From contig OY970355.1 in assembly GCA_963718525.1 (NCBI GenBank), positions 1,920,001 through 1,984,000 on the forward strand: a DNA stretch of 64,000 bases, written 5' to 3'. The notes beneath the pieces were generated by a model. The model had not been told where the DNA came from, did no database searches, and saw nothing but the letters and a program-made list of their open reading frames with translations. The DNA comes from Candidatus Dormiibacterota bacterium. Its GTDB lineage: Bacteria; Chloroflexota; Dormibacteria; Aeolococcales; Aeolococcaceae. Made by a program: the position numbers and the translations under genes. Below are positions 1 to 64,000 of the stretch, piece after piece. Within the stretch, counting starts at the first letter, position 1, and each line of letters begins with the position of its first letter.

Positions 1-547
1 TCCGCAGCGTTGTCTCGGGCACGACGGCCCAATCGCCCACCACTCGCTCGACGTCCGGAAGGTCCGCGAGGATCTCCGGAACGATCGACGCGTGCCCGGT
101 GATGACCGCGGTGTCGGCGAACGGGTGGATGAACACCTCGGGGTCGCGTTCCCAGGCGCGCGTGGCCATCCACTCGAAAAGCCGGTCCCGTGGCAAGAGC
201 ACGGTCTCGGCGCCGAGTGCGCGCACCCCGTCGACCTTGAGCGCCGGTGCGGTGTCGAACATCACAACTCTGCACGGAACGTGCAGCGCGCGAGCCACGT
301 ACGCGCACGCCAGCGCCGCATTGCCTGCGCTGACCGTGAGCAACCCACGGGCCACCCGCTCGCGGTCCACGACGTGAGCCGCGGCGAAGAAGCCTCGCAC
401 TTTGAAGCTGCCGGTGGGCTGCAGCAACTCCAACTTGAGGAAGCCTCCGGCCGGCGCGGCGATCGACGGCGTGCGGCGGATGTGGGGCGCGAGGAGGCGG
501 GCGATCTCGTGGACGCGCGCCGCGTCGACCCCCTCGATGGGAGTCAC
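1..547 (-). CDS. PLP-dependent threonine/serine dehydratase-family protein (partial, runs off window start)
   Basis: Manual translation from GTG at 547: FLKLELLQPTGSFKVRG, VSAGNAA, FIHPFAD motifs; GTGA overlap with the upstream cyclodeaminase stop. Not in the ORF track because there is no stop in the window. Confidence 0.8.
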   Translation of the reverse strand, partial: MTPIEGVDAARVHEIARLLAPHIRRTPSIAAPAGGFLKLELLQPTGSFKVRGFFAAAHVVDRERVARGLLTVSAGNAALACAYVARALHVPCRVVMFDTAPALKVDGVRALGAETVLLPRDRLFEWMATRAWERDPEVFIHPFADTAVITGHASIVPEILADLPDVERVVGDWAVVPETTLR

Positions 548-1482
548 AGCTTGACGTCCGTTCCCACTCGCGCGGCAAGCGCAGCCTCATATACGACGCG
601 AGCCACCACCGCATCCTCGAAACCGCTGCCCGTCGACTTGTACAGCGTGACCTCGACATCGCTCTGCCGCCCGGGTTGGAGTCCCGCGATCACCGCGCCG
701 ACCTCGGTGATCGTCGCCAAGTCCCGGCCCTGCAACTCGTGAGCGCCCGCCGGAGGCGGATTCTCGGCGGCGCCTTTCCATTCAACGAACACACGGGCGT
801 TGCGGACCGTCTCCGGGTCGACCTCGGCGCCGAACGTGCCCCCCACAGACGTGACGTGGGTTCCGGGATCGAGCCACTCGTACCGCGTGATCGGCTCGCG
901 CGCATCGGTGCAGCAGCACACGACATCAGCACCGCGGATCGCCGCCTCGAAACCGTCGACGACGACGCATCGTGGGTCGGTCGCGGCGACCGCCGACGCT
1001 CGCTCGCGGTCACGCGAGGCGATGCGGATGGTGGTGAAGTCTCGAACCAGCGGCACGGTCGCGAGATGGGAGTGGCCCTGCACGCCGGCGCCGAGGATGG
1101 TCAGGGTTGTCGAGTCCGGTCGCGCGAGGACGCGGGTTGACACAGCGGCGCCGCCGCCGATACGCATCGCCGTGATGTGCTCGCCGTCCATCACGCTGAG
1201 CAGGGAGCCGTCGCGCTCATCGAACAGGGTGATCATCCCCTGGTAAGTCGGCAGCCCTCGCGCACCGTTGTCCGGGAAGACGCTGACCGCCTTGAGCGCG
1301 AACCCACGCCCCGCGACCCAGCCGGGCATGGCCCCGAGCAGGCCCGCAGGGGCCCGCGCGGCGGTGCGGGGAGGCACCGACGCCTGCCCGGTGGAGTAGG
1401 CGCGAAAGCCCTCCTCGAGCGCGGTGAGCATCTCCGGAGCGAAGAGCAGGCCCTCGACGTCGTGCCTGCTGAGCACCAGCAT
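544..1482 (-). CDS. Ornithine cyclodeaminase / mu-crystallin family protein
   Basis: KAVSVFPDN, ITAMRIG, ILGAGVQG Rossmann motif, LYKSTGSGFED C-terminal motif; start set at MLVLSR. Confidence 0.88.
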   Translation of the reverse strand: MLVLSRHDVEGLLFAPEMLTALEEGFRAYSTGQASVPPRTAARAPAGLLGAMPGWVAGRGFALKAVSVFPDNGARGLPTYQGMITLFDERDGSLLSVMDGEHITAMRIGGGAAVSTRVLARPDSTTLTILGAGVQGHSHLATVPLVRDFTTIRIASRDRERASAVAATDPRCVVVDGFEAAIRGADVVCCCTDAREPITRYEWLDPGTHVTSVGGTFGAEVDPETVRNARVFVEWKGAAENPPPAGAHELQGRDLATITEVGAVIAGLQPGRQSDVEVTLYKSTGSGFEDAVVARVVYEAALAARVGTDVKL

Positions 1483-1520
1483 GACCGGGCATGTTGGCAC
1501 GGTTAGGCACAATGGAGGCG

Positions 1521-2234
1521 ATGACTCAGGAGCAGGCAGCCGCAGAGCCGGTCACCGCTGATCGCGAGGTCGACGCGGTGATCTTCGATCTCGGCGGGGT
1601 GATGACCGAGCCCCCCTTCAACCACCGGACCGACGTCCCTCCCGAGTACTTCAGCGTGATCGCCTTCTTCCTCGGGGAGTTCCGCGATCACTACCACCTG
1701 ACCACAGGTGTCCATGATCTGCACCTGCTGGAGATGGGCAAGATCTCGGACGACGAGTTCTTCGACCGGATGATGGCTCGGTACGCCGAGGCCGGCAATG
1801 ATCCGGTGGACCCGCGGGAGGCGCAGCAGGTCGTCTTCGGCCGCGGCATGGTCGCCTGCGGCGCCATGGCCGACGCGGTGCGCCAGATCCGCGCCGCCGG
1901 GTACAGGACCGCGCTGCTGACCAACATCTCTCGTGAGGGAGAGGCGATCTTCACGAAGCTCTTCCCCGTCGACGAGCTCTTCGATGTCATCGTCGATTCG
2001 TCGAAGGTGGGGATGCGCAAGCCCGATCCGGAGATCTACCGGCTGACGTGCAGCCGGCTCGGAGTTGCGCCCGAGCGCTGTCTCTTCATCGACGACCTGC
2101 TCTGCAACGTCGAGGCGGCGGACGCACTGGGGATGCAGACGATCCAGTGCCTCGACCCGGTCGCCGTCGCGGATGAGGTCGTCCAGCGTCTGCTCGGCCA
2201 TCGCGCCGCTGCCGAGGCCGGGGCCGGGGCGTGA
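1521..2234 (+). CDS. HAD-family phosphatase
   Basis: VIFDLGGV motif I, LLTN, GMRKPDPEIY, LFIDD motifs. Confidence 0.88.
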   Translation: MTQEQAAAEPVTADREVDAVIFDLGGVMTEPPFNHRTDVPPEYFSVIAFFLGEFRDHYHLTTGVHDLHLLEMGKISDDEFFDRMMARYAEAGNDPVDPREAQQVVFGRGMVACGAMADAVRQIRAAGYRTALLTNISREGEAIFTKLFPVDELFDVIVDSSKVGMRKPDPEIYRLTCSRLGVAPERCLFIDDLLCNVEAADALGMQTIQCLDPVAVADEVVQRLLGHRAAAEAGAGA

Positions 2235-3022
2235 CCGACGACCGCGCAGCGCGGTCGATCACCGGCGAGGGAGAGGCACTGGAGATCGCCGGGATCACCG
2301 ATCGTGGCCCCGTCCGCACCCAGAACCAGGATGTCTGGGACGCGCGCATCGGCCCCGACGGTCGCGATGCAGTCCTGGCGCTGGCCGATGGTATGGGTGG
2401 TCACAAGGGTGGCCTCGAATCAGCAGAGGCGGCCGTCATCGCCGCGATGGAGGTGCTCAACGCGGCGGATTCGTCATCGGAGCCGGCCGACACCCTCCGG
2501 CAGGCCGTGGCCGCCGCAAACGACGGCGTGGCCACCGCACGCGTGACGATCGGCGGCAATCCGGGAACCACCCTGGTGCTGGCCATCGTGCGTGGGCTGC
2601 GTGCCTCGGTCGCCAACGTGGGCGACAGCCGCGCCTACCTGGTGCGCAGCGGATCGGTGACCCAGATCACCGACGACCACTCGTGGGCAGCGGGCCAGGT
2701 GCGGCTTGGCATGCTCGACGCCGACGAGGCCCGCCATCACGCCAGGCGCAACCTCATCGAGCGGGCGGTGATGGGCGACCCGGTCGACGCCGACATCTTC
2801 GAGGTGGAAGCCGAACCCGGCGATGTGCTCCTGCTGTGCTCGGACGGCCTCTGGGAACCGCTCTCGGACCCGGCTCTCGCGGCGATCATCGTCACTCCGG
2901 ACCCCCTGGGCGTCGCTCTGACGATGGCGTGCGACGCTGCTCTCGCTGCTGGGGGGACCGACAACGTGACCATGGTCGCGGCTCGCTGGCTCCCATCGCA
3001 TCCGCTAACGTCTGAGCGCTGA
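2231..3022 (+). CDS. PP2C-family Ser/Thr protein phosphatase
   Basis: RTQNQD, ADGMGGH, NVGDSRAY, LLCSDGL, GGTDNVT motifs. Confidence 0.92.
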   Translation: MTDDRAARSITGEGEALEIAGITDRGPVRTQNQDVWDARIGPDGRDAVLALADGMGGHKGGLESAEAAVIAAMEVLNAADSSSEPADTLRQAVAAANDGVATARVTIGGNPGTTLVLAIVRGLRASVANVGDSRAYLVRSGSVTQITDDHSWAAGQVRLGMLDADEARHHARRNLIERAVMGDPVDADIFEVEAEPGDVLLLCSDGLWEPLSDPALAAIIVTPDPLGVALTMACDAALAAGGTDNVTMVAARWLPSHPLTSER

Positions 3023-3438
3023 TGGCTCGTCTCTATGCGCAGTTCGGTGCGATCGTGTTCCTGGCGGTCGGGCTCGGCGGGCTCCTGACGGGCGACGCCG
3101 GGACCCTGATGCACCACCAACCCGGCGGGAACGTCGGGCCGATGGTCCTCCACCTGACCTACATCCGCGATGTCCTCGACCTGGTCATCGGCGCCGCGCT
3201 TGCCTTCGCAGGCTTTCGAACCGACGAGCGGATCGCCGCGGAGATCGTGCTCACTGTCGGCGTCGTGCTGCTGCTCCTGGCGGTGGTCGGCTTCGCTCAC
3301 CCCGACGACATGGCCGGGACCAGAGGCATCATCGGCGTGCACTTCACGCTGCCCATGAATATCCTCGACGCCGTCGCCGGCGCTCTCGGGGTTCTCTGCG
3401 GCGTCGGCGCCTCGGCCACCACGACAGCGGCCGCCTGA
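3022..3438 (+). CDS. Small integral membrane protein (DUF4383-like)
   Basis: About four hydrophobic segments; TGATG coupling with the PP2C gene. Confidence 0.6.
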   Translation: MARLYAQFGAIVFLAVGLGGLLTGDAGTLMHHQPGGNVGPMVLHLTYIRDVLDLVIGAALAFAGFRTDERIAAEIVLTVGVVLLLLAVVGFAHPDDMAGTRGIIGVHFTLPMNILDAVAGALGVLCGVGASATTTAAA

Positions 3439-3456
3439 GACCCAGGCTGGGACCGC

Positions 3457-3720
3457 CTAGACTGCTGCCGGCCTCGCCGCGGCTGTGCCGTTGGAGGCGT
3501 GCTCACCGCGATGGCGCGCAGTCGCCACGATGTGCACCGCGCCGGTCGCAAACGGCTTCGCCCTGCTCAGCGCACGCCCCGCCGACGTGACCCCCTCGCG
3601 AGCGGCAGCGGTCGCGACGCGAAGCTGGGCGCGGGTCTTGTCGCCGGTCTGCGGCGCGATAGACAGGCCGACCACGGTGCCGACCGCAGCTCCGTGCATG
3701 AATCCTCGGACATAGCCCAT
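3457..3720 (-). CDS. YtxH-domain protein
   Basis: GFMHGAAVGTVVGLSIAPQTGDKTR matches the YtxH N-terminal pattern; AAGGAGG RBS upstream. Confidence 0.75.
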   Translation of the reverse strand: MGYVRGFMHGAAVGTVVGLSIAPQTGDKTRAQLRVATAAAREGVTSAGRALSRAKPFATGAVHIVATARHRGEHASNGTAAARPAAV

Positions 3721-3782
3721 GGCCGCGCCTCCTTTTGTTCGATGGTGAACTCTGTCAATTCACCCTACACCGCCGCACCAGT

Positions 3783-4119
3783 TCAGGTCAGCGACGTGGC
3801 CGACCAGGGACCGTCGGGCACGATGCGCAGGTGCTCGACCGGGCGGCCAGCGATGAGGTGCTCGGCGATGATCTCGTCGACGTCGTCAACCCTGAGGCGC
3901 CCGTACCAGAACTCCGTCCGGGTAGACGATCAAGATCGGTCCCTGGTGGTGCTGCTGGTTGCAGCCCATCCTCGTGGTGCGCACCCACGTCAGCTCGAGG
4001 CGCTCCACCTCGTCGCGCAGGCGCTGGAGGATGTGCTCGGAACCCTGGCCACCGCAGTGGTGACGCCCGACCGTGGTACAGATGAAGACGTGCAGGTTGC
4101 GTGGCGCGGGATCGCTCAT
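3783..4119 (-). CDS. Thioredoxin-like (2Fe-2S) ferredoxin, with +1 frameshift at ~3910
   Basis: HVFICT...C...RMGC...GPILIVYPDGV, then WYGRLRVDDVDEIIAEHL in the next frame; removing one base at GAACTC 3909-3914 restores a 111-aa ORF. Confidence 0.8.
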
Positions 4120-4184
4120 CACGAGCAATGGTCGCCCACGCGGCCGCGGCTCCGCGCTGTGCCGGCGTGCGAAAGTACCGCACG

Positions 4185-4619
4185 ATGGACTTGAGCTTCG
4201 CCTTCTTCGCGGACAGCGCCGTGGTTCCTCCCGACGGCAAGCTGTATGTCCTCGGCGGCGGTTTCAGTGCCCTCTCGATGGCGACGTTGCCGGGCCGGGC
4301 GGCCTTTGCCGTGGTTGCGGGGTTCCGCTTCAACGCAGCCGATGTGGGTCAGGCGCACCAGGTCGAGCTGCGCCTCACCAACTCCCAGGGCAAGCTCGTG
4401 CTCGCACCGGTTGTGCTGCAGTTCCAGGCGGCCGGCGCGAAGCTGGTGCCGGGCCAGGAGGTGAGCATCTCCACCGTCACCATCCTCCAGCCGATGTTCG
4501 GCGAGCCCGGTGTCTATGCCACCGAATTCTGGACAGGTGGGAACCGCATCGGATCGGTCAGCCTCAGCGTCGAGGAGCGCCAGTTGCCGGAGCCGGTCCC
4601 CGCAGACCGGCCCAACTGA
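4185..4619 (+). CDS. Conserved hypothetical protein (DUF6941-like)
   Basis: FFADSAVVPPDGKLYVLGGG N-terminus; beta-rich; typical codon usage. Confidence 0.65.
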   Translation: MDLSFAFFADSAVVPPDGKLYVLGGGFSALSMATLPGRAAFAVVAGFRFNAADVGQAHQVELRLTNSQGKLVLAPVVLQFQAAGAKLVPGQEVSISTVTILQPMFGEPGVYATEFWTGGNRIGSVSLSVEERQLPEPVPADRPN

Positions 4620-4633
4620 GCACGTCCGCCAGG

Positions 4634-5482
4634 TCAGTACTCGTAGAACCCGCGACCGCTCTTCTTGCCGAGGTAGCCGGCGGCCACCATGCGGCGGAGC
4701 AGCGGGGGAGGTGCGTAATCGCTGTTCGCGTACTCCTCGTAGAGCGATTCGCAGACGAACATCGCCGTGTCGAGGCCGATGTAGTCGAGCAGCTGGAGCG
4801 GTCCCATCGGATGGCCGCAGCCCAGGCGCATCCCCTCGTCGATGTCGTCCCGTGTGGCGAACCCGGATTCGTACACCCTGATCGCGTGGGTGAGGAACGG
4901 GATCAGCAGCAGGTTGACGATGAAGCCGCCGCGATCCTGGGCAACGATGATCCGCTTGCCGAGCCGCTCACCGAGGGCGCGCGTATCCGTCAGGGTGTCG
5001 TCGCTGGTGGCGATGCTGCGCACCACCTCGATGAGCTTCATCACCGGCGCCGGGTTGAAGAAGTGGGTCCCGATCACGCGATCCGGACGCCGGGTTGCGC
5101 GAGCGATCTCGATGATGGGCAGCGCCGAGGTGTTGGTCGAAAGGATCGCGTCGTCGCCGACGATGTGGTCGAGCTGCTCGAAGAGGGCAACCTTCGCCGG
5201 CAGCTGCTCGACGATGGCTTCGATGCAGAAGTCGCATTCCCCGAAGTCCTCGAGGCGCGGCGTGAATGTCAGGAGTCCGTTGATCCGATCGACATCCTCG
5301 TCGGTCAGCTTCCCGGTCCTGCGACCGCGCTCGAGCGACGCGTCGACGCGACGCTCACCGGCCGCGAGCTGCTCGGGTCCGGACTCGGTGACCAGGGTCC
5401 GGATCCCGTTGCGGGCACACACTTCAGCGATTCCCGAGCCCATCAGCCCCGCGCCGATGATCCCAACACACTGGATCTCCAT
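4634..5482 (-). CDS. 3-hydroxybutyryl-CoA / 3-hydroxyacyl-CoA dehydrogenase
   Basis: GIIGAGLMGSGIA, EAIVE, TNTS, GTHFFNP, HPMGP, LGKKSGRGFY; AAGGAG RBS. Confidence 0.93.
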   Translation of the reverse strand: MEIQCVGIIGAGLMGSGIAEVCARNGIRTLVTESGPEQLAAGERRVDASLERGRRTGKLTDEDVDRINGLLTFTPRLEDFGECDFCIEAIVEQLPAKVALFEQLDHIVGDDAILSTNTSALPIIEIARATRRPDRVIGTHFFNPAPVMKLIEVVRSIATSDDTLTDTRALGERLGKRIIVAQDRGGFIVNLLLIPFLTHAIRVYESGFATRDDIDEGMRLGCGHPMGPLQLLDYIGLDTAMFVCESLYEEYANSDYAPPPLLRRMVAAGYLGKKSGRGFYEY

Positions 5483-5582
5483 GGTTGACACTCCTTGAGG
5501 CGCATTCGATGGATCACGGTCGCGCGTTCGCGTGCCGCAGTCTGCCCGAGGGCGGGCGGCTCGCGCACCTATGATGGGCGGC

Positions 5583-5933
5583 ATGGGGTCACCGGGCACG
5601 ATCGCGCTGGTCAGTGACGATCTCATGTTCGCCAGTCAGCTCAGCACCACCATGAAGCGAGCGGGCGGGAGCGCTGTCATCGTCGCCGGTGATCCCGTCC
5701 CGGACGTGGACCTGGTCTTCGTGGACCTCAACACGGCCGTCGAGGCCCGCCTGGCGCTGATCGGTCGCCTGCGCAGCGAGCGCCCCGAGCAGGAGATCAT
5801 CGGCTTCTCGCATCATGGCGACCTCGAGATGCGCCGGCGCGCTCGTGCGGCGGGAGCGAACCGGGTGGTCAACAACGGCTCGATCCAGGTGGTGGCGCTC
5901 CGCCGGTCGGCTGACACCGAGCGAAGCGCGTGA
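5583..5933 (+). CDS. Stand-alone atypical receiver-domain protein
   Basis: LVSDDLMFAS...LVFVDLN...IIGFSHH...AAGA receiver-like pattern. Confidence 0.6.
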   Translation: MGSPGTIALVSDDLMFASQLSTTMKRAGGSAVIVAGDPVPDVDLVFVDLNTAVEARLALIGRLRSERPEQEIIGFSHHGDLEMRRRARAAGANRVVNNGSIQVVALRRSADTERSA

Positions 5934-7126
5934 TGACCGCCGTCACCGAAGGTCTCGACGCTCGCATTCGCTCCGAGGTTGACAGGACGCGCGAGGAGGT
6001 GGTCGAGACGCGGCGCACGCTGCACCGGCATCCCGAGCTGTCACTCGAGGAACGCGACACCGCTGACCTCGTCGCGCAGCGCAGCGCCGGCCTCGGTTTC
6101 ACGGTGCGCACGGGTATCGGTGGGACCGGCGTGCTCGCCGATCTCGACAGTGGCAGGCCGGGTCCGACCCTGATGCTGCGGGCCGACATGGATGCGCTAC
6201 CCATCGTGGAGCGGGGCGACGGTCGCGTGGTCACGTCGGAGGTCGATGGAGTCATGCATGCGTGCGGGCACGACGGCCACGTCGCGATGACGCTCGGAGC
6301 CGCGGCTGCGATGGTCGCGATGCGAGACAGCTGGTCGGGGCGTGTGCGGCTCTGCTTTCAGCCGGCCGAGGAGACCGCGTCCGGCGCGATGCCGATGATC
6401 AAGGACGGGGCTGCCGACGGTGTCGACCGCGTCCTCGGGATTCACCTCTGGGCGCCGCTCGCCACCGGACGTGTTGCAGTCAAGTCTGGCGTTATCTTCG
6501 GGAGCGCCGACAGCTTCTCCGTCACGATCCAGGGCCGTGGAGGTCACGGCGGCATGCCCCATACCGCCATCGACCCGGTGGTCGTCACGGCTCAGGTGAT
6601 CCTCGCAATCCAGTCGATCATCAGCCGCGAGACGTCGCCCTTCTCGCCCGCGGTGATCACCATCGGCAGGGTCACCGCCGGCACCGCGTTCAATGTCATC
6701 GCTGATTCCGCGGAGTTGCTAGGCACCACGCGCGCCATCGATGCGAGCGAGCGCGAACGCCTTCTCAAGCGTGTCGCGGAGATCGCCACAGCGGTGGCGA
6801 GTGGCTACGGCGCCGAGGCGCACTTCTGGCGGGGGAGTGGTTGCCCACCGGTTGTCTCGGACGCCGCGACCGCCGACCTCGTGCGCAGTGCCGCGGCGGC
6901 CACCGTCGGCGACGACCACGTCGACATCGCCGTGCCCATCACGGTCGGCGACGACATCGCCTGCTTCCTCGAACGCGCCCCCGGGTGCTACTTCCTGGTC
7001 GGCGCCGGCCATCCCGAACGGGGGCCCGTACCGCCGCATCACAGCGCGTACTTCGACATCGATGAGGCCGCGCTTCCGGTGGGAGTCGAGACGCTCGTGC
7101 GGGCCGGCCTCGACGTGCTCGGTTGA
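5933..7126 (+). CDS. M20D-family amidohydrolase
   Basis: HRHPELS, RADMDALP, MHACGHDGH, FQPAEE, GRGGHG, PHHS motifs. Confidence 0.93.
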   Translation: MTAVTEGLDARIRSEVDRTREEVVETRRTLHRHPELSLEERDTADLVAQRSAGLGFTVRTGIGGTGVLADLDSGRPGPTLMLRADMDALPIVERGDGRVVTSEVDGVMHACGHDGHVAMTLGAAAAMVAMRDSWSGRVRLCFQPAEETASGAMPMIKDGAADGVDRVLGIHLWAPLATGRVAVKSGVIFGSADSFSVTIQGRGGHGGMPHTAIDPVVVTAQVILAIQSIISRETSPFSPAVITIGRVTAGTAFNVIADSAELLGTTRAIDASERERLLKRVAEIATAVASGYGAEAHFWRGSGCPPVVSDAATADLVRSAAAATVGDDHVDIAVPITVGDDIACFLERAPGCYFLVGAGHPERGPVPPHHSAYFDIDEAALPVGVETLVRAGLDVLG

Positions 7127-7674
7127 TGGACTTCATCCGTTCGCGCGAGGACCGCAACGACCTGTACAGCAACGTGGATCTCACCCCGCGCGCGACATCG
7201 GAGTCCGAGACCCTGCTGTCAATTGCGATGGAGATCGAGCACGCGAACAACTCGGGATACGTGCATGGCGGCACGATCATGCGTCTGGTCGATACCGCGG
7301 CCGGCATCGCCGCGGTGAAGCACGCGAGGCGGCGTGTCGTGACAGCGACCATGGACGAGATGAGCTTTCTCGCCCCGGTGTACATTGGCGACCTGCTCAC
7401 CGTGCGGGCACGGGTCAACGACGCGCACCGCACGTCGATGGAGATCAGCGTCCGCGTCGACGTCGAGCGCATCCCGTCCGGCGAGAAGTTGCATGTGGCA
7501 AGCGCGCACCTCGTCTACGTCGGCCTCGACCGCGACGGCCGTCCTGCGGAGGTCGCCAAGGTCATCGCCGAGACCAAGGAGGAGCGCCGCCGCCAGGCCG
7601 AGGCGCGAGTCCGCCGCGAGCAGCGCCTGCTGCGCAAGCGCGCGCTCGCCGACGCCGTGCACGATGCGGAGTGA
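7126..7674 (+). CDS. Acyl-CoA thioesterase (hotdog fold)
   Basis: HANNSGYVHGGTIMRLVD, VVTA, RTSME motifs. Confidence 0.9.
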   Translation: MDFIRSREDRNDLYSNVDLTPRATSESETLLSIAMEIEHANNSGYVHGGTIMRLVDTAAGIAAVKHARRRVVTATMDEMSFLAPVYIGDLLTVRARVNDAHRTSMEISVRVDVERIPSGEKLHVASAHLVYVGLDRDGRPAEVAKVIAETKEERRRQAEARVRREQRLLRKRALADAVHDAE

Positions 7675-7722
7675 CGGGGATGCTGCCCTCCCGCGCAATC
7701 CCTCGGGTACGATGACCGCGCC

Positions 7723-8472
7723 ATGTCCGAGGTGACCGCACCGCTGACCGTTCGGGACGCCACGGCGCCGACGGCCACCGCGCGTCAGCACATCCGCTTC
7801 GCCTTCCACCGGGTGCGGCCGGAATGGCGTCTCCGGCCCGCCACGGAGCGCGCCGCCGACCGGGAGGAGGTGGCTGCCCTGGTCCGCGACGTCGGTGACC
7901 GCGATGGCGTGCTCATCCGTTCATACAGCACCGTGGGCACACGCGGTGACGCCGATTTCCTGCTCTGGCTGGTCAGCGAACGTCTCGATGATCTGCACGA
8001 GTTCGCCGCGCGGCTGAACCGCACCCGGCTCGCCGCCTACCTCGAGTCTCCCTACAGCTACTTCTCGATGACCAAGCAGAGCATGTACGTCGAGAAGCAC
8101 CGCCACGAGCACCAGGAGGGGAGGAGCAACCGTCTGGTCATCGCGCCCACGGGACGTCGCTATCTCTTCGTCTACCCGTTCGTGAAGACTCGCGCCTGGT
8201 ACCGGCTGAGCCCCGACGAGCGCCAGCGCCAGATGAGCGAGCACATCGCCATGGGGCACAAGTACCCCGGGGTGAAGATCAACACCACCTACTCATTCGG
8301 GCTTGACGATCAGGACTTCGTGGTTGCGTTCGAGAGCGATTCCGTTGCGGATTTTCTCGACCTCGTGCACGAGATGCGTAGCAGCGAGGCATCCACCCAC
8401 ACCGTGCGCGACGTGCCGTCGTTCACATGCATCGCCATGGATATCGACGAGGTGCTGTCAGCGCTCGGTTAG
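7723..8472 (+). CDS. chdC: Chlorite dismutase-family protein, probably coproheme decarboxylase (ChdC/HemQ-like)
   Basis: YPFVKTRAWYRL, MSEHIAMG proximal His, YSFGLDDQDFVVAFE; no distal Arg of true chlorite dismutases. Confidence 0.75.
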   Translation: MSEVTAPLTVRDATAPTATARQHIRFAFHRVRPEWRLRPATERAADREEVAALVRDVGDRDGVLIRSYSTVGTRGDADFLLWLVSERLDDLHEFAARLNRTRLAAYLESPYSYFSMTKQSMYVEKHRHEHQEGRSNRLVIAPTGRRYLFVYPFVKTRAWYRLSPDERQRQMSEHIAMGHKYPGVKINTTYSFGLDDQDFVVAFESDSVADFLDLVHEMRSSEASTHTVRDVPSFTCIAMDIDEVLSALG

Positions 8473-9779
8473 CCCGCGAGCACCGCGCGTCGACGCTCCG
8501 CGGCCTGCAGTGAGGCGAGCATCACCTCCATGATGTGCATCACCTTGACGTTCGGCGCGTAGCGCGCGGCCCCTGCGCGCAGCTGGAGCAGGCACGAGAT
8601 GTTCTCGGTCACCACGATCTCCGCTCCACTGGCGCGGATGTTGTCGAATTTGCGACGGAGGATCGCCTCACTGCGCTCGGGTTGCCGCGCGAAGTACGTC
8701 CCCGCGCCGCCACAGCACATCGCACGCTCGTTCAGCGGGACGACGTCGAGATGGGGGATCTGCTCGAGCAGCCGCCGCATCGCACCTCGCTCGGGTCCGT
8801 CGATCGGCAGCGCGCACGGCTCATCGACGGTGACGCGCCAGCGGAGCGGCCCGAGGGTGCCGCGGACGCCGTTGCGGTCGAGGAAATCACTGGCGAGGGC
8901 TGTGTGATGGGCAATCTCCACCGCGCGATGACCGACCTGGCGATCATCGCCGGCGATGCTCCCATACTCGCGGTAGTGCTCGGTGCATGACGCGGTGTCG
9001 CCGATGTATGCGTCGACGTCGAGGTGGCTCATCGCCGCGCTGTTCTTGACCGCCATGTCCACCATCGCGTCGCGGTCACCGAGGGTGCGCGCCGGCAAAC
9101 CGCTGCAGCCGAGCTGCGGCACCTGGACGCTGTAGCCGGAGCCGAGCAACACCCGGATGGTTGCGTCGGTTGATTCCGGCGCGGTGAGATTCTCGAGGCA
9201 GCAGACCAGCACCGCCACGTTGCCGCGCAGCGGCAGCGTGGGCGCCGGCAGGTCACCGAGCATCTGGTGGACCGTGCGATCCGGCGGGGGACCGCTCTGC
9301 TCGGCGAGCGCGCCGAGGGTACCCAGCCACGACAGCATCCCGGTGCGGCGCGCCAGCCCGTAGAGCCCGGTGCGCCGGGTGAAACGCGCGAACGTGTGGA
9401 GCGCACGCAGCGCACCGGGCCGTGGCAGCACGTTGCGCAGCGCGAAGGACTGGGCCCACGGATACCCCTCCTGCGCATGCAGCTCCTGGCGCGCTCTGCT
9501 GACGATGTGCCCGGTCGGAACGCGCGGCGCGCATGCGGCGACGCAGTTGTCGCAGGTCAGGCAGGTCGACAGCGGGCCGTCGGCGATGTCACGCAGCTCG
9601 AGGCGGCCCTCCATGGCATCGCGAATCAGTGCGATCCGTCCGCGCGCCGTCTCCCATTCCACGGGATTCACGACGTATGCCGGGCACGTGGCCTGACACA
9701 GCGAGCACTTGTTGCATTCGCTCGCCGCCTCGTAGACGTCGGCAAGGAAGCGCGGGGTCGGGACGGCGGCGCCGGCCAT
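8469..9779 (-). CDS. GlcF-like Fe-S oxidoreductase subunit (2x4Fe-4S plus CCG domains)
   Basis: CNKCSLCQATCP and CLTCDNCVAAC ferredoxin motifs; CCGGAGTY. Confidence 0.85.
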   Translation of the reverse strand: MAGAAVPTPRFLADVYEAASECNKCSLCQATCPAYVVNPVEWETARGRIALIRDAMEGRLELRDIADGPLSTCLTCDNCVAACAPRVPTGHIVSRARQELHAQEGYPWAQSFALRNVLPRPGALRALHTFARFTRRTGLYGLARRTGMLSWLGTLGALAEQSGPPPDRTVHQMLGDLPAPTLPLRGNVAVLVCCLENLTAPESTDATIRVLLGSGYSVQVPQLGCSGLPARTLGDRDAMVDMAVKNSAAMSHLDVDAYIGDTASCTEHYREYGSIAGDDRQVGHRAVEIAHHTALASDFLDRNGVRGTLGPLRWRVTVDEPCALPIDGPERGAMRRLLEQIPHLDVVPLNERAMCCGGAGTYFARQPERSEAILRRKFDNIRASGAEIVVTENISCLLQLRAGAARYAPNVKVMHIMEVMLASLQAAERRRAVLAG

Positions 9780-9856
9780 TGGGCCGGGATTGTAGACGAG
9801 ATCGCGAACCGCTCAACCGGCGATGGCGCGGGCCGCCGATCCGTAGAGTTGCGTCG

Positions 9857-11440
9857 ATGATCGCGGACTACCACGTGGAAGCTTTCACGGACGAGGAGCG
9901 GCAGCTGCTCGCCCCGCATGTGACCAATCTCGATCGCCCGGTGTTCGCGCTCACCAATCTTCCGCAGGTCACCGCCGCCGCGCTGTTCGCCCGGTACAGC
10001 CGCAGCTCGAAAAGCCTTCGCCGTCTCCTCGTCGACGAATTCCTTGCCGGGGGCTCGGCGGGCGCGGCAGCATCGGCCGATGCGGGGCGGGAGCGGGCGT
10101 CGGATCTCTTTGGACGTGTGCTCGCCGAATACGGGGACGACTCCGTTGCCCAGCTCGCCGGCGTGCACCTCGCGTGCGAACAGGTCTCCCAACCGCTTGC
10201 CAAGGCGATCGAATGGGGACGGCTCGCCGCCTATTTGGAGCAGTCGACGCGCTACATCCCGTACACGGATCGCCGGGACGGTCACTATCGCTACCTGCGC
10301 GACCGCGAGCTGCTCTCGTCGCCGCTCGGCGCGACCTACTCGAAGGCGATGGACCTGCTCTTCGACACGTACTCGGAGCTGCGCGAGCCACTCGCCCGGC
10401 ACCTCGACGAGACCCTGCCGCCCGAACCGGACGAGAAGGCGCGCCGCCGCGCGATCCGGGCGCTCGCGCTCGACCTGATGCGTGGACTGCTCCCGGCGGG
10501 GACGGTGAGCAACGTTGGGATGTTCGCGTCTCCCCAGGCGTACGAGCAACTCGTGCTCCGCCTTCGTGCGCACCCGCTGCCCGAGGCGCGCGCATATGCC
10601 GAGCTGATCAACGCGGAACTGCAGAAGCTCATCCCTGAGTTCCTGACGCGTCTCGATCGCCCCGACCGAGGTGCTGTGTGGGTCGCATACCTGCGCGAAA
10701 CGGCTGCCGCGCTCGCTCACCAGGCAGACGCGCTCTCCCCGGAGGGCGAATGGGGGCCCACCGGCGTGACGCTGGTGGAGTGGGACGGCGACGGCGAGGA
10801 CCGGATCCTCGCCTCAGCGCTCTTCCCGTACTCACACGCGTCGCAGGAACGGCTGCTGGCTGCGGTACGTCCGCTCTCGGATGCTCGGCGCCAGGCGCTC
10901 TTCGCGGCCGCCGTCGGGCATCGCGGCAATCGCCGCCATCGCCCCGGCCGTGGGTTCGAGCACTGTGACTACACCTTCGAGGTCGTCTCCGACTACGGCG
11001 CTTTCCGCGACCTGCAGCGCCACCGCATGCTCACGATCCAGTGGCAGGAGCTGACGCCGTCGCTGGGGTACGAGGTCCCCGATGCGGTCGTCGATGCCGG
11101 GCTCGCCGAACGCTGGCATGTCGCCGTCCGGGAGGCAGAGGCCGCGTATCGCGAGATCGCCGACACGTTCCCGCAGCAGGCCGGCTACCTGGTCACGCTC
11201 GGCCACCGCGTGCGATACGTGATCAAGCTCAACGCACGCGAGGCGATGCACATGATCGAGCTGCGCACGTCGCCGCAGGGCCATCCGAGCTACCGGCAGA
11301 TCTGCAAGGAGATGCTCCGTCTCATCGATGAGGTCGCCGGTCACCATCTGATAGCGAGGGCGGTTCGTTTTGTGGGATTGGACGACGTCCACCTGCCGCG
11401 ATACGCTGCCGAGGCCGCGAGCACGTCAACGGCTGACTGA
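9857..11440 (+). CDS. thyX: FAD-dependent thymidylate synthase, tandem two-domain form
   Basis: LFARYSRS, YGDDSVAQL, EQSTRY, FRDLQRHR, IELRTSPQGH motifs; 527 aa. Confidence 0.88.
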   Translation: MIADYHVEAFTDEERQLLAPHVTNLDRPVFALTNLPQVTAAALFARYSRSSKSLRRLLVDEFLAGGSAGAAASADAGRERASDLFGRVLAEYGDDSVAQLAGVHLACEQVSQPLAKAIEWGRLAAYLEQSTRYIPYTDRRDGHYRYLRDRELLSSPLGATYSKAMDLLFDTYSELREPLARHLDETLPPEPDEKARRRAIRALALDLMRGLLPAGTVSNVGMFASPQAYEQLVLRLRAHPLPEARAYAELINAELQKLIPEFLTRLDRPDRGAVWVAYLRETAAALAHQADALSPEGEWGPTGVTLVEWDGDGEDRILASALFPYSHASQERLLAAVRPLSDARRQALFAAAVGHRGNRRHRPGRGFEHCDYTFEVVSDYGAFRDLQRHRMLTIQWQELTPSLGYEVPDAVVDAGLAERWHVAVREAEAAYREIADTFPQQAGYLVTLGHRVRYVIKLNAREAMHMIELRTSPQGHPSYRQICKEMLRLIDEVAGHHLIARAVRFVGLDDVHLPRYAAEAASTSTAD

Positions 11441-11496
11441 GCACCCGGGCCGAGGAACGGCCGTCCACGGCCGGTACAGCATGTCAATCTGACGTC

Positions 11497-12387
11497 GTGA
11501 AGCGCCGCGTGACATCGATCGCCGGATGGGCAACACACACATATCCTGGACGGCTCATCGCCGCATTCGGCTCGAGCCAGGCGGGCAACTATGCGTCGGG
11601 TCTGGCGTTCAACGCGTTCCTCAGCATGTTCCCGCTCATCCTCGGGTTGCTCGCGATCCTCGGCTTCGCGACGCAGTCACCTGACGCCAAGATGAAGGTC
11701 CTCGACGCGATTCTCGGGTTCTTCCCGCAAACAGCCCATGCGGAGCTGGTGGCCACGTTCACCGGTGTCCAGCAGCATTCGGGGCTGCTCGGCATCGTCA
11801 GCCTGGTGGGCCTCCTATGGGGCGGCAGCAGCCTCTTCACTGGGATGGAGTTCGCGCTGAGCGTGATCATCGGTGGCCGCCAGCGCAGCTTTCTACGGCA
11901 GCGAGGCATGGCGCTGGCCATGACCATCCTGTTCGTCGTCGCCCTGGTCGCCACCGTCGGCATCAATTCGATCGTCGCGATTCCTGGAGTCATCTGGATC
12001 TTTGAGCCGGTGGTCGGCCTGCTGGTGTGGTGCGGGTTCATGCTCGCGGTGTACCGGCTGGTCCCCAACCGCACCCACCGGGTGTCGGAAACCTGGCCCG
12101 GCGTGGTCATCGCCGGGACCGCGATGGAGATCCTCACGCTGCTGTGGCCCCTGTACGGACGCCTTTCCCACAACTTTTCGACGTATGGCTCGACCTTCGC
12201 CCTGTTCTTCGTGCTCGCCAGCTGGCTGTACTTCCTGGCTCAGTTCATCCTGCTCGGCGCCGTCGCCAACCGCATGCACGCCGGCGAGCCGGATGCTCGC
12301 GGCCTTCTCGGCGAACGGCCGGCCAGTCGACAGAAGGTCGCAGAAGCGTCTCGGACCGGTGGCGAGGTTTCCCGGACGGGGGCGTGA
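11497..12387 (+). CDS. YihY/virulence factor BrkB-family membrane protein
   Basis: ASGLAFNAFLSMFPLIL, YRLVPNR, YGSTFA...WLYFLAQFILLGA. Confidence 0.88.
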   Translation: MKRRVTSIAGWATHTYPGRLIAAFGSSQAGNYASGLAFNAFLSMFPLILGLLAILGFATQSPDAKMKVLDAILGFFPQTAHAELVATFTGVQQHSGLLGIVSLVGLLWGGSSLFTGMEFALSVIIGGRQRSFLRQRGMALAMTILFVVALVATVGINSIVAIPGVIWIFEPVVGLLVWCGFMLAVYRLVPNRTHRVSETWPGVVIAGTAMEILTLLWPLYGRLSHNFSTYGSTFALFFVLASWLYFLAQFILLGAVANRMHAGEPDARGLLGERPASRQKVAEASRTGGEVSRTGA

Positions 12388-12405
12388 CGTATGATTGGGA
12401 GCACC

Positions 12406-12795
12406 ATGGCAATCACCTCTCCCTCGATCGTCACGATCTCCGACACCGCCCGTGAGCAGCTCAAGGGTCTCATCGCCGACCAGCCTGCCGACCGCGCACT
12501 CGGACTTCGGGTCTTCATCCAGTCTGGTGGATGCTCAGGCTTCTCGTACGGCATGGGCCTGGATGAGAATCCACCCCGCGACGACGACCAGGTTGTCGAC
12601 GTCGATGGAGGCATCAAGGTGTATGTGGATGCGTACTCGTCGCAGTACCTCCAGGGCGCCGAGATCGATTACGTCGACGAGCTGATGGGTGGCGGATTCA
12701 CCATCCACAATCCCAACGCCGTTCGCACTTGCGGTTGTGGTCACTCGTTCCAGACTGCAGACTCCGCGGGCGAAGCCAAGTCCTGCTCCCACTGA
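12406..12795 (+). CDS. A-type Fe-S cluster carrier (IscA/ErpA/SufA family)
   Basis: GGCSGFSY and NPNAVRTCGCGHSF motifs. Confidence 0.93.
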   Translation: MAITSPSIVTISDTAREQLKGLIADQPADRALGLRVFIQSGGCSGFSYGMGLDENPPRDDDQVVDVDGGIKVYVDAYSSQYLQGAEIDYVDELMGGGFTIHNPNAVRTCGCGHSFQTADSAGEAKSCSH

Positions 12796-12839
12796 GGGAG
12801 TTCTGACCGGCGGCTGGCCGGCGCTGCATCCGTCTGGGC

Positions 12840-14261
12840 TCAGGCGACAGGCACGGCGCTCGTCGCATCCGCGGTGCGGCGCATCGTTGAGGCTGCGTCG
12901 CGGTCTTTGATGGCGAGGGCGATGATGGCGCCGACCAGGGTGAATCCGGCGGCGGCGAAGAAGGCGATACGGAACACGGTGACGTTGCCTGCGAGGCTCG
13001 CAGTCCCGCTCTGGGTGCCGATGATGGTCGAGAGCGTCGCCACGCCGAGGGCGGCCGCGAGCTGGCGCTGGGCGTTGTAGAGCGCGGTGGCTCGCCCTGT
13101 GTCACGGGGCGAGATCTGCGCGAAGACACCGGCGTTCATCGAGATCACCACGTATGCCCATCCCACACCGACGAAGAACATCACCACTCGGAAGACCCAG
13201 AGGTTGCCGTTCAGCAGGAATGCAAGCAGGGAGGTCGCGACGGTGACGCCGACCAGGCCCCCGCTGATGAGACGGCGAGGCCCGATGCGTGGGTAGAGGC
13301 GCCCGACCAGCTGCGACGAGACCAGCACCCCGAGCGCTTCCGGAGCTGTGCTCGACCCGGACACGAGAGCGGAGAGTCCGCGGCCGGTCTGCAGCCAGAT
13401 CGGCGCGACGAAGAGCAGCCCGAGGAATCCCGCGGCGGCGAACAGTGACGCGAGGTTGGCCACCCCGAAGAGGCGGTTGCGCAGCAGCCTGAAGTCGATC
13501 ATCGGTTGCTCGGTATGCAGCTCCACCCAGACGAGCGCGGCGATGAGCGCCGCTCCGCCCACCGCGGTGACGACGATGAGCGGCGACGCCCAGCCGAGGG
13601 TCGCCGCCTCGCTGAGCGCGTAGAGGAAGAGTCCAAAGCCGAGGGCCGCCAGGAGAAAGCCCGGCAGGTCGAAACGCTCCCCGGCGCGCTCGCGATGCTC
13701 GGTGAGCTGCAGCGCGCTGAAGACCAGGGCGGCGAGGCCGATCGGGACGTTCACGAAGAACACCCAGCGCCAGGATAGGCTGTCGACGAGCGCGCCCCCG
13801 ATGAGGGGTCCAAGGGCCGGCGCCATCACGGTGGGGATCACGAGGATGCGCGCGACTCGCGCACGCTGCGCGGGCGGGTAGGCGCGGTACAGCATCGCCA
13901 TGCCCACCGGCGTGAGCATGCCGCCGCCCGCGCCCTGGAGAACGCGGAACAGCACCAGTTCGACCAGCGACTGGGACAGCCCGCAGAGCGCCGACGCGGC
14001 CGTGAACAGCAGGACCGCCGCAATGAAGGTGCGCTTGGTGCCGAAGCGATCACCGACCCATCCCGAGGCGGGGATCCAGACGGCGAGACTCACCAGGTAG
14101 CCGACCACGACGCCGTCGGTCGCCGCAGGACTCACGCTGAAGTTGCGAGCGATCGCCGGCAGCGCGACATAGACGATCGTCGCATCCATGATCGTCATGA
14201 ACATGGCGACGACGTAGATCATCGCGATGATCTGCTGGTAGGAGAGTCGCACCCCGCGCAC
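12840..14261 (-). CDS. DHA2 (EmrB/QacA) MFS multidrug transporter
   Basis: MDATIVYVALPAI, GWVGDRFGTKR, APALGPLIGG, WRWVFFVNVPIG; start approximate. Confidence 0.9.
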   Translation of the reverse strand: MRGVRLSYQQIIAMIYVVAMFMTIMDATIVYVALPAIARNFSVSPAATDGVVVGYLVSLAVWIPASGWVGDRFGTKRTFIAAVLLFTAASALCGLSQSLVELVLFRVLQGAGGGMLTPVGMAMLYRAYPPAQRARVARILVIPTVMAPALGPLIGGALVDSLSWRWVFFVNVPIGLAALVFSALQLTEHRERAGERFDLPGFLLAALGFGLFLYALSEAATLGWASPLIVVTAVGGAALIAALVWVELHTEQPMIDFRLLRNRLFGVANLASLFAAAGFLGLLFVAPIWLQTGRGLSALVSGSSTAPEALGVLVSSQLVGRLYPRIGPRRLISGGLVGVTVATSLLAFLLNGNLWVFRVVMFFVGVGWAYVVISMNAGVFAQISPRDTGRATALYNAQRQLAAALGVATLSTIIGTQSGTASLAGNVTVFRIAFFAAAGFTLVGAIIALAIKDRDAASTMRRTADATSAVPVA

Positions 14262-14344
14262 GCCACCATCCTCGCTCAGGCGTCTCGATCGCCGCCTCGG
14301 CACGCCCCTGTTTGGCTCGAGAGCGTGCGGGTAAGCTTGACGCC

Positions 14345-14803
14345 ATGGAAGTCAAGGAACTCGGTCACATCGTCCTGTACGTTCACAACATCGAGCGATC
14401 CGCCACGTTCTACGGCGACGTCCTCGGCTGGAAGCGGCTCGTGGCCGCCGAGGGCGGCCCCTTGGGCCGCGTGCCGGTTGCCCTGTTCAGCAGCGGCCGG
14501 ACGCATCATGAGTTGCTGCTCATCGAGGTGGGCGAGGACGCGCAGGACCTGCCGCGCGGCAGGCACGTCGGTCTCTATCACTTCGGCCTCAAGGTGGGGG
14601 ACACCGACGACGAGTTGCGCGACGCGATACGCCGCTGTCAGGAGGCGGGCGTGCAGATCGTCGGCACCAGTGACCACACCGTCAGCCACAGCCTGTACAT
14701 CGTCGATCCCGATGGCAACGAGATCGAGCTGTATATCGACGTCCCCGGCGTGAGCTGGGACCTGGAACATGTCATGGCGCCCGTGAAGGCGCTTGCTCTG
14801 TAA
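14345..14803 (+). CDS. VOC/glyoxalase-family protein
   Basis: LGHIVLYV, HHELLL, GLYHFG, YIVDPDGNEIELY. Confidence 0.9.
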   Translation: MEVKELGHIVLYVHNIERSATFYGDVLGWKRLVAAEGGPLGRVPVALFSSGRTHHELLLIEVGEDAQDLPRGRHVGLYHFGLKVGDTDDELRDAIRRCQEAGVQIVGTSDHTVSHSLYIVDPDGNEIELYIDVPGVSWDLEHVMAPVKALAL

Positions 14804-14815
14804 GGAATTTCGACC

Positions 14816-15781
14816 ATGCCAGCTGTGACCGTCGACGACATCTCCGCGCTGCCCCACATCCCTCAGCCTGATCCGACCGCCACGTCGTTCCGTCCGGTGA
14901 TCAGCGTGACCACCGCGCCACGCGGCTTCGAGGGTGAGGGGTTCCCGGTGCACCGCGCGTTCGCCGGTACCGATCCGGCACTCATCGATCCGTTCATTCA
15001 CATGGATCAGATGGGCGAGGTCGAATACGCGCCGGGCGAGCCCAAGGGAACGCCATGGCATCCGCATCGCGGCTTCGAAACGGTGACCTACATGATCGAT
15101 GGGACGTTTCAACACCAGGACAGCAACGGTGGTGGCGGCCTGATCACCAATGGCGACACGCAGTGGATGACGGCCGGCGCGGGCATCCTGCACATCGAGC
15201 GTCCGCCGGAAGAGCTCATCGCCAGTGGCGGTCTCTTCCACGGATTCCAGTTGTGGGTGAACCTTCCCGCCGCGCAGAAGTGGGTGCCCGCCCGCTATCA
15301 GGACATCCGCGCGGGCAACGTCGCGCTGCTGACCTCGTACGACGGGGGTGCGCTGTTGCGGGTCATCGCCGGCGAGGTCGCCGGTCATCGTGGACCTGGC
15401 GTCACCTACACCCCGATATCGCTAGCGCACGTCACCGTGAGCCCCGGGGCGCGGCTCGTGCTGCCCTGGCCGCGTGATTTCAACGCCCTGGTGTATGCGC
15501 TCTCCGGCAGTGGAACCGTCGGTGAGGAGCGACGTCCGATTGAGTCCGGTCAGCTCGCCGCACTCGGCGCGGGCGACGTCATCACGGCCACCGCTGGAAC
15601 CCACCAGGAGAGCCGGCATCCGAACCTGGACCTGCTCATCCTCGGCGGCAGCCCGATCCGCGAACCGGTGGCGCACTACGGCCCGTTCGTCATGAACACG
15701 CACGCGGAGATCGCGCAGGCGCTCGCCGACTACCAGTCCGGCAAGATGGGCGCCGTTCCTGCGAACCACATCGGGAACTGA
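14816..15781 (+). CDS. Pirin-family protein
   Basis: DPFIHMD, HPHRGFETVTY, QWMTAGAGILHIE, YGPFVMNT. Confidence 0.93.
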   Translation: MPAVTVDDISALPHIPQPDPTATSFRPVISVTTAPRGFEGEGFPVHRAFAGTDPALIDPFIHMDQMGEVEYAPGEPKGTPWHPHRGFETVTYMIDGTFQHQDSNGGGGLITNGDTQWMTAGAGILHIERPPEELIASGGLFHGFQLWVNLPAAQKWVPARYQDIRAGNVALLTSYDGGALLRVIAGEVAGHRGPGVTYTPISLAHVTVSPGARLVLPWPRDFNALVYALSGSGTVGEERRPIESGQLAALGAGDVITATAGTHQESRHPNLDLLILGGSPIREPVAHYGPFVMNTHAEIAQALADYQSGKMGAVPANHIGN

Positions 15782-15782
15782 C

Positions 15783-17240
15783 CTACAGGCCGTACGTCTC
15801 GAGGAGCCGGAGCCAGATCTCGCTGATCGTCGGGTACGACGGCACGGCGTGCCAGAGCCGGTCGAGCGGCACCTGGCCGACCACGGCAACCGTTGCGGCG
15901 TGGATGAGGTCGCCGACCCCCGGCCCCGCGAAGGTCACCCCGACGATGACCTTGCGATCCTCGTCGACCACCATCCGCGCGCGGCCGGCATAGCCGTCCG
16001 CGAGCAACTCCGCTCCTGATACCTCGCCGATCTCGTAGTCGACCGCGCGCACCCGCAGGCCGGCGGCAACCGCGCCCGCGTGGGTGAGGCCCACCGCGGA
16101 CACTTCGGGATCGGTGAAGACCACCTGGGGTATCGCGCCGTGATCCGCAGTTGCGCTGAAGGCGGACCAGGGCGGCGGATCGCCCGTCAGCTCGCCCTTG
16201 GCGCGGGCCACGATGGCGTCGCCGCAGGCGCGCGCCTGATATTTGCCCATGTGGGTGAGCAGCGCTCGGTGGTTGAGATCCCCCGCGGCGTAGAGCCAGT
16301 CACCGCCGCCCTCCACCCGACACGTGTCGTCGACGTTGAGCCATGAGCCGGGCCGGAGGCCGACGCTGTCGAGGCCGACCTCGTCGGTGCGGGGCGCCCG
16401 GCCGGTGGCCACCAGGAGCTCGTCGCCCGTGAGTGTCCTCCGGTTGCCGCCATCGCCATCGGCGATGTCCACGGAGATCTCGCCCCCGGCTGCACGTGTG
16501 ACCCGCTCGGTGGCGGTGCTGAGCAGCACATCGATGCCGCGCCTCTCGAAGGACGCGAGCACCGCCTCACCCGCGAAGTCCTCGGTGTTGCCGAGGATCC
16601 GGTCGTCGCGGACGACGAGCGTCACCTCCTCGCTGCCGAGGCTCTTGAATGCGTCGGCCATCTCGCAGGCGACGACGCCGCCGCCGATGATGACGAGGCG
16701 GCGGGGCACCACCTGGGCGCTGGTGGCCTCATGGCTGGTCCACGCATGGGCGGATTCGATACCGGGAATCGGCGGGATCGAGGCCCTGCTGCCGGTGCAC
16801 AGCGCGACGGCATACCGAGCGGCGAGTGTGAACTCGGGACCTTCTGCCGGGGTCACGGTGACCCGCAGCTTCCCCGCGAGACGCCCCCTGCCTCGAGCCA
16901 GGTCGATCGGCTGGCGGTCCAGCCACTGGACCTGGCTGTCGTCCTTCCAATGAGAAGTGAAGCTGTCACGGCGGCGGAAGACGGCTGCGCTGTCGAGGGT
17001 GCCGGTGACCGCCTGCCTGGCGCCGTCGACCGCCAGCGCCGCGCGCAGCGCCTGCCCGCTGCGGAGGAGCGCCTTGCTCGGCATGCATGCCCAGTAGGAG
17101 CACTCACCGCCGACCAGCTCGCTCTCGACCACCGCGCAGGTCAGACCGCCTCTGACCACGCGACCGGCGACGTTCTCGCCGGTCGATCCCGCTCCCACGA
17201 CGACAACGTCGTACTCACCGTCGTGATCGATCACAGGCAT
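15783..17240 (-). CDS. Class-I pyridine nucleotide-disulfide oxidoreductase (Lpd/MerA-like)
   Basis: GGECSYWACMPSK redox disulfide, GGGVVACE, ATGRAP, VVFTDPE. Confidence 0.88.
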   Translation of the reverse strand: MPVIDHDGEYDVVVVGAGSTGENVAGRVVRGGLTCAVVESELVGGECSYWACMPSKALLRSGQALRAALAVDGARQAVTGTLDSAAVFRRRDSFTSHWKDDSQVQWLDRQPIDLARGRGRLAGKLRVTVTPAEGPEFTLAARYAVALCTGSRASIPPIPGIESAHAWTSHEATSAQVVPRRLVIIGGGVVACEMADAFKSLGSEEVTLVVRDDRILGNTEDFAGEAVLASFERRGIDVLLSTATERVTRAAGGEISVDIADGDGGNRRTLTGDELLVATGRAPRTDEVGLDSVGLRPGSWLNVDDTCRVEGGGDWLYAAGDLNHRALLTHMGKYQARACGDAIVARAKGELTGDPPPWSAFSATADHGAIPQVVFTDPEVSAVGLTHAGAVAAGLRVRAVDYEIGEVSGAELLADGYAGRARMVVDEDRKVIVGVTFAGPGVGDLIHAATVAVVGQVPLDRLWHAVPSYPTISEIWLRLLETYGL

Positions 17241-17279
17241 GGGTGCCCCTCCAGGTGGTGATGCGCTGCCGTGGCTGTC

Positions 17280-19774
<2,495 letters not shown>

Positions 19775-19779
19775 CGCCG

Positions 19780-20523
19780 GTGGCGCTACCCGAGGTCGAC
19801 GTCAGCCTGACGATCCCGGCCCACAACGAGGCTGAGAACATCGGACGCGTCCTCCGGGATGTCATGGCGGTCCTGTCCCAGGAGGGGAGGGCCTACGAGA
19901 TCGTCCTCGTGGACGACGCCAGCCAGGACGACACGGTTGGTGCTGCGCGACGGGCCATGGGCGAGGCGGCGAGGAACCTGACCGTTGTGACCCACAAGCA
20001 GCAGCGCGGCTACGCGGTGACCGTCTGCGACGGGCTCCGCGCGTCGCGGGGCAGGATCCTCGCCTTCATGGACGGCGACGGCCAGTTTGATCCGGCCGAC
20101 CTGGGGAGGCTGATCGCCGGGCTCGACCGCGCGGACATGGTGGCCGGGATCCGCAACCGCCGAGCCGACCCGTGGTATCGATCATTTGTCAGCGGCGTGT
20201 ACAACCGCATGGTTCGCCTCGCCTTCGGTATCCGTGAGCTCGACTTCGATTGCGGGCTCAAGGTTTTCACCCGCGCGCTCTGGGATGCCGTCACCCCCAT
20301 CCGCGCTCGGTCGGCGGTGTTCAATCCGGAGATGTTCTTCAAGGCTCACCGGCTGGGATTCCGGGTGATCCAGATGCGCGTCGAGCACCTGCCCCGGCTG
20401 GCCGGCCGCCGGTCGGGAGGACGGCTGATCCCCGTGGCTCGAGCCATGCGCGACGTGATTCGTCTGCGGGTGTCACTCGCGATGACCTGGCGACCGGAGG
20501 GCGCCCGCCGGGAGCGAGTCTAG
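19780..20523 (+). CDS. GT2 glycosyltransferase, polyprenol-phosphate glycosyltransferase (DPM1/GtrB-like)
   Basis: IPAHNEAENI, VDDASQD, MDGDGQFDP, DFDCGLK. Confidence 0.88.
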   Translation: MALPEVDVSLTIPAHNEAENIGRVLRDVMAVLSQEGRAYEIVLVDDASQDDTVGAARRAMGEAARNLTVVTHKQQRGYAVTVCDGLRASRGRILAFMDGDGQFDPADLGRLIAGLDRADMVAGIRNRRADPWYRSFVSGVYNRMVRLAFGIRELDFDCGLKVFTRALWDAVTPIRARSAVFNPEMFFKAHRLGFRVIQMRVEHLPRLAGRRSGGRLIPVARAMRDVIRLRVSLAMTWRPEGARRERV

Positions 20524-22061
20524 GTGCGCAGAGCGGCGATTCCAGGATTGCTCGTCCTGGCCGTGCTCCGGCTGCCGTCGCTCATGGAGCCGCACTGGTA
20601 CACCGACGAGGCGGGGTACCTGAATGTTGCCCGTGAGCTGCTCAAGGGCAAGGTGCTCTACTCGCAGACCTGGAACAACAAGCCCCCGCTGATGCTCTGG
20701 ACGATCGCTCTCGACGTGAAGCTGTTCGGGTCGAGCGAGATCGCGCTCCATGTCCTGACGCTCATCAGCGGCGTGGTGGCGATCCTCGCCATCGTGTGGG
20801 CGGCGACGCGCCTCTACACACCGCGACGTGCACTGGTCGCCGGCGTGATCGCCGCGGTCATCCTGGGGACGCCGCTGGTGGACGCTGAACTGGCGCTCCC
20901 CGAGAGCCTGATGATCGCGCCGCTTTCATGGGCCGGCGCGATTGTTCTGATCAGGATTTACCGGGGCGATCCGAGCGATCATCCGCGCCGGATCCCGCGC
21001 TGGCCGCTCGTGGTCGGCGTGCTCATGGCTGCAGCGGTCGCCTACCAGCAAACCGCGGTAGCCGAGACGTCGGCATTCTTCCTGGCGATGCTCGTCGCCC
21101 CGAAGCTGCTACGCCGTGACGCCTTCATCTTTCTCGGCACGGTCGCCGCGATCACCTGCGTCTGGCTGTCTGCGGCGATCATCACAGCCGGGGCGGGCAA
21201 TGTCGCGTTCGCCCTTGCCGGTTTCTACGTGGGCTACACGAAGCAGACGCTCCCCACGAGCGCTCTTGGTGGCTTCGCGCATTTCGCCCTGGCCGGTGGG
21301 GCGGCGCTGCTCATCGCTGTCGGGGCGATCCTGAGCCGTCATCGCCCACGAGTTCGACTGGGTGCTCGCACTCTGGGCCGGAGCGACCCTGGTCGTGACC
21401 GCGGTGGCCGGCCAGCAGTATCCGCACTTCCTGGAGCCGGCGGTCGCACCGCTCACGCTGCTCGCTGCAGGCATCGCCCTGCCCTCGAGGAGCTGGATCG
21501 GCGCCGGCGGCCCGCGGTCGCTGGCCGGCCCAGCCCTGCAGGCTGCCGGCCTGGTGATCGCGATCCTGATGGCGAAGGTCGCCGGGTTGGACTGGGTGCC
21601 GGTCACGCCGTCGGCGACCAACTCCCACACCCTGAGCGACTACTACGGGGGCGCAGTCGTCGCGGCATTCGACCCGACCTGGCGGACGCAGTGGCTCGAT
21701 CATTTCGACTACCGGGTCGCCGGCGATGCCAACGCCGCGGCGTGGATCACCGCGCACGGGTTCAGCGGGGACACCGCGGTCGTCTGGTCGTATGAACTCG
21801 TGGGTCTATGCGCTTGCAGACTTGCAGATCGTCATGCGCACTCCGCCCATCTACAACGATGAGGTGCTGCTCGGGTATGGCGGCCCGGTCGAGCAGTACG
21901 TCGCGAAACAGCGACCCGTGTTGATCGTCGTCAACTCCGGCGCGCAGGTGCTCTTTCCGGAGATCGGCACGCTGCTTGACAGCGGCGACTACGTCGACGA
22001 GTACCACAGCGGCCCCGACACCGTCTGGGTTCGGGCGGACAGCGCCCAGCGACTCCCGTGA
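20524..22061 (+). CDS. GT-C fold membrane glycosyltransferase (ArnT/PMT-like), two +1 frameshifts (~21352, ~21795)
   Basis: WYTDEAGY acidic loop, LYSQTWNNKPP, many TM helices, YPHF; removing two bases gives a continuous 511-aa ORF. Confidence 0.78.
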
Positions 22062-23297
22062 ACCCCATGACTTCCGCGGCTCGCTCGCCCTGGTATCGCG
22101 CCGACCGGGTGCTGCTCGGCGCAGCGCTCGCGATCTTCGTCGGGTTCGCGATCGCCTACACACGCATCACGCCGGTGGGTGCCTCGCCCGACGAGCTGTC
22201 CCACCTCCACTACATCAACGGCATCGCCGATCACCTCCGGCTGCCGCCGGCGGGTGAGCCGGAGCGCCAGCAGCCCCCCCTCTACTACCTCCTGGGAGCA
22301 ATCGTCGCGAAGCTCACCGGCGATGACCCGCGCCTGATCCGGTTGGTCTCCGTGGTTCTCGGCGTGCTGACCATCCTCACGGTCTACGCGGTAGGGCGCC
22401 GTCTCTTTCCGCTCAGGCCCGCGCTCGCGGTCGGGGCTGCCGCACTGGTGGCGCTGCTCCCCGAGGCCCAGTACCTCGCCGGGGCGATCAATGACGACAA
22501 CCTCGCGTGGCTCGCGGGTGCGCTCCTCGTGCTGGCGGGCGTCGTCGTGATGCAGAGCACGCAGCTGACCCCGCGCCTCGCCCTCGGGGTTGGGCTCGCA
22601 GTCGCGCTCGCGGTGCTCGCCAAGGAAACCGTCTGGGTCCTGGCGGCACTGCTCCTGCTCGTTGTCGTCGTGCGTTTCGCCCGCCAGCTGCGTGCTGTCC
22701 ATGTGACAGCCCTGGTCCTGCCCGCGATCGTGCTGGCGGGATGGTGGTTCGTGCGCAACGCAGTGGAATTCGGCAGCCCGCTCCCGCCGCTGCACCCGAT
22801 CACCGCGCAGCGTCAGGTGTTCGAACTCGTTCGCCCAGGTGCGCGGCTACATCGCCGCGACGGCCGTGAGCCTGGTGGGCATGTACGGCAACGGGGCGCA
22901 CCTGGTGGCGATCTCGATCCTCGGGATCCGGCCACTGCCGAGCACGCTCGCCATCGCCGTCATCGCGGTCGTCGCCCTGGCGGCATGCGTCGCGGTGGCA
23001 CGCTCCTGGGCGCGATGGGACACGACGCGCCGGGGCGTCGCGATCGTGCTGCTCGCCGTGCTCATGGTGGCGGCAGCGCAGTCGTTGCTGAACTCGGCCA
23101 CGTTCGATCTCCAGCCGCAGGCCCGCTATCTCCTCGTGGCCGTGGCAGCCGCCGCGCCGATCACGGCCTGGACGATCGCCTGGCGCCGGGCCGGCCCGCT
23201 CTCCCAGGCGCGAGGCGCGGCGATCGCTCTCCTCGTGGCCGTGGCGCTGGTGCTCGATGTCTCCGGCCTCATGACCGCCGCCCACGCGGCTGCGTGA
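22058..23297 (+). CDS. GT-C fold membrane glycosyltransferase (GT39/DUF2142-like), +1 frameshift at ~22824
   Basis: SPDELSHLHYI, QPPLYY, INDD, WWFVRN, QARYL; removing one base gives 412 aa. Confidence 0.78.
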
Positions 23298-24242
23298 TCA
23301 GCGAACCTGTTCGCGAAAGCTCTCGAGTGTCCGCGTCAGGCCCTCGTCGAGGCTGACGGTGGGGCTCCATCCCAGGCGCTCGGCGGCGAGCGAGTTGTCC
23401 AGTGCGCTGCGAGTCACCTCGCCAGGTGGGAGGGGCTCGCGCTCGGGTTGGCCGGGATAGCCCGCGAGCGTGCAGAGGCGGCCGACGAGATCGCCGATCG
23501 CCGTCTCGCGCCCGGTGCCGATGTTGATCGCACCGGTGACCTTCGAGGTCAGGCCGAGCACGTTCGCAGCCACGATATCGCCGACGTAGATGAAGTCACG
23601 TGTCTGGGTTCCATCGCCCCGAATCACCGGCCCCTTGCCGTCGAGCACCCTGTGGCTGGAGATCGCCACCACACCGGCTTCGCCGGTGCCGTCCTGCCCC
23701 GGACCGTAGACATTGCCGTAACGGAGCGCCAGCGCGTCGATCGCGCCGGCGCGCGTGAAGTGACCAAGGTAGTACTCGATGCTGAGCTTCGCCGTGCCGT
23801 AGGGTGAACGCGGCAGCGCCGGCTCGTCCTCCGGGGTCGGCAGGCGACGTGATGCGCCGTACAGAGCTCCGCCCGACGATGCGACGACGACCCGCCGGCA
23901 TCCGGACGCCATCGCGGCCGCGAGCACGCTCACGGTGCCGAGCACGTTGATGTGTGCATCGGCCGCGGGTTCGCGCCAGGACCTGTTGACGCCGCCCTGC
24001 GCCGCGAGATGGAGGATCGCCGCCGGCTGCCACGCTTGGATGGCAGCGCGTGCCTCCGGCTCGGCGACGTCCACGGGCTCGAGCATTGCGGCGGCGGGCA
24101 ACGGCCGGTACGAGGCATGGCGCAGGTCGTCGATGACCAGCACATCCGCACCGGCGCCGAGCAACGCTTCGACACTGTGAACGCCGATAAAACCGGCGCC
24201 GCCGGTGACGACGAGGCGCTGGCCGGACATCTCCAATGCCAT
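23298..24242 (-). CDS. NAD-dependent epimerase/dehydratase (UDP-glucose 4-epimerase-like)
   Basis: VTGGAGFIG, HLAAQ, SSGGALYG, YGTAK, RYGNVYGP, RDFIYV. Confidence 0.9.
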   Translation of the reverse strand: MALEMSGQRLVVTGGAGFIGVHSVEALLGAGADVLVIDDLRHASYRPLPAAAMLEPVDVAEPEARAAIQAWQPAAILHLAAQGGVNRSWREPAADAHINVLGTVSVLAAAMASGCRRVVVASSGGALYGASRRLPTPEDEPALPRSPYGTAKLSIEYYLGHFTRAGAIDALALRYGNVYGPGQDGTGEAGVVAISSHRVLDGKGPVIRGDGTQTRDFIYVGDIVAANVLGLTSKVTGAINIGTGRETAIGDLVGRLCTLAGYPGQPEREPLPPGEVTRSALDNSLAAERLGWSPTVSLDEGLTRTLESFREQVR

Positions 24243-25225
24243 CAGTTCCTGCTCATCAGTGCGCGCAGGAAGAGCGCCGTGTTGGCGGGCCGCTCGGCCA
24301 TGCGGCGCATGAGATAGCCGTACCACTGCACGCCGAAAGGCACGTAGACCCGCACCGTCTCACCCGCCGCACTCAGGCGATGCTGCTCATCGGGTCGAAT
24401 CCCGTACAGCATCTGATACTCATGGCTGAATCCGGATCCGCCGAGATCGCTGACGAGGCGGCCGGTCGCCTCGACAAGCTTCGGATCGTGCGTGGCCGCC
24501 ATCGGGAGCGCGCCACCGGTGATCAGCGCGCGGAGGCAGCGAAGGTACGCGCTGCGGATGTCGTCGGGGCGCTGCCACGCGATGGACGGCGGCTCCAGGT
24601 ACGCGCCCTTGCACAGCCGGATACGCGACCCGGGCACTCCCAGCGCGCGACAGTCGTCCTCGGTGCGGTGGAGCGATGCCTGGAGGACCGCCCCGGTCGA
24701 CGGGAAGTCCCTGCGCAGCAGGCCGACGATGCACAGCGTGGAGTCGGTGGTGGTGTGGTCCTCCATGTCGATCGTCACCGAGGACCCGGCGGAGCGCGCC
24801 GCCTCGCAGATGACCCGCGCATTGTCGAGGGCCATGAACTCGTCGAGTGCCTGGCCGACTGCGGACAGCTTTACCGACATCTCCGCACGGGCCGCGAGTC
24901 CCTCGTCAGATAGACGGCCGGCGAGCGAGCAATACGCCTCGACTGCGGCGCGGGCCGTCGCAGCGTCCAGCGTGTCCTCACCGAGATGATCGAGGGAGAC
25001 GTGCAGCCTTTCGCTGGTCAGCGCCCTGGTGACCCGGAGAGCGTCGTCGATGGTCTCGCCGGCGACGAAGCGGCGGACGACGTCACGCGTCAGCGGGGCT
25101 GAGGTCACGACGCGCTTGATCTGGGGACGCCGGGATGCCCAGAGGAGCACATGCCGGAGTGCGGCAGACGGACTCGCGCCGGAGGTTGTGAAGGGCGATT
25201 GCGAACCCCAGGCCTGGCTGGTCAC
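24242..25225 (-). CDS. Monofunctional proline dehydrogenase
   Basis: RRFVAGET, SLDHLGE, SVKLS, IDMED, RLCKGAY, ATHD, QMLYG, RRMAERPAN; start approximate. Confidence 0.92.
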   Translation of the reverse strand: MTSQAWGSQSPFTTSGASPSAALRHVLLWASRRPQIKRVVTSAPLTRDVVRRFVAGETIDDALRVTRALTSERLHVSLDHLGEDTLDAATARAAVEAYCSLAGRLSDEGLAARAEMSVKLSAVGQALDEFMALDNARVICEAARSAGSSVTIDMEDHTTTDSTLCIVGLLRRDFPSTGAVLQASLHRTEDDCRALGVPGSRIRLCKGAYLEPPSIAWQRPDDIRSAYLRCLRALITGGALPMAATHDPKLVEATGRLVSDLGGSGFSHEYQMLYGIRPDEQHRLSAAGETVRVYVPFGVQWYGYLMRRMAERPANTALFLRALMSRN

Positions 25226-25260
25226 CGCGCGGATTATGTCCTCGCCCCCTGGTGGTCTGG

Positions 25261-26022
25261 TCAGGACGCCCACCGCGGCGGCCGGCGTTCGAGGAATGCC
25301 GTCATCCCCTCGTGAGCCTCGTCAGAGGCGAAGAGGCGTGCGGACAGTGCCACCATGTCGTCCCCGTACCGCTCGATGGCCTCCCGGACACCGCGGTTCA
25401 CGATGCGCTTCGACTCGACCAGCCCCTGCGGCGAACATCGGCGAATTTCGGCGGTGAGGCTCGCGACGGCGCCGTCGATTGCGTCGGTCGCGAGGGTGAT
25501 CAGGCCGATGCGCTGTGCTTCCGCGGCATCGAAGGTCTCGCCGGTGAGGAAGTAGCGGGCCGCAGAACGTTCGTCCAGCCGGGGGAGCACCGCCACGGAG
25601 ATGACCGCGGCCGCGAGTCCGAGCCGAGCCTCGGTGATCGCGAAGGTGCTCCGCGGGCCTGCGATGGCGATGTCACATGCCCCGATGAGCCCGATGCCGC
25701 CGGCCCGCACATTACCGTCGATCTTGGCAATAACCGGCTGGCGGACGTCGACGATCAGGCGAATCAGCGCGAGGAGTGCGCTTGCGGTACCGGTCATGGG
25801 GCCTGTCGAAGCCTCGGAAAGGTCCGCGCCCGCGCTGAACGTCGTGCCCGTGTGCGTCAGGACGACGGCGCGGACCGCGCCGTCCTCGCTCGCCGCCCGG
25901 AGCCGATCGGTGAGCTCGGCGACGAGCTGCCGCGACAGCGCGTTGCGGTTGTGTGGCGAATCGAGCGTGACGGTGGCGATGCCCCCGTCCACGCCGAGGT
26001 GGATCAGCTCGGTGTCGGTCAT
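25261..26022 (-). CDS. Enoyl-CoA hydratase/isomerase family protein
   Basis: RNALS, FSAGADL, AGGIGL, TEARLG, EGMTAFLERRPP. Confidence 0.9.
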   Translation of the reverse strand: MTDTELIHLGVDGGIATVTLDSPHNRNALSRQLVAELTDRLRAASEDGAVRAVVLTHTGTTFSAGADLSEASTGPMTGTASALLALIRLIVDVRQPVIAKIDGNVRAGGIGLIGACDIAIAGPRSTFAITEARLGLAAAVISVAVLPRLDERSAARYFLTGETFDAAEAQRIGLITLATDAIDGAVASLTAEIRRCSPQGLVESKRIVNRGVREAIERYGDDMVALSARLFASDEAHEGMTAFLERRPPRWAS

Positions 26023-27191
26023 GTGCGTTGCGCCTCCAGGCGTTTGAGGAACTCGTCGAAGAGGGGGACCGTGAATGCGGTGTCCCCGTGCGCGGGACTG
26101 TAGATGATGCCCTTGGCGATGAGTGCCGAACGTCGTGGCGCGACCAACTCGACGCGCACCCCGAGCGCTGCGGCGATGTCGCCGGAGCGCTGCGGTCCCG
26201 GGCCTAGGGACGCCATGGCAACCAGGTACTCCCGCTCTCGGGGCGTGAGCCGGTCGAGACGAACCAGGAAAAAGTTCTGGTCAAGCTGGTCTTGAACTCG
26301 CGGGGCGGCGCGATCGACGTCATCGACGTTGATGGGGCTCTGCGGTGCGATGTTCCAGACGTGGTATCCCCACTCCTGCAGGAAGTACGGGTACCCGTGG
26401 GCGCGCTCGACCATGATGTCGAGAGCTTCGCGGTCAATCGCGGCGCCGCTCTCCTCCGCAGGTGCGGCGAGGGCGGTGCGAGCATCGTCGTCACCGAGCG
26501 AACCGATTTCGGGAAAGTCGAACAGCCGCTCGGCATACGACTTCGCCTCGCCCGCCAGGGCGCGCAGCTGCGGAAGGCCGGCGCCCGTGAGGATCACCGG
26601 AAGGTTGAGCTGATTGGTCCGGTGGATGGCGACGATCAGCGCCGAGAGCTCCTCGGGCCTCACGTACTGCAGCTCATCGACGGCGAGCACGATGCCGGTG
26701 CCCCGGTCGCGCGCCGCCTCGCCGCACGCGACCAGGAGGTCGGTGACGTCATCGGCGAGGTTCCCGGAGTCCGCCACCCCCTTGAGCGCCTCGACGTCGA
26801 TGGAGACGCGCGTGCCGTCAGGAAGCTGCAGCGTGAAGGCCTTCAGGACGCGAAGCGCACGGGTGACGGCTGTCGAGACGACGTTGCTGCTCAGCGGGAT
26901 GAGAATCCGGCGCAGGCGAGCCGCGAGGAGCGAGGGGAAATGGCCGTGCTCTGGCGCCTCGATCAGCCCGACCCGGAATCCTTCCTGATCGGCGATCTCG
27001 ACAAACCGGTTCAGCAGGACGGTCTTGCCGGCTCCGCGCAATCCGATCATCAGGAGGCTCTTGCCGGGTCGCCCCGCGGCTGCACGGCGGAAAGCGACCC
27101 CGAATCGATTGATGAGCTCGTCCCGGCCGGTCAGCGCGGGAGGGGGAGTACCCGCTCCTGGACGGTACGGATTAGCAAGTTCATCCACCAA
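26019..27191 (-). CDS. AAA+ ATPase with C-terminal winged helix
   Basis: NPYRPGAG...LTGRD, Walker A GLRGAGKT, Walker B LAVDELQ, GYPYFLQ, C-terminal HTH-like SGDIAAALG. Confidence 0.85.
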   Translation of the reverse strand: MVDELANPYRPGAGTPPPALTGRDELINRFGVAFRRAAAGRPGKSLLMIGLRGAGKTVLLNRFVEIADQEGFRVGLIEAPEHGHFPSLLAARLRRILIPLSSNVVSTAVTRALRVLKAFTLQLPDGTRVSIDVEALKGVADSGNLADDVTDLLVACGEAARDRGTGIVLAVDELQYVRPEELSALIVAIHRTNQLNLPVILTGAGLPQLRALAGEAKSYAERLFDFPEIGSLGDDDARTALAAPAEESGAAIDREALDIMVERAHGYPYFLQEWGYHVWNIAPQSPINVDDVDRAAPRVQDQLDQNFFLVRLDRLTPREREYLVAMASLGPGPQRSGDIAAALGVRVELVAPRRSALIAKGIIYSPAHGDTAFTVPLFDEFLKRLEAQRT

Positions 27192-27201
27192 CTCAACGAA
27201 T

Positions 27202-27250
27202 CTTATGTGAATAGACTGGTCTTATGGAACTTACGTGAGTTAGCCAGTTC
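27202..27250. repeat. AT-rich imperfect direct repeat upstream of the AAA-wHTH gene
   Basis: cttatgtgaatagactggtc (27202-27221) vs cttacgtgagttagccagttc (27230-27250). Confidence 0.45.
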
Positions 27251-27401
27251 GTAGCAAAGGTCGCGAAAGCTCGGCCCAAATGACCTATGCGACGACCACT
27301 GCCGGCGTCTGACCATGGTGCCGAACGCCATCGAAGCCGAGGATTGCCAGGGCGATCCACCGTGAGGGTTCGCCGAGCACGCGGCGGGGCGCGACGCCGA
27401 A

Positions 27402-28529
27402 CTAGTAGATGAAGGCCTCGACGTCGTAGAGCGACCCGATGTGGCGCTGATCGACGACCCCCAGACCGAGCATGTTCGCCTCATCGACGGTGAAGCTCGA
27501 CGATCCCTGCACGGCGACAACGTATGCCACATGGCCGAACTGGCTGTAGCCGTTGCCCGGTCCGAACACCACAAGACTGCCGACCCGCGGTGTCCTGCCC
27601 TCGGGTCGCCCGGCGAGCCGTGCGGTGTACGCCCATTCCCACGCGTTCCCACTCCAGTAGACATTGCGCAACGACGCCACGTACCAGGTGCACTGTCCCC
27701 ACGGATAGTCGTCGAGACGTGGACCGAAGGCGAACGGCCGCAACGCATTCCCGAGCACGTGCGCGGCCCCGGCGCCCGCTGCTGCAGCTGCCGCAGCGGC
27801 CGCGGCCTCCTGTTCGCGACGCACCTCGACGATCTTCGACCGCACGCCCTGGAGTTCCGCCAGCAGCGTGGCCGCCTTGCCCTTCAGCGACGACGCCTGC
27901 TGTCGATAGGTCAGCTCCTCGCTCGTCTGCTGCGCGGCGAGGGTCTGGAGATTGGCGACCAGCGCGTTCGCATGCTGCTGGTCCCGTTGTTGTTGGGTCT
28001 GCAGCCTGTCGAGCTGGTCTCGCTTTCCCTGGATCTGCGTCACCAACTGCCGCACGCGCGTGCTCACCTGATCGGCGCTCGTGAGCGCATCCATCGCGTC
28101 GATGAAGCTCTTGCTGTCCACGAGAATCGCGGTGACCGATCCGTCGTCGGTCAGTTCGTACACATGCTTGAGAATCTGGGCGAGATCGGCCTGGTCGGCT
28201 GTGTATTGACTGTGGACGATCTGCAGTTGCGCACTCGTGTTCGCGAGATTCTTGTTCGCCTGATCGAGCTCCAGCTGCGCCTGCCCAAGTTGCGCCTGCG
28301 TGTTCGCGATGGCCTGCGCGGATGCGAGCGCATTCCCGAGCGCGGCCGAACTCGCAGTGCTCAGCGATGCGATTGCATGGCTCAGCGCACTCGCCTGGGC
28401 CGAGAGCGACTGGATCTGCTGGGTGAACTGATCAGCTAGGACGTTACCCTGACTGAACGGCGAGCCGGCCACCAGCAGTGCGATCGCGCCGGCCGAGGCG
28501 ACGAGGGACACGCGGCGAGCGAGCAACAA
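27402..28529 (-). CDS. Secreted coiled-coil CHAP-domain peptidoglycan hydrolase (PcsB/CwlO-like)
   Basis: Signal peptide, long Q/A/L coiled coil, C-terminal YPWGQCTWYV...GNAWEW...GHVAYV...EAN. Confidence 0.88.
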   Translation of the reverse strand: MLLARRVSLVASAGAIALLVAGSPFSQGNVLADQFTQQIQSLSAQASALSHAIASLSTASSAALGNALASAQAIANTQAQLGQAQLELDQANKNLANTSAQLQIVHSQYTADQADLAQILKHVYELTDDGSVTAILVDSKSFIDAMDALTSADQVSTRVRQLVTQIQGKRDQLDRLQTQQQRDQQHANALVANLQTLAAQQTSEELTYRQQASSLKGKAATLLAELQGVRSKIVEVRREQEAAAAAAAAAAGAGAAHVLGNALRPFAFGPRLDDYPWGQCTWYVASLRNVYWSGNAWEWAYTARLAGRPEGRTPRVGSLVVFGPGNGYSQFGHVAYVVAVQGSSSFTVDEANMLGLGVVDQRHIGSLYDVEAFIY

Positions 28530-28573
28530 CGGCCTCCGTGAGCTGGACGCGAACTGGATCGAAACGGTCCCCG

Positions 28574-28602
28574 ACCGTAACAGGCATCCTCCGAACGGTC
28601 AA
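28574..28602 (-). promoter_or_regulatory. Putative sigma70-type promoter of the CHAP gene
   Basis: Minus strand TTGACC-N17-TACGGT with TGn extension. Confidence 0.5.
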
Positions 28603-28707
28603 CCCCATTGCGACGCTTTTGTCGATTGCACGCGCCCAACATCGCAACCACCGGACACTTCAGACGTTCCAGTCGCGTCGCGACAGCGCGATACACTGAT
28701 GATTCGC

Positions 28708-28923
28708 ATGGACATCGCAGGGCATCTCCCCGAGCTGATCATCGTTTTCGTGGTAGTCCTGATCATCTGGGGACCCGGGAAGCTTCCCGACCTGGGCGCT
28801 GCGCTTGGACGCGGCATCCGCGAGTTCCGGAAAGCTTCGGCCGAAACCCGTGACGCGGTGCGTCGCGCGACGGACACCCCGGATGACCCGGGCCCGGGAC
28901 CACCGGACTCCCAGGCGGGCTGA
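28708..28923 (+). CDS. tatA: Twin-arginine translocase TatA/TatE subunit
   Basis: ELIIVFVVVLIIWGPGKLPDLGAALGRGIREFRKA. Confidence 0.92.
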   Translation: MDIAGHLPELIIVFVVVLIIWGPGKLPDLGAALGRGIREFRKASAETRDAVRRATDTPDDPGPGPPDSQAG

Positions 28924-28934
28924 GGAACCCCGCG

Positions 28935-29321
28935 TCAGTTGGGCGCAGCGGCCTCCACGGCGCCGAAGGCCTCCTCGCGGCTTCGGTAGTCATCGATGCG
29001 CACGATCCGGCCGTCGCGGACCTTGAACACCATGAAGATCTCCCCGTTCAGAAACGGGATCTCGCGAAATCGTGGCCCCGCGATGCCGACCACGACGCTC
29101 TCGCCGGCCGCGTTGAGCTCGAGGTGCTCGATGCCGGTATCGCCGCCGTCGAGGGAGGCGCGCATGCGGTCAACAACCGCGCCCCGTCCGTTGCACAGGA
29201 GCTCGGGCAGAACCCCCTGGTGGACCACGTCGGGATCGAGGCTGGCGGCGACGGCGTCGACGTCTCTGCGGCGCCTGGCGTGGAAGTGGTCGAAGACCGT
29301 CGTCATCGCTGCGTCGGTCAT
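28935..29321 (-). CDS. NTF2/SnoaL-like protein
   Basis: DVDAVAASLDPDVV...GRGAV...FKVRDGRIVRIDDY; AAGGAG RBS. Confidence 0.8.
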   Translation of the reverse strand: MTDAAMTTVFDHFHARRRRDVDAVAASLDPDVVHQGVLPELLCNGRGAVVDRMRASLDGGDTGIEHLELNAAGESVVVGIAGPRFREIPFLNGEIFMVFKVRDGRIVRIDDYRSREEAFGAVEAAAPN

Positions 29322-29428
29322 CTCGATCTCCTTCATCACCGGCTGCGGCTTTCCCGGTCGACTAGTATCGAGCCCAGGCGTGCCAATGAAAGCGAACAGA
29401 AAGGCCCGACCGTGCACCATGGTGACTG

Positions 29429-30391
29429 ATGAACGATGACCGCTGGGCATTTCCACCCCAGCCGCCGGCATGGCCGCCCGCACCTTCGACGGCGCCACCG
29501 CGGCGCAACTCGCGAACGCTTGCAGCCGTGGCCCTGTTCGCGACCACCGGGCTCGTCGCCGCAGCGATTGGCGTCGGTGGCGTGCTCCTGGTGCGCCATC
29601 TCCAGGGCACTTCGTCGGCCACGAACGGACCGACGGCCGCTCCCGGGTCCAGTGCTGGAGCCGCCCAGGCCAGGGCGCTCTACGCTCAAGCGATCGCCGC
29701 AACTCGAGCCACGGCGGGTTTCCACTACGTGGCCGTCTCCAGCGGAGGCTCTTCCCAGACCATCGTGGGGGACGCCGGCCAGTCGGGCGGACGTCAGACC
29801 ATCACCTTGGCCTCGAGCTACGGCACGGAGCAGTTCACCCTGCTGCTGGTCAACGGCACTGTCTACTTCCAGGGCAACACGCCGGCTGTCGAGGACCAGC
29901 TCGGAGTGTCGGCGGCGACAGCCCCGAACTTTGCGAACAAGGTGATCTCGGTCGTGCAGGGCGACGGTCCATACACGGTGCTCCAGCCAGGGATCACCAC
30001 CTCGAGCCAGGCCGGCGAAATGGCCTTGACGCCACAGTCGAGCGCCAGGGTGACGGCCCCGGGGGGCGTCGCCGCCACGCGGATCTCTGGAATCGTCCCG
30101 CCAATCAATGGGCTTCCGGCGGGAACGGGATCACTTGACATCGCCCCGAGCTCTGACTTGCCGATCACCTACACGTCGAGGGTGGCCGCAAATACGGCGT
30201 CCGGGAGTGTTGTGTTGACGTTCACCACGAACTTCAGCGCCTGGGGGACTGCCCCTTCGGTCACTGCACCGAGCGGAGCAACCGCGTGGTCAACTCTGAC
30301 CACGGCGCAACCTCCGGGCGGGTATGGTTCCGGCGCGACGCCGGCTGCCGCGCCGACGGCGTCGCCCAGCGCAACGCCCGGCGCGATCTAA
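29429..30391 (+). CDS. Membrane-anchored extracellular protein (LppX/LprA-like beta fold possible)
   Basis: Pro-rich N-terminus, one TM helix, Ser/Thr/Gly-rich ectodomain ending FSAWGTAPSVTAP. Confidence 0.55.
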   Translation: MNDDRWAFPPQPPAWPPAPSTAPPRRNSRTLAAVALFATTGLVAAAIGVGGVLLVRHLQGTSSATNGPTAAPGSSAGAAQARALYAQAIAATRATAGFHYVAVSSGGSSQTIVGDAGQSGGRQTITLASSYGTEQFTLLLVNGTVYFQGNTPAVEDQLGVSAATAPNFANKVISVVQGDGPYTVLQPGITTSSQAGEMALTPQSSARVTAPGGVAATRISGIVPPINGLPAGTGSLDIAPSSDLPITYTSRVAANTASGSVVLTFTTNFSAWGTAPSVTAPSGATAWSTLTTAQPPGGYGSGATPAAAPTASPSATPGAI

Positions 30392-30415
30392 CCGGCGTCC
30401 GTCACGCCGCGAGAC

Positions 30416-30616
30416 TCACTGCACGAAGCGTTCGGCGATGAGGTCCTCGAGGACTGCGCGACCGATCTCGGCGGCGTCCTTATCCTTGACGGCGTGGGGA
30501 TCGAGGTCGGGGAAGAAGTGCGCGACCTCGGCCGGATCCTCATTGATCAGCCAGCGGATGAATGCGTGACCGAACTCGGCCGCCTGCAAATCGGTCAGCT
30601 CCTCGATCTTTGCCAT
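30416..30616 (-). CDS. Small acidic hypothetical protein (66 aa)
   Basis: AGGAG RBS, MAKIEELTDLQAAEFGH...; GC-rich third codon positions. Confidence 0.6.
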   Translation of the reverse strand: MAKIEELTDLQAAEFGHAFIRWLINEDPAEVAHFFPDLDPHAVKDKDAAEIGRAVLEDLIAERFVQ

Positions 30617-30999
30617 CTGCGCTCTCCTCGCTCGATGCTCGCTGCGACCAATCTGGCCTGTCGCGGGATTATGCCGCGTTCGTACCGGACTGGATGGAGA
30701 AGGTATGGCCGCCAGGAGCAGGAGGGGGAGAGACGCTCCAGCGGCGGCCATACCTGTCAGGTCGTGGAGCTCGCGCGCGGCTCCGTCGGGCTCGAGGACT
30801 CTGCCAGGCAGATCGACGTCATGCGAGAGTGGGGGAACGCACTCCGCCATGTCCTCGAGACATCGAGCTTGGAACGCGCTCACCACGGTGTCGGTCCGCG
30901 ACCGCACACAACCGGGGTTCGGCGGCGGCTTGCTCGAATCACCGAAGAACGGGCCGCGCCCGACTGCATGAATCCATCGCGCGAGCGCAGAGTGGAAGC

Positions 31000-31893
31000 A
31001 TGGGCGCCAGGAAATGGTCCGAGGTGGATCTCCCCGACATGACCGGCCGAACCGTCATCGTGACCGGGGCTTCGAGCGGCCTGGGTGCGGTGACCACTGC
31101 GGAGCTGGCGCGAGCCGGCGCGCGTGTGGTCCTTGCGGTTCGCAATGTCGCGAAAGGTGAAGAGGTCGCACGCCACGCAGAGGGCTCGACAGAGGTCCGG
31201 GAGCTGGACCTCAGCGACCTGGCGTCGATACGCGCATTCGCCGCAGCATGGAGCGGCGAGCTCGATGTCCTCATCAACAACGCCGGCATCATGATGGTGC
31301 CGCAGGGCAGGACCGCCGACGGATTCGAGCTCCAGATCGGCACCAACCACCTCGGCCACTTTGCGCTGACCAACCTGCTGCTGCCGCACGTCACCGATCG
31401 AGTGGTGACGGTCTCCTCGCAGCTCCACCGAAATGGTCGCGTCGATGTCGACGATCTCAACTGGGAGCGGCGGCCCTACAACCGGGATCGCGCGTACGCG
31501 GACTCGAAACAGGCGAACCTGCTCTTCACGCTGGAACTGCAGCGACGCCTCGAAGCCGCGGGCAGCGCTGTGCGAGCCGTGTCAGCCCATCCCGGGATCA
31601 CGAAGACGAACCTTGCGTCTCACCTCAGCGGCTTCCGTGGCATGGTCGCGCAGATCGGCATCAGCGTTGTTGCCCAGGACGCCGAGCACGGTGCTCTGCC
31701 AACTCTGTACGCCGCCACACATGACATTCCCGGCAACACATACGTCGGGCCGGATGGGATCGGCCAGGTCCGTGGAGCACCGGTGGTATCAGCGCCGTCA
31801 AAGAGCTCGCAGGATCCCGATCTCGCCGCACGTCTCTGGGCGCGCTCGGCTCAGCTCACCGGCGTCGACTTCCCGGCGCGGGTTGCTGCCTGA
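31000..31893 (+). CDS. Short-chain dehydrogenase/reductase (retinol-DH-like)
   Basis: TGASSGLG, NNAGIM, GTNHLGHF, YADSK, HPG. Confidence 0.92.
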   Translation: MGARKWSEVDLPDMTGRTVIVTGASSGLGAVTTAELARAGARVVLAVRNVAKGEEVARHAEGSTEVRELDLSDLASIRAFAAAWSGELDVLINNAGIMMVPQGRTADGFELQIGTNHLGHFALTNLLLPHVTDRVVTVSSQLHRNGRVDVDDLNWERRPYNRDRAYADSKQANLLFTLELQRRLEAAGSAVRAVSAHPGITKTNLASHLSGFRGMVAQIGISVVAQDAEHGALPTLYAATHDIPGNTYVGPDGIGQVRGAPVVSAPSKSSQDPDLAARLWARSAQLTGVDFPARVAA

Positions 31894-31965
31894 GCGCTCC
31901 TATAGTTGACCCCCGGCCGGTCAGTGCCGGCCGCAGGTGCACAACGCAACGATGAGGAGACCGAG

Positions 31966-32994
31966 GTGACACGAGCAGCGCATCTCGTGGGCAGCATGCC
32001 CGGCGACGACGCAGACGACGCGATGCGGCTTGCGGTCACCCACCTCGGGCCTAAACTCCGATCCCTGCCCGATGGGGAAACCGGTGACCGGCACAACTGG
32101 ATCATCCACATCATCGAGGGGATGCGCACCCATCCCGACCTCGAGTTGAAGAAGGACGGCGACTGGTCCGACTACGACAAGATCCCCGTCTTTCGCGTGC
32201 GTCGAGGGCACACGTTGCGGCCGGAGACTCTCGACTTCGGACACGTCACCGCATTCGAAGCGAACTGGCCTGCATTCTTGAAGGTGCGCGAGGAGCAGCA
32301 GAACCCGGCGCTGGCATTCCAGTCGGGTGTCCCCGGCGACCTTGACATGGCGCTCTTCACGCTCGGACCGCTCGGCGTGTTGCGTCATCGCTCCGCCTTC
32401 CGCCGGGCGACTCTCCGCGAGATTCGTGAGATCCACCGCCGGGGTGGGAAAGATGTCGTCTTTCAGATCGAGATCCCGGCTGAGCTCGCATTCGTCGCGC
32501 GGACGCCCGGGCCGTTGCGTCCGCTGATGGCGAAACTCCTCGGCCGCGGCGTTGCACGTCTGGCACGCCAGTCGCCGGCGGGGGCGCGGTTCGGCATTCA
32601 CCTGTGCCTGGGTGACATGAACCACCGGGCGCTGGCTTCGATGCCTGACACGGCTCCGGTGGTGCTCCTCGCCAACGCAATCGTCAAGGCGTGGCCGGCC
32701 GGACGGCCGCTGGAGTTCATCCATGCTCCCTTCGCGGCTGCGGAGAAGGAGCCTCGCACCGATCCCGCGTGGTACGCGCCGCTGCAGCGGCTCAAGCTCC
32801 CGGGGACCACGCGATTCGCCGCCGGCTTCGTCCATGAGGACCAGGACCTCGAGGTGCAGCGACAGCTCCGAAGCCTGATCGAGGGGAACGTCGGCCGTGA
32901 GGTCGATGTCTCAACCTCGTGCGGACTCGGGCGGCGCACACGTCCGGCAGCGATGGCGGCTCTCGAACGCACGGCGGCGCTGACAGGCGACTGA
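31966..32994 (+). CDS. Cobalamin-independent methionine synthase / URO-D-like TIM-barrel protein
   Basis: HLVGSMP, LPDGETG, HLCLGD, TSCGLGR putative Zn ligands. Confidence 0.65.
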   Translation: MTRAAHLVGSMPGDDADDAMRLAVTHLGPKLRSLPDGETGDRHNWIIHIIEGMRTHPDLELKKDGDWSDYDKIPVFRVRRGHTLRPETLDFGHVTAFEANWPAFLKVREEQQNPALAFQSGVPGDLDMALFTLGPLGVLRHRSAFRRATLREIREIHRRGGKDVVFQIEIPAELAFVARTPGPLRPLMAKLLGRGVARLARQSPAGARFGIHLCLGDMNHRALASMPDTAPVVLLANAIVKAWPAGRPLEFIHAPFAAAEKEPRTDPAWYAPLQRLKLPGTTRFAAGFVHEDQDLEVQRQLRSLIEGNVGREVDVSTSCGLGRRTRPAAMAALERTAALTGD

Positions 32995-33065
32995 TTCGGA
33001 GGCACAGGCCACCGAGGCCCGCAGGTTGTCGCGATCCGATCTGAAGCTCGCGTACGCTTGCGCGC

Positions 33066-36000
33066 ATGAACTGCGCGGCGTGCGGGGCGGAGAACCGAGC
33101 GGGACGGCGATTCTGCGGCCAGTGCGGTGCCGCCATGGCCCGACAGTGCCCATCCTGCGGAGCGGCAAACGACGAGACCGAGCGCTTCTGCGGGGATTGC
33201 GGATCGCCGCTGACGACAGCCCCCGTTGCCGGTCAAGCTCACATAACGCCCAGACAGGAGATCGCACCGCCGACGGTGCAGGCAACGGCCGAGCGGCGTC
33301 ACATCAGCGTCCTGTTCGCCGACCTGGTCGGCTTCACGACGCTCTCCGAACATCGTGACGCCGAGGATGTTCGCGAGCTCCTGACCCAGTATTTCACCAC
33401 TGCCCGAACCATCATCGGTCGCTACGGCGGAACGGTGGAGAAGTTCATCGGCGACGCGGTGATGGCCGTGTGGGGAGCGGAGTCGATCCAGGAGAATGAC
33501 GCCGAGCGTGCGGTACGCGCCGCGCTCGACCTGGTCGATGCGGTGGCGGTCTTCGGGGACCAGGTGGGTGCGCCGGGCCTGCGTGCAAGGGCGGGCGTGC
33601 TCACCGGTGAGGCCGCGGTCACCCTCGGCGTGAGCGGCGAGGGGAGCGTCGCTGGCGACCTCGTCAACACTGCCTCGCGCGTGCAGTCGGTGGCGGAGCC
33701 AGGGACCGTGTACGTCGGCGATGCGACGCGCCAGGCCAGCGAGGCGGCCATCATCTACGCGGCGGTCGGGGCGCACCAGCTGAAGGGAAAGCCGCAGCCG
33801 GTGCATCTCTGGCGCGCCGAGCGGGTGGTGGCGGCAACGGGCGGCGCGCTGCGGCCCACCGGGCTCGAACCGCCATTTGTCGGACGCGACCGGGAGTTGC
33901 GCCTGCTCAAGGAGTTGCTCCACGGCACCGGCGAGGAGCGCACCGCGCGATTGATGTCGATCGTCGGTGTCGCCGGCGTCGGCAAATCACGGCTGGCGTG
34001 GGAGTTCTTCAAGTACCTCGACGGGGTTTCCGAGCAGATCTGGTGGCATCGAGGTCGCTGCCTCGCCTACGGAGAGGGCGTGGCCTACTGGGCGCTCAAC
34101 GAGATGGTTCGCATGCGCGCGGGCATCATCGAGAACGAGCCACCTGAGAGCGCTCGCGCCAAACTTCGTAAGACTGTCGAGGAGTTCGTGCCCGAGGCGG
34201 AGGAGCGGCGTTGGGTCGAGCCGCGGCTGGCGCACCTTGTCGGCCTCGAGGAAGGCCTGGCAACAGATCCGCGCGACCTGTATGCGGCCTGGCGGTTCTT
34301 CTTCGAACGTCTGGCGACGCAGTACCTGACCGTTCTGGTTTTTGAGGACCTGCAGTGGGCCGACAGTGGATTGCTCGACTTCATCGAGTACCTGTTGGAG
34401 TGGTCGCGGTCGTCGCCCATCCTCGTGATCACGCTCGCGCGACCGGACCTCGGTGAACGCCGCCCCGGATGGGGAACCGGCAAACGGGGACTCTCCTCTC
34501 TGTACCTCGACCCGCTGAACCCGGACGCGATGAGCCAGCTCCTCGCAGGAACTCGTTCCCGGCCTCCCTGCGGAGTTGAGCGTCCGGATCCGCGAGCGCG
34601 CCGCAGGGATTCCGCTGTATGCGGTGGAAACCGTTCGAATGCTGCTCGACCGCGGGCTGGTCGTGGAGGAGGGTGGCCGATTCCGCGCTACCGGCTCGCT
34701 CGACGCGCTCGAAGTCCCGGAGAGCCTGCACGCGTTGATTGCAGCGCGGCTGGACAGCCTCGACCCGACGGAGCGGCAGCTGCTGCAGGACGCAGCGGTT
34801 CTCGGAAAGTCGTTCACAGCACACGCGATCACCGCCATCTCCGGTGTCGAGCCGGCCGAGGTTGCGCGCGTCCTCAGCAGCCTTGCCAACAAGGATATTC
34901 TCGCGATCCAGTCGGATCCGAGATCGCCGGAACGAGGTCAATACGTCTTCGTGCAGGACCTCGTGCGAAGCGTTGCCTATGGGACGCTCGCGCGGCGCGA
35001 TCGCAAGCTCCGCCATGTTGCAGCCGCGACGTACCTCGAGAGTTCCTGGTCCGAGGAAGAGGAGGTCGCGGAGGTTGTGGCGTCGCATCTGGTCGAGGCG
35101 CACGCGGCCGACCCCGATGCCGATGACGCGGGAGAGATTCGAGATCGAGCCCGTGCCGCCCTGGTCCGGGCTGGAGACCATGCGGTCGCACTCGCCGCGG
35201 CGGATTCAGCGCAATCGTATTTCGAGCGAGCACTGACGCTGGGCGGCGATGAGCAGTCGCAGGCGGACCTCCACGCACGGGCGGGACTGGCTGCCCAACG
35301 ACGAGCCCGCCCGACCGCCGCGAGGCATCACTTCGAAAGCGCCTGCGCTCTCTATGAAGGGTTGGGGCAGACGGTTCCGACCGCGCGTTACCTTGCGCGC
35401 CTGGCTCGCGTCGACCACATGGAGGGGAAGCGCGCAACCGGAATCGAACGGCTTCGACGGGCGGTGGCGATGCTTGAAGGACCCGACGACGGTGATCAGG
35501 ACCGGGAAGCCGCGCTCGCCCTGATCAGCGCGCAACTCGGATCGATGCTCTATTTCAGTGGCGACCTGGATGAAGCGCTTGCAATTGCTGAACGCGCGCT
35601 GCAGATCGCTGAGATGGTCGACGTCCCCAACGCATTCGTCAACGCGCTCAACACGCGTGCCAACATCCTCGCTTCCCGAGGGAGGCGCGACGAAGCAGAA
35701 CTGCTCCTCGACGGAGCCCTGCAATTCGCGAACAGCCGGAGCGTCGACGCAGACATCTTGCAGACCATCCAGGTGAACCTGGCATCAGTTCTGGAAGAGG
35801 GTGACCAACTCGAGGCGTGTCTCGAGCACTACCAGCAGAGTGAGATGCTCGCCGAGAGGATGGGTGATCGCGTCGGTGCAGTGTTCGCGCGAATGACACG
35901 CGCCAACACCCTCCTCGAGCTCGGGCGGTGGGACGAATACGCTGGGCTGTATCGCGACTATCTCGAGAATGACGCGCCTGACGTGACGGCGGACCTCACC

Positions 36001-36663
36001 CTCGCGAGCTTGCTCACCAGCGTCGTCTGGCTACAGCTTCGCCGTGGGGATGTGGACGCCGCGCGTTCCGTCGTCGCCGAGTTGGCCAATTACGTCCTGA
36101 GCGGGGTTGAGCAACGCGCGTCCCTCGACGCCGTTCGGGCGGCACTGGCATCCGCCGAGGGGCGCTGGGTTGACGCGCTGTCGTCGGCAGAAGGCGGTCT
36201 CCACTCCTGTCTCGAGCAGTCGTTTCCTGTCGTTGTCTGCCTCAACCTCGTCGAGGCCGCCCATGCGGCATTTGCGCTCGGACGGGATGACAAAGTCCAG
36301 GAGCTGATCGATACCGTACGCGCTCATTACCGGCCAGGACGGCAGCGTGCCATCGACGCGCACATCCACCGCTGGCGCGGTGCACTCGCCGCGCATCGCG
36401 GCGATGAGACCGAGGCCGCTGATCATTTCGCGCAGGCGCTGGAGGCCTTTGCCTCGCTGACACGGCCGTTCTGGATGGCGGTCACGCAACTCGAGTTCGC
36501 CGAATTGCTGGTCCACAACAACCACGACGGCGAAGCCGCTGAGTTGCTCATCAGTGCGCGATCCGGCTTTACCCGACTTGGTGCAGCGCCGTGGATCGAG
36601 CGCGTCGACGCTTCAGCCCGGAGGACCCGGGGCGGGATGACCGAAGTGAGATCGGCCGTATGA
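33066..36663 (+). CDS. Double zinc ribbon + class III adenylate/guanylate cyclase + STAND ATPase + TPR protein, +1 frameshift at ~34550
   Basis: Four CxxC pairs, VLFADLVGFT, KFIGDAVM, GDLVNTASR, Walker A GVAGVGKS, Walker B FEDLQWAD, TPR-like C-terminus; removing one A gives 1198 aa. Confidence 0.85.
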
Positions 36664-37630
36664 CGTGCGCCGCCTGCGGCACCGAGAATCGCGCCGGGGC
36701 TCGCTTCTGCGTCCAGTGCGGAGCGATGCTGTCGCGCGCCTGCGCCGCATGCGGTGCCGCATACAACGAGGGCGAACGGTTCTGCGCGTCGTGCGGCGCC
36801 CCGTTGTCCGCTGAGTCCTCAGCGCCGAAGCCCTTCGTTGCATCAGCTCGAGCAGAGCCATCATCACGCCTCTCGGAACGCCGGCATGTCACAGTGCTCT
36901 TCGCGGATCTGGTCGGTTTCACTCCGCTCTCGCAGCAGCGCGACGCGGAGGATGTCCGCGACCTTCTCAGCCGCTACTTCGACACTGCGCGGACCATCAT
37001 CGCGCGTTATGGCGGGACAGTTGAGAAGTTCATCGGCGACGCGGTCATGGCCGTGTGGGGAGTTCCCGCGGTACTCGAGAACGATGCCGAGCGCGCGGTC
37101 CGCGCTGCGCTCGAGTTGGTCGACGCCGTCGCCGCGTTCAGCGAAGAGGTCGGAGTGCCGGGGTTGCGAGCTCGCGCCGGTCTGTTGACCGGTGAGGTCG
37201 CGGTGAATCTCGGGATCGCCGGCGAAGGCATGGTCGCGGGCGATCTCGTCAATACCGCTTCACGCGTGCAGACCGTCGCCGAGCCGGCGCGCGCCTCACG
37301 CCGGTCGTCGCCCCGATCGTCCACGCACACATCCAGCGATTCCACGCGCGGGTCGCGGCGGTCGAGGACCGGAACGACGATGTTGTCCCCAACTTTCAAG
37401 CGGCGATCGAAACTTTCCAGCAGCGACAGCTGCCCTTCTGGCTCGCGGTGACCCGCCTGGAACTCTCCGAGTGGTTGGTGCAGCACGGCAAATCTGCCGA
37501 TGCCGCCGGGATGCTGGCCGAGGCGCGAGCGACGTTTGCCGCACTGGGCGCGGCGCCGTGGATCGAGCGCGCTGACGGAGCCGCCGGAAGCCCGTCGGCT
37601 TCAAAAGAACAGACAGCGCTGCCTGCCTGA
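36660..37630 (+). pseudogene. Second zinc ribbon-adenylate cyclase-STAND-TPR paralogue with a large internal deletion
   Basis: N-terminus parallels 33066 up to VAEP (~37286); an out-of-frame C-terminal end follows (HIQRFHA...LPFWLAVTRLELSEWL...LGAAPWIERAD); about 2.6 kb shorter than its paralogue. Confidence 0.75.
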
Positions 37631-37635
37631 CGGCC

Positions 37636-39363
37636 GTGACCGATACCGTAGGCGTCACCGACCAGGCTGCAGCGCCGAAGGCGAAGATCGGCTACCGCGC
37701 CCTCTTCCGCAATCGCGACTATCGCTTCCTCTACTCGGGGCTCGCGATCTCGATGAGCGGTTCGTGGGCATACAACGTCGGCCTGGTGGTGTTCGTCTTC
37801 AACGCCACGCATTCGCCTGCCTGGGTGGCCGCGGCGTCGATGACCCGGTTTCTCTGCGCGCTCGTTGCCAGTCCCTTCGGCGGATTGATCGCCGACCGGA
37901 TAGAGCGCATGCGGTTGATGGTGACGCTCGACTCCATCTCGACGGTGCTCCAAGCCGCCCTCGCCGTCGTCGCAGTGTTGAATGGGCCGGTCATCATCGC
38001 CATTGTTCTCGCGGCGCTGACGTCGGTCACCGGCTCTTCGTACGACCCGGCGGCTCGGGCTGCAACGCCGGTCATCGTGGGCGAGGAGTACCTGGCGGCT
38101 GCCAACAGCGCGCAGTCGGCCGTGGAGAACCTCTCCGTGATCGTCGGTCCCGCGATTGCAGGCGTGCTCCTCCTGTTCACCCCGCCGGCGACCGTCTTCG
38201 GGATCAACGCCGCCTCCTTCGCGCTGTCTGCGTTGCTGGTGTCTCGCATACGTGTCAAGAGCCGCCCCGCCGACATCACCGAGGGAGGCACCGTCAGTCC
38301 GCTCAAGCAGATGGCGGGCGGCATCGCCGCATTCTTCGATTCGCCCACCGTGATGCTGCTCGCCGGGTTCAGCATCCTTGCGAGTTTCGTCTACGGCACC
38401 GACACCGTGCTGTTCGTCGTGATCAGCCGTGACCAACTCGGCACCGGGAGCGCCGGGTACGGCTACCTGCTGGCGGCGCTCGGCGTTGGCGGCATCCTGA
38501 TCGCTGGCTTCATGAATCGCATCGCTGCCGCCCGGCAACTCGGAGCGATCATCGTCGCCGGCATGGCGGTGTACTGCCTGCCCACCGCATTGCTGACGAT
38601 CGTGCATGCACCGTGGGTCGCGTTTCTCCTCGAGGTCGTCCGCGGTGCGGGGACCATCGTTGTCGACGTCCTTGCGATCACCGCCTTGCAGCGTCTGGTC
38701 AAGCCGGATGTGGTCGCGCGCGTCTTCGGCGTGTTCTTTGCGCTCGTGCTCGCGGCGATCGCGCTCGGCGCGCTGCTCATGCCGATCCTGCTCGGCACTG
38801 TGGGGTTGGCCACGACGCTGCTGATCATGGGATTCGCGATACCTGCACTCACCGCCGCGTCGTATCCGTGGCTCCGCACCCTCGACACTCGGGCGCTCAG
38901 TGAGCTGTCCGCTATCGAGCCGATCGTTGCCAGGCTCCAGGCGCTCGACATCTTTGCCGGTGCCACCCGCGCCGCGTTGGAGAACATCGCTCGGTCTGCG
39001 GTGGAGGAGTCCATTGCACCCGGGAGCGTCCTCATTCGCGAGGGCGCCGAAGCGGATGACTTCTTCGTGCTGACCTCGGGTCAGGTGTCGGTGAGCGCCG
39101 CGGGCGAGTCCGGTGTCGAGCGCTCGCTGGGCAAGCTCGAGCCGCCGAATTACTTCGGCGAGATCGGACTTCTGGAGCACCGGCCGAGGACAGCCACGGT
39201 GACGACGATCACCCCATGCACCGTGCTACGTATCAACGGCACCACGTTCGTGGATGCTCTGACCCACACTCCGCTTGCGCCCAGCGCGCTCGGCGGCGTG
39301 CAGATGCGGCTCGCGCGGACACATCCGTCGGTGAAGATGACCTTCGGGCAGAACGGCGAGTAG
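37636..39363 (+). CDS. MFS transporter with C-terminal cyclic-nucleotide-binding domain
   Basis: FRNRDYR, GGLIADR, about 12 TM; C-terminal IREGAEADDFFVL...FGEIGLLEHRPRTATV. Confidence 0.88.
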   Translation: MTDTVGVTDQAAAPKAKIGYRALFRNRDYRFLYSGLAISMSGSWAYNVGLVVFVFNATHSPAWVAAASMTRFLCALVASPFGGLIADRIERMRLMVTLDSISTVLQAALAVVAVLNGPVIIAIVLAALTSVTGSSYDPAARAATPVIVGEEYLAAANSAQSAVENLSVIVGPAIAGVLLLFTPPATVFGINAASFALSALLVSRIRVKSRPADITEGGTVSPLKQMAGGIAAFFDSPTVMLLAGFSILASFVYGTDTVLFVVISRDQLGTGSAGYGYLLAALGVGGILIAGFMNRIAAARQLGAIIVAGMAVYCLPTALLTIVHAPWVAFLLEVVRGAGTIVVDVLAITALQRLVKPDVVARVFGVFFALVLAAIALGALLMPILLGTVGLATTLLIMGFAIPALTAASYPWLRTLDTRALSELSAIEPIVARLQALDIFAGATRAALENIARSAVEESIAPGSVLIREGAEADDFFVLTSGQVSVSAAGESGVERSLGKLEPPNYFGEIGLLEHRPRTATVTTITPCTVLRINGTTFVDALTHTPLAPSALGGVQMRLARTHPSVKMTFGQNGE

Positions 39364-39397
39364 CAACGATTCCATGTGGCGAGGTGACAATCCACCT

Positions 39398-40264
39398 GTG
39401 CACATCGGCGTCGTCTACCCGCAGACGGAGCTCGGTGGAGACCCCGCCGCGGTTCGGCAGATCGGAAGGGCGGTGGAGGACCTTGGGTTCACCCACCTGC
39501 TCGCCTACGACCACGTGCTCGGTGCCGTTCACGCCGATCGTTCGCCTCAGCTGACGGGGCCGTACACCGAGCACGACCCCTTTCACGACCCGTTCGTGAT
39601 GTTCGCCTTTCTGGCGGCCATCACCAAGCGAATCGGCTTCACGACTGGAGTCCTCATCCTTCCGCAGCGTCAGACAGCTCTTGTCGCGCGCCAGGCCGCC
39701 GATGTCGACCTCCTCTCGGGCGGCCGGCTACGACTTGGCGTCGGCATCGGCTGGAACCCGGTCGAGTACGAGGCGCTCGGGCAGGACTTCCACACCCGCG
39801 GCTCACGTCAGGAGGAGCAGATCACCCTGCTCCGCCGGCTTTTCAGCGAGCCTGTCGTTGAATTCTCGGGTCGCTTCGACCGAGTTGACAGAGCGGCTCT
39901 CGTGCCGAAGCCGACGAGGTCGATACCGATCTGGCTCGGTGGATCCAGCGAGGCCGCGTTCGACCGTGCCGCCCGCCTCGCGGACGGCTTCATCTTCATC
40001 GGCGGTGACATCGACCGCAGCCTCGAGGCGTGGAGGCGGCTGCGAGAACGAATTCGCGGCCACGGCAGGTCGGTTGACGATTTTGGCGGGGAATATGTGG
40101 TCCGTCCTCGCAGCGGCATTGACGGCCTCAAAGCGGACATCGACGTCTGGCGCGAGGCGGGTGGTTCTCATGTCTCGGTGGTCACCATGGGCATGGGCCT
40201 GGAGTTGATCGACTCCCACGTTGACTACCTGGCGAAGGTGGCGGAGGGACTGGACTTGGCGTGA
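39398..40264 (+). CDS. LLM-class (probably F420-dependent) oxidoreductase
   Basis: AYDHVLG, HDPFV, LILPQRQ, LSGGRLRLGVGIGWN, RAARLADG. Confidence 0.88.
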   Translation: MHIGVVYPQTELGGDPAAVRQIGRAVEDLGFTHLLAYDHVLGAVHADRSPQLTGPYTEHDPFHDPFVMFAFLAAITKRIGFTTGVLILPQRQTALVARQAADVDLLSGGRLRLGVGIGWNPVEYEALGQDFHTRGSRQEEQITLLRRLFSEPVVEFSGRFDRVDRAALVPKPTRSIPIWLGGSSEAAFDRAARLADGFIFIGGDIDRSLEAWRRLRERIRGHGRSVDDFGGEYVVRPRSGIDGLKADIDVWREAGGSHVSVVTMGMGLELIDSHVDYLAKVAEGLDLA

Positions 40265-40443
40265 GCACAGCGCACGCACGAGTGCGGGGAGAAATGGGTC
40301 AGTATGCTGCCTGCACCGGCTCGTCTCTCTCATCGTCGTCGTGCGCGCTGACTGCGGCCAGCAGCACTGGATCCGCGAAATCGAACCCGGCGTGTAGGAG
40401 GAGATCCTCACGGAGTTTCCATCGATCCCAGGAGTGCAAATAT

Positions 40444-41004
40444 ATGACCACCATGAGCCGGCCCGCAGGAGCGCCAACCATTCGCTTTGACGCCACGCTG
40501 TACACGATCGATACATCGACTCTCGTGCGCTTGCCTGAGACCGCGAGCAGGAAACTGCCGTCGCGCGGGCAGGTGGCCGTGAAGGGAACGATCAATGGCC
40601 ATGGGTTTCACGCGGTGTTGGAACCAGACGGCTCGTTTGGCCACTGGATGCGGATTGATCGAAAGCTACAAAAAACTGCTGCCATACGGACGGGTGACAC
40701 CGCAACACTCGAAATTCAGTTGCTCAAAGACTGGCCGGAGCCGAAGGTGCCACAGGATCTCGAGACAGCGCTGGCAGCTGCCCCTCAGAAGATCCAGGAT
40801 CTCTGGACCACTATTACTCCGATGGCGCGCTGGGAATGGGTTCGATGGGTCAACGCAACCTCAAACCCCGATACGCGCAAACGACGGGTCGAAGTGAGCA
40901 TCTCGAAAATGCAAAGCGGGAAGAGGCGGCCCTGTTGTTTCAACCTTGCCGCATGTACCGACCCGAACCTGTCCAAAAATAGCAAGCTCATTGACCCGGC
41001 GTGA
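40444..41004 (+). CDS. DUF1905 + YdeI/OmdA-family protein
   Basis: LPSRGQVAVKGTING, VPQDLETAL, WEWVRWV...TRKRRV. Confidence 0.8.
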   Translation: MTTMSRPAGAPTIRFDATLYTIDTSTLVRLPETASRKLPSRGQVAVKGTINGHGFHAVLEPDGSFGHWMRIDRKLQKTAAIRTGDTATLEIQLLKDWPEPKVPQDLETALAAAPQKIQDLWTTITPMARWEWVRWVNATSNPDTRKRRVEVSISKMQSGKRRPCCFNLAACTDPNLSKNSKLIDPA

Positions 41005-41153
41005 TCTGTCCGGGTAACACCGCGGTTCGGTAATTCCCGAGCCGAACTCGCTCACCCGAGCTGGCAGTCGCGTTCGCAACATCAACTGAACACAAGCTGC
41101 TCGGAGTGGCACGCGCAAGCACACAATCGAGGCCACCCGCTCCCCTCCATCTC

Positions 41154-41206
41154 AGTATATCAGCGCACCCGGGACTTGCGGCAAGCGCGGGGGCGTGCTG
41201 CAGAAT
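41154..41206. promoter_or_regulatory. RAE-like palindrome with overlapping divergent promoters
   Basis: GGGACTTGCGGCAAGCGCG at 41171-41189; plus strand TTGCGG-N19-CAGAAT; minus strand TTGCCG-N19-TATACT. Confidence 0.7.
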
Positions 41207-41346
41207 CGCTGGCCGAGACCAAGAATCTCCAGCACTGGGAGGCTCGACGTGCGGATGTTGTTGTCGATGGACGGGGCGCGCGCTGACGTCGAACCAATGG
41301 TGGGGCTCGCGGTTCACCTGCTGACGAATGGCCGGGAGGTGCAAGT

Positions 41347-42789
41347 ATGAGCAAGCACGCAGTGGTGATCGCCGGAGGCGGTCCGACGGGAATGATGCTG
41401 GCGGCAGAGCTGACATTGGCGGGGACCGACGTCGTCATCGTCGAGCGGCGCGCCGGCTTCGAGCTGGAGAGCTCGCGCTCGCGAGGTCTGCACTCTCGCA
41501 CCATCGAAGTACTCGATCAGCGTGGCGTGGTTGATCGATTTCTCGCCGAGGGAAGGACAGCACAGGTGCAGGCATTCGGTGGAGTCCCGATGGACATAAG
41601 CGATTTCCCCACGCGCCACAACTACGGTATGGCGCTGTTGCAGAGCCACTTCGAGCGCATCATGTCGGGCTGGTTGGATGAGCTCGGCGTTCCCATCCTG
41701 CGCGAGCGCGAGGTGACCGGTTTCACGCAGGACGGCGGCGTCGTCGACGTTGCGCTCTCCGAGGGCACACCGCTGCGGGCGCAATATTTGGTGGGTTGCG
41801 ACGGGGGCCGCAGCGTTGTGCGCAAGGCGGCAGGCATCGATTTCGCGGGCTGGGATCCAACCACGTGCTGGATCATCGCCGAGGTCGAGATGGAGGAGCA
41901 GCCGGAATTCGGCCTGCGTGGCGGCGGCGGTATCGGTCCGGCGGAAGAAGGCCGCGTCGGCGTCACCCTGATCGAACCGGACGTGAACCCCACGGAGGAG
42001 CCCACGCTGGAGGATCTCCGCGCGGCGCTCATCCGCGTCGACGGAACGGACCACGGCGCGCACAACCCGCGCTTCATCTCTCGCTTTACCGACATGACGC
42101 GTCAGGCAGTGACCTATCGCAGCGGCCGCGTGCTGGTTGCGGGAGACGCGGCACACGTGCACGCCCCGATGGGAGGTCAGGGGTTGAACATCGGTGTGCA
42201 GGATGCGGTGAACCTGGGCTGGAAGCTGGCGCAGGTGGTCAACGGCACCTCACCCGCGAGCCTCCTGGACACGTATCACGCCGAACGTCACCCGGTTGGT
42301 GCGCGGGTGCTGCGGAACACCATGGCGCAGAGGGCACTCGGCGCATCGGACGACCGGTCCGTCGCGTTGCGCGACATGGTGGTGGACCTGCTGCGCATGG
42401 ACGAGCCACGCAGGCACATCGCCGCCATGATCGCTGGCCTCGACGTTGCGTATGACCTCGGCGACGGACATCCGCTCTTGGGGCGCCGCATGCCCGACCT
42501 CGATCTGGCGACTGCCGACGGTACCGTGCGAGTGTTCTCGTTGTTGCACGACACCAAGCCGGTGCTGCTGAACCTCGCTGACGCCGGCGGACTCGACATC
42601 GCAGCGTGGGCCGATGGAGTTCAGCTCGTCGATGCCTCGTATGCCGGCACGTGGGAGCTTCCGGTCATCGGCGAGGTCGGTGCACCGACCGCAGTGTTGG
42701 TGCGTCCCGATGGACACGTCGCCTGGGTTGGCGATGGCACTGATACTGGATTGCGGGACGCGCTGACTCGCTGGTTCGGATCACGGTGA
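41347..42789 (+). CDS. Class A FAD-dependent monooxygenase, rifamycin monooxygenase (Rox)-like
   Basis: GGGPTG, GCDGGRS, SRFTDMTRQA, GDAAHVHAPMGGQGLN, LLDTYHAERHPV, GHPLLGRRMPD, RPDGHVAW; GGGAGG RBS. Confidence 0.85.
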   Translation: MSKHAVVIAGGGPTGMMLAAELTLAGTDVVIVERRAGFELESSRSRGLHSRTIEVLDQRGVVDRFLAEGRTAQVQAFGGVPMDISDFPTRHNYGMALLQSHFERIMSGWLDELGVPILREREVTGFTQDGGVVDVALSEGTPLRAQYLVGCDGGRSVVRKAAGIDFAGWDPTTCWIIAEVEMEEQPEFGLRGGGGIGPAEEGRVGVTLIEPDVNPTEEPTLEDLRAALIRVDGTDHGAHNPRFISRFTDMTRQAVTYRSGRVLVAGDAAHVHAPMGGQGLNIGVQDAVNLGWKLAQVVNGTSPASLLDTYHAERHPVGARVLRNTMAQRALGASDDRSVALRDMVVDLLRMDEPRRHIAAMIAGLDVAYDLGDGHPLLGRRMPDLDLATADGTVRVFSLLHDTKPVLLNLADAGGLDIAAWADGVQLVDASYAGTWELPVIGEVGAPTAVLVRPDGHVAWVGDGTDTGLRDALTRWFGSR

Positions 42790-42918
42790 CGCGCCGGCTG
42801 GTGTGATTGCATCAGTGGGAGTCGGTATGAACGCATCTCGCGGATGGAGAGATGGTGGGTGAGCATGTGATCAGCGCCTCAATAGACAGCACGGCGCACA
42901 TATGGAGACGGATGGGGT

Positions 42919-43533
42919 ATGAATCAGAACACCTCGATCAGAGCGGCTCGGCGTCACTCGATACACATGGCGACTGGCATCGGCGCCGTTGGCGCATTCA
43001 TCATCTTCGGATCCATTCCGGCCGCCGCAGCCAGCGGAACACAGGTCGTGACCGGGTCAACATCGGGTGGCGTGCTCAGCATCTCCGCGCCGGGTGCGCT
43101 CACCCTGCCAACGCTGGTTGCCGGCAGCTCGACTGCGGCGACCAACCTCGGCAGTCTGAGCTGGACAGATACGATGAACGACGCGCTGGTCTCGAGTGTC
43201 ACCTTCGCCGCGACGAACCTGTGGCACGCAGCGGGGGCCGGCCTGTACATCCCGTGGGGAGATTTCACGATCACAGTCGACCCAACGCCCAGCCCCAATG
43301 CGATGAACACCGGTGCGGCAGCGGTGGTGCCGCCGGGGAGCCCGTACGTGCTCGCCGGAACCCCGACCACTGACTTCGGCACCTATTCCACGCCGATCAC
43401 CCTTGCCACCGCATCGGCGACGAGCGAGGGCACCTGGACCATGGCAACCAATCAGATCGTCGTCGCAGTCCCCGCGAACACGACGCCCGCCACGACCTTC
43501 ACGGCGACGCTCCAGTACAGCGTCACCGGGTAG
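42919..43533 (+). CDS. Secreted WxL-like cell-surface protein
   Basis: Signal peptide, Thr/Ala-rich beta protein ending VPANTT...FTATLQYSVTG; followed by a DUF916 gene. Confidence 0.6.
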   Translation: MNQNTSIRAARRHSIHMATGIGAVGAFIIFGSIPAAAASGTQVVTGSTSGGVLSISAPGALTLPTLVAGSSTAATNLGSLSWTDTMNDALVSSVTFAATNLWHAAGAGLYIPWGDFTITVDPTPSPNAMNTGAAAVVPPGSPYVLAGTPTTDFGTYSTPITLATASATSEGTWTMATNQIVVAVPANTTPATTFTATLQYSVTG

Positions 43534-43753
43534 TCCCCCCATCGACCCCCACCCCCAAGGTGCCGGGCGATCGATCAGTCCCAACTGCACGGTCGTCCGG
43601 CCCTCCTCGCTCGCAAGCGGCAATCGGCGGGGTGACATGCGCTCCGCCTGGCTCATCCTGAGACATTCCGTCACAACTTGCCCTGCTTCGTGCCCCTTCG
43701 TGACGGCGAGGGCCGGGCAAGCGGGGTAGGCTCAGATCCGTTCCAAGGAAGAG

Positions 43754-44815
43754 ATGAGAAGCGAGCCATTCGTCCGGCCCACTACTACAGGACGCCTTCG
43801 CGCGGTGTTGATGCTCGGGAGCATCATCGCGGTGACGGCGCTCACTGTAAGGTCGCAGGAGACTGTGCATGCGGTCACAGCGTCGCCGGCCACGGCTCCG
43901 GCGCAACTCTTCGGCGTCCATCCCGTTCAGGAAGGGCGCACGACGCTGCCGGGAGGGCACTTCAACTTCGCGCTCGTGCCGGGGCAGCGCATCTCTGACG
44001 GAATCGTGGTGGAGAATTTCTCCAATCACATCCTGCATTTTCACGTGTACGGGGCAGATCTCCTCACGGCAACGGGCGGCGGCCAAACTCCCGCGCAGCC
44101 AACCGCTAAGATGCACGCGGTTGGCGCATGGATCGCTGTTTCGGTGACGACAATTGCCGTCGCCGCACACAGCCAGGCCACCGACACGTTCACGCTGACG
44201 GTACCCATCGTGGTTTCGTCCGGCCAGCATCTCGGGGCTGTCGTGGCGGCGGCCAGTGTTGGTGTGACACCGCAAGGGAATCCGATCGAGGCGCGCGCGG
44301 CGTTGATCGCAGTGGTCACCGTGCCCGGCGTCGCTCGCTCATCGGCAGGTCTCACGCCGTTGGTCGGATCGGCTGCCACGGCGGGACAGGTTGGGTTTGG
44401 CATCACGATCTCGAACAGCGGTAACGTGCTGCTGACGTACGCGGGCGTGCTCGTGATCGACGATGCCGCCGGGCATCGTCTCGCCACCCTTCAGCTCACC
44501 CCCACCAACACATATGTCGTACCGAGCGGTCACGTACCACTCGCCGCGATCTGGAGGGAACCTGCTGAGCTGGCTGCAATGTACCGAGCTCAAGCCGTCG
44601 TCACCGTTTTCGACAACGGACAACGAGTTCGTACGCTGACCTCGCAATCCATCGCTCTGCGGTTGTCACCCAGTGTTCCGGCGTTTGTCCCCGTCGGTCT
44701 TGGCATGGCGCTGGCGGCGATGATCCTTCTCGCGGTGTGGATCGTGCGTCGTGTCGCAGGACGGCGCGACAGCACGGTCGCGCGACATCGCCGACTTGGG
44801 ATCGGCAGCCCATGA
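43754..44815 (+). CDS. DUF916/DUF3324 (WxL-interacting) protein with C-terminal TM anchor
   Basis: FALVPGQRISDGIVVEN, VYGAD, VGAWI, FTLTVP...GQHLGA, NSGNVLL, TM followed by RR. Confidence 0.75.
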   Translation: MRSEPFVRPTTTGRLRAVLMLGSIIAVTALTVRSQETVHAVTASPATAPAQLFGVHPVQEGRTTLPGGHFNFALVPGQRISDGIVVENFSNHILHFHVYGADLLTATGGGQTPAQPTAKMHAVGAWIAVSVTTIAVAAHSQATDTFTLTVPIVVSSGQHLGAVVAAASVGVTPQGNPIEARAALIAVVTVPGVARSSAGLTPLVGSAATAGQVGFGITISNSGNVLLTYAGVLVIDDAAGHRLATLQLTPTNTYVVPSGHVPLAAIWREPAELAAMYRAQAVVTVFDNGQRVRTLTSQSIALRLSPSVPAFVPVGLGMALAAMILLAVWIVRRVAGRRDSTVARHRRLGIGSP

Positions 44816-46621
44816 TCCAAACCACTTCGATTGAGAGAGGCGCTCGAGTCACCTCGAACTCGACGACCCGATGGCGGTGCGCACGCAGCCACGGCGAGGC
44901 TTGACCGTCCGACGGTGCTTGTTGTCGATGACAACTCGGGGATGCGCGATGCGGCCGAGCGCATCCTGAAACGGGCCCGCTACCGAGTTGTGCAGGCGGC
45001 AAGCGCCGGAGAGGCGCGGTTAGCGTGGATTGCACACCACCCCGAGGTCGCACTTGTCGATCTCGAGCTCGGTGGCGAATCGGGATCGGTGCTGCTCGAC
45101 GAGACGTGGGTGCGAGATCTCGACACCGCCATCGTCGTGTTCACCGGATCGGACGACGTCGACGTGGCGAACCAATCCTTTGAAAACGGGGCCTCGGGTT
45201 ACGTGGTCAAGCCGTTCACACCCAACGAACTCCTCATGCAGGTCAGCAGTGCGCTGCGCCGCCGTCATCTCGAGCGGGCGGTCGCAGACCACGTGCGGGA
45301 GCTCGAGCGCAAGGTCATCGAGAGCGCGACGGGCATCAGCGACCTGAGGAGGCGCCTGGAGACCGCGACGTCGGGATCGCTCGACGACGAGCAACTCGTA
45401 CAACATCTGTGCTCTGCGGTGTGCCTTCGCGACGGTGACCTTGGCCGCCACATCGAGCGAGTGAGCGTGACCGCGGCGGCGCTCGCTGACTGGTGCGGAT
45501 TTGTGGTCGATCCCGCGCCCGCCATTCGCCTCGCTGCGGCGCTCCACGACGTCGGCAAGATCGGCATCCCTGACTGGGTGCTGCTCAAGCCGGGACGGCT
45601 GACCCCCGACGAGCGGACGATCATCGAGCGGCATTGCGAGCTGGGTCACGCGCTGTTGAGCGGCTCGAGCAGCCCCATCCTGGTTCTTGCGGCGTCGGTA
45701 GCGCTCAATCACCATGAACGTTGGGACGGCAACGGGTATCCGAACCGCCGCAGCGGTGACGACATACCCCTTGAAGCGCGCATCACCGCGGTGGCGGATG
45801 TCTTTGACGCGCTCACCCGCGACCGCGTGTATCGAGCGGCCCTTCCCGTTGACACGGCGATCGACGTCATGCTCCGCGATCGAGGCGGCCTCTTCGATCC
45901 GAGGCTGCTGGATCTCTTCCTTGATCGTCTTGACGACGTATTGGATCTGACGAAGACGCTTCCCGATCTTGAGGTCGCGCGTGTCACGCGCCTTGTCATC
46001 GCCGGCGATGAGCCCGTTCTCGTCGAAGGTTTGTTCCGCCTGATGAACCGGAGAGGCGAGACGCGTGTGATCGGGAGCGGACAGACGTGGGATGAGGCGC
46101 TGGAAGCCGTCCGAAGCCTCCGTCCTGACGTGTTGCTGGCCGACTACCGGCTGCCCGGCGGTGACGCCGCAGCCTTGACCGAGGTCGTGCTCGCTGAGCA
46201 TCCCGAGACCAAGGTGATCGTGCGCATTGACACCACGGCGCAGGAGGCCGCACTGCGATGCGTCGCGGCTGGGTGCTCGGGAGTGATCTCCAAGACCGCA
46301 CCGGTGGATGACGTTGCGAGGGCGATTCGGCGTGTCCATGACGGCGAGTTGGTGATCCCTGCCGAACTGCTCCCCCAGGTGGTTTCGGGGCTGCGTCGCA
46401 TGGGACACCGTGTCGGGGAAGACATGACGCGTCGAGAGAGCGAGCTGCTGGGACATCTGGCACGCGGCCTCTCGCTGATTGACATCGCGTCGGCCATGTC
46501 CATCAGCATGAACACCGCACGCAACCACACACAACGCGTGATCGAGAAGTTGGGTGCGCACTCCAAGCTCGAGGCCGTCGTCATCGCCATGCGGGAGGGA
46601 CTGGACGTGGCACCGAAATGA
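44812..46621 (+). CDS. REC-HD-GYP-REC-LuxR HTH fusion protein
   Basis: VLVVDD...VDL...KPF; LHDVGKIG, HHERWDGNGYP, ADVFDAL; LLADYRLPG; TRRESELL...TARNH HTH. Start is either TTG 44831 or ATG 44812 with a +1 error at ~44857. Confidence 0.85.
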
Positions 46622-48555
46622 CCAAGGGCGAACCTCTTGTCGACGCGCAACTTGCAGGCTTTCTTGAGATGGTCCCTGGCGCGATTCTCTGCGTCGTTAG
46701 CAATGGAGCAATCGTGTGCGCCAACGCCGCGGCTGCAGGGCTCTTCGGTTACGAGCGCGGCGCGTTGATGAACGTCCAGGTTGAGCTCCTCTTGAAGCGG
46801 TCATACAGCGAACTCGTTTCCCGGCAGGAATCCGCCACGCAGCTGGCAGCTCGTCGCAAGGATGGTGTGGAGTTTGCTGCCGAGGTCTTGGTGACGTTGA
46901 CGCAGGTCGATGGGCGACCGGTTGTGACGATCGCTCTTCGAGACGTCAGCGAGCGAGGACGCGACCATGCGACGTTTCGCGGGGTGGTCGAGGGATCCGA
47001 CGACGCGGCCGTCGCAATGGACAGTGGCGGACGGATAGCCCGCGTCAACGCAGAAGCCGAGGAGTTGTTCGGATATGCGAGCAGCGAACTCATCGATCAC
47101 AGCATCGACATGCTGGTGCCGCAGACTTCGCAGAGCATCACTGCCCCGGTAGGATCGCGCCGGGGTCCAGGTCAGGCGTCCGAGCCGCTCGAGGTTGGGT
47201 CGCCGCTCGAGGGGCGGCGAAAGGACGGTTCAGAGTTCCCCGTGGAGATCTCCCTCTCGGCGCTCGAGACCAGCGACGGCCCGCTGATCTCAGCGGCAAT
47301 CCGCGATGCGAGCGATCGCACGGTAACCCGCCGTGAGGAGGATCGGGCCAAGATCCAACGTTCGCGCGACCTCCTCGAGACGCGTCTCCACCAGTCCCAC
47401 CAACTCGAGAGCCTCGGTCAGCTGGCCGGCGGCGTTGCGCACGACTTCAACAATCTTCTGGCCGCGATCCTGAACTACTCCGCGTTCGTGTCCGATGGGA
47501 TTGAAGCGGAGCTCGAGACGCGTCCGGTCGATGCACGCGTGAACCTCACTGCTGTGCTGAGCGACGTCGCGCAGATCGGGGCGGCAGCGGAGCGAGCGGC
47601 CGGGCTCACCCATCAACTGCTCTCCTTTGCTCGGAGAGAGGTGAGAAATCTCGAGGTTCTCGACATCAACGATATCGTCGGAGAGGTCGAGACCCTGCTG
47701 CGCCGAACCATTGGGGAGCACGTGACCCTGGTGACCCGCGGTGCGCCGGACCTCAAGGCGGTACGGGCTGATCGGGGGCAGATCGAACAGATTCTTCTCA
47801 ACCTGGCGGTGAACGCACGCGACGCGATGCCAAATGGCGGGACGCTGAGCGTCGCGACCGAGAACTTCACGGTCGATGAAGAGTATTCAGCCCTCCATCC
47901 GGTGGTCGAAGCCGGATCATACGTACGGCTGCGCGTCACCGACACGGGCGCAGGAATGGATCGTGAAACGCTCGATCAGGCGTTCGAGCCGTTCTTCAGC
48001 ACCAAGGCCAAGGACAAGGGAACCGGGCTCGGTCTCGCAACCGTGTACGGAATTGTGAGTCAGATGGCGGGGCTGGTGGAACTCGATTCGAAGGCGGGTG
48101 CGGGCACCAGCGTTACGATCCTCTTGCCGACCGTCGTCACGGCAGTCACGGAGCCCGTGCCGCCGCGACACGTCACCGTGCATCAAGCCGGGGAAACCGT
48201 TCTCGTGGTCGAGGATGAGGAACCGGTCCTCGACGTGACGAGCCGGATTCTGGCGCAGCATGGCTATCACGTCCTGGTGGCACGGAGCGGAGCGGAAGCA
48301 TTTGCAGTGCTCGAGGATCATTCGGGGTCGATCGATCTCCTGCTCACGGACGTCGTCATGCCGGGGATCACCGGAAAAGAGATCGCAGAGAGGGTTTCCG
48401 AGCTGCGCCCCGCGATTCGCGTGCTCTACATGTCCGGTTACCCCGAGTTGGTGGTCGCGTCACAGGGCGTCGTTGGTCAGGGAATTCGCCTGCTGTCCAA
48501 GCCCTTCAAGGCATTGGAGCTGTTGGACCGCGTGCGCGCGGTCCTCGACGCCTGA
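46618..48555 (+). CDS. PAS-PAS hybrid sensor histidine kinase with receiver (CckA-like)
   Basis: Two RRKDG PAC motifs, GVAHDFNN, NLAVNARDAM, DTGAGM, FEPFFSTK, GTGLGL, LLTDVVMPG. Confidence 0.92.
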   Translation: MTKGEPLVDAQLAGFLEMVPGAILCVVSNGAIVCANAAAAGLFGYERGALMNVQVELLLKRSYSELVSRQESATQLAARRKDGVEFAAEVLVTLTQVDGRPVVTIALRDVSERGRDHATFRGVVEGSDDAAVAMDSGGRIARVNAEAEELFGYASSELIDHSIDMLVPQTSQSITAPVGSRRGPGQASEPLEVGSPLEGRRKDGSEFPVEISLSALETSDGPLISAAIRDASDRTVTRREEDRAKIQRSRDLLETRLHQSHQLESLGQLAGGVAHDFNNLLAAILNYSAFVSDGIEAELETRPVDARVNLTAVLSDVAQIGAAAERAAGLTHQLLSFARREVRNLEVLDINDIVGEVETLLRRTIGEHVTLVTRGAPDLKAVRADRGQIEQILLNLAVNARDAMPNGGTLSVATENFTVDEEYSALHPVVEAGSYVRLRVTDTGAGMDRETLDQAFEPFFSTKAKDKGTGLGLATVYGIVSQMAGLVELDSKAGAGTSVTILLPTVVTAVTEPVPPRHVTVHQAGETVLVVEDEEPVLDVTSRILAQHGYHVLVARSGAEAFAVLEDHSGSIDLLLTDVVMPGITGKEIAERVSELRPAIRVLYMSGYPELVVASQGVVGQGIRLLSKPFKALELLDRVRAVLDA

Positions 48556-48608
48556 CCATCTCGGGCACGTTCCGAAGAGGACCGGGGAGCTGAGCGCACC
48601 CGCGGGGA

Positions 48609-48662
48609 TTGACACGCGGCTAGTCAGTGCTACTATGTACCAGTAGTCAGTGGCGCTGAGTA
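48609..48662 (+). promoter_or_regulatory. sigma70-type promoter and putative PadR operator
   Basis: TTGACA-N16-TACTAT with TGn; imperfect palindrome TAGTCAGTGGCGCTGAGTA at 48644-48662; half-site TAGTCAGTG at 48621. Confidence 0.65.
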
Positions 48663-48676
48663 GCTGAGGAGGTTCC

Positions 48677-49006
48677 GTGGGCAGGCAGATGACGGAGATG
48701 CTCAAGGGCACGCTTGAAGGCATCGTCCTCGCGATCCTGTCTGTGCGTTCGGCCCACGGGTACGAGATCACGGCACGATTGCGGGAGCAGGGCTTCACCG
48801 ACATCGCCGAAGGCACGGTCTACGCCCTGCTGGTCAGGTTCGAGCAGAAGAGCCTCGTCGACGTCCAGAAGACCCCGTCGGAGAAGGGGCCGCCGCGCAA
48901 GGTGTATTCGCTCAACGCGCAGGGGCAGGAATACCTCGAGGAGTTCTGGAAGACGTGGGCCTTCCTCGCCGAACAACTCGAACAGCTGCATGAAGGAGGC
49001 ACGTGA
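48677..49006 (+). CDS. PadR-family transcriptional regulator
   Basis: MLKGTLE...HGYEI...EGTVY...GPPRKVYSL; GAGGAGG RBS. Confidence 0.93.
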   Translation: MGRQMTEMLKGTLEGIVLAILSVRSAHGYEITARLREQGFTDIAEGTVYALLVRFEQKSLVDVQKTPSEKGPPRKVYSLNAQGQEYLEEFWKTWAFLAEQLEQLHEGGT

Positions 49007-49398
49007 CGATGTCTGATCTTGAAAGGAGCGGCTTCATCTCGAAGGTGATCGGCGAGAAGCGGCAATGGCGGCAGCACAAAGCGCGCACGCGACAGCTTCC
49101 CGCGGGCTATCGCACGGCGGTCGAGGCCCTCGAGCGGTACCTGATGTACGCCGGGCCGGGGGGCGACGGCGCCGCCGCGGCCTCAATGTTCGAGGACCTC
49201 CTCGACTTGTTCGAGCAGAGCGCGGCGAACCAGACCCCGATCCGGGAGATTGTCGGGGAGGACCCCGTGGAGTTCCTCGAGGCCTTCGTTCGAAACTACC
49301 CGAACGGGCAGTGGAGAACCCGGGAGCGGGACCGGCTGACCCGCGCCATCGAGCGTGCCGAGGGAGAAACCACCGGAACCGAAGAGATATCCCGATGA
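49003..49398 (+). CDS. DUF1048-family protein
   Basis: EKRQWR...LPAGY...DLFEQSAA...IVGEDPVEF; typical padR-DUF1048-ABC context. Confidence 0.85.
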   Translation: MTMSDLERSGFISKVIGEKRQWRQHKARTRQLPAGYRTAVEALERYLMYAGPGGDGAAAASMFEDLLDLFEQSAANQTPIREIVGEDPVEFLEAFVRNYPNGQWRTRERDRLTRAIERAEGETTGTEEISR

Positions 49399-50204
49399 CG
49401 ACGCAGGCCGCTCAGGCGATCCAGGTGCAGGGCCTGGCGAAGTCGTACAAGAAGCTCGAGGTGCTGCGTGGCGTGGACTTCGACGTGGCGCGGGGCAGCA
49501 TTTTCGCCCTGCTCGGCTCGAACGGGGCGGGCAAGACCACGATCGTGAAAATCCTGTCCACCCTGCTCAAGGCTGATGCGGGCGCTGCCAGCGTCAACGG
49601 CTTCGATGTCGCCACGCGGGCTGCGGACGTGCGGGAGTCCATCAGTCTCACCGGACAGTTCGCGGCCGTCGACGAGATCCTCAGCGGTCGCGAGAACCTC
49701 GTGCTGGTCGCCAAGTTGCGGCACCTCAAGGACCCTGGCGCGATTGCCGATGCGCTGCTCGAGCGCTTCTCATTGACCGACGCGGCCGCGCGGAAGGTGT
49801 CGACGTTTTCGGGTGGCATGCGCCGCCGCCTCGACATCGCGATGAGCCTCATTGGCGATCCGCAGGTCATCTTTCTCGACGAGCCGACGGCCGGGCTCGA
49901 CCCCCAGGGACGCATCGACGTGTGGCGGGCCGTCAAGGAGCTCGCAGAGCACGGCACGACGGTGCTGCTCACGACGCAGTATCTGGACGAGGCCGAACAG
50001 CTCGCCGACCGGATCGCGATCCTCCACGGGGGCCGGATCATCGTCAACGGCACGCTCTCCGAGCTCAAGCGACTGCTCCCGCCCGCCAGGGTCGAATACA
50101 TCGAGAAGCAGCCCACCCTCGAAGACGTGTTCTTCGCAATCGTCGGTGAGAACGGCAATGACGCCAACGCCGGCAATCACCGCAGCGCCGGCACGAACGA
50201 GTAA
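49395..50204 (+). CDS. ABC transporter ATP-binding protein (DrrA-like)
   Basis: GSNGAGKT, FSGGMRRR, FLDEPT, TTQYLDEA. Confidence 0.93.
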   Translation: MTTQAAQAIQVQGLAKSYKKLEVLRGVDFDVARGSIFALLGSNGAGKTTIVKILSTLLKADAGAASVNGFDVATRAADVRESISLTGQFAAVDEILSGRENLVLVAKLRHLKDPGAIADALLERFSLTDAAARKVSTFSGGMRRRLDIAMSLIGDPQVIFLDEPTAGLDPQGRIDVWRAVKELAEHGTTVLLTTQYLDEAEQLADRIAILHGGRIIVNGTLSELKRLLPPARVEYIEKQPTLEDVFFAIVGENGNDANAGNHRSAGTNE

Positions 50205-50213
50205 GGAACCACG

Positions 50214-50975
50214 ATGACCAGGCATTTCTTCGGCGACACTGCCGTCCTGGCTGGCAGATCCCTGCGCCATATCGCGCGCAGCGTGGACACCATCATCACG
50301 ACCACGATCATGCCGATCGCCTTCATGCTGCTGTTCGTCTACGTGTTCGGCGGCGCGATCAAATCAGGATCCGACTCGTACGTGAGCTACCTGCTTCCCG
50401 GCATTCTGATCATCACGATTGCCTCGGGCATCTCGTACACCGCATTCCGGCTCTTCCTGGATATGAAGAGCGGCATCTTCGAGCGATTCCAGTCGATGCC
50501 GATCGCACGGTCGTCCGTGCTGTGGGCGCACGTGCTGACCTCGCTGGTCGCCAACCTGATCTCGCTCGTGGTCGTCATGCTCGTCGCCCTCCTCATGGGC
50601 TTCCGCTCGGGCGCGGGACTGCCGGCGTGGCTCGCGGTCGCCGGCATCCTCATCCTGTTCACGCTGGCGTTGACGTGGATCGCCGTCATCCCTGGTCTCT
50701 CCGCGAAGTCCGCGGACGGCGCGAGCGCGTTCGCCTACCCGCTCATCTTTCTGCCGTTCATCAGCTCGGCATTCGTTCCCACCAAGACCATGCCCGGCCC
50801 GGTGCGCGCCTTCGCCGAGCACCAGCCGGTGACGTCCATCGTCAACGCCATCCGCGAACTGTTCGCACAGCAGCCCGTCGGCGCCGACATCTGGGTTGCG
50901 CTTGCCTGGTGTGTCGGCATCCTCATCGTCGCCTACCTCTTCGCGATGGGCATCTACCGCCGCAGGATCTCGTAG
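50214..50975 (+). CDS. ABC-2 type transporter permease (DrrB-like)
   Basis: FVYVFGGAI, GIFERFQSMP, SSAFVP...MPG...QPVT. Confidence 0.9.
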   Translation: MTRHFFGDTAVLAGRSLRHIARSVDTIITTTIMPIAFMLLFVYVFGGAIKSGSDSYVSYLLPGILIITIASGISYTAFRLFLDMKSGIFERFQSMPIARSSVLWAHVLTSLVANLISLVVVMLVALLMGFRSGAGLPAWLAVAGILILFTLALTWIAVIPGLSAKSADGASAFAYPLIFLPFISSAFVPTKTMPGPVRAFAEHQPVTSIVNAIRELFAQQPVGADIWVALAWCVGILIVAYLFAMGIYRRRIS

Positions 50976-51152
50976 TCCGGCAGCGTGTGGCAGTGCTGGG
51001 CTTCGCGCATCGTTGCTGGGTCCATGGCGGCAATACCGGGCATCGACACCCTATCGAGACAGATTCCCTCCTGTCGGGATCTCTCGAGCTCTCCGGGTTC
51101 GGAATCGTGCCGACCGATCACGCACGCATGAACGTCACGTCCCCGCCGAAGT

Positions 51153-51228
51153 TGGAGCGGGAGACGAGACTCGAACTCGCGACATCCAGCTTGGAAGGCT
51201 AGCGCTCTACCAACTGAGCTACTCCCGC
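51153..51228 (-). tRNA. tRNA-Gly(TCC)
   Basis: Minus strand GCGGGAGTAGCTCAGTTGGTAGAGCGCTAGCCTTCCAAGCTGGATGTCGCGAGTTCGAGTCTCGTCTCCCGCTCCA; 76 nt, cloverleaf, encoded CCA. Confidence 0.97.
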
Positions 51229-51312
51229 GTTCCTCCATGGTACCCGCCATTCGCACGGCGGACGCAGCGGGCGTAGGCTCACGGACGAAGTCAGGTCCAC
51301 AGGAGGAGCCGG

Positions 51313-51981
51313 ATGACCGAGACAGCGAAAGTGGCGGCGCAGCCCTCCACCGGGCTCGCGGCCAGTCTCCGCCGAGGGATCGTCGCGGAGCGTCGCTCGG
51401 GCCTCATCGTGAGTTTGCTGTTGATTCCGGCGATCCTCGCCACCAATCTCATCTACAACTCGCTGAACCACGGTCCCAACCGCATCTTCCTGGAGACACC
51501 ACTCGATCGAGCGTTGCCCGTCGTGCCAATCTTCGCCGTCCCGTACGTCTCGCTGATCCCGTACATCGGGGTGAGTCTCCTTGCCTTCATGTTCGTGCGT
51601 GTCCGCATCTATCGCTCGGCAGCATTGACGATGCTCATCGTCTGGTTCATCAGCTACGGGTTCTACATCTTCCTGCAGTCCTATATCGCCCGGCCGCATA
51701 TCACGGGCACCGATGCCTTCTCTTCGATGATCCGGAGCATCTACGCGGCCGACCAGCCGTACAACGATTTCCCGAGCCTCCACACGTCTCTGTCCACGAT
51801 CATCGCGATGCACTGGTGGCGCTTCGATCGCCGGATCGGCATCGCAGCAGCCATCTGGACGGCACTCATCGTTGCGTCGACCGTGCTCGTCAAGCAGCAC
51901 TACATCGCTGACGTGGCCGGTGGACTCGCGCTGGCGGTGGTCACGTCGCTGTTCGTGATGCGCGTCACCAGAGTGGGGTGA
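51313..51981 (+). CDS. PAP2-family membrane phosphatase
   Basis: RP...FPSLH...STVLVKQHYIAD; AGGAGG RBS. Confidence 0.88.
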   Translation: MTETAKVAAQPSTGLAASLRRGIVAERRSGLIVSLLLIPAILATNLIYNSLNHGPNRIFLETPLDRALPVVPIFAVPYVSLIPYIGVSLLAFMFVRVRIYRSAALTMLIVWFISYGFYIFLQSYIARPHITGTDAFSSMIRSIYAADQPYNDFPSLHTSLSTIIAMHWWRFDRRIGIAAAIWTALIVASTVLVKQHYIADVAGGLALAVVTSLFVMRVTRVG

Positions 51982-52049
51982 TGCGCGGATCCAGCGCCTG
52001 CGGTACCATGCGGTGGACCGATCCACACGACCACCGGAGGGCAACAGAC

Positions 52050-52115
52050 ATGACACGTGCGATTGCGCCTGCAGCGCCCACCACTGACGTCGTGCCCGGC
52101 GGCTCCGCCGCCTGA
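52050..52115 (+). other. Putative 21-aa leader peptide upstream of rsgA
   Basis: GGAGG 52036-52040, ATG 52050, MTRAIAPAAPTTDVVPGGSAA*. Confidence 0.35.
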
Positions 52116-52193
52116 TCGTCCGCTGAGTTCCGCCACATCACGGCGGGACTGCACTCGGGGCTCCGGGCTCTCACTGCAGCATGGAGTTCCCAC

Positions 52194-53234
52194 TTGTCTC
52201 ACGACCTTGACCGTCTCACCGCGCTAGGGTGGAACGGACCACTCGAATCGGCGTTCGCTGGCGCCACTCGCAGCGGCCAACGTGGCCTCGTTGTCCGTGG
52301 TGACGGGCACGTGGTCACTGTCCTGACCGACGCCGGTCAGCGGCGTGTGCCGCTGGCGGCCGCGGTGTCCGGCCTGCCCGACGATGGCGCCATCACCACC
52401 GGCGACTGGCTCGTGGTCGAGGATGGCGTCGCGACACACGTCCTGCCACGGCGAAGTGCGCTGATGCGCCGCGCAGCCGGCGAGGCCACTGCTGGCCAGG
52501 CGGTTGCGGCCAACATCGACCTCGTGTTCATCACCGTCGCGCTCGGACACCCCATCAGACTGAGGCGGATCGAACGTGCTCTCGCCATGGCCTGGTCGAG
52601 CGGAGCGGCACCCGTCGTCCTCCTGACGAAATCAGACCTGAGTGGCGACATCGACGCGGATCTCCGCGCCGCGCGTTCGGTCGCGGCCGGCACCGAGGTC
52701 ATCGCTGTGAATGCGTCCGGCGAAGGCCTCGCCCGTGTGCGTGAGGTGCTCCTCGAAGGGCTGGTCGCCGTGCTGGTCGGACCAAGCGGCACCGGGAAGT
52801 CAACCCTCGTCAACCGCTTGTCGGGAAACGAAGTGCTCGTGACCGCCGAAGTGCGCTCGGACGGCAAGGGCCGGCACACCACGACGCACCGTGAGCTGAT
52901 CGAACTCCCCGGAGGCGGGCTCATCATCGACACGCCGGGCACGCGAGAACTCGGCCTTTGGGACGCCGGCGCCGGCATCGAGGAAGTGTTCGGCGATCTC
53001 ACCGAGGTCGCCGCGCAATGCCGCTTCAGGAACTGCAAACACGAAAACGAACCGGGATGCGCTGTGCGCGCTGCGGCGGCCGACGACCCGACCGTTCTGG
53101 CGAGACTCGCCTCCAAACGCAAGCTCGAGCGCGAGCAGGAGCGCCTCGACAACGCACGTGACCTGCGAGCCAAGGCGGAGCAACGACGCGAGCTTCGTCG
53201 GCGCGCGCGAGCGATGCGCCAGCGCTCACCCTGA
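52194..53234 (+). CDS. rsgA: Ribosome small subunit-dependent GTPase A
   Basis: TGDW, AANID, TKSD, GPSGTGKS, GRHTT, DTPG, CRFRNCKHENEPGC. Confidence 0.93.
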   Translation: MSHDLDRLTALGWNGPLESAFAGATRSGQRGLVVRGDGHVVTVLTDAGQRRVPLAAAVSGLPDDGAITTGDWLVVEDGVATHVLPRRSALMRRAAGEATAGQAVAANIDLVFITVALGHPIRLRRIERALAMAWSSGAAPVVLLTKSDLSGDIDADLRAARSVAAGTEVIAVNASGEGLARVREVLLEGLVAVLVGPSGTGKSTLVNRLSGNEVLVTAEVRSDGKGRHTTTHRELIELPGGGLIIDTPGTRELGLWDAGAGIEEVFGDLTEVAAQCRFRNCKHENEPGCAVRAAAADDPTVLARLASKRKLEREQERLDNARDLRAKAEQRRELRRRARAMRQRSP

Positions 53235-53299
53235 GCCGGCGGTGCTCCGGGGGGACGTCAATACCCGCACGCTCATCGAGCGTTCGGGGCGTCTCCAGC

Positions 53300-54160
53300 C
53301 TATGCGGGAATTGCCCCGCTCCCTGACTCTGCGGGCGCGGGCACCGTGCCGGGATGGCCGGGGAAGTCGTGTGGTGTAAGGCTCAACGAGCCGAGCACTT
53401 CGACGTTGTCCGCGTTGAACGTCGTCAGGCTCTCCTGCGTTCCCTGCGCCACGATGTACACACCGGCCTTGACCGCGCTGCTCGTCGCAGCCGCGCCCCG
53501 GACGCCGTGATACGCGGTCGAGCTCGAGATGGTGATGTACGCGAGCTGCCCATCGCCGGTCACCAGCGTGACGGTGTTGCCGCTCACCGACTGCACGCGC
53601 CCGGAGATGCTGGGTACCTCGATTGTGATGGCGGTCGCTGCGATGGGGGAGGTCGCCGTCGGCGACGTGCCGGTCCGGCCGCCGCGCACCGCAACAACGT
53701 CGCCGACCTTCACGGCGCTGAGATGCACCTGCTGCTCTTCACGGCTGTATGTGGTGGACGACGTGGTGGTGACGGTGACCGTGCCGGCGAGGGTCCGCAA
53801 CGTCAGCGTCGATCCACTGATCTTGACGACGGTGCCGGTCTCCCCGCCGCAGAATCCTCCGCCGAAGAACGCCGGTCCGCCAAATCCCGCGCCTGCAAAC
53901 GGTGCTCCGCATTCGAAGCCGCCAGGCCCGTGGCCGCCGAACGAGGGCTTGTGTGCTGAGGGCGAAGGGCTGGGTTTGGTCGCCGCCGCGGTGTTCGCCG
54001 AGCTCGGTGACGCGGCATGGGTCACGATGAGCCCTGTGGTGGCGCCGACGACGGCGATGGCAAGTCCGATCCCGAACAGCCGCATCCGACCGGTTCCTTT
54101 ACCCAGGGGCTCAGGTGGCGGCGGAGGAGGCGGCGGTGGTTCGGGGAAATCGGATGGCAT
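53300..54160 (-). CDS. Membrane-anchored DUF5666-repeat-like protein
   Basis: Poly-Pro N-terminus, TM helix, two OB-like repeats (GTVVKISGSTLTL..., GRVQSVSGNTVTL...). Confidence 0.65.
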   Translation of the reverse strand: MPSDFPEPPPPPPPPPEPLGKGTGRMRLFGIGLAIAVVGATTGLIVTHAASPSSANTAAATKPSPSPSAHKPSFGGHGPGGFECGAPFAGAGFGGPAFFGGGFCGGETGTVVKISGSTLTLRTLAGTVTVTTTSSTTYSREEQQVHLSAVKVGDVVAVRGGRTGTSPTATSPIAATAITIEVPSISGRVQSVSGNTVTLVTGDGQLAYITISSSTAYHGVRGAAATSSAVKAGVYIVAQGTQESLTTFNADNVEVLGSLSLTPHDFPGHPGTVPAPAESGSGAIPA

Positions 54161-54226
54161 CTGTATCCGCCAGAATACCTCGGAGACCTGTCGAAAAGGT
54201 TACGAACGCGCCAGAAGCGCCAAACG

Positions 54227-55924
54227 TCAGGTCGGCCCGCCGAAACGCTGTTCCATCTCGGCGACCCATGCCGCGAGCGTGCTTCGGTCGCCGATTCTCG
54301 GGAATAGGGGCTCGCCCATCCGGATGATGCGCCCGGGCCGGAGCGTCAGCAGTTCCTGGCTCGCTGCGCCCGGCCACGAGCGTTCGCCGGCTTCAAGACC
54401 GAGGCTCGCAGCGAGCCGATCCGACGCGAAGGGCACGAACGGCGCCGAGACGATCGCCTCGATGCGCGCGACATTGATGGCGGTGCGCAGGATGCAGGCG
54501 ACGCGAGCCGTATCGGTCTCGTGCCACGGAGCGCACCGGTCCAGATACTGGTTTCCCAGCGTCCAGAGGCTGCGCAGCGCAAAGGCGGATGGGCGGAAGC
54601 GCATCGCGTCCATCTCGCCCACGTACGTCGCCAGCGCCGCGTCGATGGACGCCGCCAGGTCCGCTTCCTCGGGGCCGGGTTCGCCGCCGTCCGGCACCGT
54701 CATCCCGAAGAGCTTCTCGGTCAGCTTGAGCGTGCGCTGGACGAAGTTGCCGAAGATGCCGGCCAGATCCTTGTTGACGGTCAGCGCGAAACTCTCCCAC
54801 GTGAACTCGGCGTCATCCGACTCCGGCGCAGATGCGAGGAGCGCGTATCGCCAGTAGTCGGCCGGGAGCAACTCGATCGCGGCGTCCATGAACACGCCGC
54901 GCTGCTGGCTCGTCGAGAACTTGCCGCCGTAGTACGTCAGGTAGTTGAACCCCTTGACGTAATCGACGAGCTGCCATGGCTCACCCGATCCCATGATCGA
55001 GATCGGGAAGTTGATGGTGTGAAACGGGATGTTGTCCTTGCCCATGAACTGCGTGTAGCGCACGTCGCCGGCGTTGAACCACCACGAACGCCAGTCGCGG
55101 GTGTCGGGGTCGAGGTCGGCCCATTCCTTGGTGGCGCCGATGTACTCGATGGGCGCATCGAACCAGACGTAGAAGACCTTGCCCTCGAATCCTGGCCAGC
55201 CGACCGGTATGCCCCACTTGAGGTCCCGGGTGATGCTCCGGTCCTCGAGGCCGACGTTGAGCCAGTTGCGTGCAATCGACGTCACCAGGATCGGCCAGTC
55301 GGGGTGCGAGTCGATCCACTCGCGCACGCGATCGGCCATCAGCGACTGACGGATGAACAGGTGACGGGTGGCCCGCACCTCGAGCCTGGTACTGCCCGAG
55401 ATTGCGGATCGCGGATTGATCAGGTCCGAAGGCTCGAGGAGGCGCGCACAGTTCTCGCACTGATCACCGTTGGCACGTTCGTAGCCGCAGTGCGGGCACG
55501 TGCCGATGATGTAGCGATCGGGCAGGAACCGCTCGTCGTCGAGCGAGTACACCTGGTCGGTGACGCGCTCCTCCACCATGCCGTTGTCGCGGAGCTGGGA
55601 CGCGAAGTGCCTGGTGAGCTCGGCGTTCTGGGGCGACGAGCTCCGACCGAAGTGGTCGAACGACAACCCGAAGCGCCGGACCAGATCTGCCTGGATCGTA
55701 TGCTGCTGCGCGCAGTACTCCTCCACGCTGAGCCCCGCGTCAGCTGCGGCAAGCTCGGCAGGTGTGCCGTGCTCGTCAGTCGCGCAGATGAGCAGGACGT
55801 CGTGGCCGCGCAGGCGCAGGTAGCGCGCAGACACGTCGGCGGGGAGCATCGACCCGACCAGCGTGCCGAGGTGCTTGACCCCGTTGATGTACGGCAATGC
55901 GCTCGTGATGAGCTGGCGACCCAT
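54227..55924 (-). CDS. metG: Methionine--tRNA ligase
   Basis: TSALPYING..HLG, ATDEHG, CPHC/CENC zinc knuckle, YVWFDA, GKDN, KFSTS. Confidence 0.95.
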   Translation of the reverse strand: MGRQLITSALPYINGVKHLGTLVGSMLPADVSARYLRLRGHDVLLICATDEHGTPAELAAADAGLSVEEYCAQQHTIQADLVRRFGLSFDHFGRSSSPQNAELTRHFASQLRDNGMVEERVTDQVYSLDDERFLPDRYIIGTCPHCGYERANGDQCENCARLLEPSDLINPRSAISGSTRLEVRATRHLFIRQSLMADRVREWIDSHPDWPILVTSIARNWLNVGLEDRSITRDLKWGIPVGWPGFEGKVFYVWFDAPIEYIGATKEWADLDPDTRDWRSWWFNAGDVRYTQFMGKDNIPFHTINFPISIMGSGEPWQLVDYVKGFNYLTYYGGKFSTSQQRGVFMDAAIELLPADYWRYALLASAPESDDAEFTWESFALTVNKDLAGIFGNFVQRTLKLTEKLFGMTVPDGGEPGPEEADLAASIDAALATYVGEMDAMRFRPSAFALRSLWTLGNQYLDRCAPWHETDTARVACILRTAINVARIEAIVSAPFVPFASDRLAASLGLEAGERSWPGAASQELLTLRPGRIIRMGEPLFPRIGDRSTLAAWVAEMEQRFGGPT

Positions 55925-56155
55925 CGGCGCATCCTACAAGGGGTAGGAGCGGCGCCCCCCCTCTCGGAGCGTCGCGTGACAGAGCGTAGCCGCATTCGGG
56001 GCGTTTGAGCCGATTCGTCAGACCGATCTTTGCGGCCCGTTGCACCGTCACCACCGTCGCCATGCGTGCGTCTGACTTCGTTAACGGTCCGTTGCTGTGG
56101 GCTGTGATCACCTGACCGGCTGGTACCCTGCGGCAATGCGAGCACCGGACTCCCG

Positions 56156-57217
56156 TTGAAGGGGCTCATCCTCAGCGGCGGCAAGGGAACGCGGCTGCGG
56201 CCGATCACCCACACCGGCGCGAAACAACTCATCCCCGTCGCCAACCGGCCGATTCTCTTCTATGCCATCGATGCCCTGACCCAGGCCGGGATCCACGACA
56301 TCGGCATCATCGTTGGCGACACCGCCGACGAGGTGCGCGCCGCGGTGGGCGACGGATCGAAGTTCGATGCCAGCGTCACCTTCATCCCCCAGGAGGCGCC
56401 GCTCGGCCTCGCACATGCGGTCGGCATCGCCCGCGATTTCCTCGCCGGGGACAGTTTTGTCATGTATCTCGGCGACAACCTGATCGCCCAGGGAATCGGG
56501 ACGCTCGTCGACGAATTCCAGCGCTCGGAAGCCGACACCATGATCCTGTTGGCCCGGGTTCCCGAGCCCCAGCGCTTCGGGGTGGCGGAGCTCGAGGACG
56601 GACGGGTGATCTCGCTCGTGGAGAAGCCGTTGGTGCCGCGCTCCGACCTGGCGCTGGTGGGCGTGTACCTCTTCTCGCCGCTGATCTTCGAGGCAATTGA
56701 CGCCATCGAGCCGAGTGCCCGAGGCGAGCTCGAGATCACCGATGCGATTCAGCGAATGATCGACACTGGCAAGAGCGTCCTGCCGCACATCATCGAGGGC
56801 TGGTGGAAGGACACCGGCCGGCTTGACGACATCCTCGAAGCCAATCGGATGATCCTGGACACACTCGAGGCGCGATGCGATGGCATGGTGGGTGAGGACG
56901 TCCGCCTGCACGGCAAGGTGGTGGTGGAGGAGGGGGCCACGCTGCGCAACTGCGTGGTTCGTGGGCCGGCGATCATCGGCAGTCGCACCGTGGTCGACAA
57001 CGCATACATCGGCCCGTTCACGTCCATCTACTTCGACTGCGTGGTGCGCAACGCGGAAATCGAGAACAGCATCGTTCTCGAAGGCACGAGGATCCACGAC
57101 GTCGGTGGCAAGATCGACGGATCGCTCATCGGCAAGGAGTGCGAGGTCTGCAAATCGCCGGCGCGCCCGACCGCCGTGCGGCTGATGCTCGGCGACCACT
57201 CTCGCGTCGAGCTCTGA
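56156..57217 (+). CDS. rmlA: Glucose-1-phosphate thymidylyltransferase (long form)
   Basis: GGKGTRLRP, AKQL, LGDN, EKP, RGELEITDA, WWKDTG, hexapeptide tail. Confidence 0.9.
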   Translation: MKGLILSGGKGTRLRPITHTGAKQLIPVANRPILFYAIDALTQAGIHDIGIIVGDTADEVRAAVGDGSKFDASVTFIPQEAPLGLAHAVGIARDFLAGDSFVMYLGDNLIAQGIGTLVDEFQRSEADTMILLARVPEPQRFGVAELEDGRVISLVEKPLVPRSDLALVGVYLFSPLIFEAIDAIEPSARGELEITDAIQRMIDTGKSVLPHIIEGWWKDTGRLDDILEANRMILDTLEARCDGMVGEDVRLHGKVVVEEGATLRNCVVRGPAIIGSRTVVDNAYIGPFTSIYFDCVVRNAEIENSIVLEGTRIHDVGGKIDGSLIGKECEVCKSPARPTAVRLMLGDHSRVEL

Positions 57218-57268
57218 CGGCATCGACGTGAGGCGCAACTGCCCACTCGCCGCGCCGGGTGAGCGGCA

Positions 57269-58117
57269 CTGAGGTACGTCGTGCTCGGCGCGTCCGGGCA
57301 GCTCGGCGGGGACCTCGTCGAGGAGGGAACGCGGCAAGGCCACGAGATGGTCGGCCTGACGCAGCTGGAGTGCGACATCACCGACGCATCCGCTGTCCAA
57401 CGGGCCATCGGCGAAGCTCACCCGGACGCCGTCATCAACGCCGCGGCCTGGACGCGGGTCGACGCTGCCGAGGAGCACGAGACGACCGCGGAGGCGGTGA
57501 ACGCCACCGGCGCAGGCTATGTCGCGGCGGCCTCGGCGGCAGCAGGCATTCGCTGCTGTCACGTCAGCACCGACTACGTGTTCGACGGCACGGCGACATC
57601 GCCGATCCCCGAGACCGCCGTGGCTGCACCACGGTCAGCCTACGGGCGGACCAAGTGGCACGGCGAGATTGCGGTGCGAGAGCGCAACCCTGACCACATC
57701 ATCGTTCGCACGAGCTGGCTCTACGGCCGCGAGGGCCCCAACTTCGTGCTCACGATGTTGCGCATCGCCGCCGAACGCCCGCAGGTTCGAGTTGTCGCCG
57801 ACCAGCACGGGGCGCCGACGTGGACCGGCCATCTCGCGCCCGCGATGCTCAGGCTGCTCGAGGTGGGACCGCCGGGGACATACCATCTCACCAACAGCGG
57901 CGTCACCACCTGGCATGGGCTGGCCGTCGCCGCCATCCGCTCGCGCGGGGGGATGGCCGAGGTCGTGCCGATCACAACCGCGGAATATCCGACCCAGGCC
58001 ATACGCCCCGCGTACTCGGTGCTCGACAACCGCGCATGGCGTGAGCTTGGTGAACCGCCCTTGCCCGACTGGCAGGAAGGGCTTCGCGCCTACCTGGCGA
58101 CTCTCGACGCCCGCTGA
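57269..58117 (+). CDS. rmlD: dTDP-4-dehydrorhamnose reductase
   Basis: GASGQLG, NAAAWT, STDYVFDG, YGRTK, DQHGAPT, RPAYS; start uncertain (CTG 57269 or GTG 57281). Confidence 0.9.
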   Translation: MRYVVLGASGQLGGDLVEEGTRQGHEMVGLTQLECDITDASAVQRAIGEAHPDAVINAAAWTRVDAAEEHETTAEAVNATGAGYVAAASAAAGIRCCHVSTDYVFDGTATSPIPETAVAAPRSAYGRTKWHGEIAVRERNPDHIIVRTSWLYGREGPNFVLTMLRIAAERPQVRVVADQHGAPTWTGHLAPAMLRLLEVGPPGTYHLTNSGVTTWHGLAVAAIRSRGGMAEVVPITTAEYPTQAIRPAYSVLDNRAWRELGEPPLPDWQEGLRAYLATLDAR

Positions 58118-58127
58118 GCCGGCTCGA

Positions 58128-58523
58128 TCAGTCCTCGGGTTCCGGCTGAGTTCGCTTGTCGGCACTGATGTACAGGAGCCCGCCGAACAGCCCCGCATTC
58201 TTCAGGAAGTGGACGAGGCTGGCGCGCCGCTCGTCGGGCTTCTCGGACTTCCAGAAGGGATGGCCGATGATCGTGCTGGGGATCAGCGTCAGCGCAAGAA
58301 TGCGGGCGGACGTCTTTGGCAGGAAACCAAGTGCGAGCGTCGTCCCGGCGACCATCATGGTCGCGCCCTGCACCTTGGCGATCATCGGCTCATTGGGCAC
58401 CATCGGCAGCGCATCCGCCGCGATCTTGGCGTAGCGCTCCGAATTGTTGAACATGCCGTAGCCGGAATACACAAAGATCCCGGAAAGCAGGAAGCGGCCG
58501 GCGGTTCTGATCAGCGTTCGCAT
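58128..58523 (-). CDS. DoxX-family membrane protein
   Basis: GRFLLSGIF, GHPFW, FLKNAGLFGGLL. Confidence 0.85.
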   Translation of the reverse strand: MRTLIRTAGRFLLSGIFVYSGYGMFNNSERYAKIAADALPMVPNEPMIAKVQGATMMVAGTTLALGFLPKTSARILALTLIPSTIIGHPFWKSEKPDERRASLVHFLKNAGLFGGLLYISADKRTQPEPED

Positions 58524-58618
58524 GGACCATGACTTTAGGTCAGATGTACCGGGACGCCGATCCGGCGCCGCTGGGATCAGAATTGCCCTCCTTGCGTCCA
58601 CGTCCAGGGAGTGTGCTC

Positions 58619-58831
58619 ATGGCTGAGAGCGTCTACCGCGTCACCGAGCTGGTCGGAACCAGCGCCGAGTCCTGGGAGAAGGCGGCCCAGCTCGCGATCG
58701 AGACTGCGTCCTCGTCGCTCCGCGATCTGCGCATCGCCGAGGTGGTCAAGCTCGACATGACCGTCGAGAACGGCAAGGTCGCGCGCTTCCGCACGCGCCT
58801 CAATGTCTCCTTCAAGTACGAGAACGAGTAG
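58619..58831 (+). CDS. Dodecin-family protein
   Basis: SVYRVTELVGTSAESWEKAA...SLRDLR...LNVSFKYE. Confidence 0.9.
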   Translation: MAESVYRVTELVGTSAESWEKAAQLAIETASSSLRDLRIAEVVKLDMTVENGKVARFRTRLNVSFKYENE

Positions 58832-58867
58832 CCGCGCGCACGGAGCTTTTGCGCCATAGTTCGCTCG

Positions 58868-59740
58868 ATGTCCGTCGATCGCCAGCCGCGGATCCAGCCC
58901 TCGGCGTTCACGTCTCGGGGTCACCAACTCGCCTACACTGAATTCGGCGAGGGTAAGCGCTGGGTGTTGCTCATGCCGGGCCTGCTCGTCCCGGCGCTGA
59001 TGCAGGAGCCCCTCGCCACGGCCCTGGCCGCGAGCGGGGCGCACGTGCTGACGCTCGACCCACTCGGCCACGGCCAGTCCGATCGCCCCGACGACATGGC
59101 GGAGTATTCGATCGAATCCTTCGCGGGTGACGCCGTCGCGCTGCTCGACCATCTCGACATCGATGAAGCGGTGATCGGGGGAACCTCTCTCGGTGCGAAC
59201 GTGACACTAGAGATCGCGCACGCGGCGCCGCAGCGGGTGCGGGGCATGATCATCGAGATGCCGGTGCTCGAGAACGCGCTGGTTGCATCGGTGATCGCCT
59301 TCGGCCCCCTGCTCGTTGCGCTGCACTTCGGCGAGCGGCTGATGCGCCCGGTCGCGGCCGGCCTGCGTCGGGTCCCGCGGCGGCTGCTGCCCTTCTGGGG
59401 CAACGTGGCGCTCGACGTGGTCCGTCAGGATCCCGGACCCAGCGCCGCGCTGCTTCAGGGACTGTTCTTCAGCCACATCGCTCCGTACAGCGCACAGCGG
59501 CGTGAGCTGACCATGCCGTCGCTGGTCATCGGACATCACATCGACCCGGTCCATCCGTTCTCCGACGCGGGCGTGCTCACCGGCGAACTCCCCAACGCGC
59601 GGCTCGTCGAAGCGTCCAACATTCTCGAGCTGCGCCTCCGCCCGGAACGTCTCACAGCGGAAATCGCGGGGTTCATCGCCGAGTGCTGGTCGCCGCGAGC
59701 GGTCGCGAAGCCTCGCCGCCAGCGCCGCCGCACCGCCTGA
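58868..59740 (+). CDS. Alpha/beta hydrolase
   Basis: DPLGHGQS, GTSLG nucleophile motif, DPVHP. Confidence 0.85.
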   Translation: MSVDRQPRIQPSAFTSRGHQLAYTEFGEGKRWVLLMPGLLVPALMQEPLATALAASGAHVLTLDPLGHGQSDRPDDMAEYSIESFAGDAVALLDHLDIDEAVIGGTSLGANVTLEIAHAAPQRVRGMIIEMPVLENALVASVIAFGPLLVALHFGERLMRPVAAGLRRVPRRLLPFWGNVALDVVRQDPGPSAALLQGLFFSHIAPYSAQRRELTMPSLVIGHHIDPVHPFSDAGVLTGELPNARLVEASNILELRLRPERLTAEIAGFIAECWSPRAVAKPRRQRRRTA

Positions 59741-59759
59741 CGATAGGCTGGTGTTCGAG

Positions 59760-60767
59760 ATGTCCCAGACCGCTGCCCCACGCCCCCGAGTTCTGAGTGG
59801 CATCCAGCCGGATTTCGGTCTCCACCTGGGCAATTACCTCGGCGCCCTGCGCAACTGGGCCCGTGACCAGGACCGCTATGAGAACTATTTCTGCATCGTC
59901 GACCTGCACGCGCTCACACGCCACCCTGAACCTGAACGCCTTCGCTCGCTGACCCTGGAATTGGCTGCGATGTACATCGCGTGTGGACTCGACCCCGCGC
60001 GTTGCGAGATCTTCGTGCAATCGCACGTCCCCGCTCATACGCAACTGTGCTGGATCCTCGAGACGCTCACGCCGATGGGCTGGCTCGATCGCATGACCCA
60101 GTTCAAGGCGCGGATCGAGGCTCAGGGTCGCGAGCGGGTCAATGCCGGGGTCTTCACGTACCCGGTGCTGCAGGCAGCAGACATCCTGCTCTACGACGCG
60201 GACTTCGTCCCCGTCGGCGAGGATCAGCGGCAGCACATCGAGCTGTCCCGCGACCTCGCGAACCGGCTCAACTCACAACGTGGGGATATCGTGAAGGTAC
60301 CTGCCGCGCTGATCAGCCAGGTTGGGGCTCGCGTCATGGGCCTCGACACGCCGGAGGAGAAGATGAGCAAGAGCATTGCCATCGAGCGCGCCGGTCACGC
60401 GGTCCTGCTCCTCGATCCTCCGGACATCGTGCGCCGGAAGATCGCACGGGCAACCACCGACACCGATCCCGCCGTGCGCAGGCCCGTCGGCCCGGGGGTT
60501 GCCAATCTCCTCGAGATCTACGCCGCGTTGCAGGACGTGAGCACGGACGCCGCGTATGCGGAGTTCGAAGGCAAGCGCTACAGCGTGGTGAAGTCCGCGG
60601 TCGCCGATGCGATCGTCGACGCTCTGGCGCCGATTCAGGCTCGATACGCGGAGCTTCGAGTTGACGAGGATGGGCTTCGCCGCACCCTCGCCGAGTCGGC
60701 CGCTCGCGTGCATCTCGTCGCGGACGCCACCCTGCAGCGCGTGCAGGAGGCCGTCGGCCTGCGCTGA
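59760..60767 (+). CDS. trpS: Tryptophan--tRNA ligase (bacterial type)
   Basis: SGIQP, HLGNY, DLHALT, YPVLQAADI, VPVGEDQ, KMSKS. Confidence 0.95.
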   Translation: MSQTAAPRPRVLSGIQPDFGLHLGNYLGALRNWARDQDRYENYFCIVDLHALTRHPEPERLRSLTLELAAMYIACGLDPARCEIFVQSHVPAHTQLCWILETLTPMGWLDRMTQFKARIEAQGRERVNAGVFTYPVLQAADILLYDADFVPVGEDQRQHIELSRDLANRLNSQRGDIVKVPAALISQVGARVMGLDTPEEKMSKSIAIERAGHAVLLLDPPDIVRRKIARATTDTDPAVRRPVGPGVANLLEIYAALQDVSTDAAYAEFEGKRYSVVKSAVADAIVDALAPIQARYAELRVDEDGLRRTLAESAARVHLVADATLQRVQEAVGLR

Positions 60768-60770
60768 TCC

Positions 60771-61898
60771 TCAGGCGAGGGCCGCGTCGATCTCCTCGAG
60801 TGTCGCATGCACCTCGGGCTGTGCGAAGTGGATGCGGGCGGGCTCGAGCAGGTCGATGAGTCGCGCGGCGAGCCCTGCCTTGGCGTCCATCGGGTGGAGC
60901 GACCCGTCCAGGTAGGCGGTGATCACCTCGTCCGGAGCGTCGAAGGTGATCCGGCCGCCGTTGGCCTCCGACCGTTCGACCACGAATGGACCGCCGGCGA
61001 TGCCGAAGACGAGCTTCTCGATCCAGTCGAGGATCGGGTTGAAGACGATCTCGCCGGGCGGACAGAACGCCTTCCTGACCTTCGCCATGATCTCGTCAGG
61101 ACTGTCATGAACAAACACGGCGGAGCCGGGATCGCTCTTGCTCATCTTCATGGCCGCGAAGACATCGCGCGCCGACTCCGGCGGCACCGGCCATATCGGT
61201 GGGCGGCGAAGTCCGAGCAGGAGCGGATGATGGAGGGCAACCGGCTTGATGGGAGCGCCATCGACACCGGAGAGTGGGTGGATGCGCATGTGCGTGGCCA
61301 CGTCGCGCGCGATCACGTGCGCCTTTCGCTGATCCATGCCCGCGTGGGCGATGTGTACGCCGAGCGCGAAGATGTCAGCCGCCTGCATCGCCGGGTAGAT
61401 GAGCTTGGCGAAGTCGACACTGTCGCCTTCCTGACGGCCGAGGATGCTGATGCTGCGCTGCATCCGTGCGAGTGTCGTGTTCTTGCTCACCTCGATCATC
61501 GTCGCCCAGTACTCGTCGTCGTTCCGATAGAGATCCGACGCAAGGACGAATTCGACCGAATCCGGGTCGGCGTCGACACAGAGCAACGACGCGCGGAACG
61601 CTTCGGTGAAGTAGCCGGTGGCGATGCGGCGGATGAGGTCGCGGTCGCCGCCGAGCTTGTCGTTGATCCACGTGTGCCAGTCGGCAAGGAGCACCGAGCA
61701 GTGCACGCCGGCGGCGGTGAGGTCGCGGACCTTGGCCATGCTCATCAGCCCGGTGCCGAGATGCGTCTTGCCGGAGATCTCGAAGCCGATGTAGTGACGC
61801 AACTGGATGCCGGCGTCCATGAGGGGCGGCAACTCGTTAGCGCCGATGACCTCGGCGGTGTTGCGCTCGATGAGCGCCATGCGTTCAGCGGTGGTCAC
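60771..61898 (-). CDS. tyrS: Tyrosine--tRNA ligase, archaeal type
   Basis: HYIGFEISG..HLG, ADWHTWINDKLGG, IYPAMQAADI, AHAGMDQRKAH, KMSKS, KAFCP, LHPMDAK; no S4 domain. Confidence 0.92.
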   Translation of the reverse strand: MTTAERMALIERNTAEVIGANELPPLMDAGIQLRHYIGFEISGKTHLGTGLMSMAKVRDLTAAGVHCSVLLADWHTWINDKLGGDRDLIRRIATGYFTEAFRASLLCVDADPDSVEFVLASDLYRNDDEYWATMIEVSKNTTLARMQRSISILGRQEGDSVDFAKLIYPAMQAADIFALGVHIAHAGMDQRKAHVIARDVATHMRIHPLSGVDGAPIKPVALHHPLLLGLRRPPIWPVPPESARDVFAAMKMSKSDPGSAVFVHDSPDEIMAKVRKAFCPPGEIVFNPILDWIEKLVFGIAGGPFVVERSEANGGRITFDAPDEVITAYLDGSLHPMDAKAGLAARLIDLLEPARIHFAQPEVHATLEEIDAALA

Positions 61899-61936
61899 GT
61901 CCGCTGAGTGTGCCAGACCGGTATCAGGCGGTGAGG

Positions 61937-62275
61937 TCAGTCGTCGTGCGTGTCGTCGTATGCGACGCGATGGGGCGCGACCTCGTCAAGGAGATCGGCC
62001 TCCCAGTCGAGCAGCGCGTCGTGGAGGCGCGCGGTGTTCCTTGCCTGCCACAGAGCGGCGGGAGCCGGGACCGGGAGGACCACCTCGAGCTCCGCGAGCT
62101 GGCGCCACATATCCGGTGGCACCTGGCGGTCGCGTTGCAGGTTGTGGTGCTCGACGCTGTCGAGGACGCGTTCGAGCCGCTGAATGTGTTCGATGCGCAG
62201 CCTGCGTCGGGCCTTGAGGTCTTCGGCGCGGGCCTTGGCCGCATCCATGTCGGTGATTGCGCTCTGGAAGCTCAT
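61937..62275 (-). CDS. Hypothetical helical protein (112 aa)
   Basis: ORF with typical codon usage filling the gap; possible promoter TTTACT-N16-TAACCT upstream. Confidence 0.6.
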   Translation of the reverse strand: MSFQSAITDMDAAKARAEDLKARRRLRIEHIQRLERVLDSVEHHNLQRDRQVPPDMWRQLAELEVVLPVPAPAALWQARNTARLHDALLDWEADLLDEVAPHRVAYDDTHDD

Positions 62276-62377
62276 CTCGATTGTCGTCTCACGTGTCTAC
62301 CTTCGCTGCTCAGGTTATCCAGCCTGTCATACAAGTAAACGGAACAGGGTTACGGTCGGATTACGGCCTGAGCAGGG

Positions 62378-63085
62378 TTAAGGTTCCGGATTCGACATCC
62401 CGTCGATTTTTTCGCCCTCGATGTGGCGAGAGCGCCGCGGCCCTTGCAGGATCGTCACGGCACCGGGACCGAACACCTCCCAGCTGCCATGGCGCAGCAC
62501 CGCGGCGGTGCGCTCGTCGATACCGATGACCTTGGTCTCCTCGCCGAGGCCCTCCTGTGCCCATGGAATCCATGCGTCGCCGAGCACGTCGAAGTGGGGG
62601 AGGATCGCGCAGCCCGGCACGAGTTCCAGGGCGTCCACCGAGCGCTCGTCGACCTCACCGGGCCAGCTGGTCTGGACGAGACACCACTCGCAGAGGGCCA
62701 TTGCGCCGGCGGATGACCCGGCGAGTGCCGCGCCAGACCGCCAGGCCGCGGCGATCGCCGTCCAGACGGGACTGGCGCGCAGAACCTCGACGACCCACCC
62801 GGGATCGCCGCCGGCGATATAGACCAGCCCGGCCCCTGCGGCCGCCTCCACGATCTCCGGCGAGCAGGCGTCGTTCTTGTCGCGGATGCGCAGTTCGTGC
62901 ACCTCGAGCCCGAGGCCCGCGAACCATCGCCGGGCCAACTCAACCGCTCCGGTCGCAAAGTCCTGGGCAGCGGTCGCGACCACGTAGGCGGGTCGTCCGC
63001 CGCACGCGTCGCGAAGAATCTCGTCCTGACGTTCGTTGCCGGGGTGGAACTCGTCGCCGCCGACGAGTGCGAGTGGACCGTGCAT
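62378..63085 (-). CDS. Peptidase S51 / cyanophycinase-like protein
   Basis: LVGGDE, YIAGGD, AGSSAGAMA, LPHFD, GIDERTA; AAGGAGG RBS. Confidence 0.85.
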   Translation of the reverse strand: MHGPLALVGGDEFHPGNERQDEILRDACGGRPAYVVATAAQDFATGAVELARRWFAGLGLEVHELRIRDKNDACSPEIVEAAAGAGLVYIAGGDPGWVVEVLRASPVWTAIAAAWRSGAALAGSSAGAMALCEWCLVQTSWPGEVDERSVDALELVPGCAILPHFDVLGDAWIPWAQEGLGEETKVIGIDERTAAVLRHGSWEVFGPGAVTILQGPRRSRHIEGEKIDGMSNPEP

Positions 63086-63155
63086 TGACGACAGTCTCCC
63101 TCCTTTCGGGAAAAGAGGCGCGTCCCATGCATCCCCCTACACTCTCAAGGCGCTC

Positions 63156-63908
63156 ATGATGGATCCGGAAAAATACGCAGCCGCGACAGTGGTGTCACGT
63201 CGCGACCCGGCACCGGACCTCTGGATCATCCGGATCCGTCCCGAGATCGAGCTTCCCTACCGCCCCGGACAGTACGTGACCCTCGGGCTGCAGTCGAACG
63301 GCCGGGTCATCGAGCGGCCGTACTCGATCTGCTCGTCGCCACTCGAGGATGAGATCGAGCTCTTCATCGAGCGGGTTCCGGAAGGGGAGCTCTCGGACCC
63401 GCTGTTCGCCCTCGGTGTCGGCGGCAAGGTCATCGTCCGCCGGCGGACCAAAGGCCTCTTCCTCCGCGAGGCACCCCTCCTGGACGAGCCACACCTGTTC
63501 GCCGCCACGGTCACCGGGATCGCACCCTTCGTCAGCCTGTTGCGGACTCTCGCCACACGCGCTCGCGCCGGTGAATGGGCCCCGGTGCCGGTCGTCGCAC
63601 TCCAGGGCGCGGCTCGCTCGGTCGAACTCGGGTACGCGGACGAGCTCGTCGCGCTGGATCACGAGTTCGATTGGTTCACGTACGTGCCGACCGTGAGCCG
63701 GCCGTGGGAAGACCCCGAATGGACGGGCGAGCTCGGCAGGGTCGAGGACGTGATGCGCAAGTACGCCGACGCAGCCGGGATCCGACCGGGAAATGGCGGT
63801 GTCTTCCTGTGCGGTCACCCCGGGATGATCGGGGGGGCACGAGCGATCATGCGCCGCGCGGGGTTCGACAACAAGGCAATCCGCGAAGAGCAGTACTGGC
63901 CGGATTGA
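63156..63908 (+). CDS. fpr: Ferredoxin--NADP reductase (bacterial FPR-type)
   Basis: PGQY, RPYSICS, GELS, TGIAPF, VPTVSR, FLCGHPGMI, EQYW. Confidence 0.85.
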   Translation: MMDPEKYAAATVVSRRDPAPDLWIIRIRPEIELPYRPGQYVTLGLQSNGRVIERPYSICSSPLEDEIELFIERVPEGELSDPLFALGVGGKVIVRRRTKGLFLREAPLLDEPHLFAATVTGIAPFVSLLRTLATRARAGEWAPVPVVALQGAARSVELGYADELVALDHEFDWFTYVPTVSRPWEDPEWTGELGRVEDVMRKYADAAGIRPGNGGVFLCGHPGMIGGARAIMRRAGFDNKAIREEQYWPD

Positions 63909-64000
63909 TGCTCGCCTCGATCGACTGGGTGACCCTGCATCAGAAGTTCGGGTTCATCGTCGTGGTGGCCGCGGTGCTCGGCGCGCTCGTGGCGCTGTTC
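63908..64000 (+). CDS. Membrane protein (partial, runs off window end)
   Basis: TGATG coupling with fpr; MLASIDWVTLHQKFGFIVVVAAVLGALVALF hydrophobic. Confidence 0.5.
   Translation, partial: MLASIDWVTLHQKFGFIVVVAAVLGALVALF

Follow-up and report, generated by a model that had tools for sequence, protein, structure and literature searches.

The window (the whole 64-kb stretch of contig OY970355.1 that we analyzed) belongs to assembly GCA_963718525.1 (here G000) of Candidatus Dormiibacterota, a soil bacterium represented by a single 3.34-Mb contig at 88.9% completeness. The sequencing platform is not on record; the contig and the error spectrum fit native nanopore reads. An initial annotation, made from the letters alone, had placed five frameshifts and a sixth suspected site on the hexamers GAACTC/GAGTTC, and all six hexamers were found there, as follows.

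3909..3914, minus strand: hexamer with extra base 3910; true word GACTC; breaks a small gene (about 3783-4119, minus strand, about 111 aa) that we take from its motif to be ferredoxin-like
20524..22061, plus strand: gene for a PMT_2-family membrane glycosyltransferase, 511 aa with two errors (21353, 21795) discounted
21350..21355, plus strand: hexamer with extra T 21353; true word GAGTC; supported by shift caller and run contigs
21794..21799, plus strand: hexamer with extra A 21795; true word GACTC; supported by shift caller and run contigs
22823..22828, plus strand: hexamer with extra A 22824; true word GACTC; inside a PMT_2/DUF2142 gene (22058-23297, 412 aa)
34549..34554, plus strand: hexamer with extra A 34550; true word GACTC; inside a zinc-ribbon/cyclase/AAA/TPR gene (33066-36663, 1198 aa)
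44856..44861, plus strand: hexamer with extra A 44857; true word GACTC; in a receiver/HD/LuxR gene that ends at 46621

We compared the assembly with Logan contig sets from five public runs of three studies (X1, X2, X3, X5, and X20) over 40 of the window's 64 kb. The library types of these runs are not on record; the short-read status of the comparison data is taken from record titles and from a 15-base tail closing one run's contig, presumably a transposase-library adapter and thus a sign of amplified short-read DNA. Exactly one base fewer was present at 3910 in X1, X2, and X20; at 21353, 21795, and 22824 in X1, X2, X5, and X20; at 34550 in X1, X2, X3, and X5 (and also in congeners); and at 44857 in X1, X2, and X3. 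X5 gave no cover at 3910 and 44857. The six extra bases are consensus errors of the assembly. Because they are absent from all covering runs, the genes are intact, as had been supposed, and the window itself holds nothing unusual about the cell. Since the run contigs drop a doubled A or T, the true word is GACTC/GAGTC and not GAATC plus C; a parent GAATC with an inserted C or G was ruled out on the same observation. Deleting one A or T restored frames of 511, 412, and 1198 aa and the expected peptides (RVDW, YDSW, FDSF, AGLVP, and GVWY), and removing 44857 brought the ATG at 44812 into frame with the receiver/HD/LuxR gene.

Shifts of +1 and -1 were called blind, in the window and genome-wide, by a Viterbi caller built on a codon model. 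It placed +1 shifts at 21337, 21803, 22829, and 34545 and, with a laxer penalty, also at 3915. The site at 44856, which lies close to the gene start, gave no call. The caller's sole other hit in the window was a -1 call at 37281, which X1 spans gap-free, and the claim that all the frameshifts share one motif holds where tested. Other indels among the rows listed (8379/8382, 9827/9833, 10055, and 18524/18529) appeared in only some runs or in contigs at 90% likeness. The hexamers as such are mostly genuine: 16 of the 18 in 27000-46999 were identical in the runs. An Rfam search returned nothing except a tRNA.

Insertions turned out to be the rarer error. Substitutions, with GACTC read as AACTC, are commoner; the initial annotation had recognized the insertions and missed this class, which is not visible from one assembly's letters. 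The run contigs identified the following.

4380, 19625, and 21933: A for G in GACTC (read AACTC); at least three such errors in 4380..21937
27190, 30292, 32534, 38537, 44086, 44933, and 45393: A for G; correction restores GACTC/GAGTC
36083, 40206, and 44989: T for C; correction restores GACTC/GAGTC

In the 20-kb interval 27000-46999, X1, the run closest to the assembly, differed from it at 12 places (2 insertions and 10 G>A/C>T substitutions). All 12 sat in true GASTC (GACTC/GAGTC), which accounts for 0.8% of bases, and the long X1 contigs matched the assembly at every other base. Within this interval, 12 of 33 true GASTC sites were erroneous versus none of the 36 GAATC/GATTC (GAWTC) sites, and no GAGTC-to-AAGTC error was seen at 8 candidate sites. 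All 13 read-supported substitutions were G to A or C to T, with a preceding C at 11. Nine of 12 substitutions checked in genes altered the amino acid.

At the scale of the whole genome, GAACTC/GAGTTC lay within 15 nt of 46 of 143 blind +1 calls (2.2 expected; P = 2e-47), while no motif was found for the 130 -1 calls. In total, 57 to 69 +1 calls in G000 were motif linked. The confidently called sites were split evenly into 19 sense and 19 antisense, which agrees with the earlier argument that an effect seen in both orientations acts at the DNA level. Words derived from GAWTC were unshifted (GAAATC, 0/390; GAATTC, 0/217 classified sites). The enrichment predicted for GASTC was therefore found, and the broader GANTC reading was not borne out by the errors, an error-free site not being the same as an unmarked one. 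GAAGTC had 13 calls against 2.2 expected, so that errors at GAGTC are rarer than at GACTC. This pattern is consistent with GASTC being marked on both strands and misread to a degree that depends on context; the evidence for the second strand is statistical, because the 8 candidate sites carried no GAGTC-to-AAGTC error. The excess of CAACTC, about 1,100 against a small short-read baseline, corresponds to roughly a thousand false substitutions in G000. Markov k-mer ratios (GACTC, 0.83; AACTC, 1.24) were suggestive but confounded by codon usage and were not used as sole evidence, and the roughly 10% conversion given by a synonymous codon-pair test was dropped as an estimate because it did not rise above the noise of other contexts. 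The errors showed no significant spatial clustering (9 gaps of <5 kb versus 6.8 expected; P = 0.23). The six insertions in the window exceed the genome average, as the window had been flagged for them.

The signature was present in all six few-contig relatives sampled with both methyltransferases described below, from three genera of this Dormibacteria family. The motif-linked share of +1 calls was 7/63 in G003, 13/122 in G006, 16/71 in G008, and 16/35 in G012 (expected, 0.5 to 2.1), and 4/8 in G348 and 2/9 in G223, each sampled over 100 kb (expected, 0.1); pooled, it was 58/308. Long-contig loci (n = 15) gave 5/14 and short-read-titled loci (n = 26) gave 0/3. Similarly, the share of A in C[A/G]ACTC was 0.54 in G000 and 0.46 to 0.52 in four congeners, compared with 0.26 in the short-read-titled set; in G297 and G396 the share (0.45 to 0.47) was uninformative, as control words were high too. 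Long-read genomes of the family thus hold dozens of false frameshifts besides the false substitutions estimated for G000, which would look like pseudogenes, reduce completeness, and skew trees.

We consider it highly probable that these consensus errors, confined to GACTC/GAGTC, reflect a methyl mark misread by the long-read basecaller, its likely writer being a solitary beta-class methyltransferase found across the family. Of the basecalling error at a modified motif proposed initially, the error and the word GASTC are observed, and the modification is what best accounts for them. Both error types very probably have one cause, a base modification that displaces the pore signal on passing from G to A: G followed by methylated A would be read as AA, giving a substitution, or as GAA, giving an insertion. 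The modified base is somewhat more probably m6A than m4C; an m4C at the final cytosine of the other strand would leave an identical consensus footprint. The motif may also be longer or context bound instead of plain GASTC, given that 12 of 33 sites were wrong and that a preceding C was favored.

The methyltransferase search proposed earlier yielded a candidate, although not a member of the CcrM family. The gene at G000:C1:974048-974869 (L002 type) encodes a full-length PF01555 domain with invariant D-P-x-Y and DPF-G motifs, motif IV (DPAY) preceding motif I; the usual motif is DPPY, from which DPAY deviates. Against the CcrM profile NF050803 it scored 76.3 bits, where the cutoff is 830. The predicted structure (pLDDT, 74.4 from an alignment and 34.6 from the single sequence) has a beta-class fold with CcrM as the top match (E = 3.5e-16), and m4C enzymes were nearly as good (rank 5; E = 4e-15). 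Its neighbors look metabolic, none nuclease-like, by our reading of the gene context. Genes of the L002 type are present in 55 of the family's 63 genomes, a tally that includes the unpublished G364, and in none of 187 from the class's other four families, although any other family-restricted gene would match this distribution. On these grounds the balance tilts slightly toward the L002-type enzyme as the writer. It is fairly unlikely that its neighbor, a beta-class methyltransferase with DPPF (L001 type), writes the mark instead, or that the two act jointly with one per strand. L001 does have a canonical motif IV, is found about 2.9 kb away from L002 across the genus, and is present in 59 of the family's 63 genomes as well as, like L002, in all six positives. 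However, four genomes with L001 only, including G195 of the same family (69% identical), had 0/33 +1 calls at the motif. Among them, G396 is the sole clearly indel-prone genome (27 +1 calls) and the only strong negative, and its specificity possibly differs because its L001 homologue is only 55% identical; the other three, with 1 to 3 calls each, may have been polished or sequenced on another platform. Among the genomes listed, none of those in few contigs had L002 by itself or lacked both enzymes.

A mark shared by the whole family, alongside a solitary methyltransferase that is conserved there, suggests that the methylome serves a housekeeping or regulatory function. Tentatively, at a little under an even chance, this family of uncultured soil Dormibacteria maintains a CcrM-like, vertically inherited GASTC mark through an undescribed solitary DPAY methyltransferase, with mark and writer both legible from deposited assemblies by matching footprint against gene. 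One gene (L002 type) and one motif (GASTC) are thereby named and directly testable. Our literature searches, with bioRxiv supplements such as the motif tables of the Nanomotif preprint outside their scope, found no methylome paper for Dormibacterota and no report of GASTC/GAGTC methylation or error in that group.

A weakness of the basecaller or polisher in the sequence context of GACTC, with no modification involved, is improbable. The errors do depend strongly on flanking bases, and one study describes a G/A confusion bias even in amplified DNA (10.64898/2026.01.14.699587). Against this, the indel-prone and GACTC-rich G396 (2.1 per kb) had 0/27 +1 calls at the motif (P of about 0.004 at the pooled rate), and the 36% of sites that were wrong far exceed the unmodified background in the same study. 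We give as little credence to a nonmethyl modification (phosphorothioate or a hypermodified base) or to C5 methylation of GASTC by another enzyme. Insertions are not the error class emphasized in the cited papers, and unusual marks are presumably modeled poorly by basecallers. However, searches of the 88.9% complete G000 for DndC, PglX, type I N6, and MT-A70 families found none of them (the control for MT-A70 matched nowhere either), and a C5 methylase was patchy in the genus (5/18) and not found in G003. The recognition word of phosphorothioate (Dnd) systems is GAAC/GTTC, and the true word here, GACTC, contains no GAAC. Among other families, a PF07669 match in G000 fell under its cutoff, and DUF1156 was not found in five of five signature-positive relatives searched. 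That the insertions are real, through sequence-specific mutation, phase variation, or programmed frameshifting, is very improbable: the assembled strain could formally differ from the sequenced runs, with no other support found, but X1 lacks the insertions while otherwise matching the assembly over 20 kb, the two orientations are hit equally, and the pattern tracks assembly type across species.

Methylation-linked long-read error is itself a known type, and what is new here is the candidate writer. As in published nanopore-only assemblies (PMC11610573; PMC11610603; 10.64898/2026.01.14.699587; PMC12710330), the errors sit at a short motif, are dominated by G to A and C to T, share an RA/TY core, and are missing in short-read data. 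G to A also dominates R10 errors near methylated motifs (10.64898/2026.01.14.699587), and the minimal error motif held in common is RA/TY (PMC11610573). In contrast to those cases, the errors here affect GASTC but not GAWTC, +1 insertions are so common that dozens of genes are broken, about one-third of checked sites are wrong, and the host is an uncultured member of the Dormibacteria. The supplement on agrobacteria names GANTC 92 times and GASTC, GACTC, and GAGTC never (PMC12710330).

The closest enzymes are CcrM (GANTC m6A, Alphaproteobacteria; PDB 6PBD) and M.BceJIV (8URK), which are solitary, beta class, and lineage conserved and share their motif order and predicted fold with L002, which likewise seems to be lineage conserved and, by our reading, to have no nuclease-like neighbor. 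L002 differs in its low identity (25 to 27%), its length (about 258 aa versus 350), its DPAY motif IV, and the lack of an error footprint at GAWTC. Methyltransferases of the M.MlyI type belong to the D12 class; in G000 the only PF02086 (D12) match was a weak one of 23 bits inside a DUF1156 protein. Like the writer proposed here, M.MlyI-type enzymes of type IIS systems treat the quasi-palindrome GASTC with a single enzyme (PMC4081073), but they accompany a GAGTC-cutting nuclease and occur sporadically, whereas the probable mark described here is family wide.

The window sits in one 3.34-Mb contig of a genome with a completeness of 88.9%, and the close homologues of one core gene are chiefly in Candidatus Dormibacterota/Dormibacteria records. 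The initial annotation had flagged six GAACTC/GAGTTC hexamers as +1 frameshifts, and we located all six where it had placed them (3909, 21350, 21794, 22823, 34549, and 44856); the window totals are 54 GAACTC/GAGTTC and 71 GACTC/GAGTC. We compared the window with contigs from five public sequencing runs (X1, X2, X3, X5, and X20). Among the differences listed for 3500-23499 (8 further indel and 644 further substitution rows lie outside the list), one base each at 21353, 21795, and 22824 was absent in X1, X2, X5, and X20, which span three studies, and one at 3910 was absent in all three of those runs with cover there. The sole indels relative to the runs in 27000-46999 were the bases at 34550 and 44857, absent in every covering run; the former is also absent in congeners. 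In each case the runs omit the A or T that is doubled, so the original word reads GACTC/GAGTC. An X2 contig carries a terminal 15-base tail that we take to be a transposase-library adapter, which would imply amplified short-read DNA, the library types being off record.

The six extra bases are thus assembly errors, and the pattern is real but empty as a gene defect. The suspicion that the frameshifts were artifactual and the genes intact held at every site: without the extra bases, the frames run to 511, 412, and 1,198 amino acids, the reading frame of the small gene at 3909 continues across GVWY, and the predicted ATG start at 44812 joins the receiver-HD-LuxR gene in frame once the base at 44857 is dropped. 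Separately, the X2 and X3 contigs break or rejoin at 37283-37288 (X3 with 135 other letters), and X1 crosses ungapped; this probably reflects structural variation within the population, adjoining a -1 call of our model at 37281. One further feature was recorded:

51156-51228, - strand, tRNA gene

Substitutions followed the same word. X1, the closest run, differed from the assembly in 27000-46999 by just 10 substitutions (7 A>G and 3 T>C), all of which restored GACTC/GAGTC. In this stretch 12 of 33 true GASTC (GACTC/GAGTC) sites were wrong, none of 36 GAATC/GATTC sites was altered, and all 16 genuine GAACTC/GAGTTC words were untouched. At least three further substitutions (4380, 19625, and 21933) were among the differences listed for 3500-23499. 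A C preceded 11 of 13 substitutions, a G followed 44 of 57 modeled GAACTC insertions, and 9 of 12 substitutions within modeled genes changed a residue. Across the whole genome, A made up 0.54 of C[A/G]ACTC, compared to 0.26 in relatives with short-read-type titles; this corresponds to some 1,100 surplus sites, measured against a small baseline (284 words) drawn from other genes. The mirror error, GAGTC to AAGTC, was weaker (0.26 versus 0.17), and the runs compared with the window showed no case of it.

To call frameshifts we used a motif-blind gene-finding Viterbi procedure with frameshift states and a dicodon model trained on the source genome, which gave 143 +1 and 130 -1 calls genome-wide. 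Of the +1 calls, 46 had GAACTC/GAGTTC and 13 had GAAGTC/GACTTC no more than 15 nt away (2.2 expected for each); the -1 calls had no associated motif. Under a laxer penalty, GAACTC rose to 69 (12.4 expected) and GAAGTC to just 16 (10.3 expected). The enrichment at GASTC over GAWTC proposed as a check is evident per site: among 995 GAACTC sites that could be classified, 38 appeared shifted, against 0 of 390 GAAATC and 0 of 217 GAATTC sites (random places, 49 of 9,646). Shifted sites were split 19 sense and 19 antisense, in line with the motif's noted occurrence in both orientations.

The error footprint is family-wide. Four few-contig congeners (396 to 400 kb each) had GAACTC at 7/63, 13/122, 16/71, and 16/35 +1 calls (0.5 to 2.1 expected), and two other family genera (100 kb each) at 4/8 and 2/9 (0.1 expected). 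We sorted 52 homologue loci by title reading, after setting aside 7 that were distant and 4 overlapping contigs already sampled: the motif accounted for 0/3 +1 calls in 26 loci with short-read-assembler marks (212 kb) versus 5/14 in 15 long-contig loci (132 kb).

At the consensus level, the phenomenon belongs to a known kind, methylation-linked long-read errors. Published work describes strand-specific nanopore miscalls at methylated motifs (PMC11610603), mainly swaps within the purines or within the pyrimidines that share RA/TY as the minimal core (PMC11610573), a G-to-A dominance near such motifs in R10 data (10.64898/2026.01.14.699587), and assembly errors at GANTC in agrobacteria, where they cluster (PMC12710330), and Brucella (PMC12392509). 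A base modification at GASTC is very probably the cause here. The misreading of GACTC as AACTC or GAACTC is consistent with a mark on the A of the G-A step; a mark on the last C of the other strand would give an identical consensus, so assemblies do not decide between the two bases.

Because the footprint is family-wide, the writer must be a conserved enzyme. The source genome carries a pair of beta-class methyltransferases separated by 2.9 kb (L001 and L002), along with a Vsr-fused C5 methylase (L003) and a DUF1156 protein (L004); searches for the type I, PglX, DndC, and MT-A70 families found none there. The C5 family was present in 5 of 18 congeners and not found in the footprint-positive congener G003; DUF1156 was not found in any of five footprint-positive genomes searched. 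The L001 type occurs in 59 of 63 family genomes (including the unpublished G364) and 30 of 187 from other families, and the L002 type in 55 of the 63 and 0 of the 187. Four few-contig genomes with L001 only had 0/33 +1 calls at the motif (800 kb), versus 58/308 in six positives (Fisher P = 0.003, overstated because kin are non-independent). G396, whose L001 homologue has 55% identity, supplies 27 of the 33 and is the sole clearly noisy one of the four. We lean, by a little, toward the L002-type enzyme as the candidate writer. Its D-P-x-Y (DPAY) and DPF-G motifs are invariant across 32 aligned homologues. Its predicted model (pLDDT 74) best matches CcrM, followed closely by M.BceJIV and an m4C methylase from a rotifer; the best 120 of 1,749 matches include no close homologue named as a characterized enzyme. 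Like CcrM, it appears to be solitary and lineage-wide, but it scores below the CcrM membership cut-off and the motif differs. Its neighbors are metabolic-looking by our reading. GASTC is already known as the target of M.MlyI, the methyltransferase of a type IIS system (PMC4081073), and GASTC specificity predicted by homology can be wrong (PMC6700114). Our literature searches found no account of a GASTC mark in Dormibacteria, though preprint supplements or curated enzyme databases may have one. The value lies in an annotation warning and a testable motif-enzyme pair.

In G396 (L217 to L226), CCAAG/CTTGG lay near 8 of 27 +1 calls (2.0 expected; weak after multiple testing) and is perhaps another motif-linked error. 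A conserved D-D-P-E-S-Y stretch of the L002-type gene contains a GASTC word, and among its homologues (L181:4310, L186:4313, L182, and L154) several long-contig records have the insertion or substitution at that word; with the error inside it, the gene can resemble a pseudogene. L002-type homologues with 59 to 63% identity (L184:4001-4684, L187, and L189) sit in records labeled Woesebacteria or Proteobacteria, outside Dormibacteria, by transfer or misbinning. The C5 methylase-Vsr endonuclease fusion (L003:1009-3626; G000:C1:1038213-1042241) is in a single frame. Arranged back to back with it, an HNH-type nuclease weakly matches the phosphorothioate-DNA restriction family. The adenine-methylase-like DUF1156 gene (L004:1-2004), downstream of a helicase-like gene and not found in five relatives, is likely part of a sporadic defense island. 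The 3.4-Mb genome G183 (L195, L200, and L204) has an unusually large expansion, with 57 N6/N4 methyltransferase family matches.

Follow-up and report, generated by a model that had tools for sequence, protein, structure and literature searches.

The only tyrosine pair in the genome of a Dormibacteria bacterium is an archaeal-type tyrosyl-tRNA synthetase and a C1:G72 tRNA-Tyr

The window, meaning the whole stretch of 64,000 nucleotides that was analysed, carries a gene for an archaeal-type tyrosyl-tRNA synthetase (TyrRS), tyrS, which faces a bacterial-type tryptophanyl-tRNA synthetase gene, trpS (Table 1). An earlier note on this DNA described the two genes as converging with a 3-nt gap, and their stop codons are separated by exactly that spacer. 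It also called the codon usage of tyrS host-like, which agrees with a GC3 of 0.864 for tyrS, given values of 0.808 for trpS, 0.894 for rpoB and, in four genes nearby, 0.81-0.85. The genes around tyrS are ordinary in kind, with no mobile-element genes among the neighbours. An Rfam scan of positions 56000-64000 (E<=0.1) gave no match, and therefore no T-box or other known leader was found there. trpS is context and lies outside the switched pair described below; the tRNA-Trp of the same genome retains G before CCA.

Table 1. Coordinates of the synthetase genes, the signature blocks of the tyrS product and the tRNA-Tyr gene (window positions unless stated otherwise).
Feature	Position	Strand	Details
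trpS (bacterial-type TrpRS)	59751..60767	+	TIGR00233 302.7 bits, cut-off 176.75
Spacer between trpS and tyrS stop codons	60768..60770		3 nt
tyrS (archaeal-type TyrRS)	60771..61898	-	GTG start, 375 aa
KMSKS class I signature, residues 251-255	61134..61148	-	all five residues invariant in alignment A1
MDQRK block, residues 188-192	61323..61337	-	D, Q and R invariant in alignment A1
HIGH-type class I signature HLGT, residues 46-49	61752..61763	-	H and G invariant in alignment A1
tRNA-Tyr(GUA)	C1:1226315-1226390 (genome position)	-	76 nt; outside the window, 754 kb from tyrS

The tyrS product is a TyrRS of the archaeal/eukaryal type. It scored 395.1 bits against the NCBIfam model NF006330 (cut-off 220; 393.7 bits in a six-frame search), a model that, over a control set of four archaea and ten bacteria, exceeded its cut-off in a total of four genomes. 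Against the general tyrS model, TIGR00234, it reached 88 bits, below the cut-off of 113.8, and the match was confined to the N-terminal half (model positions 6-211 of 406). A block of the GGSDQWGN type is a motif of bacterial TyrRS. The earlier note had found neither this motif nor an S4 domain, and both statements hold, since neither of the strings 'DQW' and 'GGSDQ' occurs in the translation and Pfam placed PF00579 (residues 33-351) as the sole domain, with no S4 domain of the bacterial C-terminal type. All six sequence blocks quoted in that note are present, namely HYIGFEISG (residues 35-43), ADWHTWINDKLGG (72-84), DFAKLIYP (162-169), AHAGMDQRKAHVIA (184-197), KAFCP (276-280) and LHPMD (334-338), and the KMSKS signature is present in addition. 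The stretch YPAMQAADIF (residues 168-177), whose columns are invariant in alignment A1 (nine sequences), we take to hold the tyrosine-pocket residues. The R and K of the MDQRK block presumably correspond by position to Arg174 and Lys175 of the Methanocaldococcus jannaschii enzyme. Those two residues are described as reading C1 and G72, with Arg132 also among the residues that read this pair (PMC1934993).

The best solved structure for the tyrS product was 2cyc_A, likewise 375 aa long and collinear from 5-360 to 5-360 (E 1.2e-119), and the same HLGT appears in the aligned chain. 2CYC is the Pyrococcus horikoshii enzyme (PMC2831299), so the likeness to Thermococcales TyrRS that the earlier note pointed out has a basis. 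However, the nearest kin lie elsewhere, with DPANN and Asgard enzymes at 460-491 bits in phmmer compared to 403 bits for 2CYC. In the TyrRS tree, seven rows from family f1 and eight Chloroflexota-labelled rows formed one clade (SH-aLRT 99). A branch with a support of 100 divides it, along with the DPANN and Asgard rows, from a 34-row CPR clade, the sampled CPR members being Shapirobacteria. The tree was midpoint-rooted, and on its archaeal side the position of the clade is a polytomy (drawn open at support 82). The tyrS product does not group with bacterial TyrRS in this phylogeny, which was one of the checks the note had proposed.

The genome to which the window belongs is a single contig of 3.34 Mb with a CheckM-type completeness of 88.9 %. 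PF00579 matched two genes in it, trpS and tyrS, and TIGR00234 gave nothing above its cut-off; a search for a bacterial tyrS thus came back empty. Among its 47 tRNAs there is one tRNA-Tyr(GUA), which carries the archaeal identity features C1:G72 and A73 with a variable loop of 5 nt and whose CCA is encoded, and there is no long-arm or G1:C72 tRNA-Tyr among the 47. Since the sole TyrRS is archaeal-type and the sole tRNA-Tyr carries C1:G72, the whole recognition pair has been switched, enzyme plus tRNA, and not the enzyme alone. The earlier note had offered three outcomes for such a genome, and inspection of base pair 1:72 and of the variable arm bears out the first, a switch of tRNA identity. 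Relaxed specificity of the enzyme is not needed, and a coexisting natural orthogonal pair is unsupported because the two systems were found together in no genome examined.

The same combination was followed in a draw of 61 genomes from the order (30 from family f1, 30 from sister family f2 and the window's own). A weak second PF00579 match of the archaeal kind was present in 26/30 f1 genomes, at 120-150 bits in 25 of them and as two fragments in one (G074), and a full-length short tRNA-Tyr of 91-100 % identity occurred in exactly those 26 genomes. This co-occurrence is strict. The other four f1 genomes (G042, G049, G064 and G076) matched TIGR00234 at 296-308 bits and had a long-arm G1:C72 tRNA-Tyr of 83-85 nt. 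Across the kin with a bacterial pair the TIGR00234 matches were 295-308 bits and reached model position 376-404; S4 and SYY_C-terminal domains were recognised by Pfam in a sister-family bacterial TyrRS, and no S4 was recognised in the TyrRS of G049 (E<=0.001), although its TIGR00234 match extends to model position 402 out of 406. No f2 genome of the draw had a PF00579 match within 120-150 bits, archaeal-type TyrRS was found in 0/16 f2 genomes at E<=1e-10, and the long-arm tRNA-Tyr pattern was found in 10/30 f2 genomes, and G037 matched by BLAST. A wider draw from the phylum gave archaeal-type TyrRS in 11/13 f1 genomes and 0/287 others (E<=1e-40). No genome had both tyrosine systems, either among the 61 of the order draw or among five from outside the class.

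The note's idea of an old transfer fits these data, because codon usage is host-like, the gene is present in 24/24 genomes of the window's genus and in most genera of the family, and identity within the family falls to 59 %. An RpoB C-terminal tree of 22 genomes left the family backbone as a polytomy and did not distinguish a basal from a nested position of the four bacterial-pair genomes (G003 had no RpoB match at the threshold, nor did G368 give one). A single acquisition in the family is allowed by this result. Beyond the family, the same enzyme clade and nearly the same tRNA occur in bacteria outside the class, where class was judged by an RpoB identity of 58-68 %.

In 8 of 30 tRNA loci, the tRNA-Tyr gene is followed by tyrS as a cassette. 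tyrS starts about 22-285 bp after tRNA-Tyr on the same strand in seven of these loci (L029 and L037-L042, from genera g5, g12, g14 and g15) and about 1.2 kb after it in L043. The cassette is also found in a named Dormibacteria record (L093), and within the Dormibacteria part of the TyrRS tree each of the three deepest branches has cassette-bearing loci. It was found neither in the window's own genus nor in any of the seven out-of-class loci.

The acceptor stem CCCAGGG/CCCTGGG-A, the C1:G72 pair and the 5-nt variable loop are kept in 27/27 short copies, and in alignment A2 99 % of cells pair, with double changes in 16/20 pairs, a level reached by 0/500 shuffles. As judged from this pattern, the short tRNA-Tyr is under selection as a tRNA. 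Its D-stem of 3 bp, D-loop of 10-11 nt and A36-A37-A38 are as in bacterial tRNAs, and its best outside match was a CPR-type C1:G72 tRNA at 82 %. It matched two DPANN tRNA-Tyr genes at 59-61 % and a Helarchaeota gene at 71 %, within an archaeal sample that is small (four genes) and to which archaeal introns may hide additions. The sample is small because a covariance-model search of 25 archaeal genomes returned tRNA-Tyr in only 3/30 kept loci, the rest being mostly tRNA-Cys, Asn, Arg, Thr and Met; a pattern search of five archaeal genomes gave two matches, one true tRNA-Tyr (Helarchaeota) and one non-tRNA. A straight transfer of the cassette from an archaeon to a bacterium is therefore doubtful, since the tRNA body is unlike the sampled archaeal tRNA-Tyr and bacterial-like in its D-stem, D-loop and A36-A37-A38.

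One concern with any such finding is the sequence itself, as the genome is metagenome-derived (soil metagenome runs) and record labels are often wrong in this area of sequence space. An assembly chimera or archaeal contamination at tyrS is nevertheless so improbable that it can practically be set aside. The GC profile is uniform over the window and GC3 is host-like, tyrS is present throughout the genus, the trpS-tyrS arrangement recurs on single contigs in seven other genomes of that genus, and a matching tRNA-Tyr lies elsewhere on the same single contig. A Logan contig of 1,582 nt spans the trpS-tyrS junction with 0 differences, though its run may be the source sample, and no listed contig piece from three other sequencing studies bridged the junction, which we do not count as evidence. 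RpoB of this genome is bacterial-type (1,129 aa) and 73-86 % identical to class kin, and all six organism-named close matches of the tyrS product are Candidatus Dormibacteraeota or Dormibacteria. The host is a true bacterium and the gene is no contamination; nor is the locus chimeric, which the earlier note had named as a refutation. A different reading is that tyrS is an extra orthogonal or specialised copy kept beside a bacterial TyrRS, or a relaxed enzyme that charges a bacterial tRNA-Tyr. It was sensible to expect at the outset, since bacterial and archaeal tyrosine pairs do not cross-react (PMC1934993), but the genomes examined offered nothing in its favour. With neither a bacterial tyrS nor a long-arm or G1:C72 tRNA-Tyr in this genome, and both systems together in 0/61 order-draw genomes and 0/5 outside the class, it is very hard to maintain.

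Two further readings concern where the short tRNA came from. The enzyme gene alone may have been transferred, after which the host's long-arm G1:C72 tRNA-Tyr changed in place, with its first pairs flipped and its variable arm lost. The D-loop of the short tRNA is identical to that of the lineage's long-arm tRNA-Tyr, with the 3-bp D-stem and A37 pointing the same way, the short tRNA of G370 shares its anticodon arm with the bacterial tRNA-Tyr of the sister family, and a bacterial origin was inferred for the CPR C1:G72 tRNAs that keep the variable arm (Mukai et al. 2017, PMC5370408). However, outside the variable region the short tRNA is 62-65 % identical to its own lineage's long-arm tRNA-Tyr, less than the 82 % to the CPR C1:G72 tRNA. 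Its gene lies away from the ancestral tRNA-Tyr/tRNA-Thr(GGT) site, and the window's genome shows no remnant of a former tRNA-Tyr ahead of tRNA-Thr(GGT), similarity beginning ~10 nt before tRNA-Thr. Change in place also sits poorly with the short tRNA gene adjoining tyrS in many genera and with nearly the same tRNA gene accompanying this enzyme clade beyond the class, and we regard it as unlikely. A still less probable source is a duplicated host tRNA-Cys(GCA), recruited by a change of anticodon to GUA and a remodelled acceptor stem. BLAST matched the short tRNA to a sister-family tRNA-Cys at 86 % over positions 8-62 and to the tRNA-Cys of its own genome at 82 % over 7-62, with 18/20 D-arm and 14/17 anticodon-arm positions identical. 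The likeness looks generic, since the short tRNA-Tyr model also tops at tRNA-Cys or tRNA-Asn in most DPANN genomes, and a DPANN tRNA-Cys is 69 % similar compared to 67 % for that of the host lineage. This idea was downgraded on account of the generic resemblance and because the acceptor stem (7/19 positions identical) and T-arm (10/17) fail to match.

We therefore hold it to be very probable that an archaeal-type TyrRS and a C1:G72 tRNA-Tyr were acquired horizontally, that they are now the working pair and that the ancestral bacterial pair was lost. Under this acquisition model the tyrS product would be the cell's working TyrRS and would charge the short tRNA-Tyr(GUA), presumably in dependence on C1:G72 and orthogonally to bacterial tyrosine pairs. 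The first acceptor pair would be read through the Arg and Lys of the MDQRK block, along with A73 and the anticodon, and the enzyme would depend on no variable arm and no S4 domain. The lost pair was probably a long-arm G1:C72 tRNA-Tyr beside tRNA-Thr and a TyrRS whose C-terminal domain was S4-like. Entry would have been into an ancestor of most genera of the Dormibacteria family, and its likeliest form is a single DNA segment on which tRNA-Tyr immediately preceded tyrS. Within the genus of the window, these genes would later have come apart, with tyrS ending up tail-to-tail with trpS.

A broader possibility, which we put forward only tentatively and think less likely than not to be correct in full, is that tRNA-Tyr(C1:G72)-tyrS is a portable identity-swap module, a self-sufficient part of the genetic-code machinery, that moved between unrelated bacteria and each time ousted the native tyrosine pair. 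Its assembly may have taken place in bacteria, with later spread from bacterium to bacterium rather than uptake of the whole from an archaeon, because the tRNA has a bacterial-style body with an archaeal acceptor identity. The recipients named under this possibility are Dormibacteria, at least three other lineages outside the class and perhaps CPR bacteria.

Textbooks set long-arm tyrosine tRNAs with G1:C72 against short-arm ones with C1:G72 as a difference between domains, and the orthogonal pair used most widely in genetic-code expansion relies on this split. The data presented here suggest that free-living soil bacteria of ordinary size have completed the switch in nature while close sisters retain the bacterial pair, and so would offer a natural before-and-after comparison of how a cell lives through the replacement of an essential synthetase-tRNA pair that does not cross-react. 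They suggest that tRNA identity is not bound to domain even outside the unusual CPR/DPANN setting, and the cassette points to a route across the barrier in which enzyme and tRNA travel together. Additionally, enzymes and tRNAs of the Dormibacteria type may be further candidates for orthogonal pairs, from mesophilic, high-GC hosts.

Archaeal-type tyrosine pairs in some CPR bacteria, which the earlier note had mentioned correctly, were reported by Mukai, Reynolds, Crnkovic and Soll (2017, Life 7:8, PMC5370408), who describe archaea/eukarya-type TyrRS together with C1:G72 tRNA-Tyr, including forms that lack the variable arm, and propose a transfer involving DPANN-type enzymes. The hosts given there are Parcubacteria, Microgenomates, Dojkabacteria and Katanobacteria only, and the main text contains no mention of AD3, Dormibacter, Chloroflexi or Actinobacteria. 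In the largely open literature that was searched, two reviews included, neither an archaeal-type TyrRS nor a C1:G72 tRNA-Tyr is described for Dormibacterota or Chloroflexota. The hosts in this study differ from those of the CPR in having free-living-sized genomes of 3.3 Mb and in belonging to Dormibacteria and other non-CPR lineages. The enzyme clade is also separate from the sampled CPR Shapirobacteria clade, the tRNA and tyrS form a cassette in several genera, and the replacement has been traced across individual genera, with sisters that retain the bacterial pair for comparison. This is thus a new, non-CPR, free-living lineage with archaeal tyrosine identity, of a kind known earlier in CPR only.

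The enzyme resembles that of P. horikoshii (2CYC) in length and collinearity, and resembles both 2CYC and the M. jannaschii TyrRS-tRNA-Tyr complex (1J1U) in its HLGT, MDQRK and KMSKS blocks, in lacking S4 and in a cognate tRNA with C1:G72 and A73. It differs in its bacterial host and in standing closer to DPANN/Asgard sequences than to 2CYC, and the tRNA differs from the sampled archaeal tRNA-Tyr in having A37 and a long D-loop. The CPR operons of tRNA-Trp(A73), ORF1 and TrpRS-A (PMC5370408, section 3.3) likewise place a tRNA of archaeal identity directly beside its archaeal-type synthetase in a bacterium, though for another amino acid, with an extra ORF and with a coexisting bacterial TrpRS, whereas the tyrosine pair is on its own, with its bacterial counterpart lost. 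The nearest parallel in outcome is an E. coli strain engineered to carry an archaeal TyrRS-tRNA-Tyr pair in place of its own (PMC2887954), work that Mukai et al. also cite. That strain is a laboratory construct with a complete functional replacement of the bacterial tyrosine pair; the genes described here point to the same replacement, in a form that would be natural, old and inherited across a family.

The archaeal-type tyrosine system found in the window's genome is real; enzyme activity, recognition mode, donor and route of spread are matters of inference. The tyrosyl-tRNA synthetase (TyrRS) gene, tyrS, is a 375-codon open frame with a GTG start, and inspection of its translation revealed a KMSKS motif. 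Each of the sequence blocks quoted in the earlier note was found where expected in the product. The note's statement that the GGSDQWGN motif and the S4 domain are missing also holds, as neither 'DQW' nor 'GGSDQ' occurs in the translation and the Pfam scan detected no S4 domain; the sole Pfam match was PF00579, the class I W/Y catalytic family, at residues 33-351. The product scored 395 bits against the NCBIfam equivalog NF006330 (cut-off 220) and 88 bits, below the cut-off of 113.8 and over the N-terminal half only, against the general tyrS model TIGR00234. In a six-frame NF006330 search of 14 control genomes, a list that includes four archaea, four genomes, unnamed in the output, exceeded the cut-off. 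The best solved-structure match was 2cyc_A (E 1.2e-119, collinear from 5-360 to 5-360), which like the tyrS product has 375 residues; 2CYC is described as the TyrRS of Pyrococcus horikoshii (PMC2831299).

The window's genome is a single contig of 3,336,189 bp, in which PF00579 matched two genes, trpS and tyrS, and TIGR00234 gave zero matches over its cut-off; the search for a bacterial tyrS that the note had proposed thus returned none. ARAGORN predicted 47 tRNA genes, one of them tRNA-Tyr(GTA), 754 kb from tyrS. Its 1:72 pair and variable arm, which the note had also singled out for inspection, are C1:G72 and a 5-nt variable loop, together with A73 and an encoded CCA. Read from the gene, this is the archaeal/eukaryal identity set, unlike the G1:C72 and long arm described for bacterial tRNA-Tyr (PMC5370408; PMC1934993). 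The tRNA-Trp retains the bacterial G before CCA. All three tRNA-Pro genes have C1:G72, then A before the 3' end, and the acceptor-end signals of tRNA-Tyr are now common to tRNA-Pro. Because of this, discrimination between Tyr and Pro presumably must rest on the anticodon.

Coordinates of the features discussed (G000, window's genome; other G numbers, sampled genomes)
Feature	Location	Strand	Remarks
tyrS	window 60771-61898	-
trpS	window 59751-60767	+
112-aa ORF	window 61937-62275	-	directly upstream of tyrS, same strand; no Pfam match
Logan contig	window 59883-61464		1,582 nt, 0 differences
tRNA-Tyr(GTA)	G000:C1:1226315-1226390	-	76 nt; ARAGORN
tRNA-Pro	G000:C1:1301776-1301851
tRNA-Pro	G000:C1:2177129-2177203
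tRNA-Pro	G000:C1:2799279-2799353
tRNA-Cys	G000:C1:2672873-2672946		compared with short tRNA-Tyr, as were sister-family loci L045-L047
tRNA-Thr(GGT)	G000:C1:3248300-3248373
Short tRNA with extra T-loop base	G058:C1:2628254-2628330		locus L027; 77 nt
Full tRNA-Tyr	G047:C16:883451-883525		in locus L044; 36 kb upstream of tyrS
Copy of tRNA-Tyr 3' part	G047:C16:919538-919586		positions 28-76, 92 % identity; ~55 bp before tyrS
Split archaeal-type tyrS	G074:C19:4896-5736		adjoining pieces, different frames; model positions 4-94 and 134-291

One alternative, named in the note, was that the contig is chimeric at this locus. Four lines of evidence counter this: the GC profile is uniform; the GC3 of tyrS (0.864) lies inside the range of host genes (0.81-0.89), in agreement with the host-like codon usage that the note had reported; the trpS-tyrS arrangement is repeated on single contigs in the seven other genomes of the genus included in a draw of 30 family and 30 sister-family genomes (the order draw); and a Logan contig, from a run that is possibly the source sample, bridges the two genes. 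The neighbour encodes a bacterial TrpRS (TIGR00233, 302.7 bits against a cut-off of 176.75), and 3 nt separate the two stop codons, so the genes converge as the note had described. The genes around tyrS (RmlD, DoxX, dodecin, a hydrolase, peptidase S51 and an FNR-like reductase) are all ordinary, with no mobile-element genes among them.

The archaeal-type enzyme was present in 24 of 24 genomes of the genus (81-96 % identity), and 0 of 16 sister-family genomes matched it at E<=1e-10. Among the 120 best matches to the tyrS product, all six organism-named proteins are from Candidatus Dormibacteraeota or Dormibacteria (63-89 % identity). In the order draw, 26 of 30 family genomes had an archaeal-type match, 25 at 120-150 bits and one (G074) as two fragments, which is a frameshift or assembly error. 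The other four (G042, G049, G064 and G076) had two strong matches instead, a TIGR00234 match of 296-308 bits, and a tRNA-Tyr of 83-85 nt with a long arm and G1:C72. The short tRNA, a C1:G72 tRNA-Tyr with a small variable loop, was full-length (91-100 % identity) in exactly the 26 archaeal-type genomes. Of 301 genomes drawn across the phylum, 11 of the 13 family members other than the window's had the enzyme, as did none of the remaining 287 at E<=1e-40, and no genome among those examined had both tyrosine systems. Genomes flagged as unpublished are included in these counts: G048 and G051 from the family, and G027, G032, G036 and G063 from the sister family. No conclusion rests on these genomes by themselves, apart from the case of genus g13, whose sole representative is G051.

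The pattern of variation indicates that the short tRNA is a real gene under selection. The acceptor stem and A73 are identical in 27 of 27 copies from kin, and the T-stems vary by compensatory pairs. In an alignment of 10 sequences, with tRNA-Tyr genes of CPR and Asgard among them, pairing held in 99 % of cells and 16 of 20 pairs had changes on both sides; 0 of 500 shuffles reached these values, and slid controls gave 25-49 % pairing. The extra T-loop base of one copy, from a single-contig genome, may be a sequencing error.

In 8 of 30 tRNA loci, tyrS lies nearby on the same strand, the gap being ~22-285 bp in L029 and L037-L042 (genera g5, g12, g14 and g15) and ~1.2 kb in L043; in L093, a named Dormibacteria record, the tRNA is ~50 bp upstream. 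Each of the three deepest branches in the Dormibacteria part of the TyrRS tree has such cassette loci, and by parsimony the cassette would be older than the separated arrangement. Genera g8, g13 and g18, like the window's genus, have tyrS tail-to-tail with trpS. In G047 a full tRNA-Tyr and a partial copy precede tyrS, which resembles the outcome of an element's insertion into the tRNA of what was first a cassette; other partial copies occur in G062 (positions 1-42), G053 (23-76) and G055 (1-38). In four CPR-like loci (L071, L079, L081 and L109) a C1:G72 tRNA-Tyr with a long variable arm lies 40-275 bp upstream of an archaeal-type tyrS.

The TyrRS phylogeny proposed in the note was built from 87 rows (quick IQ-TREE, SH-aLRT support, midpoint root), after a scan of species-representative genomes that confirmed 564 relatives and from which the best 80 were taken forward. 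Seven family rows and eight others, labelled Dormibacteria, Chloroflexota, Chloroflexi, Dehalococcoidia or Aggregatilineales, formed one clade (support 99). It sides with DPANN and Asgard enzymes, and a support-100 branch divides it from a 34-row CPR (Shapirobacteria-type) clade; its place on the archaeal side is within a polytomy, from which the donor cannot be named. Compared by phmmer with the window's enzyme, DPANN and Asgard rows scored 460-491 bits and P. horikoshii 403. At 50 % clustering the Dormibacteria enzymes made one cluster, and the next clusters, 46-51 % identical, have as named members a Daviesbacteria (CPR) protein, an 'archaeon' and a Micrarchaeota protein. Some rows in the CPR clade are labelled 'uncultured Gammaproteobacteria' (L049, L050, L053, L055 and others, with L067 also listed) and one 'Candidatus Methanoperedens'; these are probably mislabelled or mis-binned, and record labels are unreliable because CPR-like loci bear the Gammaproteobacteria name.

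Five Chloroflexota-labelled genomes (G368-G372) each had one TrpRS-like and one archaeal-type PF00579 match, no bacterial TyrRS by that search, and a short-spacing tRNA-Tyr with C1:G72. Measured against the window's genome, RpoB is 78-86 % identical among family members, 79 % in the sister family and 73-80 % in the rest of the class; G369-G372 reach only 58-68 % over long segments, which places them outside the class, and G368 gave no RpoB match. The tRNA-Tyr of G368, G369 and G372 is nearly the same gene as the family's, and those of G370 and G371 have the same acceptor end and a different D-arm or anticodon arm. None of the seven out-of-class loci had the tRNA-Tyr within 3 kb of tyrS. Because there is one enzyme clade with near-identical tRNA while closer relatives keep the bacterial pair (bacterial TyrRS and long-arm G1:C72 tRNA-Tyr), the data point to spread of enzyme and tRNA between bacteria. 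One out-of-class clade (L104, L112 and L122) has a tRNA-Gln(TTG) on the strand opposite the archaeal-type tyrS and ~400 bp upstream of it.

Of the genes compared with the short tRNA outside the variable region, the CPR-like L081 tRNA had the highest identity (82 %, anticodon arm 17/17), followed by L079 (73 %) and a Helarchaeota tRNA-Tyr (71 %). The tRNA-Cys genes of the sister family and a DPANN archaeon gave 67-69 %, the host lineage's long-arm tRNA-Tyr 62-65 %, and two DPANN tRNA-Tyr genes 59-61 %. The D-stem of the short tRNA is 3 bp and its D-loop 10-11 nt, with A36-A37-A38; in the sampled DPANN tRNA-Tyr genes the stem is 4 bp and the loop 7 nt, with G37. This suggests a bacterial-looking body with an archaeal-looking acceptor end, and is suggestive rather than decisive because the comparison covers ~70 positions and only four archaeal genes. 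The D-arm and anticodon arm are almost identical to those of the lineage's tRNA-Cys (82-86 % over positions 7/8-62). This likeness may be generic, since the tRNA-Tyr model's first pick in many DPANN genomes is tRNA-Cys or tRNA-Asn.

In the RpoB tree (22 rows, careful search) the family (99/98) and sister family (100/99) were recovered and the family backbone was without resolution; a single origin of the archaeal pair is compatible with the supported branches but occurs in only 10 % of bootstrap trees. In the loci of bacterial-pair genomes (L154-L156, L158-L160 and L162) tRNA-Tyr precedes tRNA-Thr(GGT). The two genes adjoin in G042, G049, G076 and three loci of the sister family and are ~1.1 kb apart in G064, and in 4 of 4 family loci they share a strand. 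The tRNA-Thr(GGT) compared with them in the window's genome is solitary; coding region extends up to the gene, and no scar of an old bacterial tRNA-Tyr was found upstream.

The note's preferred reading, in which an old cross-domain-type transfer was followed by an identity switch, is judged right. Mukai et al. 2017 present their study as the first to find archaeal/eukaryotic TyrRS in bacteria, and describe the enzyme, together with C1:G72 tRNA-Tyr, from four CPR phyla (PMC5370408). AD3, Dormibacter, Chloroflexi and Actinobacteria are absent from the main text of that study, whose supplements or figures could list more; nothing in the literature searched, with most subscription journals outside its coverage, reports such a system from Dormibacterota or Chloroflexota. 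The same kind of tyrosine system was therefore already known in CPR bacteria, and what is new is the host range (free-living-sized soil bacteria of several lineages outside the CPR), the clear-cut difference, at genus level, from sisters with the bacterial pair still in place, and the tRNA-tyrS cassette.
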